Assembly (NCBI GenBank): GCA_008632985.1 | Contig: QPGO01000200.1 | Coordinates: forward strand, 1 to 64,000 | Source: Psammoneis japonica | Taxonomy: Eukaryota | DNA: 64,000 bases | Direction of reading: 5' to 3' | In this document: in pieces, positions 1 to 64,000 of the stretch | Layout of the letters: every line of letters starts with the position of its first letter | Position numbering within the stretch: the first letter of the stretch is position 1 | Notes under the pieces: model-generated | Database searches by the model: none | Told to the model about the DNA's origin: nothing | What the model saw: only the letters and a program-made list of their open reading frames with translations | Position numbers and translations under genes: made by a program

Positions 1-1520
1 TGCAGACACGGAGCTTGAAATGAATGCGAAAGTGTCAGGTGACACGGTTGAGGAATTGAATTCCAAGACAGAAGCAACACTGATGACCAAAAAGAGTCAG
101 TGGCCAAGTCATCTGAGGAGAAAGGATTGGGAGCCACGGGTGCGATGTGGAGTCTCAATGCAGAGCCAGCAGTGACCCGACGCAAGGAGAAGGAGGCTGC
201 TGAGATGAATGACGACGTTGACTCAGCTGCACGGAAGAATGTCGAAGACAAAATACATCTAAAAGCAACAGAGCTGTGCGAAAACAACAGCGACGACATC
301 AGAATGCGCGAGAGCTACGACCGCCATCGCAGTGCATGCGGAACCAACTTGCACGCAAATGAAGATTGCTGCATTGCACTTTTAGCTGCATTTCTTGTTG
401 TTGTGAAGCAAGCCGGAGCACAGCCAAAAGTCGCTCATCTCTCTTGCAGAGTGATGAGATCCCGAAAGTCCTTGTGCAACGCCGAAACCAGGTGCCACAG
501 AACAACACACGCAGCCGAAATTGGCAGCAGGTGGGCCCCACTTGTGGCATCTCCAAGCTCTTGATCAAAAACGCTGTTGTGATTGTTCGTGCGCTCGGCA
601 TTTTTTTGTCTTCTCAGCTCCACGAAAGAATGCTGAAGACAAGACGTCTAAAAGCAATGGAGCAGTGTGAAAGCAGCAACGACGGCATGAGAGCATGTGA
701 GAGCTGCGACCGTCATCGCATTCTGTTGACTTGCGCAAGGAACAACTTGTGCGCAAATGAAGATTGCTGCATTTGATGCTGCACTTTTAGTCTTTCCACT
801 TCCATTTGAAACGTTTCGAACAGTGGCTCAAAGATTTGAAACACACCAGTGTCAAAAGCAGCTGTTGAAATCGGTTGCGCAGGGCGACGTTGCCTCAAGA
901 GCACCGTCAAAAGATGGCGCTCAAGCTTTTGCGCATCTTCAGAGTGAAATGTCACTGAAAAAAAGCAAAAGGGGGGACGTGCTGCGGAGACAACAAGTGA
1001 ACTTGCGAGTCAACCGCGTTCTAAATCAACACTCCCTGCGAGTGAAGACTTTGCCGCATCATGTCATGCTGATGCGACGGAGCCCCAAACCCGCGTTCTG
1101 CCAATGGCATGATCTGCTTGGCAAGCTTTTGCTGCTTCACAGATGAACACTGCTGTCCATTTCAACAGCCGCGACCTGACGGGTCAAGCGAACAGGCAAC
1201 TTCCTGCGCTCAAAGACACGAGAGTGACATGGACTCAAGGCCGGAGAGACGCGTTCGATTTGCCCCGACCTCTGGACTTAACTGGCAACACCTGCGCCAC
1301 CTAGAGACAACACGCCATCAAGCAAAATGAGTTGTGGAATGCCAAACGAGAGCGAGCTCTAACCCAGAGGAAGGGCGAGCCATCCTTGGCGATCCGGCAT
1401 TCAAGCTTGGCGAACAACAAACACATCGTGCGAGACGACGAGTTGTGATTGAAAGCGCGAAAGAATTTCCGAGAGATTTTGCACGACCGTTGCTAAATTT
1501 CTCAATCACCATCATTTTTG
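1..1520. repeat. TpA-depleted degenerate repeat or TE-derived block, runs off the left edge
   Basis: Very few TA dinucleotides. Internal direct duplication ~300-385 vs ~690-790 (GAGAGCT.CGACCG.CATCGCA ... GCAAATGAAGATTGCTGCATT). No recognisable protein. Confidence 0.5.
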
Positions 1521-2029
1521 TGCATCGTAGAATGAAATACCATGATTTCGTATGTAGACGATTCGTTGGAACTCGGTGCTTTCTAAAACACTACTGATTC
1601 CTACTTACACTCTACGGCAACGGTCCAAAACGCAAAAAACTGCCGACTGTGACGTCTTTGTCGAGGCCCGAGCTCCAGAATTCTCCAGGATCCAGATCAC
1701 CACTAGCTAGTATACGCGACTACCGGTACTCACCGCCTGCATCCTGAATCCGTCCTGGCACAATCACAATGATGTTGCACCGTGATCGGTGAGTCCTCAC
1801 GCATCACGCATGATGAAGGTCAAAGTGAACACAGATCGAAGATAAAGGACGGAATATCTGAAGAGAAGAAGGAATCGAGATTCTCTACAGTAAGAATCAA
1901 CAGAGAATTCAGAATGGGGATTGAAGAACATGTATTTGTCGAGTCGCCGTCGTCAGAGCTCCGGAGCTGACGCAATCGCAATCGGCTCGCATTCGAGACC
2001 ATCAACGCATAGAGAAACTGTACGGGACT

Positions 2030-2673
2030 CTATTCCTATGGTGCATTCTTTTTCTTTTTGCTCATGGGGTGGCAGGCAATGTGTGAGCCTCGTACGGATT
2101 GTGAACCTCGAAACTTTTGGTACAATTGGGCTGTTCAAGTGCTTGGCTTGTTCACGTACATGGTGACCGTCTCGTTGCCCTGGAGAATGGCCAACTTTTG
2201 GCACGCTGTTGGTTGAGGTTTATGGAAGAACACTCCAGGCCTCGATCTCTATGCCCTACCCACCAAAGATATTTGGAACGTAATGTTTGTTTGGATTGAT
2301 TGGCGTATTGGTATGTACAATGTTTCGTCTCTCGTCTCATAGCCCTTGTCCCTTTCTCCTTTGGAGTATGCGACTTATCTACTGCAGCTATGAGCTTCAG
2401 GCGGAACATGGATTAGAGGTTACTTTATTTTTTGCGATGAGTTTCACGTTTGCATTTCTTGCCTTATGGTGTCATTGGGACCTTCAAATTACGACGGGCG
2501 AATCCAGGGTTTTTGCGATGGAGAGTCTCCCGCCGACATGGTTAAGAAGCACTGGAAAAGGTATTGTTGCCGCGTGTGTGGCGGTGGTAAAGCTGAAGAT
2601 GAAAACAGTGACGCTGAAATGGAAATTACTGAAAGCGAACTTCAATACCGCCACGAAGACCAACAACAAATAA
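2030..2673 (+). pseudogene. Disrupted multi-pass membrane protein remnant
   Basis: Hydrophobic fragments in different frames (FWYNWAVQVLGLFTYMVTVSLPWRMANFWH followed by an in-frame TGA; then ORF 2287-2673). Confidence 0.3.
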
Positions 2674-5115
2674 TTCTGTAGCCGTTTCTTTGGCAAGAGA
2701 CGAGCAGAACTAAGAATGTGGGAATAGGATAGTAATGCATGCGTTTTTATTATTTTTGCAGTTTTGTTCCTGACACACCTTCTTCTTGCGGATGCGATTG
2801 ATCCATTCATTTATTGGCTCAGCTACTTTTTCCGCCAGCCACACAACAGTTAACAAACAAGGAGCCCCTATCTATGCTTGATCTCTATTAACTGCGCTTC
2901 TTGTTTCCATCTCCGTCATTCATACACTTCTACTACTAGAGTAGAGAGTCAGTCTCTAGAGAGAGTGACTCCGCGAAACATGGTGCGATGCGGCGCGCTC
3001 GTGATAATCAAGATTGACGAATCTTTCTGACTTCTTCGACTGGCTTTTGTCTTGCGTCAGCGGCATTAACAACCCCAAACCAACAGCGCACAAAGCAACC
3101 AGGCACTGTAGCTGCAACAGTGCCTGCTTTCTTTCCCAAAGTTTGCCGTCGCGATGAAGCAGGTTTCCATCCTTCTTGCTGTTCTTGCCCCATGTGGTGT
3201 GGAAGCTTGTTCTCCTCGCACGTGTTGGTTTTGTGGTTCTTGGCAGTGGATCAAGCTGCAAGAAGCCACACATCGTCTGTTTTCTTGGCATGCTGAATGC
3301 TGGATCGAGGCGACAGAATGTCAATTTTGGCACATGGTTTTGTTGTCTTCTGGGTTTGATGTCGATGGTCACTGTGGGCAGCAGGTTGGCACACTGTCCG
3401 GACAGGTGGGGATCGATTGAATCGGGGTCCTTTGGCATCTGCAAAGGTGCAGACCTGCGCCATCTTCCCACTGGGGTCACCTGGAGCTGATCTCAGATGA
3501 GGGAATGCAGGATCCCCTGAGGCAACATTGGGTCACCCAAACTGTGGTGACACTCATTCTTGCATTGACGCAGTCGCATGCTTCAAAACTCTTGGGTTTT
3601 GCCACTTGTCTGACAGCTTCAACACCATCTTGCGGAGCATCACCTTGGCTTCCTTGCCAAGTGGTCCACTGCATGACACAACAAAGGGTGTGAAATGGCA
3701 GCATTGTTCAAGACAAGGCTTGAGGTGCTTGCACTTTTTCTCATGTTTGAGGCTTGCCAGGACTTCTCATGGTGTTCTTTTGGACAGGTGCAACACCTTG
3801 TCCGTGTCAGGGATTTTAGAACATCTGTTGCCATGTCTGTCCTGTGTCAATTCCTTCAACATCATCGAACATCACAATTTTCTGCAAATTGGTCACATGG
3901 ACAAATTGATCATTTTAAAACATGTCATGTGCTTGTTGTTGTTGATTGTTGTGTTTTGGTGGCACAAATTGTCACAAAGATTGGCGATCTTGGTCCTTGG
4001 TCGTTTGTCACGACAGCAATTCTGGTGCTGCGATCACACAAAATGCTCCTTGAAAGCTCCACACACAGCACAGCAAGCTTTTCTCACACAGAGGAGACAT
4101 CCTGCTGCACATCCATTGCATGTTCACCATCATTGCAGACCCAAATTTTGTTGTGCCATTTTTTGTGTTTTGTGCTTGAACCCTCATTTTCTTGACTGTT
4201 GCTTTGACTTCAAGACTCGCATTGATTGTGACAAGGTCATCATTGTGTTGTGTTTCACAATTTCATTTAAAAAGGTGGGTTGTTGAGAGAGTCCCGGAGT
4301 TTTTAAAATGGCAGTCGCATCATCGTCAAAGTCCCAAAATTTGCTTGTCTTTGAGGTGCGCATGTTGAAAGACCCTTGATTGCCACAAAACCACAACCAT
4401 TTCTTGCCAAACCAAGAAGGGCCTCACCCAGCTGGTCAACCTTCTCAAAACAACATCCATGTCTTCAATGAACAAAAATGAAGAAGAGTGGCTTAAACAA
4501 GGCCAAGCAATGTGCATGGGCAGGCACTGCATCATCTTGATCTCCGCTCCAAAATCCAAGATCCAGATCCAAGATCCACCTCTGGGAAAAGTCTCACCAT
4601 GCAGGCCAAATCCCACGATCATGCAAAAGCCAACATTGAATTTCTTCCAATTGGAGGAAGAATGCATTGAGCTTGGGTGGTGATGATTGGCAAATTGTGA
4701 CTGTTGTGGATTTTTTTGTGGGCATTGACATTGGAAAGCTGTCTCCCACAAACACTCAACAAATCACAGCAAAAGGAAGCTGCGGGAAAGTCAGGTCATC
4801 TGGTCATGATGCAGGCCACCCTTTGTTCCCGATTTGACAAAATGCACCAAAGCTGGTCTCATTGCGATGTTGCAGCACAGAGGCTGAATGTGGGCTGCAT
4901 GCGTGCACACAGCACAATGGCAAAAAATTCGAGCCAGGCAAGTGCTTGTTTCGCATGGCATGATGGGGTGTCATCACGTGTGTTAAAAAATGCTCTGCCA
5001 GCTGCTTTGCAACAGAGAATGTTTGCTCTGCTGCAAATCATCATCCACAAGTGTGCTCAGAAGAGGAGCATCATTCAAATCTGCTGCTTTCTGCAGGGCA
5101 CCGCACTCATCTTTT

Positions 5116-5605
5116 GCACTTTAATGCCCTCAGCATGCAGTTGTTGGGTTGGTTGTTGGCAAGCCTTGCAACAATCCACCACATCTCTCAAACTGTTCCA
5201 TGAGCTCTGCTGCAGACTGTCAGCGCCCTCAGCCTGCAGTTGCAGGGTTGGATGGTTGCATCAGGGCCTTCTTTCACTTTGGACTCAGCAGTTTCAGGTC
5301 TCGCTCTGGAACGGATTGAATGACTGGTGGCCACAACTGCACCAGATGAGCTCTTTGACACTCCAGCAACATTTTTGAAGTGCTTCCTTGGCTCCACTGG
5401 AGACCTTCAACATGTCCTTGGATTTCAGCTGCACTCTGGAGTCTCAGGAGTTTTGCAGCTCTCACTCTGGTGGCTGGCACGGATTGCCAGTGACTGGTTG
5501 TGGTGGCAGCAACCCTCCACTGCCATTTTCAAAGTGTTGTCTGGGGTCCCATGGAGACCTTCAATGCCCTCAGCATGCAGCTGTTGTGTTGTTTAGTTGC
5601 ATCAG
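5116..5605 (-). repeat. Degenerate tandem repeat (~100-200 bp units), left part, interrupted by the Copia element
   Basis: Recurrent AATGCCCTCAGC(A/C)TGCAG.TG...GGTTG units at ~5120, 5222 and 5562. The minus strand reads PTTNPTTA-like peptides. Confidence 0.6.
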
Positions 5606-5772
5606 TGACAGACATCTGAGATGGGGAGTGCACTCCCTTGTGTCGGACAGACTGGCACAGACAGCATGGAGAGATCCAATGGTCTCTCTCTGCTCACTTT
5701 CTTTCTCATCTAGTGCATGATTGTCATCTGTCCCAGACATCCATTAGATTGTCCCAACACCACCAGTCTGCA
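5606..5772 (+). repeat. Copia 5' LTR
   Basis: Direct repeat of 12313-12489 with TG...CA termini; right end uncertain by a few bp. Confidence 0.85.
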
Positions 5773-6054
5773 AGGTTGTGAGCAGCAGTGCGCTGTTCCT
5801 CTTCCTCTGCACCCCTCTGTTGCAGCGCCTGTTGTGTGATTTGGCAATTTTTCTTCGTTGAAATCATCATCATTGTCACAGCTGTTTTTTCGCCTCTCGA
5901 TTTGTGATCGGATGACCACCGTAGAACACATGCCAGAGCTCCATGCAGGAATTTGATTTTTTTCCCGCACAACCATGGTGAACAAAAATCAAAATGCCGT
6001 CGATTTGACCATGATCAAGTCGATGCTGGTTGAATTCAACCCGCACACAATCGC

Positions 6055-7929
6055 TTGCCCGTTGCACACCTTTTCCTGAATGCCCTTCATTTGGACGAGA
6101 TCCCTGCTCCTGAAGATCTTCTGGATGGATTTGCTCCTCAAGGCCTCAAGCGTGACGCTCTTGCAACTCTTTGTCATGAGATTGTCCAAGACCTTGTCAT
6201 TCCTCAAGCTGCGCTTGCTGAAGATCTTGCGTGCATTGGACCACTCATTGACAAGGCTCCTCTCTTTGTGGCTTCTCCTCAAGGCTCTCAGGTTTGCCTG
6301 AATCTCACCAATCTTCAGAAGACTGTGATCAAGGCAATCTCAGAAGGCCATGACACCATGACGACACATGTTGGGACTGTTCGTCTCCATTTTTGTCCTG
6401 GTTTCCAGCATTGTGATTGTTGGGACGACATTTCTGACATCCCACACCCAAACTCGCCATCTGCTTCAAGTTCTGCACCTCCACCAGCTGCTGCAGCGGG
6501 ACCCACACCTGAAGACTTTGCTGAGGCCTTGGCCACTCATTTGCCTGGTCCAAAACAGTTTGAGCAAGCTGTGACCAAAGCGCTGAAGATGTCCACTCCT
6601 CCCACACCATCTTTTGCACCGTCTGCCATGACTGCTGCTGCGGCGGCTTCTTCCTTGACCACTGCCAGTGCTGTGCACACCTTCAATCCAAAAGGACTTC
6701 CCAAGGATGTGCTGGCTCACTGTCAACACAAGGAAGCCGGGAAAGCAGTGTCAGGGAAGTCGCTGGTGCCCCACAAGTCTGGTGACCCACACCACGAAGA
6801 TGGTGCTGAGCACCTCATCCTCACTGATGGTTCTCTCTTCATCCATTGCATTGATTGGGATGCCAAGTCCTTCCTTCGTGATCCTCTCACTTGTGATGAC
6901 ATCTCCTCTCAAGGAATCCGTGCATGGTGCACCACTGCAACCCTGCAGGCCTCCGCTTGTGGCATCTGCATGCATCCTCTGTGGTGTTTTATCAAGGACA
7001 GTGGAAACTGGGGTTTCACCTGTGGCAATGATCCAACAGATGATCTCCCACTCCAGATGACAGCAGCACTTGACAGAATGAAGTTGACTGTCTTCCAGTG
7101 TGTTCAGAAGGTTGGAATTTTTCTGGCGGACTCTGGGCACCCTGACATTGTTGGTCAATGCTGTGGAGATGGACATGCTGCCATCAAGATGATCCTCTTT
7201 GACATCTTGCCAATTTGGATGAAGCGTCCACATGAGTTGATCAAGAGCTGCCCACACCAAAACAATCTTGCAATTCTTAGCTGCTGTGCTCCATTCAGAG
7301 ACTGTCTCCAGCTGCGGGCAATTGTCTCCAACATTGATGCTTCTCTTGATGACCCTGGAGAGCTGGATGTTTTTCTTGGCAATGCTTGCTGTGGAGAGCA
7401 CCTTCACCATAAAACAGCAGATGCCCAGGAAGACAAGAACAAGCAACACAAGTTCACCCAGAAGAAGATTGTTGAAACCGTCAGTGCGATTCTCAAGGAA
7501 CTGGATGGTCCTGCTCTTCGTGTCAAGGATCCTCCCAAATGCCCTCCACGTTGTCTCCACAACTCGTCCAACCCTTCTCTTGCAGCTCCTGTTTGAGGTC
7601 TCAACTTGCTTCCCACAGATGAGGTGTCTGCTCTGCCTCCAGTTGTTGAGGAGACTCCAACGGAAACTGAGCCTCCCACTGCAGAAGAACCTGCAGATGC
7701 CATGGATTGCTTTGTGAATGAACTTGCTGCTGTGGACATTCCTGCAGATGATGACGCACAGGCACTGCATGGCATCCACAAGGCATGCATCTGCAGGATC
7801 AAGTCTTCACCTGTCATTGCACAGACCCGTCTGTGTGTTGTTTGTGGTGACAGCCACTTGTTCCATGAGTGCCCTGCATTGAACAATGCTGAGCACCACC
7901 CAAGCACCCATCTCACCCAGTTCCACTGA
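6055..7929 (+). pseudogene. Copia gag remnant
   Basis: 513-aa ORF with no Tyr, followed by a frameshifted CCHC zinc-knuckle ORF (7606-7929). Confidence 0.75.
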
Positions 7930-8269
7930 AGCACCTCTTTCCTGTGCATCATTTGCCAACCTTCTCTCGGACTCGACAAAGGCTGGCACTCCGGATCCCA
8001 AGACAATTTCAGATGATGACCCTGACAATGCCAATCAGGGGAGGGAACCATCTTTTCAAGAACCTTCTGCACAAGATGCTGATGTCCCTCTGTCCATGGT
8101 AGATCAAGACCAAGACTTTGAGCACCTTGATGTGACCACCACCCAACATTTGTCACCTCTCAGTGCAGCACGCATCTCCCTGATTTTTTCTCCGCCAAAA
8201 TCCCCTGCAACTTTCACGTCATTGAACAGTCCAATTGTCCCTGTCAATCATGTGCTTCGTGATTCAACA

Positions 8270-11200
8270 ACACATCAAGCACAGATTGATGCTGGTGCTT
8301 GGGCATCCTGCACAGGGGACAAGAACCTCTTTCATGCCCATGCTGCCTTTGGACCAAAGAATCCTTGTCCTTTGAAGATGCTTCTTGCTGCTGAAGGCTC
8401 TGACACAGTCCCTCATGGCATTGGTCATTTACAAGCACCTGCAGACAATGCTGATGGCTTCCTTCTTGTTCATGCCTTTTATCATCCAAGCCTGCATTCC
8501 ACTTTGATTGATGAACGTGACTTTGCGCAGGCTTCTGGGTTTAAACCTCAAGCCATTCAATCCGAGCTTCTTGAGAAGACACAGGCCAATGGAACTTGCA
8601 CTTACACTGCTTTGACTGATGCCCAAGAGGCAGTTGTCCATGGCATCCTCCAATGCGGCAAGGTGTTTGCACCACCTCTCGTTCCCCCGTCTGTGCCTCA
8701 TGCTTCTTCAGCATCCATGACACCTGACTTGTCCTTGGGTGATGACATTGATGATGCATGTCAACGTGCAGTTTTTTACATCAATGTTCAACAAGCTCCA
8801 TCTGACCCCTTGCTGATGGACACTGAGTTGTTCTTGATGCAGTGTGATTCGGCCCCACATGTTTTGCCACCATCATCTGCTCCCACTCTGGTCCGCTCTC
8901 TCAAGGTTGAGACTGAATGTCTCCTGTGGCACCAGTGACTTGGACATCCCAGTGATCACCACTTGCACAATGCTCACAAGTGTTTTAAAGGAGTCCCAAA
9001 GTTTTGACATGCCAATCCAGTCCTTGACATTTGTCCTGTGTGCATCCAGGCCAAGCAAGTCAAGACTCCTGCTGGACCAAGCATGACTCAAAAGGCGACC
9101 CAGCCATGCCAAGGCCTTGCTGTGGATTTTGCTTTTGCTGGTCAAGCTTCCAAGAATGAAGATCGCAAGTCTGGCTGTCTTGGATGCAATGGTGAAACGT
9201 GTTGGATCACTGTCTATGATCATCACACACGAATGCTCCATGGAGTTGCAAGAGTCTCCAAAGCCAGTCCTCTCAAGTGGCTTTGCCAATTCTTGGATCA
9301 ACATTCACCAAATTGTGTGACAAATGTGTGTTCATGGATCAAGGTGGGGAAGAATCCCAAAGTTCATGACCTCTTTGAACAAGAATTCCAGCATGACATC
9401 TGTCCTTCTGGCACTGGCACATCCAACCAATGTGGACCTGTTGAACGCTCACATTTGGCTGTTGAGAACGCGATTTGTGTGATTTTAATTGGCGCCAACC
9501 TCCCAATTCAATTCTGGCCCTGTGCTTTTTACCATCACCTCTGCATCAAGAATGCTGCTCCTGCAAAAGATCAAGATGCAGCACCCATCACTCTTGCAAT
9601 TGGAAAGGTCAAAGATTTTAGTTCCCTGAAGACTTTTGGATGTCGAGCATGGTCCAAACGTTCCGCTGCTGTTCTGCTGCTTTCCGGGACCAATTCAAAG
9701 AAGGGTGTCTTCCTTGGCTGTCTCCCGAACACCCTGAAGAATGTCATGTGGTGGGATCCTGAGACTGACAAAGTCAAGATGGCCAAACATGTGCGCTGCG
9801 ATGAAAGTGTGAATGATCCATTTTTGGAACAACTTCCTCCAAATGCTGTTCATTTGCAACATGTGGAAAATGGTCAGCCTTTTCCGGCTGAAACACAGGA
9901 CACAACCATGCCTGTGTTTGATTCTTGTCAAATCCTTTTGCTGCAACTGTTGCATGTGCCATGAAACGTCCTCCCAAGGATCCCACCTGTGGTTTTGGAT
10001 TTTCCCAGTGCACCCTCATGGACCATGTCTGTGTTTCAGAAATCAAGCAGTGCAGTCCTGCAGCTTCCTTGTTCTCCTCTCTCCATGCTGCTTGCAACAA
10101 GATCATGGGTGCATGTGTCATCTCTGTCAACAAGCGTGGAGTTTTTACTCCACAGGATGCTGAGGAAGCCTTGTCTCAAGTCTTCCATGATGAAAATTCT
10201 GACCTTCAAGATTGCCTTTGCACTGGAATGACATCTGGACTCCCGCACTCTCAACAAGGCATTTGAGGAAGTGGAGCCATTTGAACCTGATTCCATGGAG
10301 GACGACTCTCACGTGCCTGAACTTGCCTTGGAGGATGTCCAATCTGTTGCAGCCATTCTCTGTCCCGAAGATGATTTCTCTGATGAGGCTGTTCCCACGG
10401 ATGTTTTCCATGCTCACCTGAATGCGATCAGCTCCTGCTCTCTCACTCTGGAAGAGGCTGCCCTTGACTGACTCACCCATGCTAAGCTTTGTAAACTTGA
10501 CACATGGCCTGAATGGGAAGAAGGCAAGCAGCATCAATTGGACCAATTTCATGCACTTGGTGTGTGTGGTCCCCCTCAACCGCATCCTCCTGGAGCGAAT
10601 GTCATGCATCCGCATTGGGATCACATGGTGAAGCCTGATGGACAACACCATTCTCGGCAATGTGGAGACAGATCCAAGTCGGCTGTGCTGGCTTTGCTGA
10701 GTTGACTTCCACCTGTTTGTCGTGTGTGGAACGTTCCATTGAAAAGATGTTCTTTGCTCTCAGTGCAGCCATGTCATGTCATGTCTTTGGTGGTGATGCT
10801 CAGGATGCCCATGCTCATTCTTCTGGTCCTTCGCAACTGTCGATGATGCATGTGCTGCCTGGCATGAAAAACGTTTTGGCAAGAAAGTGCCCCGCCATCA
10901 TGTTCTCCCACTCAAGCATGCTCTTCAAGGCCACCCTGAAGCTGGTGTCCTCTGGGAAAAGCACATCAACTCAATCCTCACGGGTGCAAAACTTCTTTTC
11001 CGCAATGCTGCCCATGACAAGTGTGTTGAGTCTGGTGAATGTGATGGTGTCAAGGTCCCATCACTCCATCAAGTCGATGATTTTGCACTTGCTTGTCCCT
11101 CCAAGAAGATTGCAAAAGAGATCTGTGACCACATTGGCAAGGCTCTCCAGATGGAAAATGAAGATGCTCCTCCGTTCAAGTGTTTGGGTTTGGTTGCTGA

Positions 11201-12180
11201 ATTCAATGGCATTGATGTCATCCAGAATGATGACTCAATTGCTGTCAATGTTGCCAGTCACCTCAATCATGTTTTCAAGACTCATGGATGGGACGCTCCC
11301 ACTGTGAATGAATCTGATTCTGACTTCAAAGCTGCTCCTGTTCCAGTTGATTGCATTTCTGATCTGTGTGCCACTGAAGGCCCTGCCAAAGGTGCTCCCG
11401 AGCATGATGCTCTGTCTGAGTCCCAAGGTTTCTCCTGCCATTTGGCTCTGGGTGAACTGGTCTTTGCTTGCTTGTGTTGTTGCTTGGACGTTGGTTGCAC
11501 CATTGTCACTTTGTCCAAGTTCTCCAAGGCTCCAGCTGAAGTTCATTGTGACTCTCTCAAGCACATGGCAAAGTGTTTGTGGCGTGCCAAGCATTGGGGT
11601 TTGATGCACAAGAAGGCCAAGTGTGATCCTGGTCTTCCTCCTCATGATTTTGAATGGCTTGAGGATGATCCCTCTCTTCCTGACTTCCCTCATGCCAATG
11701 ATCTGTTTCAGCTTCTTGGTTTTATTGATGCAGCTCATGCCAATGAACTTTGGCATTGATGGTCTGCCACTGGCTGCGCACATGTCCTTGCTGGTGCTGC
11801 AATTGATTGCCATTGTTGCGCCCAAACGATTGCGGCTGCCAGTTCCACGGAAGCTGAATTTCTTGTGGCTGTCATGGGTGCCAAGCAGACTCTCTACCTT
11901 CGCATGGTTCTTGAAGAATTGGGATTTCCCCAACGTGATCCTGCTCCCTTGCACATTGACAATTCCTCTGCTGCCCAGATGATCAACAACAAGGTGCCTG
12001 CAGAGCGATCCCGCCACGTTGATGTTCACAACATTTTGCGATCCAAGACTGGCGTGACACAGGCAAGATTGTCACTCAACATGTCCCGGGTGTCATCAAC
12101 CCACTGATGCACTGACCAAGGCTGTGGGCTGGACACTTCATTCCCGCCATGCCCGCTGTTTGATGGGACATTGCCGTTGA
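8270..12180 (+). pseudogene. Copia pol (PR-IN-RT-RH), fragmented
   Basis: ORFs 7886-8938, 9038-9964, 10660-11307, 10887-11759 and 11865-12107 carry the motifs listed above, with many frameshifts and TGA stops. Confidence 0.88.
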
Positions 12181-12312
12181 TTGTTGTCATGTTTGTGGAT
12201 CAAGTCTTGGGTGTGTTTCTCATTTGTTTTTTGCCATTCTGGTCCTCTCTTTTTTGTTCAGATTGTCTCTTTTCTTTCTTGATGAGCTTTTGCATTGCTC
12301 ATCAGGGGAGGG

Positions 12313-12489
12313 TGACAGACACCCGACACGGGGAGTGCGCTCCCTTGTGTCGGACATGACTCCAGACTGGCACAGACAGCATGGAGAGATCCAAATGATC
12401 TCTCTCTGCTTTCTTTCTTTCTCATCCAGTTGCACGATTGTCATCTGTCCCAGATGTCCATTAGATTGTCCCGACACCACTGGTCTGCA
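12313..12489 (+). repeat. Copia 3' LTR
   Basis: Direct repeat of 5606-5772, preceded by a polypurine tract. Confidence 0.85.
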
Positions 12490-12491
12490 AG

Positions 12492-12885
12492 CACCAGTGT
12501 GTCCTTCAACTCTGGAGTCAGGAGTTTCATCTCTCACTCTGGCATGGATTGTGAGTGGCTGGTGGCAGCAACTTTGCCAGATGAACCTTGCAACACTCCA
12601 CTGCCATTCTCAAAGCGATCTCCCTGGGGGGTCCACTGGTGACCTTTAATCCCCTCAGCCTGCAGCTGTTTGGTTGGCTGGTTGCACCAGTGTGTCTTTT
12701 GACTCTGGAGTCAGGAGCTTCAGCTCTCACTCTGGCACGGATCAAGTGGCTGGTGTGGCTGCAAATGCCCACCACCAGATGAGCCTTGCAATGCCAAGCC
12801 GCTGTTCTCAAAGTGTTCCTTTGGTTCCAAGTGAGACCCTCAATGCTCTCAATCCTCAGTGGTTTGGTTGGTTGGCTGCAGTCTC
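12492..12885 (-). repeat. Right part of the tandem repeat interrupted by the Copia element
   Basis: Same units as 5116-5605 (ACTCTGGAGTCAGGAG...CTCTCACTCTGG; CCTCAGCCTGCAGCTG). Confidence 0.6.
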
Positions 12886-13311
12886 AACAATGACAACAAA
12901 GCCGCTGCAGTGCTGGCAACACCTTGCTTTGCATGTGCAGTGTCACTCGCTTGCACCAAATTTGAATCTTGAGATCCATAAATTAGCCACAAACGTGGGA
13001 CACAAAAATGGCCCATCACATTCACAACAACCCTTTGACAAGCTTTCAACCACCGTGTCATCTCGCATTTAAAATACAGTGTGCGTCGACCACCCACCGC
13101 ACCGCGCGCGTCGCAGACGGCACTTCAGCCTACTACCGTACGGTACGGTATGCACAGTTACTGTACCTACCGGTACTGTGTACCGGTATGTAGTGGCGAC
13201 AGAGGAAGCGGCTAAAGCAACACGGCTCCGAAAGAGTGTCGCTGCTCATTATGTCACAGGAGATACGGGAGAGTGCCTGCTAGAGTAGACATTCACCGGC
13301 ACCAAAGAACG

Positions 13312-14623
13312 ATGCCAGGGTGTGTTGAGAAGCGAGCGGCATCATTTCTCAAGATGATCGCTGTTTTGTTGACTGCAGGGGTTCCAATATCCGTTTCATT
13401 TTCATCTGTGTCCCTCACAACCCGAATCAAGGAAAGCACATGTACTCGTTTGTGGTCTTTTTCTAGAAGAGACGCGCTTTTGTCATCTTTCCCGCCTGTC
13501 GTTGCATCAGCTGGGATGTGGGCTTTTTCGAATCCAGTTGACGCAGCAGGTCCAGTAACATTGGGGGAGACCGAAGGAATAGGGGCTATTGTGGATAGGG
13601 CGTTTCGTCCCAAACCACCAAAATTGCTGAGACAGAAATTGAACAGAGACTTTGCAGTTCTGTTGATGCGGTCTTCATACAACGCCCTTGATGCAATCGA
13701 TTGTGTTCCCATGGTAAGAGCCGTTCATCGAGGATAATTTGCCACGACCTTTGTGCTTATAACAACACATTCTCCCCTCCGGCCTGCTGGTGTCTGACTG
13801 TAGGATCAATTTCAGAGGGACTTCTTCTTCATCAGGCAGTCTGAGTACCAACCATATATCAAACAGCTAGGTCCTGGGGCAGTGCAACAAGGAGAATTGA
13901 CAGACCCAAACTATTTCGACTTTATCAGCTATGCTCAATATTCAGCCATTGCCCGAGAAATATCGAAGGACCCTCCCATCGTGTTCGAGGAGCTCCAACC
14001 AGTTGAAGTGGGAGAGGACGAGCCACAAAAGTTTGTATCCAAGCTAGTGAAAAGAGATCCGTCGCTGTCGAATGACAGGCTGGCCGCTAGACATAGTGAA
14101 ATTGTTGGTGCCGCCATCTTAAACCGATTTGAAGAGGTTTTTGGTTCTACAGACGCAGCCATCCCAAAAATATTGCCTGGAAGCAGGCCCGACACAAGTA
14201 AGTTCCCATTTCAACGTGGGGAACGGCGAAGCTCGCACGTGGAACATGCGTTTGTTATGGCTGACCTCTGACCTGAGCACTCGTGGTTTGTATTTTTTTT
14301 TTGCCTCAGAAACCTTGATATCTTCTCTCTCGCAAATGGTGCGATTATTCATTATCAATGGATTTGCTTTCGACGGAAACACGTCAGTTGTCACATCGGG
14401 CCCTGAAATATCATCTGCAGCTGGTTCTGAATTATGCATAACGTTGAATGCACCGGCAAACTTGTGGTCTGGGAAATCGTTGCAGCAGAAGCGGCTGGAT
14501 CCAGTCAACGATTTTGTGCTCAAAGCCTCCAGGGAGCTACTGCGGCGAGCGGGCTATACGATATCAAAGTCTAATGTAAAGTATGAAGGGAATCAGGAGA
14601 AGACATTTATGACTATTCGATAA
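13312..14623 (+). CDS. Conserved hypothetical protein, possibly plastid or thylakoid-lumen targeted; 3 exons (13312-13713, 13804-14197, 14310-14623)
   Basis: GT-AG introns join the frames (CVPM|DQFQRDFFFIRQSEY...YFDFISYAQY...PDT|KTLISS). Hydrophobic N-terminus plus an SRRDALL twin-arginine-like motif. Confidence 0.75.
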
Positions 14624-15302
14624 TCTAAGGTCCACGATGAATTGTTTATGCGACTTCTTCAACCTTCTGGAGTGTTGGCACAAGTTTGTAATGAGGGAGC
14701 AGGATCCACAATAATCCAAAATACAAGTACAATATAATAAGCTGCTCACAGCCAGAGACTGCTCTACGAGTACTGGTAAGAGGGTCTCTACTAGAGAGAG
14801 AGTAGCTACTAACTAACTGGCTGTGATACGACTCTAGCTACTAGATCAGAAGTACATAGGTGGCCTCTCTTTACTCTGCCTCCACAGTAGCTACTACCAG
14901 AGAGGGCCCTACGGTACGAGACTGCAGCAATGCGATTTCTTCGCTTTTCTTGGCTTTTCGCCCATTTTTCGTGCTTTCCATTGCTTTCCACTGTTTTCTT
15001 CAGTTTCTCGTTTCACTGTTTTTTCGGTGCGTCTCGCGACATTACAGTACGTACAGTAGAGCTGGCATCTACTGTGATTATTCATTGTAGCAGCTGCGTT
15101 GCTGGCACGATGTTGTTGAAGGCACACGCAACGTGTTGAATTGCATGGGATGGTTATCTCCCTAGGTTAATAGCCGCCACAGTTACATACAAAGTATTGT
15201 TTGTGTCTAGAAGTCCTGTATTGCACGGCCATCTGCAGCAGTGCAATTTGCGAAGTGAGACTGTGAGACCAGCGACACGCCCGACGCCCGAAGCACGCAG
15301 AC

Positions 15303-17009
15303 ATGTATAACCAAAAAGAAAAGCTGCCCAAGAATGCGTCAAATCGAAGACTTTCTGTTTTTCGTCAAAGGGAAAATAGGAGAGAACGCTCAGAAGCTTT
15401 GCACATCCGGGCATCACTACAACGTTTCAACAAACCCGATGTGAGGTCGAGTGAGGAATCTGCCGACAAATCTGCGCTGCAACAAAGACTGAAGGAGCTG
15501 CTTGTATATGAACTAAAGAAAGACGGGTAAGTGCCCATTTCTCATTGCTATGCACTGTTCCTTCTCACCGACAGCGACGTTCTCACTTGATTGGTTGGAT
15601 GATTTGAATGACATAGAGGACAAGGATACCAAACGATGACACTACGTGGCTTGTACAACCATGTGCTCGATTGCATCACAGCAGCGAAGGGAGAATGCGT
15701 CTCTCAAGAGATCGGGGCGTTACCTGGTCCGCAGGACGGACTTCTAAGGTCGAGCAGGCCTAATCGGGAGCCAAAAGATCAAGTAGAAGCTGTTGATGCG
15801 GGAGGGGTGATTACTTATCGCGAACGCCTTGGTGGATACTTGCACCCCCGTGATATGAGACGGCTTGTGACACCCTTTTCGTCGTCGAATGAGCCTGAAC
15901 TCATTGTACGCAGACACGTCATGCTGATGAACTTTGACCCGCTTAGAGCTATTGTCCTTCGGGACCGATTGCTTGTGTTGGTGCCGGATGGAGCTGATTC
16001 AATTCTTATTGATCTCGAGGCGAGAATACAGGGAGGTTCAGCTCAACTAGAAAAATCCGTGTTTGGTGAGGAGCTACAACAGAAAGTCGAGGAAGTGACT
16101 GCTCATAGTCAAAGTAAGAACAAGATAAAGACCTGGAAGCCGGATTTTCTGAAGTTGAGTGGGCACCGGGGTACAGCTACAACAACCCCCCAGAAAGGAA
16201 AACTGCGCGAAGTTGACGAGAGCACTGTGCAAGAAGACTCCGAGAGAAGCTCACATGGTACAGATGATGATGATATGGATGAGTTCCATGAATTGAATGA
16301 GCGAAAATGGATTGATTTGCCATTTGAGCTTCAATGTGTTGATGGCGTGCTGCAGACTGTCGTCGCTTTGTTGGACGAGGATGTGGCAGAACTTCAGTCG
16401 CATTCGCTTAAAATTATCGAGGATCTTCTTGATCCACACCATTCGTCTATCGCTGGCGAAGGTTCGCAAGACATACTGCGACGACTCAAGAACGGTGTCG
16501 GAGAAATGGAAGCAAGAGTTCAAGGTTTTATTCGTGCAATGAACCTCATGCTTGACGATGACGAGGATCTTGCCCTGATGAATCTTTCTCGTCTCATTAC
16601 TCATCCAGAAAGATTCATACAACCCGTTCAAATTCAAATCCTTCATGAAGAGTCTGATGAGCCTGAGCTAATACTCGAGGCGTATCTACAACAAGGTTTA
16701 AGTACGGCTAATGCTTTGGAGCTACTCAAAGGAATAATCGGAACAACGAATGAGCTTGTCGGCCAGAAGCTTGATTCAATCCGGAATCGCCTGCTTTACA
16801 TCAACATGATTGTTTCTCTTTGTTCCTTGTGCGTGGCAGTTGCATCTCTTGTGGGCTCTTACTTTGGAATGAACTTGACAAATAATTTGGAGACGGATCC
16901 AAATGCGTTCCGGCAAGTGGTCGCCGGAACAACGGTAGGGATTTTTGTTCTCGCCATTGTCATGATTTTTGCAGCCTGGAGCTTAGGAGCTTTACCAAAG
17001 AATGTATGA
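15303..17009 (+). CDS. MRS2: MRS2/CorA-family magnesium transporter; intron 15527-15616
   Basis: HPRDMRRL, LPFEL, ELILEAY and C-terminal TM-YFGMN-TM signature. Confidence 0.92.
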
Positions 17010-17299
17010 TTGCCAAAGTGTGCGACGAAAAGTAAACATCTCGATTCACATTCATATAGACGATGCATTTTTCTTTAACGTACTATGACACCTTAGGTTA
17101 TTTCGTGTTAAAATCTGCTAGTACCCGAGAGAAGTGTGGTAATCTCGACTACCACAAGCTGCTGATTCTCTCTAGACTTTTTTCCCATTAAGAAAACTGC
17201 AATTATTTGTGGGCTCCTGTCGTCAGGTTCTGTAGACTCTAAAGAGTTCTTTTGTTCTCTGTCGTCCCCTCGTGACAGTTCGGCAGCATTGCCAAGGTT

Positions 17300-20200
17300 G
17301 CCAAATTGCAAATCACATGCAAGTTTCGCACGTGCGCAAAGAGCCTTCGTTCGCTCTACGGTGCGCACGGGCAACACAACCATAACATCTTCTCCCTTCC
17401 AGACAATCAACAGCAAGCACAAAACCAGGAGCACAGTGACAATGCAACCACGATGTCATTGAGCACCCAGCAGAGAGAACGACGGTGCAAGCAGTTCTCA
17501 ACATCCAACATTGGGGCAATGCCATGCTTTCAACCACAACCTCTGCATGCACTGTGGCAGTGGCTGCCTTGGACTTGGGACAGAATCAAGCCCATTGCAT
17601 TTGGTGGCCACGGGAAAGACAAGAGAGCACCCATCTGACAGGGTGATGTGGCATTGGAGATGTTGCTGGCAAGATCTGGACCTTTTCTTTCATCAATTTG
17701 AATGACATGAAAACTGTTGTGCACAAGTGCTCCAAGGACATGTGGTGCACCGCTCTCATGCTCACACTTCGCTGCACTCCATTTTCAAAGGCAATGGCAT
17801 CTGGGATCAATGTCTTTTTGTGTCAGTGCCAAGGCTGCTTTTACAATCCACCTCAAATCACTTGAGCAAAGACTGAGGTTCTTGGATTGACATGAGGGTG
17901 CACAGCCTGCCAATCTGGGCAGCCACATGAGTCCCCTGGCAACCAGAAGCTGCCGTTGGGGAGACTCCCATGCTCACATGGAATGGCTGATGGTGTCTGC
18001 AAACTCAGATGAATTTTGAATTTGCCTCATGTGTTGAATCATGCAATTGAGACTTTTGTGGCAGCATTGATGCGCACATGTCCCAGAGGCCAGCAGACTT
18101 TGCACAGGCACTCCAAAAGCTCATCACATTTGCAGCATTCTCAGGACATCATGGTCAACAGGGTGCTGAGCATTGAGTGGAAATGCAGAGCCATGATGGC
18201 AGAAAAACACTGCATTGATTTGTGACTTTCATTTGCTGACACACACAAGACAGTGCTTGCGGCACTCCTCAGCACTGTTGCAGGTGTTTTGCTTTTGACA
18301 AGCTGTGTCATCCAACATGCAAGCAGCAACACAACAAACAACAAAGAGCACACATTGCAGCATGCATCTGCTGGCCAACACAGCAAGACTGTGCACAGAC
18401 CTCTTGTGCACAACAGCACAGCACTGTTCAAATGTCTGGTGGAGCATCTGTGCACGCACACAGCATCAGCACATTGTCTGCCCCACAGTGGCAGTGCAGC
18501 ACGACATGATGACATCACTCATGGAAAACACATGATGGCCTGATTTGCACATCCACAACACAAACAGCATGGTGCAAAACACAAATGAGTGGAAATTTGA
18601 TGTGATTCCCCACTTGCACAACCCCACTTTTTCCAGAGCAAACCAGTTCACAATTTTCACAACAGCACTTTTGCAACAACATCTGTTTCTCTTCCAAGAA
18701 AGCCACTTTATGCATCAATGCAACACAAGATTTGCCACATTGCAGATCATTGCGATGCTCAAAAAACATTCACTCAGCAAGAACAGAGCTGTCTGACACC
18801 TGTTTTGAAGTGGTGCTGGGGCTCATGCACACAACACTTGAAATCAGGATCTCAGATTTCTGGGTCATCAAGAAGCATGGGTGAACAACACCTCTGGCTG
18901 TGGTGTCTTTGTTTTTGGCTTCATTGACAGCATTGCTCCCCCAAAAAAATTGGAGCAAAGTCACTTGTTCATCGATGGAGAAGTTTGTGTTTGCTGTCAC
19001 AAATTGGGTGAACAGCTCATGCTGCTGAATGATTCCCAGTGAAATGAGCCAGCTCAGAAACAGCCTCTCACAAAATTGTTGTCAATGACAATCTTTTCAA
19101 CTGCCTTTGCTTTTTGTGCATGGCAGTGTTGCTCTCACAACTGCACAGAGAAATTCACAGAAGCTGGTGGGGCCACTCAACAGCAATGCTTGTCAACAAG
19201 TTGCTTGCAACTGTGGCTGTGCAAAGAAAAAGGAGCTGCTAAAAGCCAGGCATCAGACACACACAACAAGCTGAGCAGCTTGCCTGCTGATGAATGATGA
19301 AAACAGCCTGACACATGAGCTGAACATTCCACACTTCATCACTGGAATGTGCAGCAAATGGTGGTCACTGCATGGCTCAAAGCATGTCATCCATGGGAAC
19401 AGAACATTGCCACCAGACTGGAGCAGTGAGCCCACTGCTTGTGCATTGGCCATTGGAAGGCAATGCCCCAACTGCCTTTGATGACAAGGCAACAAAGTTT
19501 GCTGCAGCAGAGACAAGCCCAAACCTTGTAGAACATGGTGTGCAGATGAAGTGTTTGAGAGCATTTTCCCCAAAGGCAGTGCCACACCAAAAAGGTGCTG
19601 CTCAAGCACAATTTGTGCAAAAGCCCACATTGAAAGAAAAAGACTCAGGGCTGTGTCACAAGGGCCACTGAGTTGAGCAGTTGCCCAGTCTGAGGGGTTG
19701 TCTTCAAGTTGAAGATTTGAGGTTCTTAATCACAAGTGGCCAGTGTGCAAAATGCAAAGTTGTGCAGCACCACCCACAGTGGGCATGCTTGTTCAACCAA
19801 TGAGTGCCTCAGTTTGAAGCACACAGTTGAAAAGACAAAAGCCACACCAACAATGAAAAGAAAGGACAACAAAAAATTGAGTGTCATTGTCAAAGCAGCA
19901 CCAGTTCTTGACAATGTGCTCAAGACACAAAAGAGACAGAAACCTCTGAGACAAAACCAAAATCAAAGAACTGGTTGAGCTCAAGGCACTTTTTTGTCTC
20001 TGGCAGCACGAACAGCAAATCTGAAGAAGACATGTGTGCCTGAGATGATGGTCAACACATTGCAGCAACACAAGCTTTGGCAGCATGGATGGTCATTTTG
20101 ACACACAGCTGGCTCCCAACTGCAGCAAGCTTGTGTTGTGTGTGTGTGTGCCACAATCCAGGAAATGCCAAAAGTGCACAAACATGTCATGCCCACTTCA

Positions 20201-23200
20201 TTTGTGGCCTTGAGCACCAAGCATGGTGCTGAAGGCAAAACAAAAGTTTTGAAAGCTCTTTGCTGGACAGTGGAGCCAGTGGCTGGTGCATTGACAAATG
20301 ACAAACATTGTGAAAAACACCAGCTGAAAAAATTTGCCTGATCATTTTATTTCAACAAAGAAGCACTCTGCACTGTCAAACCAAGGCTGCTGGAGATTTC
20401 TAAAACTGCTTTGTCTTGCCATGATTGTTGGGTGCAACACTTTGGAGTTGCAAGGAACTGGCCTTGATGTGGCTGCTTTTTTCTGCAAACAGTCAGCACG
20501 CTGGATGCAGAACACACTGTGGACCCACGCCAGGCAGAATTGCAGCAAGTTTCTCTGGTTCCTCCCATTCCCTTTTCTGCTGACAGACACAAGCTGCTGT
20601 CATGTCTTGTGTCTGTTCAGGAGGCTGACAGGCTGCATTGTCCCCTCTCTAGAAAAAGGCATGGGGGCAGCCAGAGGCACTCATCACAATCCCACCTGGC
20701 ACAGGTCCATGTGCTCCACACCCAGTGCACTGCACAAACAAGCCATTGAGCAGCCAAAACTCAATGGTGAAACACTGGCACAAAATGTGGGTGCCACTTC
20801 AAAGACCACACCCCACACTCAAGAATCAGAAAAGATAAAAAGCAACAACAAACAAGCTTCTGCTGTCTTTGAGGCAAAGTGTCTGGGGGGCAGATTTGCC
20901 TTAAGTTGCTGAAGGCACCAAGGGGCCAGATGATTTTCAAAAGCGCAAACTGCTTGCAATCTTTGGAAAGCACAAGCCATTGTTTGGCAGAACATTGGGT
21001 GAATGGTGCAGAGGTGATCCTTGCTGCACTCAGCGGTGCTGAAGAATGGAGTTGAGCCACTTGGTGACACTTGATCCTGAGAGATTTTGAGAGTCTGTGA
21101 ACAAACCCTCTGCTGAAACATGAGAGGTGCAAAAACCACACAACATTGGCACACTCAAATGGGCAAATTGATCAGAGCAGGCAGCTCCATTGCTTGTCAT
21201 TCCCAAGAAGGGTGCTGGACAGATTGGACAGTGAGCACCACATCCAACTCTTTGCATCCAGGATGCTCAGCTGAAGCTCAAATGTGTTTTCTCATTGGGC
21301 AAGGAACAAAAGAATCTTGATGGATTTAAGTGGCAGCAGAAGCTTTGCACTTTTTTCCATGAGGGAGATGCAATGTCCCCAGTGGCTTTGTGCAGCACAC
21401 CCCACATGTACTTCAGGAGAAAATGTCCAACCCACTCATCAAAGACTTGCCTTTTCTGCACACAGCACACACACAGGCAACCCACGGACAACAGCAAAGG
21501 GATCCCTGCATTGAGAAAATGGACAAGAAATTCTCAACCAAGAGATGTCAAGATGCTGGACTCAAGGTGAGCACACCCAGCAAGCTCTTGACATTTTGGT
21601 GAACTCACTTGATCCACCTCAGGTGCAAGTGAGATCATGTGAGAACACAGCCACCAACTGAAAAGGTCAAGACAATTGAGCAGATTGCCAAGCCAAAAAA
21701 CCAAAAGAGCTGTGCTCATTTGTGGGGATCATGGCTGGCTGCTCTGCCAAGAACTGTGCAGCAGCTGCCCCCAGTTCAAGACCATTGCAGGCTGGACTTC
21801 CAAATGGGCTTGAACACACATCAAAGATGAAGCACTCAATGCTGTTGAGCATCATGCAACATCCAAGAAAGTGTTGCTTGTGAGTTCAAGTTTTAACAAA
21901 CCATTTGAAGTGCACACTGTTGCATCTTCTGAGCATTGTTGACCCACTGCAGCAATGTTGCAAGACAGCCAACCAACAATGTTTTGCAGCAGCAGAGAGA
22001 GCTTTTTGATGGTGCCCAATTGAATCTTGCACAATGACACCCAGAGAGAGAAGTGATGAGTGTCCCCAGCCAAGTTGTGCAATGGAGAAAATTGCTCACC
22101 AGGCATTGTGGAGAAAGCAGAAAATCCCAGTCTGTTCTCCTTGGACAGCTGACAGCCAGCCACATGTGCCAACCACAAAAACCTCACATGCAAAGCATTC
22201 TGTGTTGAGCACAAAATGCACTGGCATTTGGTGTGCACAGAAGAGCACATGAGGCCATCACAGTTGCAACATGTTGAGGGTCACCACAGCTTGTTTGCAG
22301 GCATGTGCTGAGTTGTCTCAATCCAAACCCAATCATTGAAAACCAATGCTTGAAAATGCCAAAAGTGCTCTCCTCTGTGCAAGGCCTTTTCAGCAGCAGA
22401 GAAAAGGGAGACATTGCAACAGCTTCTGCCAGCTTCAAGAAGGTTCAAAATTAACTGAACAGCAAAAGGGCAGCAAGCACATGTGTTGCAGGAAGCTTGC
22501 ACATTGGTCAGATCAGCACGGCTCAATGCAGCCCTTCCTTGGGGGCATGAAACAGACAGAGCCAGCTTGAGGTTCCAAGACAACATTGTTGTCCCCAGCA
22601 TTGCTGCTGAAGAAGCAGGCAAAAGACTGGCATCATCTTTGTCTGCGTCATTGCCCATTGCTCACACCTCTGCTGTTGGCATGGTGTGTCCATTGCCCGA
22701 CACTTCTGCTGACATGGCATGCAAGCTGAGGTCATGCATTTTGCATGCTCAAGGTGCAAGTCCTCATGTCATGTCAAAAGACAAGAAGACAGGGCAAATG
22801 TGCCATCTGTTGAGAGTGAAAGAAACTGTTGCATTTTTGTTGGCCACAACGCAAGTGCCGACCACAAGTTCTGGCACCATTCTTTCCAATGTCTCAGAAA
22901 TCAAACCTGGCTGCACAGACATCCATGACAAAAGACATTGTCTTGAGCTGAGAGGAACCAAACCCATGGTAAAAAATCTGGACAAATGATGCAAAGCAGC
23001 AGAGCTGCAGCCTCAAAAGAACCCTCCCATGAGCAAACACAACTCACACAAGCATGCTTTGCAGTGGAGAGCATGTGTGCCAGACAACTGCTGGGCTGTG
23101 GCATGATCAGTTTGGGGTCATGGGGAGTGCTGCCACTTGAGCAAATCCAGTGCAGTTGGTGTGTTCAGCAGAGAGGCTTTGTTGAATGTCAGAAAGCAGA

Positions 23201-25500
23201 AGCTCGCCCAGCCAAATGACACACAAAAGAGCTTCCCAAGTGTGCAAAAATTGCCCAACTGGTGCTTGTCAAACAGGAGAACACCAGGACTGAGTGTGGG
23301 GCTGGTTGTTGTGCAGGACCTGCCAGAACTCTTGCTGCCCTTGCACAAATGACAAGAAATGGTGTTTTGCAAGTGTGCAAGATGGCAATTGTGTGCTGAC
23401 AGATGTGTCTGCAATCTGTGGCAGACTGCACCCTGTCATTGGCAAGACATCTGGTGCTCTGCAGCCCTTGTCATGGGGGAGCATGCAGCATGCTGGTGAC
23501 TGGGGGCACCAGCAAAAGCCTTGTGATGCAAACCTTCTGGCTGGAGGCAAAGTGGCTGCTGCACAACAGCACACACAAAAAATGTGTGCATTGCACAATG
23601 AGCCCAAATGATGGCTTGTCCTCACTTTGCAAAATGAGGGCTGCACATTTGGGTGCCCCCCACAGTTGTGCCAAGTGAGCAAAGACACTGATTGCACTCA
23701 CATCCACAACCATTTTGCATGGAAAATGACAGATGGAAAATCTGAAAAATGGGATGCTCAGAAGATTTCCATCATGCTTCTCCTGTGGCCCATGGAATTC
23801 AACATTCAATGGTGAGTGACAATCAGACATGGGGAAGCCCCAAAGCACACTCACCGAAGCTGTCTGATTTCAAGCAAAGTTCTGGAAAAGCATTTTGCAG
23901 TCAACACAAGTGCTCTTGAGCACTGTCAGTCATTCTTCACAAAGCACAGTTTTTTTTGCGAGGTGGGAAATTGTGGTCAAGTTTGACATGGAAAACATGA
24001 AGAAGATGTGGGAGGGCCAAAACCAAATGAACGGACCAACACAACAAACCTCTGTTTAAAACTTGAGCACATGACAAGTTTGTGTAACTTCCTTGGAATG
24101 TTCCAGGGGGCAACAGGAGACACTAAATTACACATGGCTTGGGCAAAAAAATCTTTTGTGCACCCCATTTCATCTGGCCATCTTCCATGCAAAATGCAGT
24201 CCATTGCAAGAAGTGCCAAAATCAACTTGGACTGAAGAGCCATTTGTTCATAAATGGGTGCAAAATTTGCTTGTGTTTGTGGGTCAAATGTGCAGCTTGT
24301 GTGCAACCACCTGTTTTGCAGTGTGAAATGTTCTGACTCAGAAATGGTCTCAACATGTTGTTGACAGCAGCTGCTTTTGTGCTTGCTGACACCTTGAATC
24401 ACGCACACATGATTTCACTTCAAAAAGTTGGGGAGCTGTGGCAAGTTCAAGCTCAACTTCACAGGCTTTTGGCATGTCAGAGCTTGGATTTGTGAGCTGT
24501 GCACAAGCTCAACAAAAACAGAGGCTTCAGATGTGCAGGGGCTCAAACCTGAAGCTTCTGAACAAAAGCCATTTTGACCTTGATGCAAACCACTGCACAT
24601 GATGCAAAAATTGTCAAAAGTCAACATGGCAGACAAAGTGCAAAAAGGATGATTGCATCAGACTCATGTGTGCTCATTTTGAGTGCTCAACAACTTGGTG
24701 CACACACAAAGGTTTAGCAGACAGAGCACAGCCAGTGCTGCATCCTGGCCGGTCAACAGCCAACAAAGCACGTTGATGGTTAAAAGCCTTGTGTGTGACT
24801 CACACTGCAACAATCAACTTGAGAGTCCAAATCCACCAGATGAAAAAGAGCTCGATGAGCTTGCTTCATCTTCTGTTGAAGCAATGGCACCACACCAAAT
24901 GGCCGACAATGTGTCCCACTCTGGCCCAGGGCATGTGAAGAGGGGAGCACTCAAAAATTGCAAGCAAACACAGGAGGGGGAGCAAGCACAAGCAGCATTT
25001 CTTCTGACACGGCAACAGCTTCACCTGCACCTCTTGTGTGCTGCAAAAGATGAGCAGTCCAAGGCAGTCAAACAAGCTTTGAAAGCAAAACTCAGTTGAT
25101 GCCAAGCAAGTCAAGTGTGAAACACAGCATGATCAACGCCGCAACCTGAGGGACAGCTGCAAACAGCAGCAGCAGAGAAAAGACACACCTTGATGGTGCG
25201 CTGCTCTGACTGGTCAACCAGGTCACCTTGAAAGGTCAAGACATGGGTTGCTTCTGGTGCCTGACAGTGCGGTCATGCACATGTGTCACCACCACCATCT
25301 CTTTCCATGATGCGAGGGACTGGAGAGAATCAAGAAGATGGTTCCTCTCCTCTGGCGTCATTTTCAAATTTGTGCCATGCGCACTGGACCGTGCCTTTCC
25401 ACTTGTCCCCTTTCAACATTGGAGCTGCGCCCCAGCCCCCAACCTCCAACGTAACACCGTGTCAAGTGGAAGTGTTTAGACCACATGCAGAGAGCTGCTC
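17300..25500. repeat. Highly degenerate TE-derived block lacking both TpA and CpG
   Basis: By eye 18301-18600 has no TA and two CG. Sequence is TG/CA-rich with only short Cys/His-rich ORFs. Confidence 0.75.
21500..22100 (+). mobile_element. Relic of Ty3/Gypsy RT-RNase H
   Basis: Recoverable fragments DAGLKV (~21552), KVKTIEQIAKPKNQK (~21663) and FNKPFEVHTVAS (~21892; canonical FxKPFxIHTDAS). Confidence 0.65.
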
Positions 25501-25582
25501 TCTAGCAGCAGCAGCCAGCAGAGAGCAGAGCTGGGCCACTGCTGACTGACCACTCTCTCGCTCTACCGGTAGAGAGAGTCTA

Positions 25583-26019
25583 TGAGGCTACGACTAGCAC
25601 AATGTGCAAAATAGACCACAACGAACTGGATATTTTGTATTTGTATATATAGTTCATGTCTGAATGATCGGTATGTAAAATGACTGCACATGACTCATGA
25701 TGTAGAATTTGTACCAGTCTACGTACTTAAGGTTCTACGAACTGATGTCCTATAGAAATGTCTGGTGTTAAGTAAATTCAAATGTCGGAGCCGCCAAAAT
25801 GGACCGAAACGCCGGCCACGTCTTTTAATAAAACATTCGAACTTGTTTATTGATTATGAAGCAGTCGGAGTTGTAAAAGAATATCAAAATTTGAGTTCCA
25901 ATTTGAATAGGAAACATATGAAAAATCTTCTAATTGTGTTGCAAGTATCGATTTTTGAGTACAAATTGTATGGGTTACATCTGTAAAAATGCCCTAATTA
26001 TTTGCTAAAAACCGTTATC
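25583..26019. mobile_element. MITE copy 1 (TA target, Tc1/mariner-like), truncated at an assembly gap
   Basis: Begins TA|TGAGGCTACGACTAGCA. Internally similar to 40184-40681. N at 26020. Confidence 0.8.
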
Positions 26020-26292
26020 NGAGCTGGGCCACTGCTGACTGACCACTCTCTCTAGAGAGAGTCTACCCAGATTTGGCGAGTTCGCGCGAAACACCCAAAA
26101 CCCTGTTGACGCTGCGTGCCTGTGCAAAAACAACAAACAACGCACAACGCCTATCCACCTACCACCTAACCACACCCTTCATCCTACACTGTACAATGAG
26201 ATGCCTGTACCTCTAGTTGACGTGTTTCCCGGTTGAATGCAACAAAGATAAGTCTAGAACAGCGTAGACATGGCGTCTCAACGTTGTTAAAG

Positions 26293-27334
26293 ATGAATGT
26301 CGAGGGCTTTGTCCAAAGGCCTTTGGGTACCGGGTCTCGGCGCCTCATCCGCGAAGAAATTAGTGATGATACCTCATACGATTACGATGAGCTCTCTACC
26401 TCCGGCGATGAACTCGAATTCTTGCGTAGCTCATCCCCGTTTTCAAGCAGCTCGGATGGGTATTCGGAGTACAGTGGCTCTCCAATCACTCGAAGTGTCG
26501 CCTCCAACGTTCTGTTTTTTGTTGGAAGTGTATTTTATGTCATACAGGCAGTCTGGGACCTGAACGATGTCGATGATTACGACGATGACCTGAACGACGC
26601 TGATGGTGATTCATATGACAGTTATGGTGATGACACCCTTTGGAATTTGTACAATATTGTTGTCATGCTCGCGGCCTGCACCTATGTTCTGAGTGCTTTG
26701 AATCAGCTACATGGGCTAAGTTTGGTTTGGACGACGGAGAACCAGGGAGACCTTGTGAACGAACTCGTCCCGGTAGTCCTCTTTGGTAAGTTCCTCGGAA
26801 CTAGGAACCCATAGTCCCACGAAGACTTGCCTTTTCCTGATGCTTCGCTTCTCACCTCAAACCTTCCATCTTCCATCTGATGCGGTAGGGATTGCGGCGT
26901 TGTTGGAATTCGCTGGCGTTCTTCTCGAGGACGACGAGCACCCACAAGCAGAGTATACGGCTAGTGCAGCAGCAGTGCATGTCTATCTTCTCGAGGCCAT
27001 TATTTCGCTATGGGGTGAAAAATTTTCGACAGCGACAGTTACTCTTGGACTATTGACAGCGGGAAACTTGTTGTTTTTCTTCGGGTGCGTTATTGACGTT
27101 ATCATTAGCTATATGTCTACCCCAGACACACCGAATTCAGCCTTACATATGATGAGTTGTTGGAGCTTGATATCGGCGGTTCTGTGGCTTGTTGATTCTA
27201 TTTTCTATCTAATTGCGGGCTGCCCACAACTTCGATACCCGGGAAGAACGTCGGAATCTCAATCACCTCTGCAATTACCCCTGACTAGAAATGATGGCGA
27301 AAATCACAGTGATGACGAGAATCAATCTAGCTAG
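26293..27334 (+). CDS. Hypothetical multi-pass membrane protein; intron 26786-26888
   Basis: Two ORFs joined in frame by a GT-AG intron (VLFG|IAALLEF); about 6 hydrophobic segments. Confidence 0.75.
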
Positions 27335-27389
27335 CCAAGTCTAGATTCACCAGACATGTTAAGTATCAGCAGCACAAATCAACTGTTTG

Positions 27390-28552
27390 TTACAGTAGAT
27401 AATGGTAAAACTTAGACGGACCCTCACCTCTTTCTTGCAAGGCGCGCTGAACCATTTCGCTACGCTCAAGCCACGCATAGTCATCCACATTCATGCTGGC
27501 TTCTTGAACATCTCCTTCGTCGTGTTGCACCCGCATGAAAAATGTTTTGGTTCCAAACATGCCGTTTCTCCGCTTATCCTCCGGAGGGACGTTCATGTCC
27601 ACTGCCACGGGGCAATTGGAGGGACAGTATAGCTCAATTTCAGACCCCACGGACTCAGCGACGGCACGCTGGGCAGCATCTAAGAGTGTTTCATCCTCGT
27701 TCAGGTCTACAGTGGGAAAGCCCCACTTTGGATTCCTGTGTTTCCCTAGGACAGCTAGGTATATCCTTGTTTTCAGGCTCCGATTCAAAGTTCGAACGTC
27801 ACCGGACTTGTCCGCGTCGGTCTCACGGGGGGCGGGCACAAAACCCTCTGGGAGCATTTCTGTACCACATGCATAGAGATGAAAGAGCAGACGGCAGTAA
27901 AGAGTGCGTGAGAGTTGTTCGTTCAGAAAACTGAATTGCGAAGAGGGAAGAGAGAGCCAAATTTACCGAGTAACTCCTCATCGGTGGGTACAGATGTGTT
28001 TTCAAGAATCGAAGCATCCGTCTTGACAAGTTCGCTTGGATATTCCTTCCCAAATTGAGAAAGATATGCATTTAGATCCAAATACTGTTGCTCCCACTCT
28101 TCTTTGTCTGGTGTCACCACCTAATAGAAACGATAAAAGATGTGAGGACGGTTGAAAGGTGCCCCCGAAGTTCAACTCGACGAATTGTTTCTTACAGGTA
28201 ATCGCTCAACTACAGCTGCCACTCGGATATTCCAATCCAGACCGAGTTGTCGAGCCTTTCGGTCCACGGTTTCCTGATACACGAGTCTTTTGTTGAACCA
28301 TGTTCGGAACTCATTCTTCTTGACATCTCTTGGCATACTGTCTCGCCTCGTCTTGAGTCGTTGAAGCCTCTGCTGCCGCTGATTGTACTGCTCTGTACGT
28401 TTTTTCTTGGCCGCTTTCTTGGACTCCGCGTATGTTGACTCGAAACGAGCTAATCCATTCCATGACGATGGTAGGTGAGAAGTATCCCGAAAAAGCGCAA
28501 CACGCCGAAAAAATGCACCGCCATTATTGAACACCGCAGAAGACATCCTCAT
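27390..28552 (-). CDS. MRPL46: Mitochondrial ribosomal protein mL46 (NUDIX-like fold); exons 28552-28196, 28120-27967, 27859-27390
   Basis: Presequence-like N-terminus, VERLPVV, PRETDADKSGDVRTLNRSL, WGFP...ETLLDAAQR, KTFFM, DYAWL. Confidence 0.85.
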
Positions 28553-28995
28553 CGCAAACTCCGTGATTCCCTGCTGGCTTGGAAATGTGAGTGTTGCCGA
28601 GGTTAACTTACTGCCGTCGTCACTTCTGTCTCTTTGTCCTCTGTGTGGTGTGCCTCTTGTCACTCTTGTTTGCTATCAATCTCGATCATCAGTGTTGCTG
28701 TCACTCCCAACTACGGTAACTGCGGGGTAGGGCCCTATGTGCTGCGGAGGTTGTGTGTGGCCGGTGCATGCGATGGCGCTGATGCGATGGTGTTGTGTTG
28801 CGATGCGCGTTGCGCGATGCCGCACTCCCGCAAGCTTTAGGTAGTTCGATTGTTTGACTGTCATTTATCGATAATAGCATGATGGCATGTCGCTCGCAAT
28901 GCTGTATCAGCGACTTGCTATTTTCCTATTGCCATAGCAACAAGTGCACAGTTTTGACGTGTTGATACCATCGAAAATTAACTGAAACTACTGCT

Positions 28996-30249
28996 ATGGA
29001 GTGTGCAACGAGAATGTCAGCGGCACATGTTGTTGACGGGTATCCCGCAGAATACCAACCCATTGAAGGAGTTCGTGATGCTGAGAGAGCCTTTGTAGAG
29101 CGACGCTTTCGAAGAGCCTTGAAACTATCCACCCTCATGTTAAAACAGGATTTTGTGGGGCACAATGGCAGAGACCAAACAACTAATACTGCACAGCTAC
29201 TTTCTGTTCCCCCCAGTTTGGCATGGATGGACGATGGCGGAGGAGAATGCAGGAATGGAGAGAAGAAATCCGCGGTTGTTACTCTGCGTGTTGATTTGTC
29301 CTCGATAGTGTCACCAGCTGATAAGGTTGCTGTAATTTTACTTCAGAGTTGTCACGAACTCAAGTACAGAAAGACTCGTATGTCAAGTCGGGAGATACAA
29401 CACGGCATTGCGGCGTTCTTAGATTTCTACTATGGTTCTCAAAAAGATCCCATGCCACTGTCTGTGGCTGTCGTTTGGATAAAATATTGTCATGAATGTG
29501 GGTGGCATCACAATGCATTGGAATTGGCGGCAGAGCTACTACATTTGTTATGTACGAGCTTCTCTGCATTGGCAGGAAATACCCTACCCGACATCTCCTT
29601 CGAGTTACTCTTGTTCCTTTCCACCACATCTTTACCTTACGCCGAGAACCCTGCACACGCTGACAAAGTTTTCAAGCGTATCTTTTCACAAACTTGGAAA
29701 CCTCTTCATTTTACATTCACAACCATTCCAAGCCTAAACGAAAAGGCAGTCCAAGTTGTTCTCTCTGGGCTGGACGATTTGATGAATTGTCGCCTTGCTG
29801 ACGATCCAGCGTTGAAACGTGTCAAGGAATGTAAATTGCAACTGGAAATACTGTTTGATGAATGGAGAAGCGAGGGGGGCGCAAAAGAGATCGAGGACAG
29901 TAACATCCGTGGGATCAACAGGCATCTCACGGTTCCTTGCTCGTCTCTTCCAAACCGAAAAGTCTCGTGGCGTCTTTCTCCGTTGACAGAAAATCAAGAA
30001 TGGCAAACGCGAGTGGTTCGAAAACTTTTGAAGTATTTTCGCATCAATTTCGTTGAACCACTGTACTACGACGATGTGAGATGGGCCAACCGAGGACGAG
30101 TTGTCTTCTCTGCGTTCGTGACCTATCTGGCGTGGAAGAGAAGGCGCAAAATTACCGCAGCAGCAACAAATCTGGGAAAGGTGTGTTTGGCTCCACTTCT
30201 TGAAATTTTCGAGGCTCTTATGCCAAGAAAGCATAATCAGATGAACTAA
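28996..30249 (+). CDS. Hypothetical tail-anchored protein, possibly APEM9/Pex26-like
   Basis: 417-aa intact ORF with a helical N-terminal part (VILLQSCHEL) and a C-terminal hydrophobic segment followed by KRRRK. The family call is tentative. Confidence 0.6.
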   Translation: MECATRMSAAHVVDGYPAEYQPIEGVRDAERAFVERRFRRALKLSTLMLKQDFVGHNGRDQTTNTAQLLSVPPSLAWMDDGGGECRNGEKKSAVVTLRVDLSSIVSPADKVAVILLQSCHELKYRKTRMSSREIQHGIAAFLDFYYGSQKDPMPLSVAVVWIKYCHECGWHHNALELAAELLHLLCTSFSALAGNTLPDISFELLLFLSTTSLPYAENPAHADKVFKRIFSQTWKPLHFTFTTIPSLNEKAVQVVLSGLDDLMNCRLADDPALKRVKECKLQLEILFDEWRSEGGAKEIEDSNIRGINRHLTVPCSSLPNRKVSWRLSPLTENQEWQTRVVRKLLKYFRINFVEPLYYDDVRWANRGRVVFSAFVTYLAWKRRRKITAAATNLGKVCLAPLLEIFEALMPRKHNQMN

Positions 30250-30455
30250 TCAATGGCGGTAGAGTATGAACGCATAATTATGCTACGAAGTAAGATAAAC
30301 GCGATGAAGCTACTAACGGCAAAAAGAAGAAACACATCATGAATAGGTTTGACCCTTACTGTTATCCTGGAATCCTCGTGAATTCTGACAACAACATGTC
30401 AATTCAAACTACCGAACCACCTTGAATGCATAAACTTTTTGTGTCGCCTTTTCGC

Positions 30456-30737
30456 CTAGCCCTCTTTTTCCATTTCCTTGCGAATCCGGGTCTCTTGCTT
30501 CTTAGCCTCCACACGCTGGAGCCAGGAGTTGTAGCCACACTCTTCGTATACATGACGTTGATGCCCACACTTGTTGGGATTCCAAAACGTCTCGCGGCGA
30601 CATTTGTTCAAGTCTACCAACAAATGAGCGCACGTGTCACGGAACGCCAAAGGTATCTTCGCTTCCTTGAGGGCTTCCAGGTCTTGCTCCACTTTAGGAT
30701 CGGCAGCAGGATTGAAATGATGATCTCCTCCGCCCAT
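30456..30737 (-). CDS. NDUFB7: NADH:ubiquinone oxidoreductase subunit B18 (NDUFB7)
   Basis: IPLAFRDTCAHLLVDLNKCRR...KCGHQRHVYEEC twin CX9C pattern. Confidence 0.93.
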   Translation of the reverse strand: MGGGDHHFNPAADPKVEQDLEALKEAKIPLAFRDTCAHLLVDLNKCRRETFWNPNKCGHQRHVYEECGYNSWLQRVEAKKQETRIRKEMEKEG

Positions 30738-31244
30738 ATTTCCTGTTTCTTCTTCACGTAAGCTTCCAAGCTGACTTTAAAATCACAGTGCTTCAGTGGC
30801 GATGCTAAGGATGTGTTGCTGCTGCTCGGCCTGGTGCTGTGGGTTATGAATATAACACACTCAAATACAACATCAACATCGACGCAGTTGTCGTCGCTCG
30901 CTCATCGCCTTCATTCGCCTCTTCGTCTCGCGTGTCGCGTTCGTCATGTCAGTGCATGCGATGCGAATGACAGACGACTAACGTACAAATTATACCAAGT
31001 AGTGCGTATGTACATTCATACGCTACGATTTACGTGCAAGAAACTAAAGTGTGATCGCCTATTCGGGAAAGGTTTTTAGTGTCGATTTTCGATTTTTTTA
31101 CACCTCACACCTCACCCCTCACGCTCAACTTCGAAGCTTGAGAAGATGCGATGAAGCTACTCTAACTCTGAACTGATTGTTTTCGAAGGAACACCGCACC
31201 TTTTCTCTCCATTGGATAGGCTCGAGTGCTCTTAGAAACGGAAG

Positions 31245-32238
31245 ATGAATGCCGCAGAGAAATCAAAATCGAGCGACGGCGCAATCAATTCCTTGCTACA
31301 GCAATGCCAAGATGAGCTCCGTGCAGCAGAAAAGGATATCAGTGAAGCTCGAGTTCTCGCCGAACGCGCTGGGCTATCTGTGGACTCTTCCATTTTAGAT
31401 ACCTATTTCCCCATCCAAGGGGGGAATGCCGATGCAAGCAGCGGGGCGGTGTCTACGGTTCTGCGGACAACCGGAGGTCACTCCAACACGGACCACATCA
31501 TCAAGTACACAGGAAGTCCACGCGAAGACAGAATCGCCGAACTGAAACGTGCTATGCAGCGAAGAGCAAAGGCGATGCAGCCTGAAAATAAGGGAGAGGA
31601 TCGTTGGGACCAGCCACGAGTTAAAGGAGGACGAAGACGCCGAATTCTTCGCGAGAAGGATATGCCATCAGCTCCACCGGAGCCACCGCCGACTGGATAC
31701 GTCGTATTTGTTGGCCAAATGACTACGAAAATTCGCCACGACCGCCCCCATGAAAGACACAATCAGACGAAAGGTACAGTTCTCTTTATCCTCTTTAAAA
31801 TGCGTTTTACATGCCGGCATCTAAAACTTTCTTCGTCGCTTGACTCGCCAAACAATTTCCCTTGTAGTTGTCCGGGAAATTAGCAAGATATGGACAATTG
31901 GGATGGGTGATGAAGAGCGGGAGTATTATAATAGATTTGCCCGGGAAGCGCGAGAGGAGTATCAGCAGGCCCACAGAGAGTACCGTGCTACGGGGGCTTA
32001 CACTCCAAGCAGGCAATTTGAGAAGCTTGAAGATGGAGCTGGGCCCTGGGTGCGGACTGCATGGAACTTAAAGAACACATTGGAAAGAGAAATTTCTGGT
32101 TATAGCACTGTTCAGTTTCCTCTAAGGCCTCCGGAATTCGACGAAGAGTATAGGAAACGGGAAGAGAATAGCAAGCGTCGAAGAAAAGAGAAGACCAAGC
32201 GTGAGAGAGAAGCAGCAGCTGCAAGCAAGACGTTGTAG
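31245..32238 (+). CDS. HMG-box protein; intron 31774-31867
   Basis: PPEPPPTGYVVFV...VVREISKIW...EREYYNRFAREAREEY HMG-box pattern spans the intron. Confidence 0.82.
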
Positions 32239-32499
32239 ACACCTACTAATGTGTAGTGAGCGACTAGAAGTAGTAAAGAAAAGGCTTGGGCTTCTTGCAA
32301 GGCAATCGTTCCTATTTTCCTTCGAACAGCCCAAAGAGTTGCAAAACCAACGCAAATGGTAGATGAACTCGTCCGTGAGTACTGCATGTCCGTCTGCTGC
32401 CCGTCACGTACCGGTACAGTTTTCAATATTTTTTGCATCCCATCATCGCATCATCGCATCATCGCAACTCCTCACTCCACACTCCACACTCTCTCAACC

Positions 32500-33468
32500 A
32501 TGCCTTCCTCTTCGCCGTCTTCTTCTATGCCTCTTGCATTCAGTGAGGGAGCACCACTGCCTTCCAATGCTCCACATTGGGCGGTTGCTGCGAGTGAAAG
32601 GCTCCGAGACAAGCGAGAGAAGGGTCTCGGCAACAGTGCCATACCACCCGGTGGGGTTTCGCGTGTGCTCCTCCATAGTTGCTGTGCACCATGCTCTGGC
32701 GCCATGGTAGAAGAAATGTGTGCCTCAAAATCGATCGATGAAGTAGTTGTCTTCTTCTACAATCCAAACATTCATCCGAGAAAGGAGTACGAAATTCGTA
32801 AGGACGAAAACAAAAAGTACTGTGAGCGGATTGGCGTGCAATTTGTAGACTGCGATTATGACGTTGAGAATTGGTACGCTAGAATGAAAGGCATGGAATA
32901 CGATCCGGAACGGGGAAAGCGATGTACCGAGTGCTTTGATATGAGAATGGAACGAACGGCTCTGTATGCACACGAGAATGGCTTTGATGCGATTGCTACA
33001 ACCAATGCCACGTCACGGTGGAAAGACGCGAAACAAGTTGACGAATCGGGCGAACGAGCAGCCGCCAAATATGAAGGTCTCCATTATTGGTCTTACGATT
33101 GGCAGTCAGATGAAATGACGATCCGAAAATATGAGATATCAGCTAAAGAACGCTTCTACAAACAAGAGTACTGTGGCTGCTCGTACTCTCTTCGAGATTC
33201 CAACGACTGGCGAAAAGCAAATGGCCTGGAGAAAATCCATATCGGAGGAGAAAAGGCGGGAATTGGAGGGCGGTACTTTTCTGACCCAATAGTTGATGCC
33301 GCAGAAGAATCACAAGACGTTGTTGACGAGTTCTTCGCTCAAGCCGCGGCCATCGCGGAAGAGGGAGGGAAGAATATCAAGACGAGAAAAGAAAGATGGG
33401 AGGTGTACAAAAACCGGCGAAAGAACGAGGCGCACGATGGAAGCACAAACGGATTGAATAACAGGTGA
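32500..33468 (+). CDS. queH: Epoxyqueuosine reductase QueH (DUF208)
   Basis: LLHSCCAPCS, FFYNPNIHP, RCTECFDMRMERTA, SRWK, YKQEYCGCSYS; no intron. Confidence 0.9.
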   Translation: MPSSSPSSSMPLAFSEGAPLPSNAPHWAVAASERLRDKREKGLGNSAIPPGGVSRVLLHSCCAPCSGAMVEEMCASKSIDEVVVFFYNPNIHPRKEYEIRKDENKKYCERIGVQFVDCDYDVENWYARMKGMEYDPERGKRCTECFDMRMERTALYAHENGFDAIATTNATSRWKDAKQVDESGERAAAKYEGLHYWSYDWQSDEMTIRKYEISAKERFYKQEYCGCSYSLRDSNDWRKANGLEKIHIGGEKAGIGGRYFSDPIVDAAEESQDVVDEFFAQAAAIAEEGGKNIKTRKERWEVYKNRRKNEAHDGSTNGLNNR

Positions 33469-33623
33469 TAATGCTGTGATAAATGAGGCTGAAAACCGTT
33501 CTAGATATCTGTAAATGGAACTTACGGTAGTTGAAAAATGACCGCTACATTTCCATGGTTGATGCGTGATCATCTCTAGTTGCCAGCCACGTCAGGCAGA
33601 AAGAGTGTAACAACGCAGCCAGA

Positions 33624-34652
33624 CTAAAAAACAACATCCTCGTCATCTTGAGCGTCAAAGGTCGCGGTGATATCCTGATCGTTTTCTTTGGCAATCGAAA
33701 TCCCTGCCTTCTTCATCTTCGACAGTTCCGCGTCCTTCTTCTTCTGCTCCTCTTCTTGCGCGACTTCTTTCTTTCCTTGCACAAGCTTTAAACGCGTGAA
33801 ATCTATAGATGCAAAGACTAGTGAGTCACACCTAGTCGCGTCTCAAAGGCACTACCCCTTCTCCTCAACCTTCAAAATACACGTACCTTCACGCTCCAAC
33901 TCATCGAGTTCACGCTCGATGTATTTTAGAATTCCAACAATCTTTGGAATAGTGACGTTCTCCAAGGCATTAACTCGACGGTTCGTAACCTTCAACGCCT
34001 CATCAAGAGTTACAAAACTGGTCTGCAGCGACGCCAACCTGATGAGCATCTCAAGCAGGACCGTGAACTTTTCACGAACAGCAACAATTTTCTTTCCGCC
34101 ACCAACCAGACCCAAGCTCTGGTTGTCGGCCGCGGCACCAGTGTCATATTTGGTGAAAACGGGGAGCTTCACACCAGCAACATTGTCGACTCCTGCGCCC
34201 ACCCGAACACGTGCACTCATCGATCCCTCGGCGACCTTTTGTTTGAAGTTACCAGCAGCGTACTCCGCCTGGGTCATGGAGAAGAATGCGTTCGAGGCAT
34301 CGCCAGCCATGGATGACTTGGTCTCGGCAATGGCCTTGGCGTAATCACGGAATTTAACCTACAATGAGCGGCAAGGAACGAGGGCGATAACAGTGAGATA
34401 CTATAGGCATCCATGAGAGCCACCAGAAACGTTCGGACTACAGAAATTGAAAGAAAATCCTTATTCCAAATACATATTTGAATAAGAAATTTTCCGCGCA
34501 ATTAGATTTCACCTCATAAGAACCGACGACAAAACCGGACGAACCTTCAAAGCATCAGCCTTCTTTTTCAACAACTTGTGTCCACCTTCAGCAGCTTTCT
34601 TCTTTCCCTTGAAGATCTGCTGGTTCATACGAGTGGGAGGAATCTCCGACAT
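33624..34652 (-). CDS. ATP6V1D: V-type ATPase subunit D; 2 introns
   Basis: PTRMN...GHKLLKKKADAL, NVAGVKLP, LASLQTSF...KVTNRRVNALE, ELDELERE|DFTRLK, DEDVVF-stop. Confidence 0.95.
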
Positions 34653-34955
34653 GGTTCTTGTCTTGCACTTGCGTTGTTTGCCCGTCCACGATCTTGTGTC
34701 CGCTGCGGTGGTAGTACGGTATTTTTTTGTGCCTCTCATCGATCATCGACATTGCTTGGCGAGCCCGATAACGGCTTTAAACTTACGATCTTCATACCTT
34801 AATTTTAAATTTAATTTTTAAGATTATTATGTTATATATAAGGAGTTCGTACCGTGCAACCTATAAATAGCATACTAAATTTAATGATCAATTTTATGAC
34901 GTATATGTAGATTATACGCACTGCTTGACAGCAAAGGCGAGAGGCGGGCCAGAAA

Positions 34956-36635
34956 ATGATGACGGCGATCGGTATGGTTAGAAACCAACTTTACCTACTT
35001 CTACGTAAATGCAAGATAGATAGCAGAGAAGTGTGCTGAGACAGCAAGAGGCAAAAGAAGACAAAGGCACAAGAAAGCAGAAGTCGACGATTGTGGTGAC
35101 GTGCAAATACAAAAGATGGTGTTGCTTTCGTTAACGTCGCGGGTCAACAAGGTAGTCGGTCCTTTTCTGTTGCGATGTGGGCTAGGCGGTCGATACCTAC
35201 TTGGTGGAAAGTCTGGTCTTATTCGTGATAACCCATCTTTGGATGCACTTTTGTTGCTTCCGCTTTCCCAGAAACTTGTTTCGATTGAAGTGCAAGATGA
35301 CGCGGTCAGAGAACTGAAACGAAGCTTAAAGGAGCCATCTGCCTTGACAAATTTGCGGAGAGAACTTTCGACAGAATTTTCGGAAAGGATTTGAAGGAAT
35401 CGAGGTCTAGCAACGAACCGCGAAGACTTAAGGCGCTTGAAGAGTATTTGCGACCCGTCCTTATTCCGCATGAGCGATGGTCTGATGTAATTCGGTGGCA
35501 CTTTAACACTCGCTTTTTGAAGTGGGCACGCACAGAATTCCTTATTGCCAAGCATGGCTCGTTATTGACGGAAACGCTGAGAAATAATCCAAACCTTCGA
35601 CTGGAAAGTCTTTTTTCCTCCAACAGATCAGTTCTTAGCTTCTTCAAACGGAAACAGGACAACGATCGCCACAAAAGAATGGTTCTACCATCGTCATCTC
35701 AAATGAAGAAAGCTTTTCAATTGCAAAACTGGAAAACAGAGAAGAATGCTAATGCCGAGTGGAAACGAATGACTGAAATTGCCGAAAGCTTAGGTGGAAA
35801 AGTCGTTGAGGTGCCAGGTTCAAGCCTTCGATTTTCCGATATACCACCAGAAGCTGACCTGACAGAGTTGTCACTTGAAGATATTTTGGAGGTCGCCGGT
35901 TGTCACGTTGCATCTTGCGGGCCTCTCAATGCGCTGTGTGAAGATGCTAGGATTTATGAGATTTGGACAAAGGAATTCGTGTCTACTTTAGCATCCTACT
36001 TGCTTGATCAAGCAGAAAGCTTTCCTGGAGAAACCGTCGTGCTCGATGTTGGTGCTGGCGATGGTTTGCTCGCGCATTTTCTCCGAGACTATCTCTATGT
36101 TGAGGCAAAACGTCGATTTCGCGAGGAGCAGGCATCTTCGTACGCAAGAAGAAAAACCCGAAAACCTGGCTCGAAGCGACTGATTGAGCCTGATGTGTCA
36201 AATCTTCCTCTGGTTATCGCTGTAGACGACGGGAGTTGGAATATTGAAGCAAAGGCAGAGATTGAAAATTTGAATGTCACTGATGCAATGGTGAAATATG
36301 CAGGTGGGGAAAACCGGCGTCTTATTATCTTGTGTAGTTGGATGCCTATGGGGGAAGATTGGACCGCGTCCTTTCGAGACGCTGGCGCCACAGAGTATAT
36401 ATTGATAGGCGAGTGTGACGATGGTATGTGCGGCGAACACTGGGCAACCTGGGGAAATTCGGAAGAAAGAGGGGAAGGAGAGAAGAAGGATGGTATAGAA
36501 AGGCAACGTGCACCTTATGATGTGGACGGATTCATAAGGAGAAACCTCGATGAACTTTCATCTTTGCATTTTTCAAGGTTTGACACATCAGTGTCGAAAA
36601 ATAGTAGAACAGTGAGCTTTCGGCAGGCCGCTTAA
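34956..36635 (+). CDS. Hypothetical protein with a SAM-dependent methyltransferase-like motif; apparent frameshift near 35385
   Basis: VLDVGAGDGLL motif I, IAVDDGSW, CSWMPMGEDWT, YILIGE. The 5' structure is uncertain. Confidence 0.65.
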
Positions 36636-36820
36636 TCATGACACCGTGACAAAATTGGCTTTCCGTTCTGTTTCTAATAGACAGACGACGCTCAAAATGC
36701 AGCTCTTACTAGAACACGAACAAACAATGGCCTTAGGCCCTTTCCATGTTCAACGTCGCCAATACTCATCAAAATGTACAGTTAGGCTAGAGGATTGTGT
36801 GACAATTGAGAACAAGTTCA

Positions 36821-37051
36821 TCGTGGGACCCCACAAATACGGAGGGACCCGGAATGTGTAGAGTCTACGTAATGTAGGACTGTTCACGTAGGTTTTGTAC
36901 CAGAGCTATCTCGCGAACTAGGCGTTTTTTCGGATTTTTGTCGTAGAAACTGTACCAGTTTTGCGTATGTAGGCTACATGTTTCAGTACCACATACAAAA
37001 ATTCGCGTAGAGCTCTACAGGAGGGTCCCTCCGTATTTGTGGGGTCTCACG
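36821..37051. repeat. ~230-bp fold-back element with ~45-bp terminal inverted repeats (MITE-like)
   Basis: GTGGGACCCCACAAATACGGAGGGACCC at 36823 versus GGGTCCCTCCGTATTTGTGGGGTCTCAC at 37023. Confidence 0.7.
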
Positions 37052-38710
37052 CACTCCCTCGGATCGTAACATATTTCAACTGGCGCACAGAGAGATTTCT
37101 ACGTGATTTCTACGTACCTCGTACGAATCACGTAGCCGTAATAGCACAAAACGTCTGGCCTCCACCCCAATCCTATGCCGGTAACACTCCACACTCCCGC
37201 CTATTTATTGTACCGGCCGGTACCAAGAGGTTCGATTCTCTCATGCTTTTGAACTTCATTCAGCACCCCGTCTACTCACCACCAGTCCAAAACAACACGA
37301 GTGCATCTCTTTCAACTGGAAAGTTGATTGACAGAAGAGTGAAGAAAGATCTCTTTCAGAACTTTTACTCTCTTGACTGTACCAGCATAATGTAAGTGTG
37401 ACGAATCGGGAAACTCGGGTCGAGTCGTCGACACGGCCGGATTGAAGTCAAAAGGAGGTCCGCAGGAAAACAAAACAAATAAAGAGCTAAGAGAGTTATA
37501 ATAAGACTGTGAAAAGATGCCAGCTCGATTCCCAGATAAAGGTGACTCGATGCAAAAAATCGATACTACTCATTGCATGGAGTGATCTGAGTAACAAACC
37601 CCGGCCAATCGCACGATACTTTGCACCTCGGGCAAGAATAAAGCCCACCCAACAGTATCTGAATAATTCCCATAGGAGTGATGTTTCTGTCACCAATCTT
37701 CTCCAAATCAAACATTGCCAGCATAACCACGTACACGTCCTTTTCCCACCTGCAAATGCTCCTTGAAACCAACTGATCCACCACGAATGACGTTGTTGTA
37801 ACCTGCAAAGATGTCCTCCAAGAGATTGATATCTTTCGACCTCCTAATGATACCAAGTTTTCTGGGTTGTCAAATAGATCAGGGTGTCCATAATGTCATC
37901 GGATGCAGAGAGGTCTTCAAGGAATTTCTTGCAAGGCCACCTAGCTTGCCAGAGAACTCACACACCGTGTTTTAATACATGATCCATGAACACCACTGTT
38001 TGTATCATCAACATATTCCATAAAGTAAATCATGAGGCCCTTTCGTGGGAAGAATCTGCGTGCGGACCGAGAAACAAACAGAATAAGTGCCGGACCGCTG
38101 TCGTCTGTTGGAAACACACCAACCACGAGCCGCGACGTCCAGAGCTCGTCTCAAACACTCCAAAGGTGCCATACACATCAGCGCCTTTTATCTATATTTA
38201 TTATGAAACGAATGAGGCATAGGTAAAGGGATGAGAGGAGGGAAATAATAACAAACTCGACGAAACATACCGGAACGACGACAACAGCGGCAGACTCATA
38301 CACCGAAGGAATCGAAATCGATATTCTTGCGCGGAGTGGCACTTGTCAAAATTCAGCCAACACGTAATGGTGCTATAGACAAATGTCGACAATATCCTGA
38401 GTGACTCACCTCGTGAAAACAGGTGACAACGACGGTGGACGCGAAACAAATTCGCCATGGTGGCTACGCAAATTCTGCGTAGAATTTTTCGTTTTTGTAC
38501 CAGGAACCAAAAAAATCGCACGTTGCGATTTTTTTAAGCTGTGCCAGTTAGCCTGGTACAGCGNCAAGTTGCTTTGAAATTTGAATATCAACATACGAAC
38601 CAATGGCCCTACAAACACAAACTTCAGTCGTAGTCTAGACTACCTCTACTCTAGCCAACCTGGGTTCATCCTTGGTCTCTACTGCATTACTACACTGAAG
38701 CGAAGCATAA

Positions 38711-38735
38711 TCTACTCTACTCTACTCTACTCTAC
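38711..38735. repeat. (TCTAC)5 microsatellite within a CTAG/TAGAG-rich tract
   Basis: Read directly from the sequence. Confidence 0.9.
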
Positions 38736-38889
38736 TAGAGCACCGGTAGCTACTCTAGCTAGAGTAGAGAGAATACGGTAGGGCCTACTCTAGCTGGACC
38801 TAGCTGCCGGCAAGGAACCTTGTCTTCCCGGCGCCCGTCGCGAACTGCGGAAATTCATAGATTGCAACCGTCACGACGGCCAAGTCGCT

Positions 38890-39823
38890 CAATGATGGCG
38901 TGTGCTGAGGCCTATTATCAACAGACATCATCAGCACCGTCGATTGGAAGAGTGGTGGAGGAATTGTGAGGGACATGTTGGACTTCCGGCATTGGAATTG
39001 AGAGGAGAGTCAGTGGTCGAGGAGAGCATTCCGCACTTGCCACCCGCATCCCATCCATTCTTGAGCTTGACAGTGACACTTTTGTGCATGAGCAGGCTCC
39101 ACTCTTGATTGCCTTGTCTTGTGCATCCCTCCAGTTTGATGAAAAGGTACACAATTCATCACAAAGGTGTTTCATTCTAACAATGCTTCATCAGTGACCG
39201 AATCTGACTCTTGTCTTTGTACTTACCGTAGAAGAAGGGAACCGTCTCTATTGTTCTTACGGCATGGATGGCTAGGTTGTTTTAGAGCCTCGATGGTCTT
39301 CATCCAACTTTTACGGAGACTTGACTGTTTCCCTCTTTCAGCTGCACCTAACCTTGAGTGTCTTTCATCCCGACGTCAAGGAGGAGAATTTCATGTATTG
39401 CAGCCCCAAGCCAAGGACGACTGTTGCCAAAAGACTTGGTAGCAGTAGGGCCTATGGCATTGGCTTTGGAGGTACCGCAGACAATCCACGTTTGTTTCTT
39501 CCACTCACCTTGGAGAAGAGCACCATGCTCGTTATCTAGATCGCACGTAAAAGAATGGTCATTTGCTTCCTGTCGAAGCCTTGGAAAAGTTTCAAATAAA
39601 GTTTCTCGACTTACGGGGCGCAGGTGGTGCCGAACATTGCGAGACCATGGATGCGGTCCTTCATAAGGCACGCACTGTCGCGGACAAGTGTCAGTTTGCT
39701 GCCAACATGAAGTCGGGCCTCATTGTCAATGACGTCTTTGCCCACCAAAAGGATGTTCATGGACAAGAAGACTTTGTTGTCGATGATGCCCACGGTGGAA
39801 GCAAACACGAACACAGGGCTTAA
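38890..39823 (+). pseudogene. TLDc-domain gene remnant
   Basis: W...FYGD, LFQL, NFMY, GIGFGG..NPRLFL motifs, split by frameshifts and a TAG at 39537. Confidence 0.55.
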
Positions 39824-40183
39824 ACTGCATGCTTGGGTGTACTTGGATTTAGGGTGAGAAATTAGAAGTGTGAGGATCATAGAAAGATTTGGTTGGAGAT
39901 GCTTTTCAATGATTTGGGCGCTCCATGTTTGATAGTCAGGAAAAGGATGAGACTGGCTGTACCACCGCAAGTCGCACTGTACAACTTTTAAAATTCATTT
40001 CTTATTTCGTGTCATCCATGTGTGATTCGCGAAAGCCCAGCACGCAGGTGCAGTACTCTCTAGTATTTGCTCTCTCTGCTCCAACCGTACGTATGGCCTT
40101 CTTCTGTTGACCCGAGCTCGTGATGCCACCGAAAAGGTTTGCTTACTTTCGTGTAATACCGTATCTCTACTAAGCAACGACTA

Positions 40184-40681
40184 TGGGGCTACGACTAGCA
40201 TAAAATGCAATATGATATAATCATTGACATATAAAAAACATTAGTATAATTTATTAATGACGTATATAAAAGAATGTTGAATGACTGCATATGACTTTTT
40301 GTGTAAGATTTGTACTGCTCTACGCACTTAACGAAAAAAATGCTGAGGCAATATATAAAATGACTCTTCCTAAGTACGAATTCAAATGAAGGTCATGCCC
40401 ACGCCCGCCACGCCATTTAATCAAACATTCGAGCATAAATGAAGTAGTATTCAAAGACGGAGTTGACAAACGGAGTATCGACGGTTGAATGTGTCACATC
40501 TACAAAAGCATCTAAATAGTTGAAAAGTATGGACTTTTGTGTGACATTTGTGTATGTAGCACATGTAAAAACTGCTATTTGTTTTGGCAAGAACCGTTAT
40601 CGTTAAATAAAGGTACACATAAAATCCAATACAAAATGTCTGACCGGTATAACAGGTACGTTTATGCTAGTCGTAGCCTCA
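40184..40681. mobile_element. MITE copy 2, complete (~498 bp, ~21-bp TIRs, TA TSD)
   Basis: TA|TGGGGCTACGACTAGCATAAA ... TTTATGCTAGTCGTAGCCTCA|TA; AT-rich and non-coding. Confidence 0.9.
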
Positions 40682-40949
40682 TATACTTCTACTTGAGTCT
40701 CGTGCTCGAGAGAAAGAATTCTGTTAACACTCGTCGACAGAGAATCCAAAGTACTCGAAATTTCGATAGATAACCATGTTTTGTAGGCTATTCCCGGAGG
40801 GTTTCAGGGTATGAAGTCCTCACAATTCTGCCACTTCAGCGTTGAGACAAAGACTGAGAACCCGGTGCCACAGTTTAGTGGGCTACTTGGTGACATTGCT
40901 GCAGTGCATTGTCATGTTTTACATCTGTTTGTTAACTCCGATTTAAGTC

Positions 40950-43000
40950 CCATTCAGCTTGACTTAGAGAAAACCCTGCTCAACTCACATTCCACATCTT
41001 CCTTAATCCAATCTGGGTGCAGGTTCAGATTGGTTTCCATTGAGAGCTCGACCCGCTCCTCTGCAGCGAATCGCACAAATCTGCGCTTTTTGTGGACACG
41101 AAGGATCTCGCCATGTTGAACAATCCAGGATTCGTAGTCACCCATTTCACTGGCGTGCGGAATGTCGCTCAAGATTGCAAATTCATCTTCCGTCGGCTGA
41201 ATGCGGGCAATGACATCATACAATGCAACGTCCTTGATGCTGGGCGACGAAGCGCAGAAGCAGAGCTTGTTCAACTGCATTGTGTCAATTGCCGCCACGA
41301 CGTGAGCAACCACCTCGTCACGTTTCAAACGCAGCGCCTTGCCCAACCAGTCAATGCCCTCAAGCACAAACTGGCGTCGCCGATTGAACTGCGTGCGTCT
41401 TAAAGGGGGACTGCGCAAAGCATGTGCGAATGGACACTGAGCCGGGACGAACATCGAATGGGAACCAGTGGCATGCATCCCGCTTGTCCTTATGGGTGAC
41501 AGCCAAAGAGCTGTTTTGTTCAACAGAGTTTGGATTTCATTGCACAGTGCCATTGCGCAAGTGGTGAAAAATCGCATCGTCAAACGTCAGACCCGCACGC
41601 TCCATCAGCCGAGCTTTCACATGGTGGCACTCATCCCGGAAACAAGAAAGGATGTCGGTCATGCTGCAATCCGAGAGCTTAACTCCAACCAAATTTCCTG
41701 GACTGTGAACATTGTCCATCAGTTCACAAAGGAGAGACAGTGGCTCAAATCGCTCTGTGTGCATTGCCGTGGGTGCCGACTTGGGCTTGCGAGGAATGGG
41801 AAGGTCCAGCACCGCAACGTCATCTCTCGCATCGTCGTCGCTCGCACCGTCGTCATCATTGTCTTCTTCTGCGATCTCCCCATCAGACACCTCTCGCTCT
41901 GGAACATCCACAGCTGCAACAGTGTGAAAATTGGAAACGGCAACAGGGAAAAGAGCTTTTGCCACAATGTTCTGCGAGCTCGTGTCGTTTGCAAAGGCCA
42001 CTCCACGATCCTTCTGACTCGCCAAGAAGAGAGCAATGTTCTCGCTCTGCTTCATCTGGAGCTTAATCTCCGCGTCCTTTAAAGCTTTTTCTTGGCCCCG
42101 CTTCGTTTGTTCGATCTCCGCGTCCTTTAAAGCTTTTTCCCGGTCCCGCTTCGTTTGTTCAGCCTTTCGACGGGTGGCCGCGATTCGTTGCGCTTCTGCC
42201 TTGTCCAACTTTTTCCTGTTGCAGGACTTGCGAGAGGCACGCGAGCTCTTGTTGGTAGAGCACTTCGAGCCAATCTTCTTGCCAGCCACAGTGCTTTCTC
42301 AATCGCATTGAAGTTTTTGTTGTTCCTGTCGTTGTGACAGTGAGCCGAGAGGTTATTGGCGATTGGCATCGTCGAAAGTTTTTCAAACATTTTAACAAAC
42401 AAACGTTTCACATGGTTTGTCGTTTCAGTCCCGTGTCCCGTTGTCGCTCACCCGCCACCCATTTTGAAACGTTTCCGAAACAAACAAGCGAATGCCGATC
42501 ACCATGTGCAAAAAGCGGAGAATCGTTCAACGTGCCGTCCGCCTCTAGAGTACGGTACTCGTTCCAATGAGCTCCATGGTTTGATGTTTGATGTGTTTGA
42601 TCTTGATCTTGATGCGTTTTCCGTTATTTTGATGATGGATGCCGTCAATGTGTTTATAAAAAGCCTCCAAATATGTATAAAAAGTCATTTTACTTTCTCT
42701 AAATCTGTTTTGAATGACCGGACAACACGAGAAGACCCGGAGAAAATGTCCATTTGATTTTGAACGAGTTTTCCTACCAGGTTGTCGTAGAGAAATCCGG
42801 GGCATCGAAGGAAATGTCCATCCGATCTTTTCCGATTTTGAACGAGTTTTTTCTACAGTACCGAATTGACGTAGTTCACAGGGCTTAAGTATAAATGACC
42901 ACAAAAATGTCGCATGTGTTGTCAAGTGTTTATCTATAGCCCTTACTGCCCAAATCCGATCTTTTCCGATTTTGAACGCCTTTTCCCTACCAGAAAGACG
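40950..43000 (-). mobile_element. Putative decayed DNA transposon with a TpA-depleted coding interior and subterminal repeats
   Basis: ORFs 41537-42289 and 40954-41583 are nearly Tyr-free. GATTTTGAACG..TTTT..CTAC repeated three times at ~42755, 42833 and 42967. No transposase motif recognised. Confidence 0.4.
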
Positions 43001-43238
43001 TATTTCACGGGGCAATATAAGATGATGACTACAAATATGTCACACTACTTATGGAAAGTCATGAGATTTATTTTAAATCTTTTGCTGTCTTCGTCGTACG
43101 TAAGTCTGTCACGTTTGTTCCATGCACCACTGTACCCCGGACCCCGCCCGGGTACTGTATGTACCGAGCTAAGAGAGTAACCCATAGGCCATGGATATAC
43201 CTTGTCGGCGTTCTTGTAGTAATCGAATCATGTTTCAT

Positions 43239-45404
43239 ATGGGACGTTATGACCCAAAGAATGACAGGCAAGTTGTTGAAAAGGACCATGCTCCAGCGAA
43301 GAGAATTCCAACAAAGAAACAAGGAAGCGGAGCCCGAGATGGTAGCTCGAGCTCGGCGCCTTCAACAGATACTGACGACAGCAGAAGCATTGAACATGAT
43401 ACGAGCATCGGGAAAAATCTACATGTCATAGCACCTGAGCAGAAGACAATGCCCTCGGTAAAAGCTCATGTTGGAGGCACTGACGAGGAATATGATGATT
43501 TTGATTCTGTACAGAACGAGGAACCAGAAATTACTGAGTCAAACCACAATACCAAGGAAATCGCTACTGCGCTTCATATGTCCAGTCTCCCGATAAAAGA
43601 TGCTGCTCATACTTGGGATCTTGCGCCTTTTCTCGTGGAGAACCTACAACGCGATGGGTATGATCATTTTTTCCCCATTCAATCATTAGTCATTCCCAAT
43701 GTCATCTCGTCAGAGCGCCACCCTCACATTCGCGCCCGTGACGTGTGTGTGGCCGCCCCAACAGGGAGCGGCAAAACATTGGCCTTCGTAATTCCTGTGT
43801 TGAATGCCCTTTCTTCACGACGAGTTAGACGACTGCGGGCTTTGGTGGTCCTGCCAAGTCGTGACTTGGGTGAGTCCCTATGATTCTCTCTTTCGTTGTA
43901 GTTTGTGCGTACAGCGTATCTCAACGATCCGACTTTTTCGGCATTAACTCACAGCGACCCAGGTGTTCAAGGTGTTTGATCGCTACACCCACGGCTCTGA
44001 TTTGCACGTAGGTCTAGCGGTAGGGCAAAGAGACTTCTCGACTGAACAGGAGGCGCTGACTGTAGGGCCCAGGGAAGTTTCCCGTTTCGATGATGTTGCA
44101 AGAGCTCGTCACCGATATTCCTTTCATCCTGGGAGTGCAGAACATGCTTTAGAGGCATTCTCCGGTGTGCCAGGGGACGAAAAATCTTTTGTGTTGCCCA
44201 GAGGCGGCAGGAGCGCGGTGGATGTGTTGGTTGCCACACCCGGGCGGTTGGTCGACCACCTTGACAAAACTCCGGGATTTACGTTACAACATTTGCGTTT
44301 TCTTGTTATCGACGAAGCAGACCGTTTAGTCAACCAAAGCTACCATAATTGGATTGATTCTGTTGTCAATGGCACGAACTCGGCTTCGGTCAGAGAATGG
44401 CATAAAGTAGAGCGCGTTTCACCCGTGCTCGATATCGCTCCCGACAAGGACTCTTTCAGTATTGACCCAATCACATGGAGACGAGGAGGCACAGAAGGTG
44501 ATAACTCTTTGTTCAGTACAAACGACAGCTATTCGTCTGTTGTAGCGTCAGTTTGTCGTCCCGTTCAGCTTCGAAAGCTTCTTTACTCGGCAACGTTGAC
44601 AAGAGATCCTCAGAAACTTGCTTCTCTTGGTCTCGTGAACCCAAAACACTTCGATGCTCACTTCATGAACAGAGATTATAATTCGACAAACCGTCAGCCG
44701 CGTCAGAGATACTCCATGCCCCCTGGACTCTCCGAGCACACAGTTGAATGCACGGCGGAACAAAAACCTCTTGTACTGCTTGCGATCGTGCTTGAATACC
44801 TGGCAAAAGGACGGAATCACGAAGATCGTAGTGGTGGCATAATTGTTGTGTTTACTTCTAGTGTTGATTCAACGCATAGACTGGTGCGTCTGTTACAACT
44901 CCTTTGGGCAGCTGCTGCTTTGGGTGCTCCGAATTCGGTCGCGGAATTTTCCAGCGCCCTGAACCAGAAACAGCGATCAAGTTTGATGAAACGCTGCAAT
45001 GCCTCTGATGGAGGTGTCTCTGTTGTTGTGTGTTCTGATGGAATGTCGCGCGGAATGGATTTGCCTTCTGTTGGCGTTGTGATTAACTACGATGTCCCCA
45101 GTTTTGCAAAAACGTACGTTCATCGATGTGGTCGAACAGCCAGGGCCGGTAAAGAGGGGACAGCGATCAGTGTCTTGAAAGGAGGTCAAGTTATCCAGTT
45201 TCAGAGAATGCGAGGTTTATTGATTTCCCTAACCGCGTAACTTCTCTCAAAGTCAAGAAAGAGCTTATTCGCGACGTAATGCCGCTTTACGGTCCATGCG
45301 TTAAAACTCTTCGAAAGGTGATCGAAACGGAAAAAAGTGGGGGGCTGGACAGCGCTTCATCCATTCCAACCCAATGGATTCCATCAGGCATTCGTCATGC
45401 TTAA
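43239..45404 (+). CDS. DBP6: DEAD-box RNA helicase DDX51/Dbp6; intron 43870-43954; apparent 1-nt frameshift near 45220
   Basis: FFPIQ Q-motif, [49 protein letters not shown]. Confidence 0.88.
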
Positions 45405-45649
45405 TGATTTCCGTTCTCCATTCTGGATTCATTCGTCAAGAACCTCACCTGAGAAATGACACGACGACAAATTGATAATGTGTAATGCTGCATTTTAGAG
45501 CTGCTAGGATTTCCTCTTTCATAGTACCGTTGCTAAAGCATTCATCAGAGCTACATGGCACTCTTGCTGCTCTAGAGTAGCACTGCACTTGACATGAATG
45601 TCCGCTCCGGTATGTCTCAAATCTCCCCATCAACAGTCATCCTTTATCA

Positions 45650-46520
45650 AACCATGCTGGATCTGGTGTCACAAGGGCCTTGTCCTCAGCTGCAGAGGGC
45701 TTGTACGTCGGGTCAAGAATGCGTGCGACGTCTTGGGAGCGGGCCTGTGCGATGATGGAGGTGTGCCACGTGTGCCACTGTTTGTCGGACTTGAGAAGCG
45801 CGAAGGCAAGTGGGTCACGTTTGATGCCTCATTTAAAGTCATGCATGGGATCACGTGGTTTGGGTGGCAACGAGCCAGGAGTGGGAGCAGATGGTGCTGT
45901 GCCCATGGAGAGGGACGCTGCATGCTCAGGACTAAGACGACAGTTGGTGAACTCCTCTTGTGTGAACAATTGAGGGTCATTGCTGACATCCGCGCCGCCG
46001 TGCACTTTCACCCTGTGCAGGCTAATCAACGCAGCCATCTGTGCTTTGTGGCCACGTGGCAAAGGCATTTGATTGGTTCCGTCATTGCACACAAGGGCAT
46101 CCAATTGCATCGGAGTAAAAGTGAAAAGGTCCTGATGCGAATCGGTTCCATCAATGTTGAGAGCGGAGTGCAATGGACTGTCCGCAGCTTGATTCAGAAC
46201 AGTGCCTAGAATGTGCTTGAGGCCATCAATTTGTTGTTGCCTGGTGAGAACCATGTTGCAACCAGGTGGATGTCGGAACCAGCTGGAGTCAGAGGGTGAG
46301 CTTGAAACAACTTGAAACTTGACTTGAATCTTGACTTGATGTCTTGGACTGTCTTGAGAGTCAGAAGCCGCCGGGCTGTGACACCCCGTTCACAGTGAGT
46401 GCTGAGCTTCCCATCTGGTCTGTGGAGTTGTGCCGGCACGTCTGAACCTGCAGCTGGCGATGCTTTGGGTTGCTTGAGAGTGGAGCAACGGGTTAAAAAC
46501 CCCTGCTGACAAGCCAACTG
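45650..46520 (-). mobile_element. Truncated CoDi-type Copia gag fragment
   Basis: ORF 45829-46254 continues past a TGA as DFK*GIKRDPLAFALLKSDKQWHTW...AQARSQDVARILDPTY, which resembles diatom Copia gag. Confidence 0.7.
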
Positions 46521-46675
46521 GAGGTGGACAAGACCTCCGAACCGTTCTTGTTTAATGTCGGTTGGACAACCCGATCAGGCTGGCCAAATTTGGCGCTGTG
46601 GAGGGACGAACAAATGTGGGAAATGCACCCTCGCCCCAACGCAGGCTGTGATCACGAATTGCTTCCTCTCGCAGT

Positions 46676-47054
46676 TGCAACACGCGTTGTCATGCATGTC
46701 ATGTGTGTGTGTGTGCATGTGTTGAACAAATTTATGTTCCAATCGCACGTCAATCGTGGGTTCGTACGAAGGACAGATCAATCACACAGAGTTGATCGGA
46801 TGTCGACAATCGCAAATGCGATCGCACGATGATGTTGACATCTTGCGTGTCAATGTCAATCGCATCCGGACAATCTGTTGTCCCGATCATGTTCTCAGAA
46901 AGGCCTTTTGTCTGTGGGAGCAGTGCAAAAGGTTTGGGCCATTGAGAACCCGTTCGGAGAAATCCAAAATGATTGTGCAGAAACAATTCTCACAATTTTC
47001 ACCTTTTGAACTTCGTTCTGCTTTCGTTTGCACTCATTCTTCAAGCACAGTGCA
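46676..47054 (+). repeat. Gypsy 5' LTR
   Basis: Aligns without gaps to 51458-51836. Confidence 0.95.
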
Positions 47055-47089
47055 TTGTGCATGCACACCACAGAAGGCAACTAGTTCAA

Positions 47090-48243
47090 GATGAAGCTTT
47101 CACCTCAGGCAACCAAGGCCAAGACTTCGTCAAGGCAGGAAAGAGAATCGTTCCTCAACCGTTGGAATCGAACTCCGAGCCGAAGAGCCTCAAACCGAGC
47201 CAGTGTCTCAAGATGGAGCAGTGTTTTCATCCGGAGAAGAAGGACAGTCGGACCTGCACGATCAACGTCGAGTGCTGCAAGAAACAGGGCGTTCCCAAGC
47301 ACATCGAATTTTTAAAGAGCTGCGATCAACTTCTGGTGGGCCAGAACATCAGTGAGCAAGCCGACAAGTTCCGTCTCATGCATGTGTTGTTACAAGGAGA
47401 CGCTCTACGTGCTTTTGAGAATGCAGCGGCAAACATTGAAGATGAATCTGCGGAAGGAAGCTTCAAGAAATGCCCACAGCACCTCACAAAACATGTGTTT
47501 CCCAAGAACGCACTTTCGGTTCAGAAACGTCATCTACGTCGCGATCTCAAGAAGCCCGAGTCCATGAAAGTGCGCGAGATTGCTGCTTGGGTCCAGGAAG
47601 TTAACGAAGACCTCAAGTTCCATCCTCCCTTTGGAAAGGATCAGAAGATCGAGGAGGACGAGCTCAAGGACATCCTCTTCAATCTTGCACCTCGAAAGTG
47701 GCAGCGCCAGTCGACCGTCCAGGGTTTCGAAATTTTGAAACATGCCTGCGACAAGTTGGTTGAGTTTTTGGAGCGCCTGGAGGTCGCTGAGGATGCACTC
47801 GATGGCATTCATGCCAAGGCTGATCCCAGCAGCAGTGCTGGATTGAAAGCCAAGAGTGGTTCCCAACGTGGTTCCAAAAATGGTCACCAACATGGCACCA
47901 AAAATCTCAGTCCACAAGTGGTGCATTCTTGCAAAAATCCACTCACAATGCGGACAAGTGCTGGTCGACTAAAAGACTTGCAAAAGAATGCCGTGGGAAC
48001 TGTGAACCCGACCCAAAATGGCGCCATTCAAATGGCAATCGCATGTGGTCTCGTCGCGATAACAACAACGCCACTCGCAAAGAAGAGTTGAATGCTGTGG
48101 CAGTCCAAGCAGTTCAAAAATTGCTCAAAGCGAGTTCTTTGAACAATCGTGAAAAGCGCAAGAGCAAAGATTGTGACTCTGACACCCTTGACGAGGAGAA
48201 TTGTCAGTTTGAAAAATTGACGCGCAGCGATTCTGAGGAATGA
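47090..48243 (+). pseudogene. Gypsy gag remnant
   Basis: Lies within Tyr-free ORF 46973-48091 (LLQGDALRAFE, VFPKNALSVQKRHLRR, VEFLERLE). Confidence 0.8.
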
Positions 48244-48329
48244 CTTGCACCACAAGAGGAGTCTTGCGCACTGCTGGACATCAGGAAGCCCAGAAAAAGG
48301 GCCAAGATGACTCACACTGGTCCAGTTGT

Positions 48330-51300
48330 CATCGCTTGTATGAACACTTCTCCAGGTAAAGCGAAAAACTAGCCTCTGCGCGTTCTCCTTGACAGCAGAA
48401 CATCGTCAACCACAATTTTGCGCAAATTCACGCGGAAACTCAGAACCAAAGCATCCGCCACCAAACTCTGGGAAACCAAAGGAGGGCTCTTTACCACTGA
48501 CAGTCAATGTAAAATCCAGTTCTCCTGCCCGAATTTGACAAACACAAGATGATCGAAACAACGGTGTGTGTTGACAGCTCCTCTTCTTCTTCAAGTCATC
48601 ACGATGTGATCATGGGACGTGACTTAATGTCGAGTCTTGGGACAATGTAGACTTCTCGAACAAAGAGATCAAATGGGAAGATGCAGCTGCTCCTATGAAG
48701 AATGTTGATGCACTCTTCGATGCCGATGTTTTTAAGTTGATTGCCGATCACATTGAGGAATCTCGTGCAGCGATCAGTCTCAATGACAGGGTCAATCGGA
48801 TCCTTGACTCAGACTGTCATGCCACAAACCTCACAATGTGACAGCAGCAGCTGCTCATCTAACTCCTGAAGAGCAGAAGCAGCTGAACTTCCTTTTAAAA
48901 AGATTTGAAAATCCTTTTGATGGTTCTCCAGGCAAATGGACCGGGAAGCCAGTGGATTTAAAGTTGAATCGGGCGTGAGTCCGCATCATGCCAAACCATT
49001 TCCCGTGCCACAAGCCTTGGAGGCGACTGCTCGTAAAGAGGTTGAAAGACCATGCAGGTTAAAAGTTTTAAGAAAAACAAATTGCTCTGAATGGGCCACT
49101 CCAACTTTCGTTCAACCCAAGAAAAATGGTCGAGTTTGATTTCCACCCAACTTTCGTGAGCTGAACAAGAGGTTGATGCACACTCCGTTTCCTCTGCCCA
49201 ACTTTCAGGACATGCTGCAGAAACTTGAAGGTTTCATGATTGCAACGTCCCTGGATTTAAATGTGGGATGCCATCATGTCAAGCTGACGCTGCACGCACG
49301 TCGTTTGTGCACGATTGTCATGCCTTGGGGCAAGTCTGAGCACTGTAGACTCCCTGTCGGAATCTGTGGAGCTCCAGACATTTTCCAAGAGCACATGAGT
49401 GAGCTCATGGCAGGTCTGGAGTTCGTCAGAACTTGCATTGACGACACATTGTGCCTTGCAAAAGGTGATTTTCAAGACCACCTCAAGAAGCTTGAGATGG
49501 TGTTTTCTCACCTAGAACAAGCTGGATTGAAGGTCAATGCCAAAAAGTCTTTTTTCGCTAAACCCGAAGTGGGCTGTCTGGGCTTCCACATCACTTGCAA
49601 TGGCATCAGCCCAATTCCAAAAAAGGTAGAAGCGATTCATGCGATCGCAACTCCTGAAACTTGGGAGGAATTACGACGCTTTGTTGGTGTGATCAACTGC
49701 TGTCGAGACATGTGGCCTTGACGATCTCATGTTTTAGCTCCTTCAGCCAAACTCACTTCAACACAAGTGAAGTGGCAATGGACCGAAACAGAACAAAAAG
49801 CCTTCGAAAATGTGAAGCGCATAATTTCCAAGATGTGTTGCTGTCATGTCCGAATTTCAATGTGCCCTTTGAGATGCACACTGATGCGAGCAATTCTCAA
49901 TTGGGGGCAGTCATTGCGCAGAAGAACCAACCAATTGCCTTCTGCAGCCACAAGCTGAATGGAGTGCAGACGCGTTGTGCTGCAACAGAAAAAGAACTGT
50001 TGTCCACAGTGGAGATCAAAGGAGTTCCGAAATGTGCTGTTTGGCCAACAGACAAACATGTGCGCGGATCACAAAAATCTCACACACAAAAATTTCACAA
50101 CGGACAGAGTCATGCGTTGCGTCTGACAACAGAAGAACACAGTCCTAAAATGATGTGCCTTGAGGGCAAGGCGAATGTTGTCGCAGATGCGATCAGCCGA
50201 CTTGCTGTGAAAAAAAACAGAACCTGTGAAAACCCTCAGCACAGAAGAGTTGGCTGAGAAGGTCCTGCCAAAATCCCGTGACAATGTCTTTCCGTTAAAT
50301 TGTGAAGTTCTTGATCATGAACAAAAACGGAACAAAGACATTCTCTCCAAATTGTCAAATGAGACATTTCACATGAAGACTTTTCGTGGAGGCGAGCGAG
50401 ACCGGTTGCTCACATGTCACAAGGAAAAAATCATCGTCCCAAGACGTTACAAAAAGCAGTGACAGATTGGCATCATGCGCACCTTCTTCACCCTGGCATA
50501 AATCAAACAGAAGAACAATCTCACAACACCTGTGGTGGTCCACCTTGCGTGAAGACATACGAAAATGCGTGTCAAGATGTGAGACATGCCAGAAATTCAA
50601 AAAGAAACATGAGAAATGTGGTCATTTACCTCCCAAGTGTGCAGAATCAGTGCCATGGGAACGACTGTGTGTGGATCCCATTGGGCCATGCAAAATGCGT
50701 CACAAGAGAGAGAAAGAACCCCCAGTCCTGAAATGTTTGACAATGATTGATCCGGCAACCAGATGGTTTGAAGTTGTGGAAATCCAAAAAGGAATCCACA
50801 ACTGCAGCCGGATTGTTAGAACGAACATGGTTGGGTAGACATCCTTGGCCATCGTCAATCACATGTGACCGTGGAAGTGAGTTCATCGGACACCAGTTTA
50901 AAGACATGGTGCAAGAGGATTGTGGCATTGAAGTCAAGCCTGCCAACTGCACGAAATCCACAAGCAAACGCAATTGTTGAACTCGCACATCAAGTGCTCG
51001 GAAATGACCCGTGCACTTGATTTGCAGCACACACCTCTGGATGCTGAGGATCCCTTTGCTGGAACATTGTCAGCAGCAGCTTTTGCTGTGCGTTCTGCAC
51101 ATCATGCTGCCACACAAGCTGCACCTGGACAATTGGTTTCAACAGGGACATGACATTCGACGTCCAACATGTCGCAGACTGGAAATTAATCCAGCAGCGA
51201 AAACAAGAAATCACAAATGAAAATGACGCTCGAGAGAATGCTCAACGTGCTCCTCACACGCACAGAGTGGGAGAGAAAATGCCACTCAAAAAAGACTCGC

Positions 51301-51431
51301 AGAAATTAGAACAGCCCCATGTTGGACTGCATGCAATGACAACGGCACATGCCAATGGCACAGCACAGATCAAACGCGGCAACGTCATTGACGCTGTCAA
51401 CATTCGTCGGACAATGCCGTTTAATGACTGA
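48330..51431 (+). pseudogene. Gypsy pol (PR-RT-RH-IN), fragmented
   Basis: ORFs 48936-49139, 49173-49721, 49661-50257, 50386-50838, 50747-50980 and 51150-51431. Confidence 0.92.
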
Positions 51432-51457
51432 CTCTAATGTGCAATTGGGGAGGCGAA

Positions 51458-51836
51458 TGCAATGTGCGTTGTCATGCACATTGTGCATGTGCACATCTGC
51501 ATGTCAAATAAATTTGCGCTCCAATCGTGCGTCAATCGTGGGTTCGTACAAAGGACAGATCAATCACACAGAGTTGGTCGGATGACGAGAATCGCAAATG
51601 CGATCGTACGATGATGTTGACATCTTGCGTGTCAATGTCAATCGCATCCGGACAATCTGTTGTCCCGATCATGTTCTCCGAAAGGCCTTTTGTCTGCAGG
51701 AGCAGTGCAAAAGGTTTGGGCCATTGAGAACCCATTCGGAAAAATCCAAAATGATTGCGCAGAAATGACTCTCACAATTTTCACTTTTTGAACTTCGCTC
51801 TACTTTCGTTTGCACTCGTTCTTCGAGCACAGTGCA
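51458..51836 (+). repeat. Gypsy 3' LTR
   Basis: Direct repeat of 46676-47054, directly after the PPT. Confidence 0.95.
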
Positions 51837-52654
51837 CAGTTGTCCTCGTGGACCCTGCAGGACTGCAGAAGACCAGCAATCCGGTGCAGATGCGAGGCGG
51901 CAGACTTGGCGTGCGCAGAGCAGAGCCAGAGTTGGGGATTTGTGTCGTGTGTGTGTGAACGCATTCGGGTGCATTGGCAGGATCCGCTGCAAGGAATCCG
52001 GAATCTCAGATGTCTGAGAATTTAGGAATTCCCAGCCAAACAAACATCCGTTGAAAACAAGTGTGTCCAACGATGGGAGGTGTCGGATGAATCCAAACGT
52101 GTGGATTTAATCCAGCACTCAGCAGTGAAGAAGGCAGATGTGTGCTTCCACCGCCAACCGTGCGCATCATCGAAAATTTCTCGATGACGATGATGAACGC
52201 TCAATGGACAACAAAGAGCAAGACCGCCAATCTGACAGAAAATGAAGACAACTGGGTGGAAGAAAACAACAACTCCTCACTGCTGTCTGAGCAGCAGATG
52301 AGTCTCCGTGCAGAGACCATTGCAGGAGCCGAAAGACTGGTGTCGTGACATCGGTGCTGCTGTTGTCATTCTTGTGAGCTCTGTGGCTCGAAAGCAAACT
52401 ACATCGCGCGACGCGCGCGGAACTGAGAGCACACATGATTGTGTGTGACAAACTAAAATCTTGTTCAAATCCTGTCAGCGCGAAAGTGCAGCGTGGTTTT
52501 GTGCTGTCCTCAACAATCGACCAAGCCGGTCATTTGACACCTGACCTGACCCAACAAGTTAAAGCAGGCTTTGATGATTGTGTCTGGCGGTTGGACAGTG
52601 TTAAACAACCTGAGGTGGCTTTCATAAGACAACCAGCAAGAGGACACATTTTTG

Positions 52655-53260
52655 GTCGTGAAAATCCACGTTGCGGAAAAGTACAACGCGGTTTGTACTG
52701 GAATTGACGTAGAATTCTACAGGGATAATATTTTGAGCGCCGTTATTTTTAAATATTGTGGATATTCGTGCCGAATGGGGCATTGACATGCTAATGCTAA
52801 TTATTATATATCATACGATGACATACATGTATATATAATCCTGGCTGCACTTTCCTACAACGGTGTGGAGAATGACCGGAAAATGACTGTGACCCAAAAA
52901 TCGTACACTGTTGCACAAAAGCGCAACGATGCGCGGACCAGGGATGTGATGTACCCTGATTATCATAGAAAATCTGTACGAAAATCAAAATCTGTACCTA
53001 TTTTTGAGGGGCTTGAAAAAATCTGTACCTATTCTGCACGGAAATCTGGAATCTGTACCCCAGTGCAAATGTACGTAGGATGTACGTAGAACGCGCCAGG
53101 CCTACCTGGAAGGGGTTCTTCAAATCTGAGAAAATCCAAAGCCAGTTTTAGCAAAATCAATGAAAATCTATACTTTTTGAGAATCTGTGCCTATTTCTCC
53201 GGAAGCCTTGAAAATCTGTACCTGTTTTAAACCAAAATCTGGAGTGCAGATTTTCTATGA
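52655..53260. repeat. Structured terminus-like region with an inverted repeat and clustered AAAATCTGTAC motifs
   Basis: CGTTGCGGAAAAGTACAAC (~52668) versus GCTGCACTTTCCTACAACG (~52844). AA(A)TCTGTAC at ~52970, 52988, 53018, 53050 and 53212. Confidence 0.55.
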
Positions 53261-53599
53261 TAATCAGGGTACTGCATCTACAGCATCGCGAAACCCATGC
53301 AGTTTTGAAGTTCACGCGGTCAAAATCTACGGTGCAGCATGCAACAGGTTCAAGGTGTGCACGGAAATTCTTCCTCCAGGCCAGCTGTCTCACATTGACA
53401 GTTTCAAGTTGAGCGTCTTGTTGCAGAAAAACTTGTTGTTTCTCTCTCTCCTCTCTCTTTGATGCACTGCATGAAGATTTGCTTCTTGAAAGCCGTGCTT
53501 GGCTTTCTCTGTGTCCCTGCCTTTTGGGCGGATGCAAAGCTCCAGTGTGAACATCGGGGCCCAGGTTTCGGCAGCCACAATCCAAAGGCACGCGCTTGC

Positions 53600-56500
53600 A
53601 GCTTGACGTGCAAGTTGGATCCCTGCGGCAAGTGAAGTCAAGACAAAAATCGACAGGTGATCCATTCATGTGGCATGTGATGGCATCAACATGGACAGCA
53701 TCTCAAAGTCCATTTTGTTCTCTTTCCCTTTTGCTTTTGCTCTTTCAACTCCATCCTTCTCAAGGTCCAAAAGGGCTGCGAGATGCCGCCTCGTTCATCA
53801 CAGACGAGTTGGCACCAATGTCCATGTTGGTCTGCTCATTGGGTGATGAAGAAAGCGGGAACATCTTGAATCTTTACAACTTGCTCATGGTTGTTAGAGG
53901 CATTGCTGTGAACAACCCCTTCTGTGCAATTCGCTCCGACTGCTTCACCGTTTGCACCATCATCAGGCCGATCGATGTAATTTCGAACATCGTGAGGAAA
54001 GTGAGAAAGGCAAGTGCTCTCCTTGTGTCTCATTGTGCCTGTGAGACGCGTCTCCACACTGTTCACACACATCAATTGTTGCCACTTGTTTCCTTCGTTC
54101 TGACAATGATTGGCTTCAGGTTCCAGTCCTCAAAACGAGGGCGGAAAAGATTGAAAAAGGATGGAAACCAGCCAGTTTGGTCAACAAGTTGGACAAAAAA
54201 CTGGAGGAAAAGTGCAAGCAGTTCAGTGGTTTCAAGGGCAGAATCGTCGACAAAATCCTGGGTGTGCTGGCCAAACTCATTTGCTGCTGCAAGCTTGCAG
54301 AGCCTTTTCTCACCAACTTGTGTGCGACTCCCTCTGTGAAACAAACAATGACATTGCTGTCTTCAAACGCTTTGCGGATGTAAGTTTCTTGTGTGATCCC
54401 CCGCAGACTTTTTTGCTGTGACATCTCTCTCACGCTCTTTCCCCATTGTCTGTGCAGCTTTTCAAGTGAAGAATTCGGAAGAAGCAGCGGGAGAGAAGTC
54501 TCTTGAGGGGCAAACCCCGAAACGGCACTGCGACAGTGGGGGATCTCATTTCGGATGAGGAAATGCACGAATCGTTCCACCACGCTCTTGCGAATGTCGA
54601 AGATCCACACGCGGCAGCCATGCTCAAGAAGTGGCACATTTTGCGTTTTGACCAAATTCGGAAGATGCCATTTGACGAAGTCCAACAAGTCCAAATGAAC
54701 ACCATGGTGAACGGCCGACGTCTGGGTCCAGTGGAAGACTTTGATGACACGGATTTGAGAGCTGTGCTTGATGCTTTGCAAGACTGGGCTGGTTCGTTCC
54801 AGGCAATGGACAAAAAGATTGGCGAGCTCAACGATCAAGTCATCATTCCAGCACAGGAGTGCATTGGGAAATTGTTTTCTGAAGATGGCATTCTCAAGAC
54901 CATTGCAAGGATTCTGGAGCCAATGCAGCCAGTCTTCAACGTTCTTGATGAGATCTCTCAGCATCTCGAGTGTCTGGCATGCCCCGATGAATTGGGCTTC
55001 ATCTGTGATCTAGACCAAATCATTGAAGACGAAGTGAAGAAATTGTCAGCGAAGGCCGGAATTGACGTCGATGCTCTCATTGATGCCTTCGTTGATGAGA
55101 TCACTGGTGCTCTAGAAGCCCTGGGAGTTCCTGCACCAGACGTCATTGATGCAAATGTCCCCAATCTGGTTGATTTGCCATCACTGGAAAACTTTGAGGC
55201 ATTCTTCCTTGCTCCGCTTGAAGCGAAACTCGAAGCGTTTGTGGCAGCTCCAAACATTGATCCACTCAAACAGCTCTTCGACCGTTCAGGAAATGTGGAT
55301 GTGACCGCAGGAACCAGCGCTTTTGAATGCTTGTGCGCATCAGTGTCCAAACAAAATGCTGTGTTGCTGGATTGTCCCAGTTCCGAGTTTCCAGTGGCGC
55401 TGAATGCAAAGAGGCAAACGGCCGTTTGCGAATGTGACGAATTCTCTTCAAGGGTTGTTGCCCCTTGCGGAACTGATGGGTCCCGGAGCTCCTGCGACAT
55501 TGACGGTGCAATGCACGGCCGTTCAGACTGCAACGGTGAACCAGTGCTGCCCATCAGTGATGTCGCAGGCATTGATTCCTCGCAAGATTTGCTCAGAGTG
55601 TCTGCCAACTGCATTTGCGCCACTCCGACAGAATTCAAGGATTTGGGCCTCATGCCGATCTACTTCACTGAGGAAGACCCCAATTCTCTGCAGTGCGGCC
55701 TTGGAGAGCAGATCGCTGTCTTGAAAGCGGTTGCGCGGGATCCTTGCGAAACTGGCCGGGCTGCTAACGAGAAATCTCCTTTCTTCAGAGAGTGGAATTG
55801 TTGGTGTGATCTCAGTGTCAGGTTCATGAATGACCCCCTCCCAGGCAACTCAAACTTTGAAACCATCTTCGATTTTCTTGTTGCTGTGAAAATGTCGCGT
55901 GACCAGCACCATGACGATTTGACAGAGTGTGCAAAACTCAACCAAAAAAGCTTTTTGTGGGTCATTCGGACATGAGCGAAGATTTTCCGGGCCAGTTCCA
56001 GTCCGTCTGTGCTGAGGATCAAATGGCGATCGTTCGTACAATGATTTTCTCCAAGACGGTGGCTCGAGCAACAGTTGCGACACGCATCAAGACACTCATC
56101 TCGAGTGCTTTTGTGATTTTGAGTGCCCCTCACCCGACGGTTGGGACGACTTTGATGATCCAGATTCACTGGTCAACGATTGATGACATTGGTGGTGGAG
56201 GCTGGTGGTGTGACTGGGATGAGCGGTTCTCAATTACGGCGGCAGCCTTTGGCAATCTGGCAGGTTTTTGGGAAAAAGGAAGAAACAGAGCTGCAGACAT
56301 TCTTGCCGATGCCCTGAGTTTTGAAGCAGAGTGTCTTGAGATTCTTCAGGAAGAATGCGATGGAGAGCAGCAGTGTGACCTTGTCAACTCAAATCAGTTG
56401 CTTGATTGTTTCGCGAGCTGCCAAACCAGTTCAGGGAACACCGTCCCATTGCAAAACACGAGATTTCTTGTTCGTGTTTCTTGGATGGTCGGGACATCTC

Positions 56501-58373
56501 AACGCCTGGGAAAAATCTTTTCATTGCAGTTGGTTTTCGAGATGCTGCTGCAAGCAGCATGACTTTGGAATGCCCAGAGTTTGGTGTCACAAACGTCCTT
56601 TCAGCGGAGGCAGGTGACGGAGGTTTTACCAACAAAGTGAACTTGGATTGCAGGGGCCAGACGGACAGAACTCTGTCGTCATCGACAACAACACTTTGGG
56701 AGTCACCACCAGCGCATTTGCATTGAGTGCGAATGCATTTGTGAGGCTCCCAAGATCCCTCTGTTGGTCTACAACAAGGACACGTCTACTTTCAGCTGCG
56801 ATCCATGCAAAAAGGGAACGCATTGGGATGCCAGCATGGCAGACTGTGAAGCATGTCCCCCTGGAACTTTTTGGACTTGGATTCCGGCGCGTCAAGTTGC
56901 ACGAATTGCCTTGCTGGGAGCGTCAGCCGGATGCGGATTCTCAACCTGCATCGACTGCTCTCCAGGGACATGCAACCCTTCGGACAGTCAAACCGAGGAA
57001 AAAGCTTGCCTTCCTTGCCCTGTGAACCGGTTCAACACTGATGCAGGAAAGGATTCCTGCGGGCCGTGTCCTGCAGGGTCTGAAGCACCCTCGGAGGGTG
57101 GCACAGCATGTGCCAAAGTCGCGAGGGTTTCTTCTCTTTCAAGGGGGAGTCCGCTGAACCATGTCACCTGGTGCTTGCAGCAATGCTGAAGGGGCACCTG
57201 ACAGGTGCGTGGACTGTCCAGAAGGGTCATTCGCAGCCAACGAGGAAGCGAAAATTGTGAGCGTGCCCAATCGACACATGCGCGGATGGCAGGGAATGTG
57301 AGCATCCAGTGGCAGGAAACCAGGGACAGTGGATGCCATGGTGTCAGTCTGGTCATGACTGTACTTGATGAGCTCGTCGGAGTGTGGCAGTGGGGATGTG
57401 GACTGGGCAATCTGGAATGCGACGCAATGTTGGAGAGCCGCATTGGTCAGCTTGGAAATGGCATGCAACAAAGGTGGTGGATGGAATGCGGAACAATGCG
57501 GGTGCGATGGGGGAGATTGCTGTCCTCACACATGGCATGCTTTGGATCGCTGCTGTCGACTTGTCACGCCATCTTTCTTCGAGAATCTGGTGCCAATCCA
57601 TTCTTTATGCGTGTTTTTCACCAGCACGATCCCTGATGATTTTGATCCAATGTGACAGGTGTTGGCACATTGGAAAATCTTTGTTCCTGGAGCACTTGCA
57701 ATTGTCTTGATCCAAGGCATGCGGTGACGCCGTGCAGCATTGACAGGGAAGAACTGTGCTCTGAGACCGGTGTCACACCAAATCAGTTCCTCCAGCTTGT
57801 TTGGATCGCCCTCTGACGGCTTCTGTGACTCTGAACTCAACACCAAAGAATTCAATTTTGATGGAGGTGATTGTTGTCTTGGAACTTGTGTCAAAACCAC
57901 TGGCAGGTGGACAACGGTCTGGCATTTCTTCCTCTGCTTTATCATTTCATGCCACTCATTGGATTTCTCACGTTTCTTTTGACTTTCAGATCCGGCATCA
58001 TGCGAAGAGATCCCATGCACGTGTCTGGCTCCAATGCCAATGCCTTCAAACATGCCATCAATGGAGCCCAGTGCTCAACCCAGTGCAGAACCCAGTGACC
58101 AACCCAGTGAATGCCAAGCTCCCAACCCAGTGTAGAGCCAGGTGCACGTGCTCACCTCATGGTTCTCGAGGTGGAAGAGCTTGTCACCGCTGGCACTCTC
58201 CGGCCAACAAGAGTGCAAACATCATCAAGAAACTGGAAAATTCAGCCAAATTTGTCGACCAGGGCAACTGCAGCAGTGCCATTGTTCAGATGGACATTTT
58301 CAAGAAGAATCTGCTCAAGAACGTGACTCCAAGTGAAGCAAAGAGTTTGATTGAGACTGCCAACAACAATTGA
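53600..58373 (+). pseudogene. Large multidomain Cys-rich extracellular protein gene (GCC2_GCC3/TNFR-like repeats, LNR/Notch repeats, PS-rich stalk), inactivated
   Basis: CEACPPGT, CLPCPVNRFN..GKDSCGPCPAG, CDA..N..QCGCDGGDCC, DGFCDSELNT..FNFDGGDCC, PSNMPSMEPSAQPS. The 490-aa ORF 54503-55975 has a single Tyr; many frameshifts. Confidence 0.7.
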
Positions 58374-59667
58374 TCAGCTGACTTCTTTTTGAATTGAGCT
58401 GGGCCTGCGGGAAATGGCAAATTTTGCCAAATTGTTGGATGAACACTGGAAGCATCATTTTTGTACAGTTCGCCATTTTTTTTTGACGGGGACATGCAAT
58501 GATGCGAAGTGAAAAGTGCTGATGTCAACACCCCTTTTTCTGAAGACAAACTTGTGTTTTCGGGGAAAGTTGCCCATCATTGGTGATTCAAAAAGCACAG
58601 AAACACAGCGACCTTTTCAAAAACATTCATGTTCTGAACGCCCAACAACACAAAAAACAGCCTTGCCCAGGGAAATCGAGCACAGCAGCAGCAAAGTCCT
58701 CAGGAATGTTCATGACCATGCAATTCGTCAATCTTCAAGCCTTGAGAAGAGCTGGCACACCAGCTCATCTCCTTTCTTGCGCAAACATCTGCTTGCCCAC
58801 AACAGAAACAACGCAGTCGTGGTCTCAGAACATCTCCGTCTGCAGCTTTGTCAGGCCCCGCAGCAGGGTCAGAGGACATCTCGCAGGATGTTCTCTGCTT
58901 TTTGCTTGTTGTGCAGCCAAGACAAGTCCTCGACACACCAGCCAGGGAACATGGTTCACATCGACTTCATTTGCATCATTCTTGGATGTGGGGCCTGCTG
59001 CTTGCCCAGTGCAGCAGCAATGTGGTCATGGTCCAGATCCCAGAGTCATGAGTGCAAATGCCTGCCAACCCACGACAGCACTCTCAAGGTTGTGGCCTGT
59101 TCCAGCTCCAGGTGATCTGCTTTTCATCACTCGAGAGGCCGATTTTCTGTGCAGTTCAGTGCAATTAACTCCTTCAATTTTGATCGTTTCGAAAATCGAA
59201 AGGTGAGTGTACACCCGAAAATGCATGCAAAGTGTGCACCTGCCCTTCGATTTGGCAAAAACGGACTTGGAAAAAGTCAATTGCGCCAAATGCACAAATT
59301 TCCAAATGATGGGAATCGAACCCGCGCGGAGCACCTGGAGCTGGAACAGGCCTTGTCGTTTGCAACAATGAATCATCTGGCATCAATGACAGAGCTGCTT
59401 AGAGATGAAGTCCAATTTTATGATTGGGCACCGGCATGGAGCAACGATGACGTGCTACACAGGCGGCTGTGCTCCAAAAATCTGTTAGTCTGTCCATCAC
59501 TCCGTCATTGGGCTGCCAATTTACAGTAGGGCCCTATTTCGACTTTCGACTTTCGACAAGCTTTTTCGACACATGACAAAAACAACTGACACAATGAGGA
59601 TCGACGGGACGCAAACTCCGTAGGTGTTTCTTTTATAAGGCTTACCATATCATACTTACAGCTCGCA

Positions 59668-61338
59668 ATGACAGCCAAGGGTGAAATTGAGCGACGTCCT
59701 CCTGATACACAAAGTCTGCAACAGAAGGCAAGACGACACCGTACAAGTACTTTTACGTCAGAGAGGAGACAACCAGGAATGTACATTGATCCTAACGACC
59801 GCAGAAAGATCAGAGCAGGGAAAGCGAATATAAAGCGTGACATCAGCATTTTTGTTGGTTTCATCGGTTTGATCATAGCATTGTCCGTTTCGCTGCGGGA
59901 TGTAGGCCGCTCTGAAAAATACCGGTCTGCTGATTCGGAGCTTCTCAAGCAGAGCAAGTCGAGAAAAGCTGATTGTGGCCTCTATCTTGCGAAGAGTTCC
60001 ATCCCGGGAGTTAATGGATATGGTGTGTTTGCTGGAAAAGTAATAAGAAAAGGAGATGTTGTACTTGGATCCGGCTTGGCTATTCCAACCATACCCGAGT
60101 TGACTCAGCATCAGCTGCTTCTGAAGCACCACCCATTGCTAGCAAACATCAAGAGCGTTGCTTCACCACATATCTCCGAAATCAACACCACGGGAGAAAA
60201 ATTTATATTTCGGGCTACCAAAAACATCGACCCTGGAGAAGAACTCTTTGTTGAATTCCAAGAGCACCACACAATGGACATTTTCTCATCTATTCCCAGA
60301 ATAGATGATTATCTTCTTGCTGACGAAATTGTGCAAGAAGAAATCAAATTTCATATCAAACCTCGTCAGATGGGGAGGAGAGTTTCATATGGTATGTGTC
60401 ATGAATTTTGCAATGCTCATCCTTATTTTTGAATCGTTCGTTGATAATAAGAATGTTGTGAATCCTTCAGACTCCATGCTGAAGCACGCTCAACGTGTTG
60501 TTTCGAAATTAGACACTAAGGTGTCATTGCTCCTCCCAACAACAACCAATACTCTGAACGAGATGAAATCCAGGAAGAACATTACCGCTTTGCTCTCTAT
60601 GAAAAATCGAACTATTGAGTGGTTGGACATAGGAAATGGACAATGTTTAGATAACGTTTTCTCGGAATCGGACGGTGTTCATTTTGCCACACGCCCATTG
60701 AGGAAGGACTCCGTCATACTACCAGTGCCACTGCATGTGTCGCAGTCCGTAGGAAGTTACTCGAATGCTGAGGGTGGATTTTGTTCTGGGCTTGATGAAT
60801 CGGCTGATGCAATGCACCCAAGTGTAGGCTGTTTTGGCCATGGTGACTCCACCGTAATACTTTGTCCATTATCGGCAGCTACGTTCATTGGTCATCAATC
60901 GGCTGGTGAAAATGATGTCCCTAATGCAAGATATGTGTGGTCGAAAGGAAACAACGCGAACAGGAAGGCTTTTGATTTGCCCATCGAAGACATGTTGAAG
61001 GTGAGTGTGCGACACTAATAGCAACCCCCTTGACTACGCCTTTTCTCACTGAGCCTCTTCCCGTGTTGCTACATAGGATCATTCACTTAGTCTTGGCCTT
61101 TCATTTGATGTTGTAGCTTTGCGCGACATAAACGCGGGAGAGAAGGTGAGTCGAATCAATTCGTTTTCAGCGAATGGATCGAGGCGCGTCTAACGTCGTT
61201 GGACAACTCGTTTCACCTCAGATTGTTTTGGAGCATCGAACGGCATTGGTTGCTAACGAAGGCGCTTATTCTAATGTGATTCAATTTCATATTCGAGACG
61301 AACTTTTGCCACCAGCATGGAAGCAAAGTCGCAAGTAA
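59668..61338 (+). CDS. Membrane-anchored SET-like domain protein; about 3 introns
   Basis: TM segment, then CGLYLAKSSIPG..GVFAG, RATKNIDPGEELFV and a second ALRDINAGEK. GT-AG introns at ~60392-60451, 61001-61077 and 61146-61221. Confidence 0.7.
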
Positions 61339-61445
61339 CAGCAATACTACATACGATATGGTTCTCTCGATATCTTCGATCTTTTTAGTTGTTGACTGAC
61401 TCAATCTATCGTTTGATTCTTCCATCTTTGTAGATATTGACTGAC

Positions 61446-63281
61446 TCAATCTCTCGTTTGATTCACGCGTAGTTCTTCGCCTTGCATGATCGATTCCAGC
61501 TCGGCCACTAACTGCGACGCAGATATTCGTTTCTTGGGATCTAGCTCGAATGATTTATTTATCAGAGATGCCAAAGCGGCGTCAGATGACCCCGGAGCCA
61601 TGTACCGTTGATGGATTTCTGGTTTCTTTCCTTTCTTGACATTTTTCTTTATCGTGGCTGTGTCAACCAATTTGAACGGCTTCGAGCCTGTCAGAATTCC
61701 ATAAAGCACGTTACCCAATGAAAAGATATCGATTTTCTCTGTCACCTTCTTCCCTTCATATTCTTCGGGGCTACGGGAAAATCCAGGAGCTGAAGGGATT
61801 TTGACAGGGCAAGGCAAGCCTGTGTAGACGGATTCAGGCATGAATCGGCAACGGTTAAAGTCATTGAGTTTGACACCGACCTTCGGGTCGACAAGAAATT
61901 GCTTCGCTTGAATGTCTGCGTGGATGATAGGACCACCTGGCAGGTCATGAATAGCTGCCAGTCCACGAGAAACGTCTAAAGCCAACTGTAAGCGTCCCAA
62001 GGGTGTCTTCCGCGTGAATTGTTCGTGTGCATCATCAACTGAGACTCTATCAACATCGATATCCCCGTAAATGACCTCGGACAAATCCAAGCCGGCGTAT
62101 TCTGTGAGTACTGTGTTTGCACAATGCCCATAAATATCAACGACGTTCGGCGACGAAGATAATCTTTCCATGACAAGCGCATCGCGTCGATGACGATCCA
62201 AGTTACGAGGATCGAGTTCGTGCTCTCCCTTCATCACTTTGAGAACGGCGGGGGCACTGAAGGACCCATCACGGCTAACAGCACCACGTGCCTCGGCATG
62301 TGGGTCGACTTTCCATACACTCCTCCACAGTCCGCTCCCAACGAAGCCACTTTTCTTTGCGGTCACTGTAACTCCTTTCGCCAGGCGAAAAGATTCTCGT
62401 AAGTCAATCTCATGAATATCATTGCACGTAGGGAAGACCAAATTTTGCCACTCAGTCGCCTTGCACCCTTCTGGAAGCGCTTCGACGACAGCCATCTTTT
62501 TCTTTCTGTGTCGAGGGGCTGTCTTGAATTTATTCGATAGCCCTTCTACCGCGCCACGTACTGCATCTCTTGCGGAAGTTCCTAGGACCTGTCCTCCATC
62601 TCCCTTGTGCTTTTGCTGCAATATTTTTAAACGCTCTTTGAGCTTTCCAGCAGAGAGTTCGTGTTGAAATGGATCATCATTATCTCTCCACCCCATCGTA
62701 GGCTTGTTGCCATATTTTGATTGGACGTACAGCCAAACTAACAAAGACAGGATTAGACTAACAGTGCATTTGCGGCCACCAATTATTGCTCCGTGGTTTC
62801 GTTTTCGACGGCGTCGTCGTTTGCTGCCGTAGCTTTCAGCGCTATTCATGGAGGGATCTTGCTCCGATTCAAAGGCATACGACGGCGACGTTATTCCCGT
62901 CGCACGTCGTCGTACTGAAGTTACATGGCCGTACATTCCTTCCTCCTGTGAGTATGAAGGACTCTGGAGAGAAGAGGAGAGGCTGCGCCTGGCGCTTTCA
63001 TCATTCAAGGACGACGATTCAGTGTCAGAAGACGATGATTCATCTTCATTGCTGCTTGTGCTGTCTGAACGCAGATCACTGCCACTGTAAGAAGACGCAC
63101 TGTCGTCGCTGTGCTCTTCTTGGTCGTCCCAATTAATCTCATTCTCATGTGACGCCTGGACTCGACGGAACATGCTTTTAGGGTGGACGGGTCGCCGCCA
63201 TCGTGAAACAACAATCGAACGAGAGCAAGAGCAGAAAGCAAAAAGGCAAACCAAACGTGACAACCATGCCATCCGGCACAT
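61446..63281 (-). CDS. Type II membrane protein kinase (PKDCC/VLK-like)
   Basis: GSGLWRSVW, VLKVMK, HADIQAKQFL, KLNDFN, RSPEEY, DIFSLGN; a TM segment precedes the kinase domain. Confidence 0.85.
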   Translation of the reverse strand: MCRMAWLSRLVCLFAFCSCSRSIVVSRWRRPVHPKSMFRRVQASHENEINWDDQEEHSDDSASSYSGSDLRSDSTSSNEDESSSSDTESSSLNDESARRSLSSSLQSPSYSQEEGMYGHVTSVRRRATGITSPSYAFESEQDPSMNSAESYGSKRRRRRKRNHGAIIGGRKCTVSLILSLLVWLYVQSKYGNKPTMGWRDNDDPFQHELSAGKLKERLKILQQKHKGDGGQVLGTSARDAVRGAVEGLSNKFKTAPRHRKKKMAVVEALPEGCKATEWQNLVFPTCNDIHEIDLRESFRLAKGVTVTAKKSGFVGSGLWRSVWKVDPHAEARGAVSRDGSFSAPAVLKVMKGEHELDPRNLDRHRRDALVMERLSSSPNVVDIYGHCANTVLTEYAGLDLSEVIYGDIDVDRVSVDDAHEQFTRKTPLGRLQLALDVSRGLAAIHDLPGGPIIHADIQAKQFLVDPKVGVKLNDFNRCRFMPESVYTGLPCPVKIPSAPGFSRSPEEYEGKKVTEKIDIFSLGNVLYGILTGSKPFKLVDTATIKKNVKKGKKPEIHQRYMAPGSSDAALASLINKSFELDPKKRISASQLVAELESIMQGEELRVNQTRD

Positions 63282-63522
63282 GCAACATTCCTAATTCTGG
63301 ATTCCGCGCTCTACGCTCACGTCGTGTGTTATCTTTATACGACCAAAATGACCGGGGTCATAGACAGAAGACAAAAATACTCGCGGTGACGACGGGAAGT
63401 GCCATGAAGTCGCGCCACTCCTCACAAAATCTCTCATTTTCCGCGTGGCAACAGAGCAATTGGAAACTTTCAACGTGTACGGACATCGAGCACGTAGGAA
63501 GGCGAAATCCGGTATAAGAACT

Positions 63523-64000
63523 ATGGCGCCAGAAATGAACCACAACGGCGTGTCATCTCCTGTTCATCAAAAACCATCTCTTGGCTTTACGATTGTTGGG
63601 GACGGAGATGACGTGAGAATTCTGGTAGACGCCGGGATGATATCAACGATAAGGCAGAGTTCTCTCTGGTCTCTTTCTTCCGAACAAGCCGATTATGAGA
63701 ATCACGGGGTGGCGTGGACTTGCGAACTATGCTGCTATGAGAATGCGGATGGGTGCAGTAATATGTGCTCTGTCTGCGGCACCAAAAGGGCAGCCGAACC
63801 GAATCCCTTGCCTGAACGCGATGACGACCCGAGCAACAAGCCAAAAGACAACAAGGCAGAACATCCTGGAGCCAACATTGAAGCTGAAGCATCTTCCGGG
63901 CGTGTGGACGAAGAAGAAAAACGTGGCGAGGACCAGTATTCAGAAACCGAAGATGAAGCCAAAACGCATGTCACAGAAGATCCTATGAAGACCGAAAACG
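63523..64000 (+). CDS. RanBP2-type zinc-finger protein, 5' part only
   Basis: Frame open from ATG 63523 to the window end; WTCELCCYENADGCSNMCSVCG. Confidence 0.7.
   Translation, partial: MAPEMNHNGVSSPVHQKPSLGFTIVGDGDDVRILVDAGMISTIRQSSLWSLSSEQADYENHGVAWTCELCCYENADGCSNMCSVCGTKRAAEPNPLPERDDDPSNKPKDNKAEHPGANIEAEASSGRVDEEEKRGEDQYSETEDEAKTHVTEDPMKTEN

Follow-up and report, generated by a model that had tools for sequence, protein, structure and literature searches.

Probable local TpA-to-TpG/CpA hypermutation of transposons and other silenced or foreign-like sequences after integration in a diatom-like stramenopile

Introduction

Fungal RIP converts CpA to TpA, leaves AT-rich DNA and creates stop codons. 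Hypermutation at TpA itself was first described in 2026 in Bigelowiella natans, where 230 of the 231 mutations found in two viral inserts of mutation-accumulation lines were A>G or T>C changes, and every one of these lay at TpA (Mettrop et al., 10.64898/2026.01.13.699255). The sections of this preprint considered here further report that TpA depletion is coupled to CpA and TpG enrichment in clusters, that targets can be single copy, and that TpA-poor genes are enriched for reverse-transcriptase and DDE domains (10.64898/2026.01.13.699255).

The current study deals with a window of 64,000 nucleotides, i.e., the whole stretch of DNA that was analyzed. A preliminary description, made from the sequence alone, had proposed a new and undescribed system of repeat-targeted hypermutation. 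The claim of novelty has to be withdrawn, since the same TpA-to-TpG/CpA hypermutation of foreign DNA was reported for B. natans (10.64898/2026.01.13.699255). The window probably records a local hypermutation from TpA to TpG/CpA that strikes transposons, as well as other DNA of a silenced or foreign-like kind, once they are part of the chromosome, a process that would be of the same kind as in B. natans, with LTR retrotransposons as its presumable main target. Because the host genes of the window match diatoms and B. natans is unrelated, TpA hypermutation is thereby documented for a second lineage. New aspects are the transposable elements as main target, a flanking-base rule, and protein inactivation by missense changes only.

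Results

Six blocks with a total length of 34,912 nt contain 180 TpA, and the 29,088 nt outside contain 1,328. The flanking rate predicts about 1,594 TpA for the blocks, and the Poisson probability of 180 or fewer prints as 0. TpA rho is 0.05 to 0.14 across the six blocks versus 0.54 to 0.87 across the six stretches between them, and the list of TA positions shows that TpA density changes at the block edges within about 50 nt. The depletion is thus real and very strong, and the sharply bounded, nearly TpA-free blocks and the normal TA content of the intervening genes were correctly recognized in the preliminary description. The following features are relevant.

1 to 1527, no strand assigned: TpA-depleted block 1, running off the left window end; CpG kept (TA n=11, rho 0.12; CG rho 0.93)
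2958 to 13130, forward strand: TpA-depleted block 2, Copia-like LTR retrotransposon (~5100-12900) plus left part (2958-5100); CpG decayed (TA n=39, rho 0.06; CG rho 0.32)
17241 to 25563, forward strand: TpA-depleted block 3, old Gypsy-like relic; CpG nearly gone (TA n=27, rho 0.05; CG rho 0.12; TG rho 2.01; CA rho 1.83)
40182 to 40683, no strand assigned: contrasting MITE-like element of ~500 bp with 23-bp terminal inverted repeats (40182-40204 and 40661-40683, 95.7%), repeated in X1; TpA kept
40966 to 42545, no strand assigned: TpA-depleted block 4, single-copy depth in X1; CpG kept (TA n=12, rho 0.13; CG rho 1.05)
45579 to 52681, forward strand: TpA-depleted block 5, Gypsy-like element nested in another high-copy repeat (outer parts 45579-46675 and 51841-52681) (TA n=67, rho 0.14; CG rho 0.75)
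46676 to 51836, forward strand: Gypsy-like LTR retrotransposon in block 5 (5' LTR 46676-47054, 3' LTR 51458-51836, TG..CA ends)
53280 to 59485, forward strand: TpA-depleted block 6, relic of a large gene of cellular type, rich in cysteine; high-copy repeat at the end of the block (~58677-59343) (TA n=24, rho 0.06)

Within the blocks, TG (3,564) and CA (3,567) are enriched to the same extent and reach rho values of 1.71 and 1.61, compared with 1.17 and 1.09 outside. Some individual blocks have slightly unequal numbers of TG and CA (z up to ~4). The surviving TpA are unclustered (variance/mean 0.6 to 1.8, P at least 0.06 in every block). Together with the strand outcomes in the LTR pair described below, which do not come in runs (12 versus 11.2 expected), this shows a strand-symmetric process that hits sites independently of their neighbors and covers the blocks uniformly. 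In the somatic hypermutation of vertebrates, Pol eta introduces A>G changes at both TA and AA, and error-prone repair by a polymerase of this type, acting at WA and recruited to silenced repeats, had been among the initially suggested mechanisms. It is improbable here, as ApA is not depleted (rho 1.24 inside versus 1.12 outside), ApG is not enriched (0.98 versus 0.95), and a near-total, uniform and unclustered TpA loss without strand runs is unlike patch repair.

Loss of CpG and loss of TpA are separable, because blocks 1 and 4 have lost TpA and kept CpG. The CpG loss of the two oldest blocks, 2 and 3, thus comes on top as an independent process of the usual 5-methylcytosine type. CpG depletion was absent from the preliminary description.

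The blocks comprise a Copia-like element, two Gypsy-like elements, further repeats and the gene relic. The Copia-like element of block 2 has repeated ends (5158-5798 and 12285-12880) and matches SH3_retrovirus in 9008-9964 (E 6e-9) and, below the cut-off, RVT_2 in 10797-11759 (E 4e-4). In block 3, positions 20758-22404 match intact Gypsy pol ORFs in a tblastn search. The Gypsy-like element of block 5 is flanked by the 4-bp target duplication CAGT (46672-46675 and 51837-51840) and has a purine tract before the 3' LTR, a gag-like ORF (46973-48091) and a pol region (48253-51499) with the domains RVT_1, RT_RNaseH_2 and Integrase_H2C2 and a match to the Ty3 reverse transcriptase (E 5.5e-30). No Pfam family reached its cut-off in a profile search of block 1.

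Copy number was assessed with X1, i.e., the contigs of a public run that may share its sample with the window's assembly. Block 4 has an X1 depth of 62 to 95, compared with ~57 for unique DNA, and the summed depth of block 5 is 4,500 to 40,000; X1 contigs that join 46669 to 51835 represent the empty site of its outer repeat. Block 6 is at single-copy depth (50 to 92) before the depth rises to 11,472 in the bin 58677-59343. Its relic contains an ORF (54470-55972) and Ephrin_rec_like repeats (56641-57186, E 7e-9). Among 1.84 billion representatives, 14 homologues were found (best E 1.7e-26), and four of the nine scanned homologues have Ephrin_rec_like repeats downstream of the matched part. The MITE-like element has an X1 depth of 1,152, and one X1 contig skips 40183-40685; in 500-nt windows its region has a TA observed/expected ratio of 0.97 (40001-40500) and 0.80 (40501-41000). 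A 5.4-kb non-transposon gene relic at single-copy depth was accordingly hit, while the two short MITE-like repeats adjoining the blocks were spared, so that the term "repeat-targeted" is not supported for the process.

The consequences are most conspicuous for tyrosine. Two long ORFs of transposable elements, 6034-7596 (521 codons) and 46973-48091 (373 codons), contain no Tyr at all, as noted earlier, and six host ORFs have a normal content of 1.5 to 4.2%. Across all six reading frames, Tyr amounts to 0.15% in the blocks versus 2.57% outside. In 32 columns that are Tyr in 59 intact relatives, the window has Cys in 14, His in 8, Phe in 4, other residues in 6 and Tyr in none; the replacement of conserved Tyr by Cys or His thus applies to 22 of 32 columns. 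Control residues were retained at 62 to 86% (Phe 25/29, Trp 17/21, His 13/17, Cys 8/13). In an alignment to Ty3 (4OL8), the catalytic YxDD motif of the reverse transcriptase reads CIDD. Among 120 reverse-transcriptase homologues from public assemblies, five have Cys or His at at least four of nine conserved Tyr columns, and one of these five has all nine replaced and no Tyr in 312 aa.

Polarity was deduced from a consensus of the 59 intact relatives; as in every test of this study, ancestral states were inferred. Of 725 columns, 294 are changed and 154 could be resolved as a single step. The polarized spectrum comprises 39 A>G changes (26 with 5' T) and 21 T>C changes (18 with 3' A), so that TpA is the site of 44 of these 60 changes, besides 28 G>A (5' C in 17), 11 C>T (3' G in 8) and 55 transversions; the relatives are only 55 to 63% identical, and the transversions mostly reflect family divergence, as perhaps do some of the transitions. 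Relative to the Gypsy relatives, the loss of TA plus CG is 49.0 and the gain of TG plus CA 53.5 per 1,000 tetranucleotides. Less-mutated family mates were found at 82 to 90% identity. These comparisons show that TA is ancestral and that TG and CA are derived.

The loss of TpA depends on the flanking bases. Among the surviving TpA of the blocks, TTAA is enriched 6.1-fold, and ATAT is represented by 0 of 175, compared with 104 of 1,253 outside. Retention relative to the intact relatives is 0.00 for ATAT, 0.03 for ATAG, 0.05 for ATAC, 0.11 for ATAA, 0.14 for GTAC and 0.50 for TTAA. ATAT is hence lost fastest, followed by ATAG and ATAC, ATAA, GTAC and the C/G-flanked sites, with TTAA as the slowest; this order is consistent with an additive contribution from the base on the 3' side of A (T > C >= G > A).

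Modified motifs cause systematic errors in long reads. A heavily modified TpA could be miscalled as TG or CA depending on the strand, with the consensus picking one of them; a modification on both strands would resemble the random choice between TG and CA, and no sequencing technology is recorded for the window or X1. Such a base-calling or polishing artefact is nevertheless distinctly improbable. X1 contigs at an even, unique depth of ~57 reproduce the TA-poor sequence with 98 to 99% agreement in the blocks, albeit possibly from the same sample, which is not expected from a k-mer assembly of noisy reads, and the Tyr-to-Cys/His pattern recurs in the five homologues from unrelated public assemblies. 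The blocks moreover carry frameshifts and CpG decay that are typical of real dead elements, and the B. natans mutations were called from Illumina reads (10.64898/2026.01.13.699255).

The window and X1 differ at 42 positions in 3,062 nt of blocks versus 8 in 3,619 nt of host DNA. TG/CA double differences are located at 41860/1 and 42507/8 in block 4, with TG in the window and CA in X1, and at 45655/6; position 42481 (block 4) is CA in the window and TA in X1, and X1 has four TA-to-TG/CA changes in 40055-40092. The process must be recent, as X1 differs from the window by further TA/TG/CA changes.

Both LTRs of an LTR retrotransposon are identical at integration. Those of the Gypsy-like element in block 5, the one clean pair of the window, are 88.8% identical in bases and 98.7% identical as purine/pyrimidine. 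The 45 mismatched positions in 379 aligned columns correspond to 12 adjacent TG/CA doubles, 4 TA versus TG/CA differences, 7 CpG-type changes, 6 other transitions and 4 transversions. Seven of the 12 doubles fall within 30 nt of alternating purines and pyrimidines, where the alignment register is uncertain; the gap-free 336 columns contain 4 doubles, 4 TA versus TG/CA differences, 6 CpG-type changes, 7 other transitions and 3 transversions. There are 17 pairs of adjacent mismatches, whereas 10,000 random placements gave 5.2 on average and never more than 16. Estimated with 18 conserved and 7 half-decayed CpG, fewer than one double would stem from CpG. The ancestral LTR would have had about 13 TpA in 336 nt, matching the flanking density, of which about 77% would have been lost since insertion, and TpA decay would be roughly ten times the CpG decay. 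Overall, the LTRs and X1 show that TpA was mutated after integration and that mutation still went on after the window genome and X1 had diverged.

To our knowledge, ADAR is confined to animals. ADAR-like A-to-I editing of retroelement RNA, or editing of cDNA, fixed by reverse transcription would be compatible with the 5' U preference of ADAR and with the edited retroelements known in animals (10.64898/2026.01.13.699255). Editing before integration is nonetheless very improbable, as LTRs are copied from one template and yet differ at TpA-derived sites, the outer repeat of block 5 and the non-retroelement gene relic are equally hit, and a locus with a fixed chromosomal position shows such differences between the window and X1. 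The element families could finally be TpA-poor by nature, e.g., through avoidance of UA-cutting nucleases, and most genomes indeed have slightly less TpA than expected, as does the host DNA of the window (rho ~0.6). This explanation is hardly credible considering that TA rho is 0.58 to 1.06 across 78 loci from metagenomes that belong to the same Gypsy clade, none of which is below 0.58, that most of the LTR TpA would have been lost since insertion, and that an active element under selection could not have lost its catalytic Tyr residues.

Discussion

The favored post-integration process would be an A:T-to-G:C transition at the self-complementary dinucleotide TpA that proceeds almost to saturation and ends abruptly at the target boundaries. 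The agent would be an enzyme, steered to its targets by chromatin state or small RNA. Owing to the genetic code, an in-frame stop is never created and TAA and TAG are erased. As no stops are made, proteins are inactivated by missense changes only (all Tyr to Cys or His, Ile to Thr or Met, Val to Ala), and long open frames remain.

The preliminary description had placed the mutation on the A of TpA. The A:T-to-G:C transition at TpA, on either strand and after insertion, is borne out by the LTRs, the spectrum, the Tyr columns and X1, but the attacked base is not, because TpA is self-complementary and the signature is the same whether A or T is attacked. On an even balance, we prefer deamination of adenine to hypoxanthine in DNA at 5'-TA. 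Attack on the thymine by a TET/JBP-type dioxygenase, with 5-hydroxymethyl- or 5-formyl-uracil mispairing with G to yield T>C (A>G on the other strand), is rather unlikely, though all counts fit it equally well. Dinoflagellate 5hmU reportedly prefers TpA and TpC, and 5-formyluracil yields T>C; 5hmU, however, pairs well with A and is weakly mutagenic. Dinoflagellates, which also belong to SAR, have a TET/JBP homologue producing 5hmU; this base is enriched on repeats and keeps transposons silent (PMC11572971). The authors of the B. natans preprint favor adenine deamination and found an ADAT2-like candidate, whose gene is, however, universal (10.64898/2026.01.13.699255).

With respect to known systems, the dinoflagellate TET/JBP marking resembles the process in the window as an enzymatic modification of A:T pairs that is aimed at repeats, the enzyme being presumed here; 5hmU is described as an epigenetic silencing mark rather than a mutator, and the sections of that report considered here describe no link to TpA loss (PMC11572971). 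Deamination of 5-methylcytosine in methylated transposons likewise turns a self-complementary pyrimidine-purine dinucleotide into TpG/CpA, but it hits CpG instead of TpA. APOBEC3 (C>U, cDNA) and ADAR (A>I, dsRNA) of animals are comparable as deaminase-type hypermutation against mobile or viral nucleic acid. They act before integration on cDNA or RNA, whereas here chromosomal DNA is hit after integration, on both strands and also outside retroelements.

Fungal RIP is likewise a dinucleotide-specific transition hypermutation that acts in situ on both strands of integrated mobile DNA, stays strictly local and destroys coding capacity. Its polarity is opposite, as TpA is removed here, GC is raised and stops are impossible, and while RIP depends on duplication and a sexual phase, a stretch at single-copy depth was hit here and short repeats were spared. 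The closest counterpart is the process of B. natans, in which TpA alone is hit and gives TpG or CpA (10.64898/2026.01.13.699255). The systems differ in the host (a diatom-like stramenopile here, a rhizarian there), in the targets (LTR retrotransposons and a cellular-type gene relic versus giant-virus and virophage inserts), in depth (rho 0.05 to 0.14, near saturation, versus 0.45 for the B. natans NCLDV insert) and in the basis of the timing (LTRs and strain or allele differences versus mutation-accumulation lines in real time). Neither the flanking-base rule nor the inactivation by missense alone, both described here, is mentioned in the Results and Discussion of the B. natans preprint.

Extent and composition of the TpA-depleted blocks

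The observed/expected ratio (rho) of TpA, which normally lies at about 0.4 to 1.0 in 500-nt windows, falls to 0.00 to 0.21 in six stretches (blocks 1 to 6), whose edges are resolved to about 50 nt in lists of TA positions. The DNA between the blocks within the 64-kb window has a TpA rho of 0.54 to 0.87.

TpA-depleted blocks of the window
Block 1, 1-1527: TpA rho 0.12, CpG rho 0.93
Block 2, 2958-13130: TpA rho 0.06, CpG rho 0.32
Block 3, 17241-25563: TpA rho 0.05, CpG rho 0.12
Block 4, 40966-42545: TpA rho 0.13, CpG rho 1.05
Block 5, 45579-52681: TpA rho 0.14
Block 6, 53280-59485: TpA rho 0.06

Altogether, the 34,912 nt of the blocks contain 180 TpA versus about 1,594 predicted from the flanking rate (Poisson P printed as 0). 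This depletion of about 8-fold, with its sharp edges, bears out the almost TpA-free blocks that the preliminary description had claimed from the sequence. The loss of TpA goes with a gain of CpA and TpG, as in hypermutation of the Bigelowiella natans type; TpG (n = 3,564) and CpA (n = 3,567) have rho values of 1.71 and 1.61 in the blocks versus 1.17 and 1.09 outside. The remaining dinucleotides, CpG excepted, are little altered, and the GC content of the blocks (0.47 to 0.54) is equal to or higher than that of the flanks. Error-prone repair of the Pol-eta type, one of the mechanisms initially considered, would cause A>G changes in WA motifs, i.e., at ApA as well as at TpA. This candidate did not hold, since ApA is undepleted (rho of 1.24 inside versus 1.12 outside the blocks), and the ratio of ApG is 0.98 versus 0.95.

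CpG loss is strong only in blocks 2 and 3, which are also the oldest-looking ones, and the younger blocks retain CpG. Since TpA is gone but CpG kept in blocks 1 and 4, whereas both are gone from blocks 2 and 3, the loss of CpG is a separate process; in blocks 2 and 3 it is compatible with cytosine methylation of old transposable elements (TEs). Fungal repeat-induced point mutation (RIP) acts through C>T (G>A) changes, typically CpA>TpA, which enrich DNA in TpA and make it AT rich, and is rejected on the strength of the 8-fold TpA deficit and the GC content. In line with the earlier statement that neither RIP nor CpG decay removes TpA, the polarity of RIP is opposite, and CpG is kept in blocks 1 and 4.

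Tyr makes up 0.15% of six-frame codons in the blocks versus 2.57% elsewhere, and the two open reading frames (ORFs) that had been described as devoid of Tyr indeed lack it, compared with 1.5 to 4.2% Tyr in host ORFs. Alternating purine/pyrimidine tracts with mixed TG, CA, and GC steps (e.g., CATGCATGTCATGTGTG...) are found at 20494-20732 and 46690-46720. They fit what TA->TG/CA change would make of an earlier (TA)n repeat or TA-rich stretch, and this origin of the tracts explains the raised GpC (rho of 1.17 versus 1.01). Isolated N bases occur at 26020 and 38564 in otherwise clean sequence.

Contents of the blocks and of the neighboring DNA

The elements recognized in and beside the blocks were compared with contigs of a public sequencing run (X1), in which unique DNA has a depth of about 57.

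Mobile elements of the window
Block 2: Copia-like element with SH3_retrovirus, a weak RVT_2 match, and repeated ends
20758-22404, block 3: old Gypsy pol relic
46676-51836, block 5: Gypsy-like element with 379-nt long terminal repeats (LTRs), TG..CA ends, and a 4-bp target duplication (CAGT)
40182-40683: MITE-like element with 23-bp terminal inverted repeats, summed X1 depth of about 1,150 versus 57 for unique DNA
About 52951-53272: MITE-like element with 29-bp terminal inverted repeats, summed X1 depth of about 610 versus 57 for unique DNA

The element at 46676-51836 has the LTR ends, the target duplication, and the pol order (reverse transcriptase, RNase H, integrase) of Ty3/Gypsy elements. 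Its domains were detected as RVT_1, RNase H, and Integrase_H2C2, a purine tract precedes the 3' LTR, and the reverse transcriptase matches that of Ty3 with an E value of 5.5e-30. It is surrounded by an outer repeat, both halves of which are equally TpA poor, and X1 contigs span the empty site. Both MITE-like elements adjoin hypermutated blocks and still have normal TpA; an X1 contig omits 40183-40685, so either the insertion is polymorphic or its flank is repeated.

Block 6 has a different content. A search of 1.84 billion representatives with its 501-codon ORF yielded 14 homologues (best E value, 1.7e-26), Ephrin_rec_like repeats lie downstream in four of the nine homologues scanned as well as in the window (E value, 7e-9), and the block is present at single-copy depth in X1 apart from its right end, where a high-copy piece lies. 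These features identify block 6 as the relic of a cysteine-rich gene of cellular type and not as a recognizable TE. In an alignment with homologues of 23 to 32% identity, too noisy to serve as evidence, 35 Tyr residues of the homologues correspond to no Tyr and 11 Cys or His residues in the relic. A weak SET-domain match (E value, 1e-5) lies in the host ORF immediately to the right of block 6 (59590-60432), and nothing connects it with the hypermutation.

The content of blocks 1 and 4 matched no identified element, and in a Pfam scan of 124 further ORFs within the blocks, only Integrase_H2C2 and Ephrin_rec_like exceeded the cutoff. A comparison of the unassigned block parts in purine/pyrimidine code revealed no kinship (best score, 43.5; highest score among 20 shuffles, 40). 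An initial BLAST in this code had returned hundreds of chance matches, and its use was restricted to the LTRs.

The genes between the blocks encode an MRS2-like transporter, QueH, a DDX51-like helicase, a kinase, and a SET-domain protein, and host genes have long exons and few introns; the genome of B. natans, which is not the source of the window, is intron rich. All six named best matches of two host genes are from diatoms, i.e., Phaeodactylum, Fragilaria, and Mayamaea for the helicase (51 to 55% identity) and Attheya, Chaetoceros sp., and Thalassiosira profunda for the MRS2-like transporter (50 to 54%); an identical protein for either was absent from the database searched. The QueH-type epoxyqueuosine reductase domain (32260-33468; E value, 4e-58) resides in a eukaryotic host gene. 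The family is predominantly bacterial, and the gene could have been transferred, or its product could be targeted to an organelle. Contigs of a second data set (X2) match only host genes and are uninformative on expression of the blocks. One of them joins 43868 to 43954 and drops 85 nt (43869-43953) within the helicase gene; it resembles a spliced transcript and may thus reflect cDNA, although X2 is not recorded as RNA.

Polarity and timing of the changes

At integration, a retrotransposon carries two identical LTRs, and those of the block-5 Gypsy element now share 88.8% of their bases and 98.7% of their purine/pyrimidine strings. The 379 aligned columns contain 45 mismatched positions, of which 24 form 12 adjacent TG<->CA doubles; the others are 4 TA<->TG/CA, 7 CpG-type, and 6 other transitions and 4 transversions. 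Seven of the 12 doubles fall within a tract of alternating purines and pyrimidines, whose alignment register is uncertain, and the 336 gap-free columns retain 4 doubles in addition to 4 TA<->TG/CA, 6 CpG-type, and 7 other transitions and 3 transversions. Adjacent mismatch pairs (n = 17) exceed the mean of 5.2 and the maximum of 16 in 10,000 random placements. A TG<->CA double arises when an ancestral TA became TG in one LTR and CA in the other; given 18 intact and 7 half-decayed CpG, less than one double would be expected from CpG. From the counts, the 336 nt would have had about 13 ancestral TpA, which agrees with the density of the non-block flanks, and some 77% of these would have disappeared since insertion, compared with 3% divergence at other sites, which suggests a per-site rate at TpA of the order of 100 times that elsewhere in the LTRs. 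Editing by ADAR or APOBEC prior to integration is rejected, since the LTRs differ at TpA-derived sites and DNA other than retroelements is hit as well.

The direction of change was also read from 59 intact pol ORFs of metagenome relatives of the block-5 element. Of 32 consensus Tyr columns, none is still Tyr in the window, and 14 read Cys and 8 read His (22/32), in line with the replacement of conserved Tyr by Cys or His reported in the preliminary description; the catalytic YxDD motif of the reverse transcriptase reads CIDD. Retention of the control residues Phe, Trp, His, and Cys is 62 to 86%. A polarized spectrum of this one pol region (725 consensus columns, 294 changed, 154 resolvable as single steps) comprises 39 A>G changes (26 with a 5' T), 21 T>C (18 with a 3' A), 28 G>A (17 with a 5' C), 11 C>T (8 with a 3' G), and 55 transversions. 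Hence, the TpA excess that the hypothesis predicts is present, 44 of the 60 changes inferred as A>G or T>C being at TpA. None of the 78 best-scoring, i.e., intact, related Gypsy loci is TpA depleted (rho of 0.58 to 1.06). Relative to these relatives, the element has lost 49.0 TA plus CG and gained 53.5 TG plus CA per 1,000 tetranucleotides; although these totals agree, the balance per context correlates by only 0.09.

X1 contigs at unique depth carry the same TA-poor sequence as the window. The two versions show 42 differences over 3,062 nt of block sequence versus 8 over 3,619 nt of host DNA, a density about six times higher in the blocks; among the differences listed are three TG<->CA doubles and one site with TA in X1 and CA in the window. 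The process therefore went on after the two versions, be they alleles or strains, had split. To the left of block 4, at 40055-40092, an X1 contig whose depth of 45.6 is close to that of unique DNA has four TA->TG/CA changes in sequence that is TA normal in the window, and the hypermutated zone seems to extend further left in the other allele or strain. Taken together, the LTR pair, the spectrum, the Tyr columns, and X1 support the central inference of the preliminary description, A:T->G:C change at TpA on either strand after insertion.

Site preference, coding outcome, and possible chemistry

The choice between TG and CA is independent at neighboring sites (12 runs versus 11.2 expected), strand-coordinated runs were sought and none was found, and both outcomes are equally frequent overall, with slight inequality within single blocks. 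Surviving TpA are randomly scattered, so that there are no protected patches, and survival depends on the flanking bases: TTAA is enriched 6.1-fold and CTAA/TTAG 2.5-fold, and ATAT accounts for 0 of 175 survivors versus 104 of 1,253 outside. Compared with the intact relatives, retention is 0.00 for ATAT, 0.03 for ATAG, 0.05 for ATAC, 0.11 for ATAA, 0.14 for GTAC, 0.19 to 0.22 for CTAC/GTAG, CTAG, CTAA/TTAG, and GTAA/TTAC, and 0.50 for TTAA. The mixed contexts are reproduced by an additive model in which the rate at each A is set by its 3' base in the order T > C >= G > A. According to the genetic code, TA>TG/CA never creates an in-frame stop and erases TAA and TAG, so that long Tyr-free open frames result and inactivation proceeds through missense changes alone.

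High-copy elements are targeted, as are stretches of single-copy depth (at a likeness of at least 90%), and repeats of about 0.3 to 0.5 kb beside the blocks are spared. Since hypermutated copies soon diverge beyond 90%, copy depth cannot decide whether targeting depends on duplication.

The mutator is thus TpA specific, strand symmetric, active after integration, and regionally targeted in its A:T->G:C changes, and it is presumably enzymatic. Chromatin, small RNAs, or the length or copy number of a stretch may direct it. A single hit leaves no TpA on either strand, hence TA is not carried on to CG and CpG is not enriched. Deamination of adenine at 5'-TA would be our first choice for the chemistry, a choice that could well go either way. 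The thymine of TpA may be attacked instead; the dinucleotide is self-complementary, so the signature would be the same for either base, and the SAR lineage offers a precedent in 5hmU made on dinoflagellate transposons by a TET/JBP enzyme, as described in the accessible part of PMC11572971. No literature on dinoflagellate 5hmU at TpA was found. For any candidate deaminase or dioxygenase, the flanking-base rule provides a concrete prediction of its biochemistry.

Wider occurrence and implications

Unrelated public assemblies provided 120 reverse-transcriptase homologues, five of which (P0152, P0191, P0226, P0173, and P0231) have Cys or His at four to nine of nine conserved Tyr columns, and one of these five is without any Tyr in 312 residues. 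When the five are compared with family mates of 82 to 90% identity, the substitutions are of the types Y<->C/H, I<->T/M/V, and V<->A, as predicted for TA-containing codons, and the same mutator is probably active in other uncharacterized protists.

A far-reaching interpretation, which we put forward tentatively and consider somewhat doubtful, is that a programmable DNA-editing defense, either ancient or spread horizontally, is common to diatoms and chlorarachniophytes. Such a system would amount to a natural A:T->G:C editor of double-stranded chromosomal DNA with a TpA motif and a flanking rule (ATAT best, TTAA worst). Chromatin or small RNAs would guide it to silenced DNA, including transposons and integrated viruses, where it would erase Tyr and other TA codons without introducing stops. 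If this were true, the five hypermutated reverse transcriptases would imply a widespread system in marine and freshwater protists. A natural enzyme for A:T->G:C change in chromosomes would matter to base-editing work; to our knowledge, all current adenine base editors are derived from an evolved tRNA deaminase. For annotation, long Tyr-free open frames may be mistaken for genes by gene callers.

Comparison with known systems

The preliminary description had regarded the system as undescribed, which turned out not to be the case, since a process of the same kind was very recently reported from B. natans (Mettrop et al., bioRxiv 10.64898/2026.01.13.699255). In the full-text literature, no description was found apart from this 2026 preprint on one rhizarian alga, part of which was available and whose supplements may hold details on context and TEs; the available part of a diatom paper retrieved with the term hypermutation (PMC9258296) was not relevant. 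In mutation-accumulation lines of B. natans, two integrated viral regions received 231 of the 302 nuclear mutations; A>G and T>C made up 230 of these 231, every one at TpA, the rate was some 1,000 times that of the background, and only part of the lines was affected (Mettrop et al.). The same source reports 124 TpA-poor, CpA- and TpG-rich clusters genome-wide, an enrichment of reverse-transcriptase and DDE domains among TpA-poor genes, and modest long-term genomic footprints. Deamination of adenine is the mechanism proposed there, with an ADAT2-like protein as a candidate.

The kind of process is thus already known, and the current study adds mechanistic detail. Relative to the text of the preprint, the TE detail and the flanking context are new, and the supplements might contain such data. 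The near-saturated, independent footprint in a diatom-like genome corroborates the phenomenon of B. natans, and since the best matches of the host genes are diatom proteins, it represents a second lineage with the same kind of process. The host range is thereby extended to a second, ecologically weighty SAR lineage with genetically tractable members, and comparisons gain leverage on the enzyme, which can be sought among genes common to genomes with the signature and missing from others. As in B. natans, A>G and T>C changes fall mainly on TpA, yielding TpG and CpA (TA, TG, and CA states also dominate the LTR differences), and affect discrete foreign or mobile regions, with the remainder of the window being normal. 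The window differs from B. natans in that mainly TEs are targeted and the footprint is far deeper. With ordinary LTR retrotransposons as a main target, the process acts like fungal RIP, but with the polarity reversed.

Follow-up and report, generated by a model that had tools for sequence, protein, structure and literature searches.

The two LTRs of a retrotransposon in Psammoneis japonica disagree in an orderly way: at site after site, one copy reads CA where the other reads TG. Being symmetric, such a doublet alone does not discriminate an ancestral TA from an ancestral CG, which raises the question of what these doublets once were and what process altered them. We examined the element within its window (the whole 64-kb stretch of DNA analysed) and against related copies from elsewhere.

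The element at this locus is a Ty3/gypsy LTR retrotransposon that is now dead (Table 1). Pfam places reverse transcriptase (RT), RNase H and integrase in this order, all on the + strand, which is the Ty3/gypsy arrangement; a 372-aa ORF upstream of the RT has no Pfam match. The element is a single insertion, as seen from the paired CAGT, the TG...CA termini (in full, TGCA...TGCA), the purine run and an empty-site paralogue, in which a contig of run X3 joins the left flank to right-flank-like sequence across one CAGT. Part of the left flank (46476-46661) has very high contig depth.

Table 1. Features of the gypsy element and its flanks (window coordinates).
Feature	Positions	Strand	Evidence
CAGT, left copy of 4-bp target-site duplication	46672..46675	+	letters read directly
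5' LTR, 379 bp, TG...CA termini	46676..47054	+	gapless alignment to 3' LTR; TA O/E 0.07, CG O/E 1.09
Alternating pyrimidine-purine tract of 5' LTR (columns 18-49)	46693..46724	+	today a TG/CA mosaic; 8/12 discordant doublets
Internal region, frames broken	47055..51457	+	TA 44, CG 176, CA 434, TG 380; TA O/E 0.15; ORF lists
Reverse transcriptase remnant	49140..49721	+	Pfam RVT_1, E 7.5e-15; alignment with 22 database relatives
RNase H remnant	49658..50257	+	Pfam RT_RNaseH_2, E 1e-15, plus RT_RNaseH
Integrase zinc-binding domain remnant	50377..50838	+	Pfam Integrase_H2C2, E 4.9e-8
Polypurine-tract-like run adjoining 3' LTR	51447..51457	+	letters read directly; function inferred from position
3' LTR, 379 bp	51458..51836	+	gapless alignment to 5' LTR; TA O/E 0.14, CG O/E 1.17
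CAGT, right copy of target-site duplication	51837..51840	+	letters read directly
Older TA-poor repeat, left flank, target of the element's insertion	45800..46671	.	2-3 TA per 300 bp vs 15-19 expected
Older TA-poor repeat, right flank	51841..52690	.	sharp end at ~52690

The original prediction described a gapless pair of 379-bp LTRs with about a dozen reciprocal CA/TG doublets, and with TA kept by one copy at some further sites. Its coordinates proved exact (379 columns, 0 gaps); we counted exactly 12 doublets, 9 of them within the first 49 columns, four sites with TA in one copy only and one with TA in both, and found all of its example strings (TTGAACAAA/TCAAATAAA, TCGCACGT/TCGTGCGT, AAACAA/AAATGA, ATCGCACG/ATCGTACG, TCTGCT/TCTACT and TTTATG/TTTGCG). 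A further class that it did not mention comprises seven sites where one copy has CG and its partner TG or CA. Altogether the LTRs are 88.1% identical, with 45 differences (41 transitions and 4 transversions), and divergence is concentrated inside pyrimidine-purine steps (38/209 columns, vs 7/170 outside). When 41 transitions and 4 transversions were scattered randomly on the 5' LTR, the mean was 0.92 doublets and the maximum 5; none of the 20,000 trials reached the observed 12. The LTRs open with an alternating pyrimidine-purine tract of about 14 units, 7 of them discordant between the copies.

Since the LTRs of one insertion share a template, the 45 differences, including the 12 opposite doublets, are later than integration; and because the two LTRs diverged independently, the changes were made at the level of DNA. 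This bears on an origin before integration, in which an ADAR/ADAT-like activity would have edited UA to UG in the transcript and reverse transcription would have fixed the result. A-to-G change after U or T is indeed the taste of TadA/ADAT-type enzymes, and at the Tyr columns of pol TGY exceeds CAY by 5 to 1. Clustered transitions in retrotransposon copies are also what ADAR and APOBEC editing produce; however, those edits are made in RNA or cDNA, affect a single strand and appear in both LTRs alike, while here the LTRs differ at the very sites in question and the outcomes are symmetric. The 5' LTR has CA at 5 of the doublets and TG at 7, about balanced, and the internal region has more CA than TG (Table 1). 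Repeats of non-transcribed appearance are affected too. RNA editing is thus disfavoured as the sole cause, and we consider this explanation extremely unlikely.

To ask which dinucleotide was ancestral, a single decay rate was fitted to the numbers of sites unchanged in both copies, changed in one copy, or changed in opposite directions. If the ancestor was TA, a single rate describes the counts (1/4/12) adequately (q=0.89 per copy, p=0.25); if it was CG, the counts (18/7/12) reject a single rate (G=23.3, p=1.4e-6), 18 CG being intact in both copies. Restoring TA at the doublets brings the TA O/E of the LTRs to 0.5-0.8, compared with 0.73-0.93 in relatives with ordinary CG, whereas restoring CG would bring their CG O/E to 1.5-1.8, compared with ~1.0 in relatives.

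The coding region gives a third view. All seven conserved Tyr columns (TAY) of the pol region have been lost, five to Cys (TGY), one to His (CAT) and one to Ser (TCT), while conserved residues other than Tyr, taken together, are kept in 157/203 columns (Fisher p=4.8e-5). Conserved Arg columns are kept in 9 of 12 cases, six of these still as CGN; two show CpG decay (CGA to TGA and CGC to CAC). The RT remnant of 193 aa contains no Tyr, 10 Cys and 10 His, and its motifs have changed from GYYH to GCHH, from YIDD to CIDD and from NYYRD to NCCRD. With Tyr codons turned into Cys and His codons, catalytic motifs therefore die, as in YIDD, now CIDD. Across six transposon ORFs (gypsy and copia-like) we counted 2 Tyr in 1555 aa, vs 48 in 1911 aa in four host ORFs. 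The Ser codon at one of the Tyr columns is not a TA transition, and is a point against.

Rate fit, composition and coding region agree, and these three indirect tests support TA, and not CG, as the probable ancestor of the doublets; by the same tests, the opening tract of the LTRs would once have been TA-rich or (TA)n. The TGCA termini may derive from TGTA/TACA. The competing account is ordinary decay of methylated CpG, with each LTR going from CG to TG or CA. Diatom transposons are CpG-methylated, according to the available portions of two reports (PMC5124317, PMC11842555). The process has the same products (TG and CA) in the same repeat blocks, the seven LTR sites with CG in one copy are of the expected kind, and older blocks of the window are CG-depleted. 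As the source of the doublets it is nevertheless exceedingly improbable: apart from the rejected rate and the excessive CG that it would restore, the losses are at Tyr and not at Arg columns, and the LTRs have TA O/E of 0.07-0.14 while CG O/E is 1.09-1.17. The substrate was apparently TA instead of CG. Methyl-CpG decay fails on the Tyr loss, on the TA O/E of 0.07 in repeat blocks, and on TA-free blocks in which CG is intact.

Relatives of the element point the same way. Among 25 metagenome loci, those with ordinary CG have TA O/E of 0.73-0.93 and an RT with 9-13 Tyr; five of the 25 show CpG decay alone and still keep TA at 0.71-0.78. Low TA thus appears not to be a family trait. Three sediment-metagenome copies have an excess of the same change in milder form, and 5 of 150 unrelated RT representatives in databases are Tyr-free. 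A search of metagenomes with a degenerate LTR pattern gave 0 matches. At 37 listed sites of the element at which this copy disagrees with almost all other contigs, a list biased towards sites stable in other copies, the change was from TA to TG/CA at only 3, from CG to TG/CA at 7 and from TG to CG at 3, which counts against the TA reading; the variable places shown by this contig comparison are the best-supported 40 of 1261.

The loss of TA is not special to the LTR pair; every repeat block in the window shows it. It is confined to such blocks, which have sharp edges, and host genes retain ordinary TA and CG. TA-free blocks, a copia-like element among them, make up about 60% of the 64 kb. The repeat blocks (23,161 bp) contain 105 TA (O/E 0.07) and 546 CG (O/E 0.40), compared with 1012 TA (O/E 0.60) and 1332 CG (O/E 1.00) in host blocks (24,000 bp). 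CA/TG O/E in the repeat blocks is 1.6-1.8, and G+C stays at ~47-50%. TC steps show no depletion, their O/E being 1.08 in repeats and 1.11 in host blocks. Gene similarity places the host among the diatoms: the QueH ORF of the window shares 68-79% identity with proteins named from Skeletonema, Thalassiosira, Chaetoceros and Seminavis.

Such a pattern could arise with no targeting at all, if a bias destroyed TA genome-wide, selection kept TA in genes and control regions, and dead transposons, being neutral, displayed the bias. Host blocks do have a lowish TA O/E (0.60), and the TA-free blocks all resemble non-functional repeats. However, TA O/E is not graded across 400-bp bins but bimodal, with 76/160 bins below 0.2, and in 18 kb of host sequence (26001-44000), intergenic spacers included, it is 0.5-0.9 in nearly all bins. 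A non-coding-looking island inside the TA-poor repeat domain (52700-53330) has TA O/E near 1.0 and knife-sharp edges; targeting is therefore not simply regional. In addition, a bias of the strength seen here, some 50-100 times background, would strip weakly constrained spacers. We consider an untargeted bias unlikely.

In the LTRs, each copy has changed at ~89% of TA steps vs ~2% of other sites, so that the TA rate is ~50-100 times background and near saturation, with both strands hit about equally. The change depends on neighbouring bases. With host-block TA frequencies as a proxy baseline, ATAT (0 in repeats, 84 in host blocks), ATAC (2/133) and ATAG (2/108) are almost extinct, and TTAA (26/50) is the best survivor, followed by GTAA (18/102), CTAA (16/87) and ATAA (14/151). 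Some of the surviving TTAA may be new, derived from the abundant TCAA/TTGA.

Methyl-CpG decay is also present, as a second and slower process. From 0.77 in the gypsy element, CG O/E drops to 0.27-0.30 across 4001-12000 and to 0.05-0.07 across 18001-24000. TA is near zero while CG O/E is 0.7-0.9 in blocks 1-1200 and 41201-42000 and in the gypsy element, and no block of the window had lost CG but kept TA. TA loss is faster than CpG decay in the same blocks, and precedes it.

An artefact is a further rival explanation: long reads might render a modified TA of repeats as TG or CA although the true DNA still has TA. Base modifications at particular motifs are known to produce systematic consensus errors when genomes are assembled from nanopore reads. 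Against this, 5059 contigs of run X1 match the stretch, reflecting a high family copy number, and 559 of them are at least 99% alike; the contigs of this run (up to 315 kb, with word depths of ~50-130) look like the product of accurate reads, although the run may be the source sample itself. The element also has frame breaks and an LTR difference of 4.1% outside pyrimidine-purine steps, and the Tyr-free database RTs and the milder excess in the sediment copies also count against mis-calling. We regard mis-calling as very unlikely.

Given this evidence, nearly every TA of these elements was probably turned into TG or CA after integration by a process of the host that targets repeated or silenced DNA. 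The original prediction had proposed that, once the element was inserted, TA was changed in the DNA itself, both to TG and to CA, on both strands and near saturation, and all tests run agree with it. The A of either strand would undergo an A:T-to-G:C transition, so that 5'-TA-3' becomes TG or CA. Going by the mutation signature, an enzyme would alter a base within TpA steps of silenced repeats, and copying of the altered base would give the transition. One plausible candidate is a TET/JBP-type dioxygenase that oxidises the methyl group of thymine to give 5hmU or 5-formyl-U, mispairing with G; this would resemble the 5hmU found on TA/TC steps and transposons of dinoflagellates. A somewhat less probable one is a TadA/ADAT-type deaminase converting adenine to hypoxanthine, as enzymes of this type have a built-in preference for A after U or T. 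The present data do not separate the two, and some other cause of the TpA change is rather unlikely. As an outcome, TA-rich LTR sequence has been erased with no fall in G+C content.

The closest parallel is RIP in ascomycetes, which also hypermutates a single dinucleotide by transitions in integrated repeats, on both strands and near saturation, sparing unique genes and killing transposon ORFs. RIP is limited to duplicated sequence, takes place before meiosis and requires RID/DIM-2-type methyltransferases. Unlike here, it converts CpA/TpG to TpA and makes repeats AT-rich, whereas in this diatom TpA goes to CpA/TpG and RIP indices would read inverted. The fungal signature itself is absent from these repeats, given their TA O/E of 0.07, CA/TG O/E of 1.6-1.8, unchanged G+C and Tyr codons replaced by Cys/His codons.

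Among dinoflagellates, the 5hmU laid down by TET/JBP homologues is the nearest relative of the first candidate chemistry, sharing the preference for TA and for repeats, and oxidised thymine could give T-to-C changes. As far as the available text of one source goes, the mark is found preferentially at TA and TC steps and lies on transposons and repeats, silencing transposons (PMC11572971); base-resolution mapping in Breviolum gave no 5hmU motif in the portion available of another (PMC11071213). In contrast to the marking of TC there, TC is not depleted in our repeats, although a mutation footprint need not mirror where a mark is placed. TA decay of dinoflagellate repeats is not described in the accessible parts of the 5hmU literature searched, and 5hmU in diatoms is not reported there either. 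P. tricornutum has been reported with only 5mC and no 6mA, going by part of that report (PMC12695648).

Our literature search found no description of a repeat-directed mutation that erases TA. More tentatively, and at somewhat less than an even chance for the reading as a whole, a dedicated genome defence in some diatoms may detect DNA that is repeated or silenced and convert its TpA to CpA/TpG by enzymatic means, mirroring fungal RIP. Such an editor would occur naturally and change A:T to G:C in DNA, whether by deaminating adenine or by modifying thymine in a mutagenic way, and would kill transposons through lost Tyr codons and lost TA-rich control sequence, leaving DNA that is not AT-rich. 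We know of no natural process that produces A:T-to-G:C transitions at a single dinucleotide of chromosomal DNA. If true genome-wide, this would be a second, chemically opposite answer, in a major marine algal group, to the problem that fungi solve by RIP, and the responsible enzyme would be of interest to the DNA-modification and base-editing fields.

There are also practical consequences. Dates based on LTR divergence come out roughly three times too high here (11.9% across all sites vs 4.1% outside pyrimidine-purine steps), and the TA-loss signal would escape repeat finders calibrated for RIP or CpG decay. Since TAA and TAG stops vanish along with other TA steps, dead repeats carry long false ORFs, which reach protein databases as Tyr-free, Cys/His-rich "proteins"; the 64-kb window contains 98 ORFs of 130 aa or more.

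The region from 46676 to 51836 is occupied by a dead Ty3/gypsy retrotransposon, whose two LTRs are direct repeats of 379 bp with TG at the start and CA at the finish. The three Pfam matches between them follow the Ty3/gypsy order (RVT_1, RT_RNaseH_2, Integrase_H2C2). We compared this stretch with contig sets from three sequencing runs, X1, X2 and X3. One X3 contig joins the left flank straight to right-flank-like sequence with a single CAGT; it is a paralogous empty site, and the element boundaries therefore belong to one insertion. The family is abundant, with 5059 X1 contigs aligning to the stretch with a likeness of at least 80%; X2 and X3 gave one aligned contig each. A self-comparison of the 64 kb revealed no second copy in the window, and we found no match to the degenerate LTR pattern among metagenome contigs, nor any Rfam match in the window. 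The element is flanked by an older TA-poor repeat.

Features of the 64-kb window discussed in the text
Feature	Position	Strand	Remark
TA-free block	1-1200		CG O/E 0.8-0.9
TA-free block	about 3200-12800		SH3_retrovirus and RVT_2 matches, copia-like
Copia-like element	about 5200-12900		
Diverged repeat pair	5226-5774 and 12312-12880		CA/TG doublets in 5605-5774 vs 12312-12491
SH3_retrovirus	9008-9964		in copia-like element
RVT_2	10797-11759		weak; in copia-like element
TA-free block	about 17600-25200		7.6 kb
QueH ORF	32260-33468		
TA-free block	41200-42000		CG O/E 0.8-0.9
Tandem repeats, 15 bp and 48 bp	41813-42160		adjoin block 41200-42000
TA-free block	about 45800-52690		
CAGT target duplication	46672-46675 and 51837-51840		brackets both LTRs; read in sequence
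Gypsy LTRs	46676-47054 and 51458-51836		
RVT_1	49140-49721	+	Pfam match, frame broken
RT_RNaseH_2	49658-50257	+	Pfam match, frame broken
Integrase_H2C2	50377-50838	+	Pfam match, frame broken
Purine run	51447-51457		adjoins right LTR
TA-normal island	52700-53330		
MITE-like inverted repeat arms	52951-52979 and 53244-53272		sole mismatch TA vs CA
TA-free block	about 53330-59200		
Cysteine-repeat ORF	56641-57189		within TA-free block

The LTRs differ at 45 columns, by 41 transitions and 4 transversions. Sorted by pyrimidine-purine step, the columns include 12 doublets (CA in one LTR, TG in the other), 4 sites with TA in one LTR and CA or TG in the other, and a single site with TA in both; CG is found opposite TG or CA at 7 sites and in both LTRs at 18. 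The original prediction, of a gapless 379-bp pair with such doublets and with TA left in one copy elsewhere, was an accurate description. When an equal number of substitutions was placed at random (20,000 trials), the mean was 0.92 doublets and the maximum 5. Divergence amounts to 7 of 170 columns outside pyrimidine-purine steps versus 38 of 209 inside them. Nine of the 12 doublets lie within the first 49 LTR columns, where columns 18-46 form a near-unbroken alternating pyrimidine-purine run. Doublet outcomes are balanced (CA 5, TG 7), the internal region has 434 CA and 380 TG, and neither count points to a bias by transcribed strand. Editing of the RNA prior to integration cannot explain the LTR differences, as it would leave both copies alike.

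A CA/TG doublet is symmetric, in that one change per copy is needed whether it arose from TA or from CG. The ancestor was TA on four lines of evidence. With a TA ancestor, the counts of sites unchanged, changed in one copy and changed in opposite ways (1, 4 and 12) fit a single rate (q=0.89 per copy, p=0.25), whereas with a CG ancestor the counts 18, 7 and 12 reject one (G=23.3, p=1.4e-6); on the latter reading, one half of the CG steps must have reached saturation while the other half stayed unchanged. Restoring TA at the 12 visible doublets and the approximately 12 hidden ones expected gives an observed/expected ratio (O/E) for TA of 0.5-0.8, whereas restoring CG instead gives a CG O/E of 1.5-1.8. 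Across 25 metagenome loci with related elements, TA O/E is 0.73-0.93 where CG is ordinary (O/E about 1). In bulk composition the element has a TA O/E of 0.14 and a CG O/E of 0.77; the LTRs have 0.07 and 0.14 for TA, and 1.09 and 1.17 for CG. CpG methylation of diatom transposons is already known, as stated in parts of PMC5124317 and PMC11842555, and CpG decay accounts for the 7 one-copy CG sites and for the old CG-poor blocks, but it does not explain the doublets. From the LTR pair, simple arithmetic puts the decay of a TA step at roughly 50-100 times that of an ordinary site, and that of a CG step at about 4 times. Transitions dominate among the variable places of the family in the aligned contigs (A>G 219, T>C 237, C>T 283, G>A 318; 18-43 for each transversion type). 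The best-supported 40 of 1261 variable places are ones on which the remaining copies share a state, and hypermutable sites are therefore not polarisable from them.

The coding region bears the same mark. We aligned the best 150 database RT relatives to the internal region with tblastn, and took a column as conserved at 60% agreement or more among at least 8 relatives. None of the 7 conserved Tyr columns was kept, their codons now being TGC or TGT (5), CAT (1) and TCT (1), versus 157 of 203 columns for all other residue types pooled (Fisher p=4.8e-5). Conserved Arg columns were kept in 9 of 12 cases, 6 of them still CGN, with one now TGA and one CAC. The RT motifs GYYH, YIDD and NYYRD have become GCHH, CIDD and NCCRD. 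Since transposition is impossible without these residues, the changes are later than the last transposition of the element.

TA erasure belongs to the host's repeats and is not confined to the gypsy element. Over the whole window, TA O/E in 400-bp bins is bimodal, with 76 of 160 bins below 0.2. Four TA-free blocks summed (23,161 bp) have a TA O/E of 0.07 and a CG O/E of 0.40, versus 0.60 and 1.00 in 24,000 bp that carry genes. The genes there include an MRS2-like gene, a DEAD helicase, a protein kinase and QueH, whose ORF is 68-79% identical to proteins named from Skeletonema, Thalassiosira, Chaetoceros and Seminavis, which marks the host as a diatom. A dinoflagellate origin, considered at first because of 5hmU at TA, was rejected on these diatom-like genes and on a spliced-leader motif search of the window, which gave 3 three-mismatch matches, a number equalled in 8 of 100 shuffles. 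Tyr occurs twice in 1555 aa from six transposon ORFs, and 48 times in 1911 aa from four host ORFs. A genome-wide TA bias masked by selection in genes would not readily produce this bimodal map or the TA-normal island. TA is lost sooner than CG: three blocks lack TA yet keep a CG O/E of 0.7-0.9, and none has the reverse pattern. As blocks 1-1200 and 41200-42000 are TA-free with CG nearly intact, TA loss can occur without CpG loss. One further diverged repeat pair was found in the window, and it likewise carries CA/TG doublets. That the changes are post-insertion, made in DNA, on both strands and near saturation at TA had been proposed from the LTRs, and our results bear it out; the process is, in addition, TpA-specific and confined to repeats.

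Survival of TA depends on its neighbours. In four-letter settings, the counts in repeat and host blocks, the latter only a proxy for ancestral frequencies, were 26/50 for TTAA (some may be newly made), 18/102 for GTAA, 16/87 for CTAA, 7/48 for CTAG, 14/151 for ATAA, 14/166 for CTAC, 6/83 for GTAC, 2/108 for ATAG, 2/133 for ATAC and 0/84 for ATAT. The survival ratios are matched by multiplying two one-strand terms. On this host-proxy baseline, the A of T-A-N is exposed most with T as N, least with A, and to an intermediate degree with C or G.

Similar signals were detected elsewhere. Among the 150 RT representatives, five (P0018, P0078, P0094, P0142 and P0147) are Tyr-free or nearly so (0-1% Tyr) and rich in Cys and His, which together make up about 10%; these database entries are RT fragments, probably translated from TA-decayed repeats. 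Three sediment-metagenome loci (L004, L006 and L018) hold copies, 89-91% identical, of another, related gypsy family; their TA O/E is 0.43-0.59 and CG O/E 0.25-0.33, and YIDD has become HIDD in two. Polarised two-against-one, T>C changes affect 20 of 219 TA site-lineages versus 23 of 831 other T (p=1.4e-4), and A>G changes 15 of 219 versus 36 of 1371 other A (p=0.003), an approximately 3-fold excess of transitions at TA, and the same bias in milder form. Five other related metagenome loci have CpG decay alone, so the TA process is not universal among hosts of the clade. A base-calling artefact is unlikely: 559 X1 contigs are at least 99% like the stretch, although X1 may be the source sample itself, and the bias is seen in the metagenome cases too.

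An enzyme may modify one base of the TpA step within silenced repeats, and the modified base would then be copied as a transition. One candidate is adenine deamination by a TadA/ADAT-type enzyme; deaminases of this type favour A after U/T. The other is thymine oxidation by a TET/JBP-type enzyme. Parts of PMC11572971 describe dinoflagellate 5hmU as preferring TA and TC and as located on transposons. Against thymine oxidation, TC is not depleted in the repeat blocks, and no 5hmU motif was seen in Breviolum (PMC11071213). We found no report of 5hmU in diatoms in the literature searched, and no candidate gene for either enzyme in the window. 6mA is located at ApT, not TpA, which is one reason why it was set aside as a cause; the other is that P. 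tricornutum is reported with 5mC only, in a portion of PMC12695648.

In the full-text literature searched (subscription journals and supplements lie outside it), we found no description of repeats decaying from TpA to CpA/TpG, in diatoms or elsewhere. All TpA matches concerned fungal RIP, whose direction is opposite, and Maumus 2009 (PMC2806351) mentions CpG methylation only. We regard the finding as a form of repeat-directed point mutation for which that literature has no description; should an enzyme for it be found, its chemistry would be new.

The repeats had further peculiarities. The two ends of the copia-like element share a 180-bp core (86% identity), and tandem units of about 190 bp adjoin this core, the side differing between the ends. 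Of the 638 aa in the ORFs of this element, 2 are Tyr; Cys makes up 6% and His 4-7%. The block at about 17600-25200 (TA O/E 0.02-0.06, CG 0.05-0.07, CA/TG 1.8-2.1), six ORFs of which gave no Pfam match, is presumably the oldest repeat of the window. The TA-normal island, with 46 TA in about 630 bp and sharp edges inside a TA-free domain, is either young or unseen by the process. Within it lies a MITE-like unit of 322 bp, whose terminal inverted repeats are 29 nt long and 97% complementary and which also has internal repeats of about 31 nt. With TAA and TAG scarce, dead repeats carry very long stop-to-stop ORFs, and gene callers would over-predict there; the 64 kb contain 98 ORFs of at least 130 aa, most without a family match. 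The ORF at 56641-57189 has Ephrin_rec_like/TNFR-like cysteine repeats, and may be a decayed gene or may owe its Cys richness to Tyr-to-Cys decay.

Follow-up and report, generated by a model that had tools for sequence, protein, structure and literature searches.

Silencing of mobile DNA by mutation has long been considered a fungal trait (RIP), to which animal deaminases acting during reverse transcription are added. RIP is set off by duplication before meiosis, requires a RID-type methyltransferase, and leaves a high TpA/ApT and a low (CpA+TpG)/(ApC+GpT) ratio. The RID-related DNMT4 has been noted in many diatoms (PMC9998398). Hypermutation of TpA was described in 2026 in the chlorarachniophyte Bigelowiella natans, where integrated NCLDV and virophage DNA is targeted (Mettrop et al., bioRxiv 10.64898/2026.01.13.699255). 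According to the text of that preprint, two viral regions integrated in the genome of mutation-accumulation lines had 231 mutations, of which 230 were A>G/T>C, all GC-biased mutations of the viral regions fell on TpA, the de novo rate was about 1000-fold over background (in some lines only), and an ADAT2 homologue is named as a candidate enzyme (bioRxiv 10.64898/2026.01.13.699255). This preprint, whose supplementary tables may hold flanking-base data, was the only report of the TpA signature found; full-text literature searches returned nothing on TpA>TpG/CpA hypermutation for stramenopiles, diatoms included. Here, a window of 64,000 nt (the whole stretch of diatom DNA that was analysed) is described, in which a Ty3/Gypsy LTR retrotransposon and several other blocks of DNA have lost nearly all of their TA dinucleotides.

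Structure and coding state of the Gypsy element

The segment 46676-51836 of the window is a dead copy of a Ty3/Gypsy LTR retrotransposon in a diatom, with the following features.

46672..46675, + strand: TSD CAGT, 5' copy, read from the sequence and identical to the 4 nt at 51837-51840
46676..47054, + strand: 5' LTR, 379 nt, TG...CA (blastn self-match with 88.8% identity, alignment, boundaries)
46973..48091, + strand: Gag-like open frame, stop to stop, without Tyr, upstream of pol (ORF list)
48283..48966, + strand: upstream pol, protease side, in shifted frames (tblastn with P0004, P0006 and P0029; frames 1, 2 and 3)
48957..49721, + strand: reverse transcriptase, YIDD now CIDD (TGC at 49434; RVT_1, E 7.5e-15)
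49790..50017, + strand: RNase H domain (RT_RNaseH_2, E 1e-15; tblastn frame change at about 49829)
50512..50938, + strand: integrase, split over two frames and comprising the H2C2 zinc domain and the catalytic core (Pfam; tblastn to the integrase of relatives)
51447..51457, + strand: putative polypurine tract adjoining the 3' LTR (purine run GGGGAGG... in the sequence)
51458..51836, + strand: 3' LTR (self-match, alignment, boundaries)
51837..51840, + strand: TSD CAGT, 3' copy, read from the sequence

The Pfam matches followed the Gypsy pol order (RVT_1, RT_RNaseH_2, Integrase_H2C2, rve), with an E value of 4.9e-8 for Integrase_H2C2 and a weak one of 0.0056, below the Pfam cut-off, for rve, and the full-length relative P0004 could be aligned to the element by tblastn over 48519 to 51428. 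The Gag-like frame, which matched no Pfam family, starts within the LTR and has a putative start only. By inspection of the sequence alone, no recognisable tRNA-complementary PBS was seen downstream of 47054. Coding capacity was not intact, as translation and tblastn gave at least five frame changes together with in-frame TGA stops; CpG-derived TGA stops in pol were located at 49137 and 49719, and private 1-nt deletions at 48966 and 50513. Tyr was absent from 1,121 aa of the element.

Altered motifs and their ancestral states

In the original prediction, conserved Gypsy pol motifs had been altered by mutation of TpA. All of the altered motifs listed there were recovered at their places by three-frame translation and codon table.

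49266-, 49434, 49575 and 49695, + strand: reverse transcriptase motifs GCHH, CIDD (TGC), CLGF and NCCRDMW, respectively (translation)
49841, 49868, 49937 and 49970, + strand: RNase H motifs LSCP, FEMHTDAS, AFCS and TRC, respectively (translation)
50614, 50671, 50837, 50861 and 50918, + strand: integrase motifs KCGHLP, VDPIGPC, RHPWP, TCDRGSEF and DCGI, respectively (translation)

A CTA->CCA change proposed for VDPIGPC was an error, the Pro codon being CCC. Among 18 intact relatives, Tyr was the residue at both positions of GYYH (16/18 and 17/18), in YIDD (16/18, and 71/71 in a closer set of relatives), in YLG (18/18) and at both positions of NYY (14/18 and 15/18) in the reverse transcriptase, and in TRY (9/9), RYPWP (6/6) and DYGI (3/3) elsewhere; Ile was found in FEIxTDAS in 8/11 relatives. 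Ancestral states were ambiguous for LSYP among the 18 relatives (F 6, Y 5; Tyr in 59/61 of the closer set), for AFYS (F 5, Y 4, W 1), for KYGHLP (Y 3/5), for VDLIGPY (L 2/5, Y 2/5) and for TYDRGSEF (H 2, Y 2, I 1, C 1).

Not one of the 21 columns for which 71 intact relatives agreed on Tyr retained it in the element (replacements: 8 C, 6 H, 3 F, and one each of I, S, R and stop), while other conserved residues were retained at 289/390 columns (Fisher p = 2.3e-12). The outcome was the same with the 18-relative set (Tyr retained at 0/14). Independent C/H outcomes at every Tyr column were also seen in nine further Tyr-poor relatives taken from public sets, not all of which were fully mutated, and Tyr-free relatives were present in several public sources (jgi, ena, lgn). 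Conserved Arg had been turned into TGA, His, Cys or Gln in the element (CpG decay).

The closest intact relatives carried Tyr, and not Cys or His, where the element is altered, which is the reverse of what would have refuted the original prediction, and their DNA was not TA-poor. The 78 metagenome loci of intact relatives that served as a composition control all had a TA O/E of 0.56-1.18 (78/78), and TA density was 61.7 per kb in the intact relatives versus 9.7 per kb in the element. Only intact relatives were returned by the metagenome scan, none of the 78 loci being TA-depleted.

Two further parts of the original prediction stood in part. TA-derived changes, which had been expected to dominate, were the biggest single class but not a majority: the 122 changes at conserved columns comprised 29 TA-derived, 16 CpG-derived, 11 other transitions, 27 transversions and 39 multi-step changes, some of the last stemming from a mis-framed stretch. 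Likewise, the TpA process is sufficient to inactivate the element, as had been proposed, but it is not the only cause, given the CpG-derived TGA stops and the 1-nt deletions. The TpA process itself cannot make stop codons, and it inactivates by missense, as in the change of the catalytic YIDD to CIDD.

TA depletion in six blocks of the window

TA occurred 50 times in 46676-51836 against 354.7 expected (O/E 0.14), a deficit with a Poisson P of 3e-44 relative to the host background (O/E 0.626). Depletion extended beyond the element: TA thinned abruptly at about 45650 and returned at about 52560, with an O/E in 500-bp steps of 0.09-0.21 within these limits and 0.45-0.8 beyond them. In all, six TA-depleted blocks were delimited in the window.

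1..1500: TA-depleted block 1, running off the window start; TA 11 against 88.3 expected; CpG normal (CG 89 against 96.1 expected)
2960..13070: TA-depleted block 2, in which 6034-11756 is a Copia-type element (+ strand); TA 37 against 639 expected; CG 179 against 600 expected
17390..25450: TA-depleted block 3, family not recognisable; TA 24 against 541.7 expected; CpG-depleted too (CG 42 against 452.6 expected)
40970..42540: TA-depleted block 4, 1.5 kb; TA 12 against 87.3 expected; CpG normal (CG 104 against 99.4 expected)
45650..52560: the fifth in order, in which the Gypsy element is flanked by repeat DNA of about 1 kb and 0.7 kb (from TA positions)
53330..59450: TA-depleted block 6, no recognisable TE; TA 24 against 374.9 expected

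Across the six blocks, 500-bp TA O/E was 0-0.2, compared to 0.4-1.0 in host genes, and the borders were sharp to about 100-500 nt. The Copia-type element of block 2 had RVT_2 and SH3_retrovirus domains, and its terminal repeats are structurally odd; Tyr made up 0.3% of 1,509 aa in block 2. Block 3 had no Pfam match, block 6 had a match to Ephrin_rec_like (E 7e-9) at 56641-57186, and nothing usable was obtained for blocks 1, 3, 4 and 6 from Pfam at E <=0.5 and two ESM-Atlas look-ups. ORFs of the blocks contained 0.0-0.4% Tyr versus 2.7% in host ORFs, and stop triplets numbered 1,643 TGA, 166 TAA and 76 TAG within blocks, and 1,181 TGA, 573 TAA and 601 TAG outside. In the blocks with normal CpG, the balance per 1,000 was a loss of 37.1 TA and 7.2 CG versus a gain of 43.1 TG+CA. 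CG O/E was 0.75 in the Gypsy block and 0.09-0.75 in blocks 2, 3, 5 and 6, and GC was 0.47 in the element versus 0.46-0.47 in host DNA. All 30 bins of 46001-52500 had word depths in the thousands in sequencing run X1, and this segment is therefore high-copy; among the six blocks, high copy number is shown for 45650..52560, the repeat status of block 2 is suggested by its TE domains, and blocks 1, 3, 4 and 6 are putative repeats.

Timing, strand and rate from the LTR pair

The two 379-nt LTRs differed at 45 sites, 35 of which were TA/CG<->TG/CA differences. At 12 sites one LTR carried TG and the other CA, compared to 0.34 such double sites expected from CpG decay (P = 4e-15); a further 4 were single TA sites and 7 were CG vs TG/CA differences, while 10 of the 379 positions (2.6%) differed outside TA and CG. 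The double sites therefore place the changes after integration, at the DNA level and on both strands. They also fix the predicted direction, TA->TG/CA, independently of the Tyr carried by relatives, and both lines of evidence agree with it. TG and CA occurred in a ratio of 659:650 in the Gypsy block, and strand clustering was absent from the six blocks by runs tests (z -0.65 to +1.11).

Each LTR had about 29 ancestral TAs, of which a fraction of about 0.90 was lost, compared to a CpG loss of 0.16. Events per site amounted to 2.27 for TA versus 0.18 for CpG, about 13 times faster, and the time-averaged, LTR-based ratio of TpA change to background was about 86-fold per base, which is a lower bound because of saturation.

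Flanking-base footprint

Survival of TA relative to host density depended on the flanking bases: it was 0.62 for TTAA, 0.30 for CTAA, 0.16 for GTAA and 0.09 for ATAA, and fell to 0.02 for ATAC, 0.01 for ATAG and 0 for ATAT. The order of contexts was unchanged against the intact-relative baseline; both baselines are compositional, drawn from host DNA or from relatives with an identity of about 55-60% rather than from a family consensus. At half-protected sites, TTGB/VCAA gained 2 to 3.4 times above TCAB/VTGA in 4/4 comparisons, a tetranucleotide class test being used since a trinucleotide gain/loss table alone cannot tell which base is attacked. Six half-protected sites were individually resolvable, of which four fitted a rule by which TAA is refractory and two went against it. 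Tyr codons gave 3/3 Cys after T and otherwise 6 Cys : 6 His, which is not significant alone.

Proposed explanation

This DNA shows the direction of change, the dinucleotide target, the use of both strands, the timing after integration, the sharp-bordered blocks and an effect of the flanking bases, by which TTAA is spared and A-flanked TA has become extinct. The element is very probably explained by TA->TG/CA hypermutation of integrated repeat or foreign DNA in the diatom. A Gypsy copy would have integrated with normal TA content, and a DNA-level process limited to repeat or foreign DNA would then have turned nearly every 5'-TA-3' into TG or CA, by A:T>G:C transitions striking either strand independently at each site. 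Such a process would outpace the CpG decay of this DNA by about an order of magnitude, and other substitutions by roughly two. At the codon level, every TAY Tyr would become Cys or His, ATA Ile would become Thr or Met and CTA/TTA Leu would become Pro or Ser, while TAA/TAG stops and TA-rich promoter tracts would be erased; the element would die of missense rather than nonsense.

As to chemistry, a reasonable if tentative candidate, with chances a little short of even, is deamination of adenine to hypoxanthine at T-A-[T>C>G>>A] in silenced-repeat DNA by a TadA/ADAT2-like deaminase, the type of enzyme to which the B. natans signature has been tentatively ascribed. Targeting through silent chromatin or small RNAs would be a guess. 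More speculatively, the process could represent a dedicated diatom genome defence, a mirror image of fungal RIP in which a DNA adenine deaminase or an equivalent TpA-directed activity against repeated or foreign DNA erases TpA to saturation with the footprint TAT > TAC > TAG >> TAA and TTAA spared. As its signature has been observed in action in B. natans, it is perhaps ancient and widespread in SAR. If so, many genomes and metagenomes of marine protists may owe to this defence part of the make-up of their repeats, as well as their spurious Tyr-free ORFs.

Alternative explanations

The best surviving alternative, though an unlikely one, is that thymine is attacked instead, by TET/JBP-type oxidation of T in V-T-A of silenced repeats. 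The product, 5hmU or 5fU, would pair wrongly with G and so cause T>C, and A>G would be this event read from the other strand. The footprint is symmetric and can equally be read as [A>G>C>>T]-T-A, and dinoflagellates are known to have 5hmU at TpA. For diatoms, no report of 5hmU was returned by the literature search, the matching papers being on dinoflagellates by title.

It is very improbable that the pattern is a base-calling or assembly artefact, in which a modified base at TA of repeats is misread by a long-read caller as TG/CA; random strand choice, flank dependence and sharp borders would all be mimicked in this way. Of 6,458 contig pieces from run X1, which may be from the source sample of the assembly, 841 were at least 99% and 1,387 were 95-99% alike to the stretch, which is impossible with about 6% miscalled positions. 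Furthermore, the best-supported 40 of 652 variable places in this run comprised only 4 TG>TA and no CA>TA, along with 9 TG/CA>CG, 5 CG>TG/CA, 2 TA>TG/CA and 20 others. Tyr-free relatives from three public sources, and the CpG-type stops and frameshifts of the copy, likewise speak against an artefact. Run X2 gave no contig for the stretch and run X3 gave 11 short pieces at its edges.

ADAR-like A-to-I hyperediting of the retrotransposon transcript, fixed through reverse transcription, would draw on the RNA stage of retroelements and on the 5' U preference of ADARs given in the B. natans preprint (bioRxiv 10.64898/2026.01.13.699255). It would give A>G on the transcript strand only, alike in both LTRs. 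Its chance is nevertheless extremely small, the LTR differences and the strand symmetry already contradicting it: both LTRs are copied from one template, yet they have 12 double and 4 single TA-site differences, and sense T>C is about as frequent as A>G (His 6 vs Cys 8; TG 659 vs CA 650). The signature also reaches into the non-Gypsy DNA at the sides of the element and into blocks in which no retroelement can be recognised.

Hardly more credible is a native composition, in which avoidance of TA is a trait of this TE lineage, perhaps as a means to evade a host defence directed at TA, and the copy is simply old. The concentration of residual TAs in TTAA is what motif selection might yield, but TA O/E was at least 0.56 in all 78 loci of intact relatives, catalytic and structural Tyr have been lost, and the signature is common to unrelated elements (Copia, unknown blocks); LTRs that were TA-rich at insertion (about 29 TAs in 379 nt) already contradict this reading. 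Ordinary ageing of an old dead element by CpG deamination and neutral drift, with no TA-specific process, is the least probable of all, since CpG decay is real here (CG O/E 0.75, Arg losses, 7 CG vs TG/CA LTR differences) but the 12 LTR doubles against 0.34 expected from CpG already contradict it, TA O/E is about 0.13 in blocks 1 and 4 despite their normal CpG, and Tyr was retained at 0/21 columns with a non-TA, non-CG LTR divergence of only 2.6%.

Implications

With hypermutation of TpA in this diatom, the process would be known from two major lineages and for two classes of target. LTR pairs provide a means to time it, and the trinucleotide footprint provides a test for candidate enzymes. 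It would also explain the long open frames with TGA as their only stop in such repeats, which are mis-annotated as Tyr-free proteins. TA O/E versus CA+TG O/E is a simple genome-scan statistic with which the defence could be mapped across protists, and base-editing work could also profit from a natural activity that is specific for T-A and changes A to G at the DNA level.

Comparison with known systems

Like CpG decay of methylated transposons, which runs in parallel in blocks 2, 3, 5 and 6, the changes are dinucleotide transitions at a palindromic site that end in TG/CA, in silenced repeats only; unlike it, the target is TpA and the direction AT>GC. With APOBEC3 and ADAR of animals the process shares context-specific hypermutation of a deaminase type that inactivates retroelement copies, but the substrate of these enzymes is the cDNA or RNA of retrotransposition, with strand-specific changes (G>A or A>G), whereas here the changes are post-integration and on both strands.

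As in RIP of ascomycete fungi, DNA-level, dinucleotide-specific transitions on both strands ruin repeats and spare host genes. The polarity is opposite to that of RIP (CpA -> TpA), and the RIP indices (TpA/ApT 0.157, (CpA+TpG)/(ApC+GpT) 1.60) were the reverse of RIP. Under RIP, new stop codons arise and GC falls; here TAA/TAG are removed and GC is not lowered.

The closest likeness is to B. natans as described in the preprint: A>G/T>C at TpA gives TpG or CpA depending on the strand (deduced here from end states), the affected foreign-DNA regions are sharply bounded in an otherwise normal nuclear genome, and in the long term TpA becomes depleted as CpA+TpG is gained. We also count as a likeness the enrichment of reverse transcriptase and DDE domains in TpA-poor CDS reported there. 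The main text of the preprint contains neither the flank footprint nor the LTR timing, and makes no mention of retrotransposons or diatoms. Unlike the rhizarian B. natans, the host here is a stramenopile diatom, and high-copy LTR retrotransposons and other blocks take the place of the single-copy silent viral insert that is the main target described in the preprint. Depletion is near saturation in the diatom (TA O/E 0.03-0.14), compared to the rho of 0.45 given for the B. natans NCLDV region.

Structure and context of the Gypsy element

The window is diatom nuclear DNA, in which a DDX51-like helicase gene (43948-45240) had its top named match in Attheya (61%) and further matches in Thalassiosira, Cyclotella, Cyclostephanos and Stephanodiscus (50-54%). 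The altered pol motifs lie in an LTR retrotransposon with the following features:

46676-51836: Ty3/Gypsy LTR retrotransposon holding the altered pol motifs
46676-47054 and 51458-51836: 5' and 3' LTRs, 379 nt each, TG...CA ends, 88.8% identity between them
either side of the element: target duplication CAGT (4 bp)
5' of the 3' LTR: polypurine run

The pol domains follow the order RVT_1, RT_RNaseH_2, Integrase_H2C2 and a weak rve match. The copy is dead, with pol split across three frames, in-frame TGA stops at conserved Arg positions, and private 1-nt deletions at 48966 and 50513 (most other copies in the public DNA sequencing run X1 have an extra A); by itself it is an ordinary dead Gypsy copy.

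Loss of conserved tyrosines

The original prediction held that the pol motifs had been altered, and the element inactivated, by mutation of TA to TG or CA, and all of the quoted motifs were found where it had placed them. Ancestral residues were assessed against a first reference set of 18 intact relatives, obtained by an all-against-all HMMER search. Tyr proved ancestral in GYYH (16/18 and 17/18), YIDD (16/18), YLG (18/18), NYY (14/18 and 15/18), TRY (9/9), RYPWP (6/6) and DYGI (3/3), as did Ile in FEIxTDAS (8/11 relatives), and the Tyr of LSYP was clear with closer relatives (59/61). Support for the ancestral residue was weak or ambiguous for AFYS, KYGHLP, VDLIGPY and TYDRGSEF, and the CTA to CCA change proposed for VDPIGPC is incorrect, the Pro codon being CCC.

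For the main test, the reference set was 71 long relatives whose Tyr content is normal (60-66% identity in RT), and the 411 columns with at least 80% agreement among at least half of them were taken as conserved. The element retained Tyr in none of 21 such columns (8 read Cys, 6 His, 3 Phe, and one each Ile, Ser, Arg and TGA), versus 289 of 390 conserved residues other than Tyr (Fisher p = 2.3e-12). With the 18-relative set, retention was 0/14 for Tyr versus 18/18 for Pro, 14/15 for Gly and 12/13 for Phe. Altogether, 122 conserved columns had changed: 29 by a one-step TA to TG/CA change (Tyr to Cys/His, Ile (ATA) to Thr/Met, Leu to Pro/Ser, Val to Ala, and A-initial codons following T), 16 by CpG-type changes, 11 by other transitions, 27 by transversions and 39 by multi-step changes, several of the last within 49911-49998, where the choice of frame is doubtful. 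The TA-derived changes, which had been expected to dominate, are thus the largest single one-step class, short of a majority; much of the remaining change reflects the ordinary distance to relatives with only about 60% identity.

Regional depletion of TA

The element contains 50 TA dinucleotides versus 354.7 expected from base composition (observed/expected (O/E) 0.141), relative to a host background of 0.626 (Poisson P = 3e-44). A natively TA-poor lineage is contradicted by 78 metagenome loci encoding intact relatives, with TA O/E of 0.56-1.18 and 61.7 TA per kb, compared to 9.7 in the element. TA loss affects distinct regions of the window, the Gypsy element being only one of the sequences hit: a 500-bp profile gave six sharply bordered blocks at TA O/E 0-0.2, with intervening host genes at 0.4-1.0.

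TA-depleted blocks in the window
1-1500: block 1
2960-13070: block 2, Copia-type element (RVT_2, SH3_retrovirus)
17390-25450: block 3
40970-42540: block 4
45650-52560: block 5, containing the Gypsy element
53330-59450: block 6

Block 5 reaches approximately 1 kb and 0.7 kb past the LTRs, and since word depths in X1 are in the thousands in parts of these flanks (46001-46675 and 51837-52500), the Gypsy element is embedded in another high-copy repeat. No recognisable transposable element domains were found in blocks 3, 4 and 6. In long ORFs, Tyr constituted 0.0-0.4% of residues in the sampled blocks (2, 4, 5 and 6) versus 2.7% in host ORFs. Per 1000 trinucleotides in CpG-normal blocks, the losses of TA (37.1) and CG (7.2) approximately match the gain of TG and CA (43.1). 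CpG depletion is absent in blocks 1 and 4 and reaches an extreme in block 3 (O/E 0.09), but all six blocks are nearly saturated for TA loss, which makes it the faster clock.

Stop triplets numbered 1,643 TGA, 166 TAA and 76 TAG in 33.5 kb of blocks, and 1,181, 573 and 601, respectively, in 30.5 kb of host DNA; the near erasure of TAA and TAG results in many long open frames on both strands. Tyr-free, Cys/His-rich 'proteins' in public collections (coded here P0018, P0078, P0094 and P0301) are spurious TGA-only frames.

Individual blocks had features of their own. Block 3 (8 kb; TA 24 versus 542 expected, CG 42 versus 453, TG and CA each about twice expectation) has no detectable protein family and is presumably the oldest repeat in the window. 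Block 6 is 6 kb of TA-free sequence with no recognisable transposon (Tyr 0.2% of 1,582 amino acids), its sole family matches being to Ephrin_rec_like (E 7e-9 at 56641-57186) and, weakly, to SUEL-lectin (E 0.011 at 55915-56559); it may represent a viral gene or a host gene duplicate that has been hypermutated, either of which would broaden the target range. Block 4, a 1.5-kb CpG-normal island between normal host genes, carries two long ORFs on the minus strand that match no known family, and if it is single-copy, repetition would not be the targeting cue. The terminal repeats of the Copia-type element (5180-5774 and 12312-12900) join a unique segment (about 200 nt) to tandem units (about 190 nt each), in opposite order at the two ends, unlike ordinary LTRs. 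Inside block 1, at 222-790, lies a pair of direct repeats (about 170 nt each) that have diverged to 74% identity.

Divergence of the LTR pair

Both LTRs of an element are identical at integration. The present pair differs at 45 of 379 aligned positions, 35 of these being exchanges between TA/CG and TG/CA. Twelve dinucleotides read TG in one LTR and CA in the other, so that an ancestral TA (or CG) was struck once per LTR, on opposite strands; CpG behaviour in the pair (18 CG/CG sites and 7 with CG versus TG/CA) would produce 0.34 such doubles (P = 4e-15). If both strands were hit equally often, approximately 29 TAs, which is a normal density, were present in each LTR at insertion and about 90% of these have gone, with a CpG loss of 16% per LTR and only 10 other differences. 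Per base, TA loss was about 86 times that of other substitutions and 13 times CpG loss; both figures are approximate minima, since TA loss has reached saturation. Differences at TA-derived sites show that the process acts on integrated DNA and on both strands, so editing of the RNA ahead of reverse transcription is excluded. The strand that is hit appears random: neighbouring doubles switch strand within a few bases, TG and CA number 659 and 650 in the Gypsy block, and runs tests on TG/CA order revealed no clustering in any of the six blocks (z -0.65 to +1.11).

Eight of the 12 doubles fall within 27 nt of U3 (LTR positions 21-47; 46696-46724 and 51478-51506), pointing to an ancestral alternating, TATA-like TA-rich tract erased in both LTRs.

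Dependence on flanking bases

The 167 TAs surviving in the blocks are non-random by flanking bases. Survival relative to host density was 0.62 for TTAA, 0.30 for CTAA/TTAG, 0.16 for GTAA/TTAC, 0.13 for CTAG, 0.09 for both ATAA/TTAT and CTAC/GTAG, 0.06 for GTAC, 0.02 for ATAC/GTAT, 0.01 for ATAG/CTAT and 0 for ATAT, and the ranking was unchanged against an intact-relative baseline. By our own arithmetic, these ratios are nearly reproduced by multiplying a half-site term for one strand by an independent term for the other, where the base immediately 5' of the T determines each term (survival A < G < C << T). At half-protected sites, the product class TTGB/VCAA gains 2-3.4 times more than TCAB/VTGA in four of four comparisons, and the preference on the A strand is T-A-T > T-A-C > T-A-G >> T-A-A. 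Conserved Tyr codons following T all became Cys (3/3), while others gave 6 Cys and 6 His, which fits the rule and is not significant alone; four of six individually resolvable half-protected sites fit it and two do not.

Other copies of the family

Run X1, possibly from the source sample, contains 0.38 of the 31-mers of the stretch. Its contigs gave 6,458 pieces on the stretch (841 at least 99% alike, 1,387 95-99% alike), the thousands of pieces indicating a highly repeated family, and variation among copies was mainly by transitions (572 of 652 variable places). Miscalled TAs, at about 300 TG/CA sites, would limit pieces to about 94% alike, yet 841 reach at least 99%; TG to TA should also dominate the best-supported differences, and was seen in 4 of the best 40 of 652. 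Independently, relatives with the same damage occur in public protein sets from several sources: 5 of the best 150 representatives are Tyr-poor (Tyr at most 0.9%, Cys and His about 5% each), and 6 of 116 near-length relatives have CIDD or HIDD at the YIDD motif. When aligned, each Tyr-poor copy has its own mix of Cys and His at every Tyr column and some are only partly converted, which argues for gradual accumulation rather than an all-or-none event.

Mechanism and comparison with known systems

The process targets TpA in the AT to GC direction on both strands, after integration, and is regionally confined and flank-dependent. The altered motifs are confirmed and, with the minor corrections described, the interpretation in the original prediction is supported by the conserved-column test, the TA content of intact relatives and the LTR pair. 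The chemistry we favour is deamination of adenine in DNA by an enzyme of the TadA/ADAT2 type; the natural substrate of such an enzyme, A34, is as far as is known always preceded by U33, a neighbour that would explain the need for T-A. The sequence data are explained just as well by thymine oxidation, in which 5hmU or 5fU pairs wrongly with G. The cue marking repeats might be their copy number, a silent chromatin state or small RNAs.

Relative to fungal RIP, the signature is a mirror image by both indices (TpA/ApT = 0.157; (CpA+TpG)/(ApC+GpT) = 1.60), and the process cannot create stop codons, whereas RIP can. A full-text literature search returned no report of a TpA to TpG/CpA signature in diatoms or other stramenopiles. 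The one direct precedent found is a 2026 preprint on Bigelowiella natans (10.64898/2026.01.13.699255), the main text of which makes no mention of diatoms, retrotransposons or flanking bases. According to that text, 231 of 302 nuclear point mutations in mutation accumulation fell in two integrated viral regions, 230 of the 231 being A to G or T to C; its authors place all the GC-biased ones among these on TpA, at about 6e-7 per site per generation and in only some lines, and propose an ADAT2-like adenine deaminase with a defence role. The signature here is the same, but the host belongs to a different supergroup branch, the targets are retrotransposons together with other repeat blocks, and the conversion is saturated. 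Both the lineage and the class of target are new for this rare and only recently described process, a proposed genome defence.
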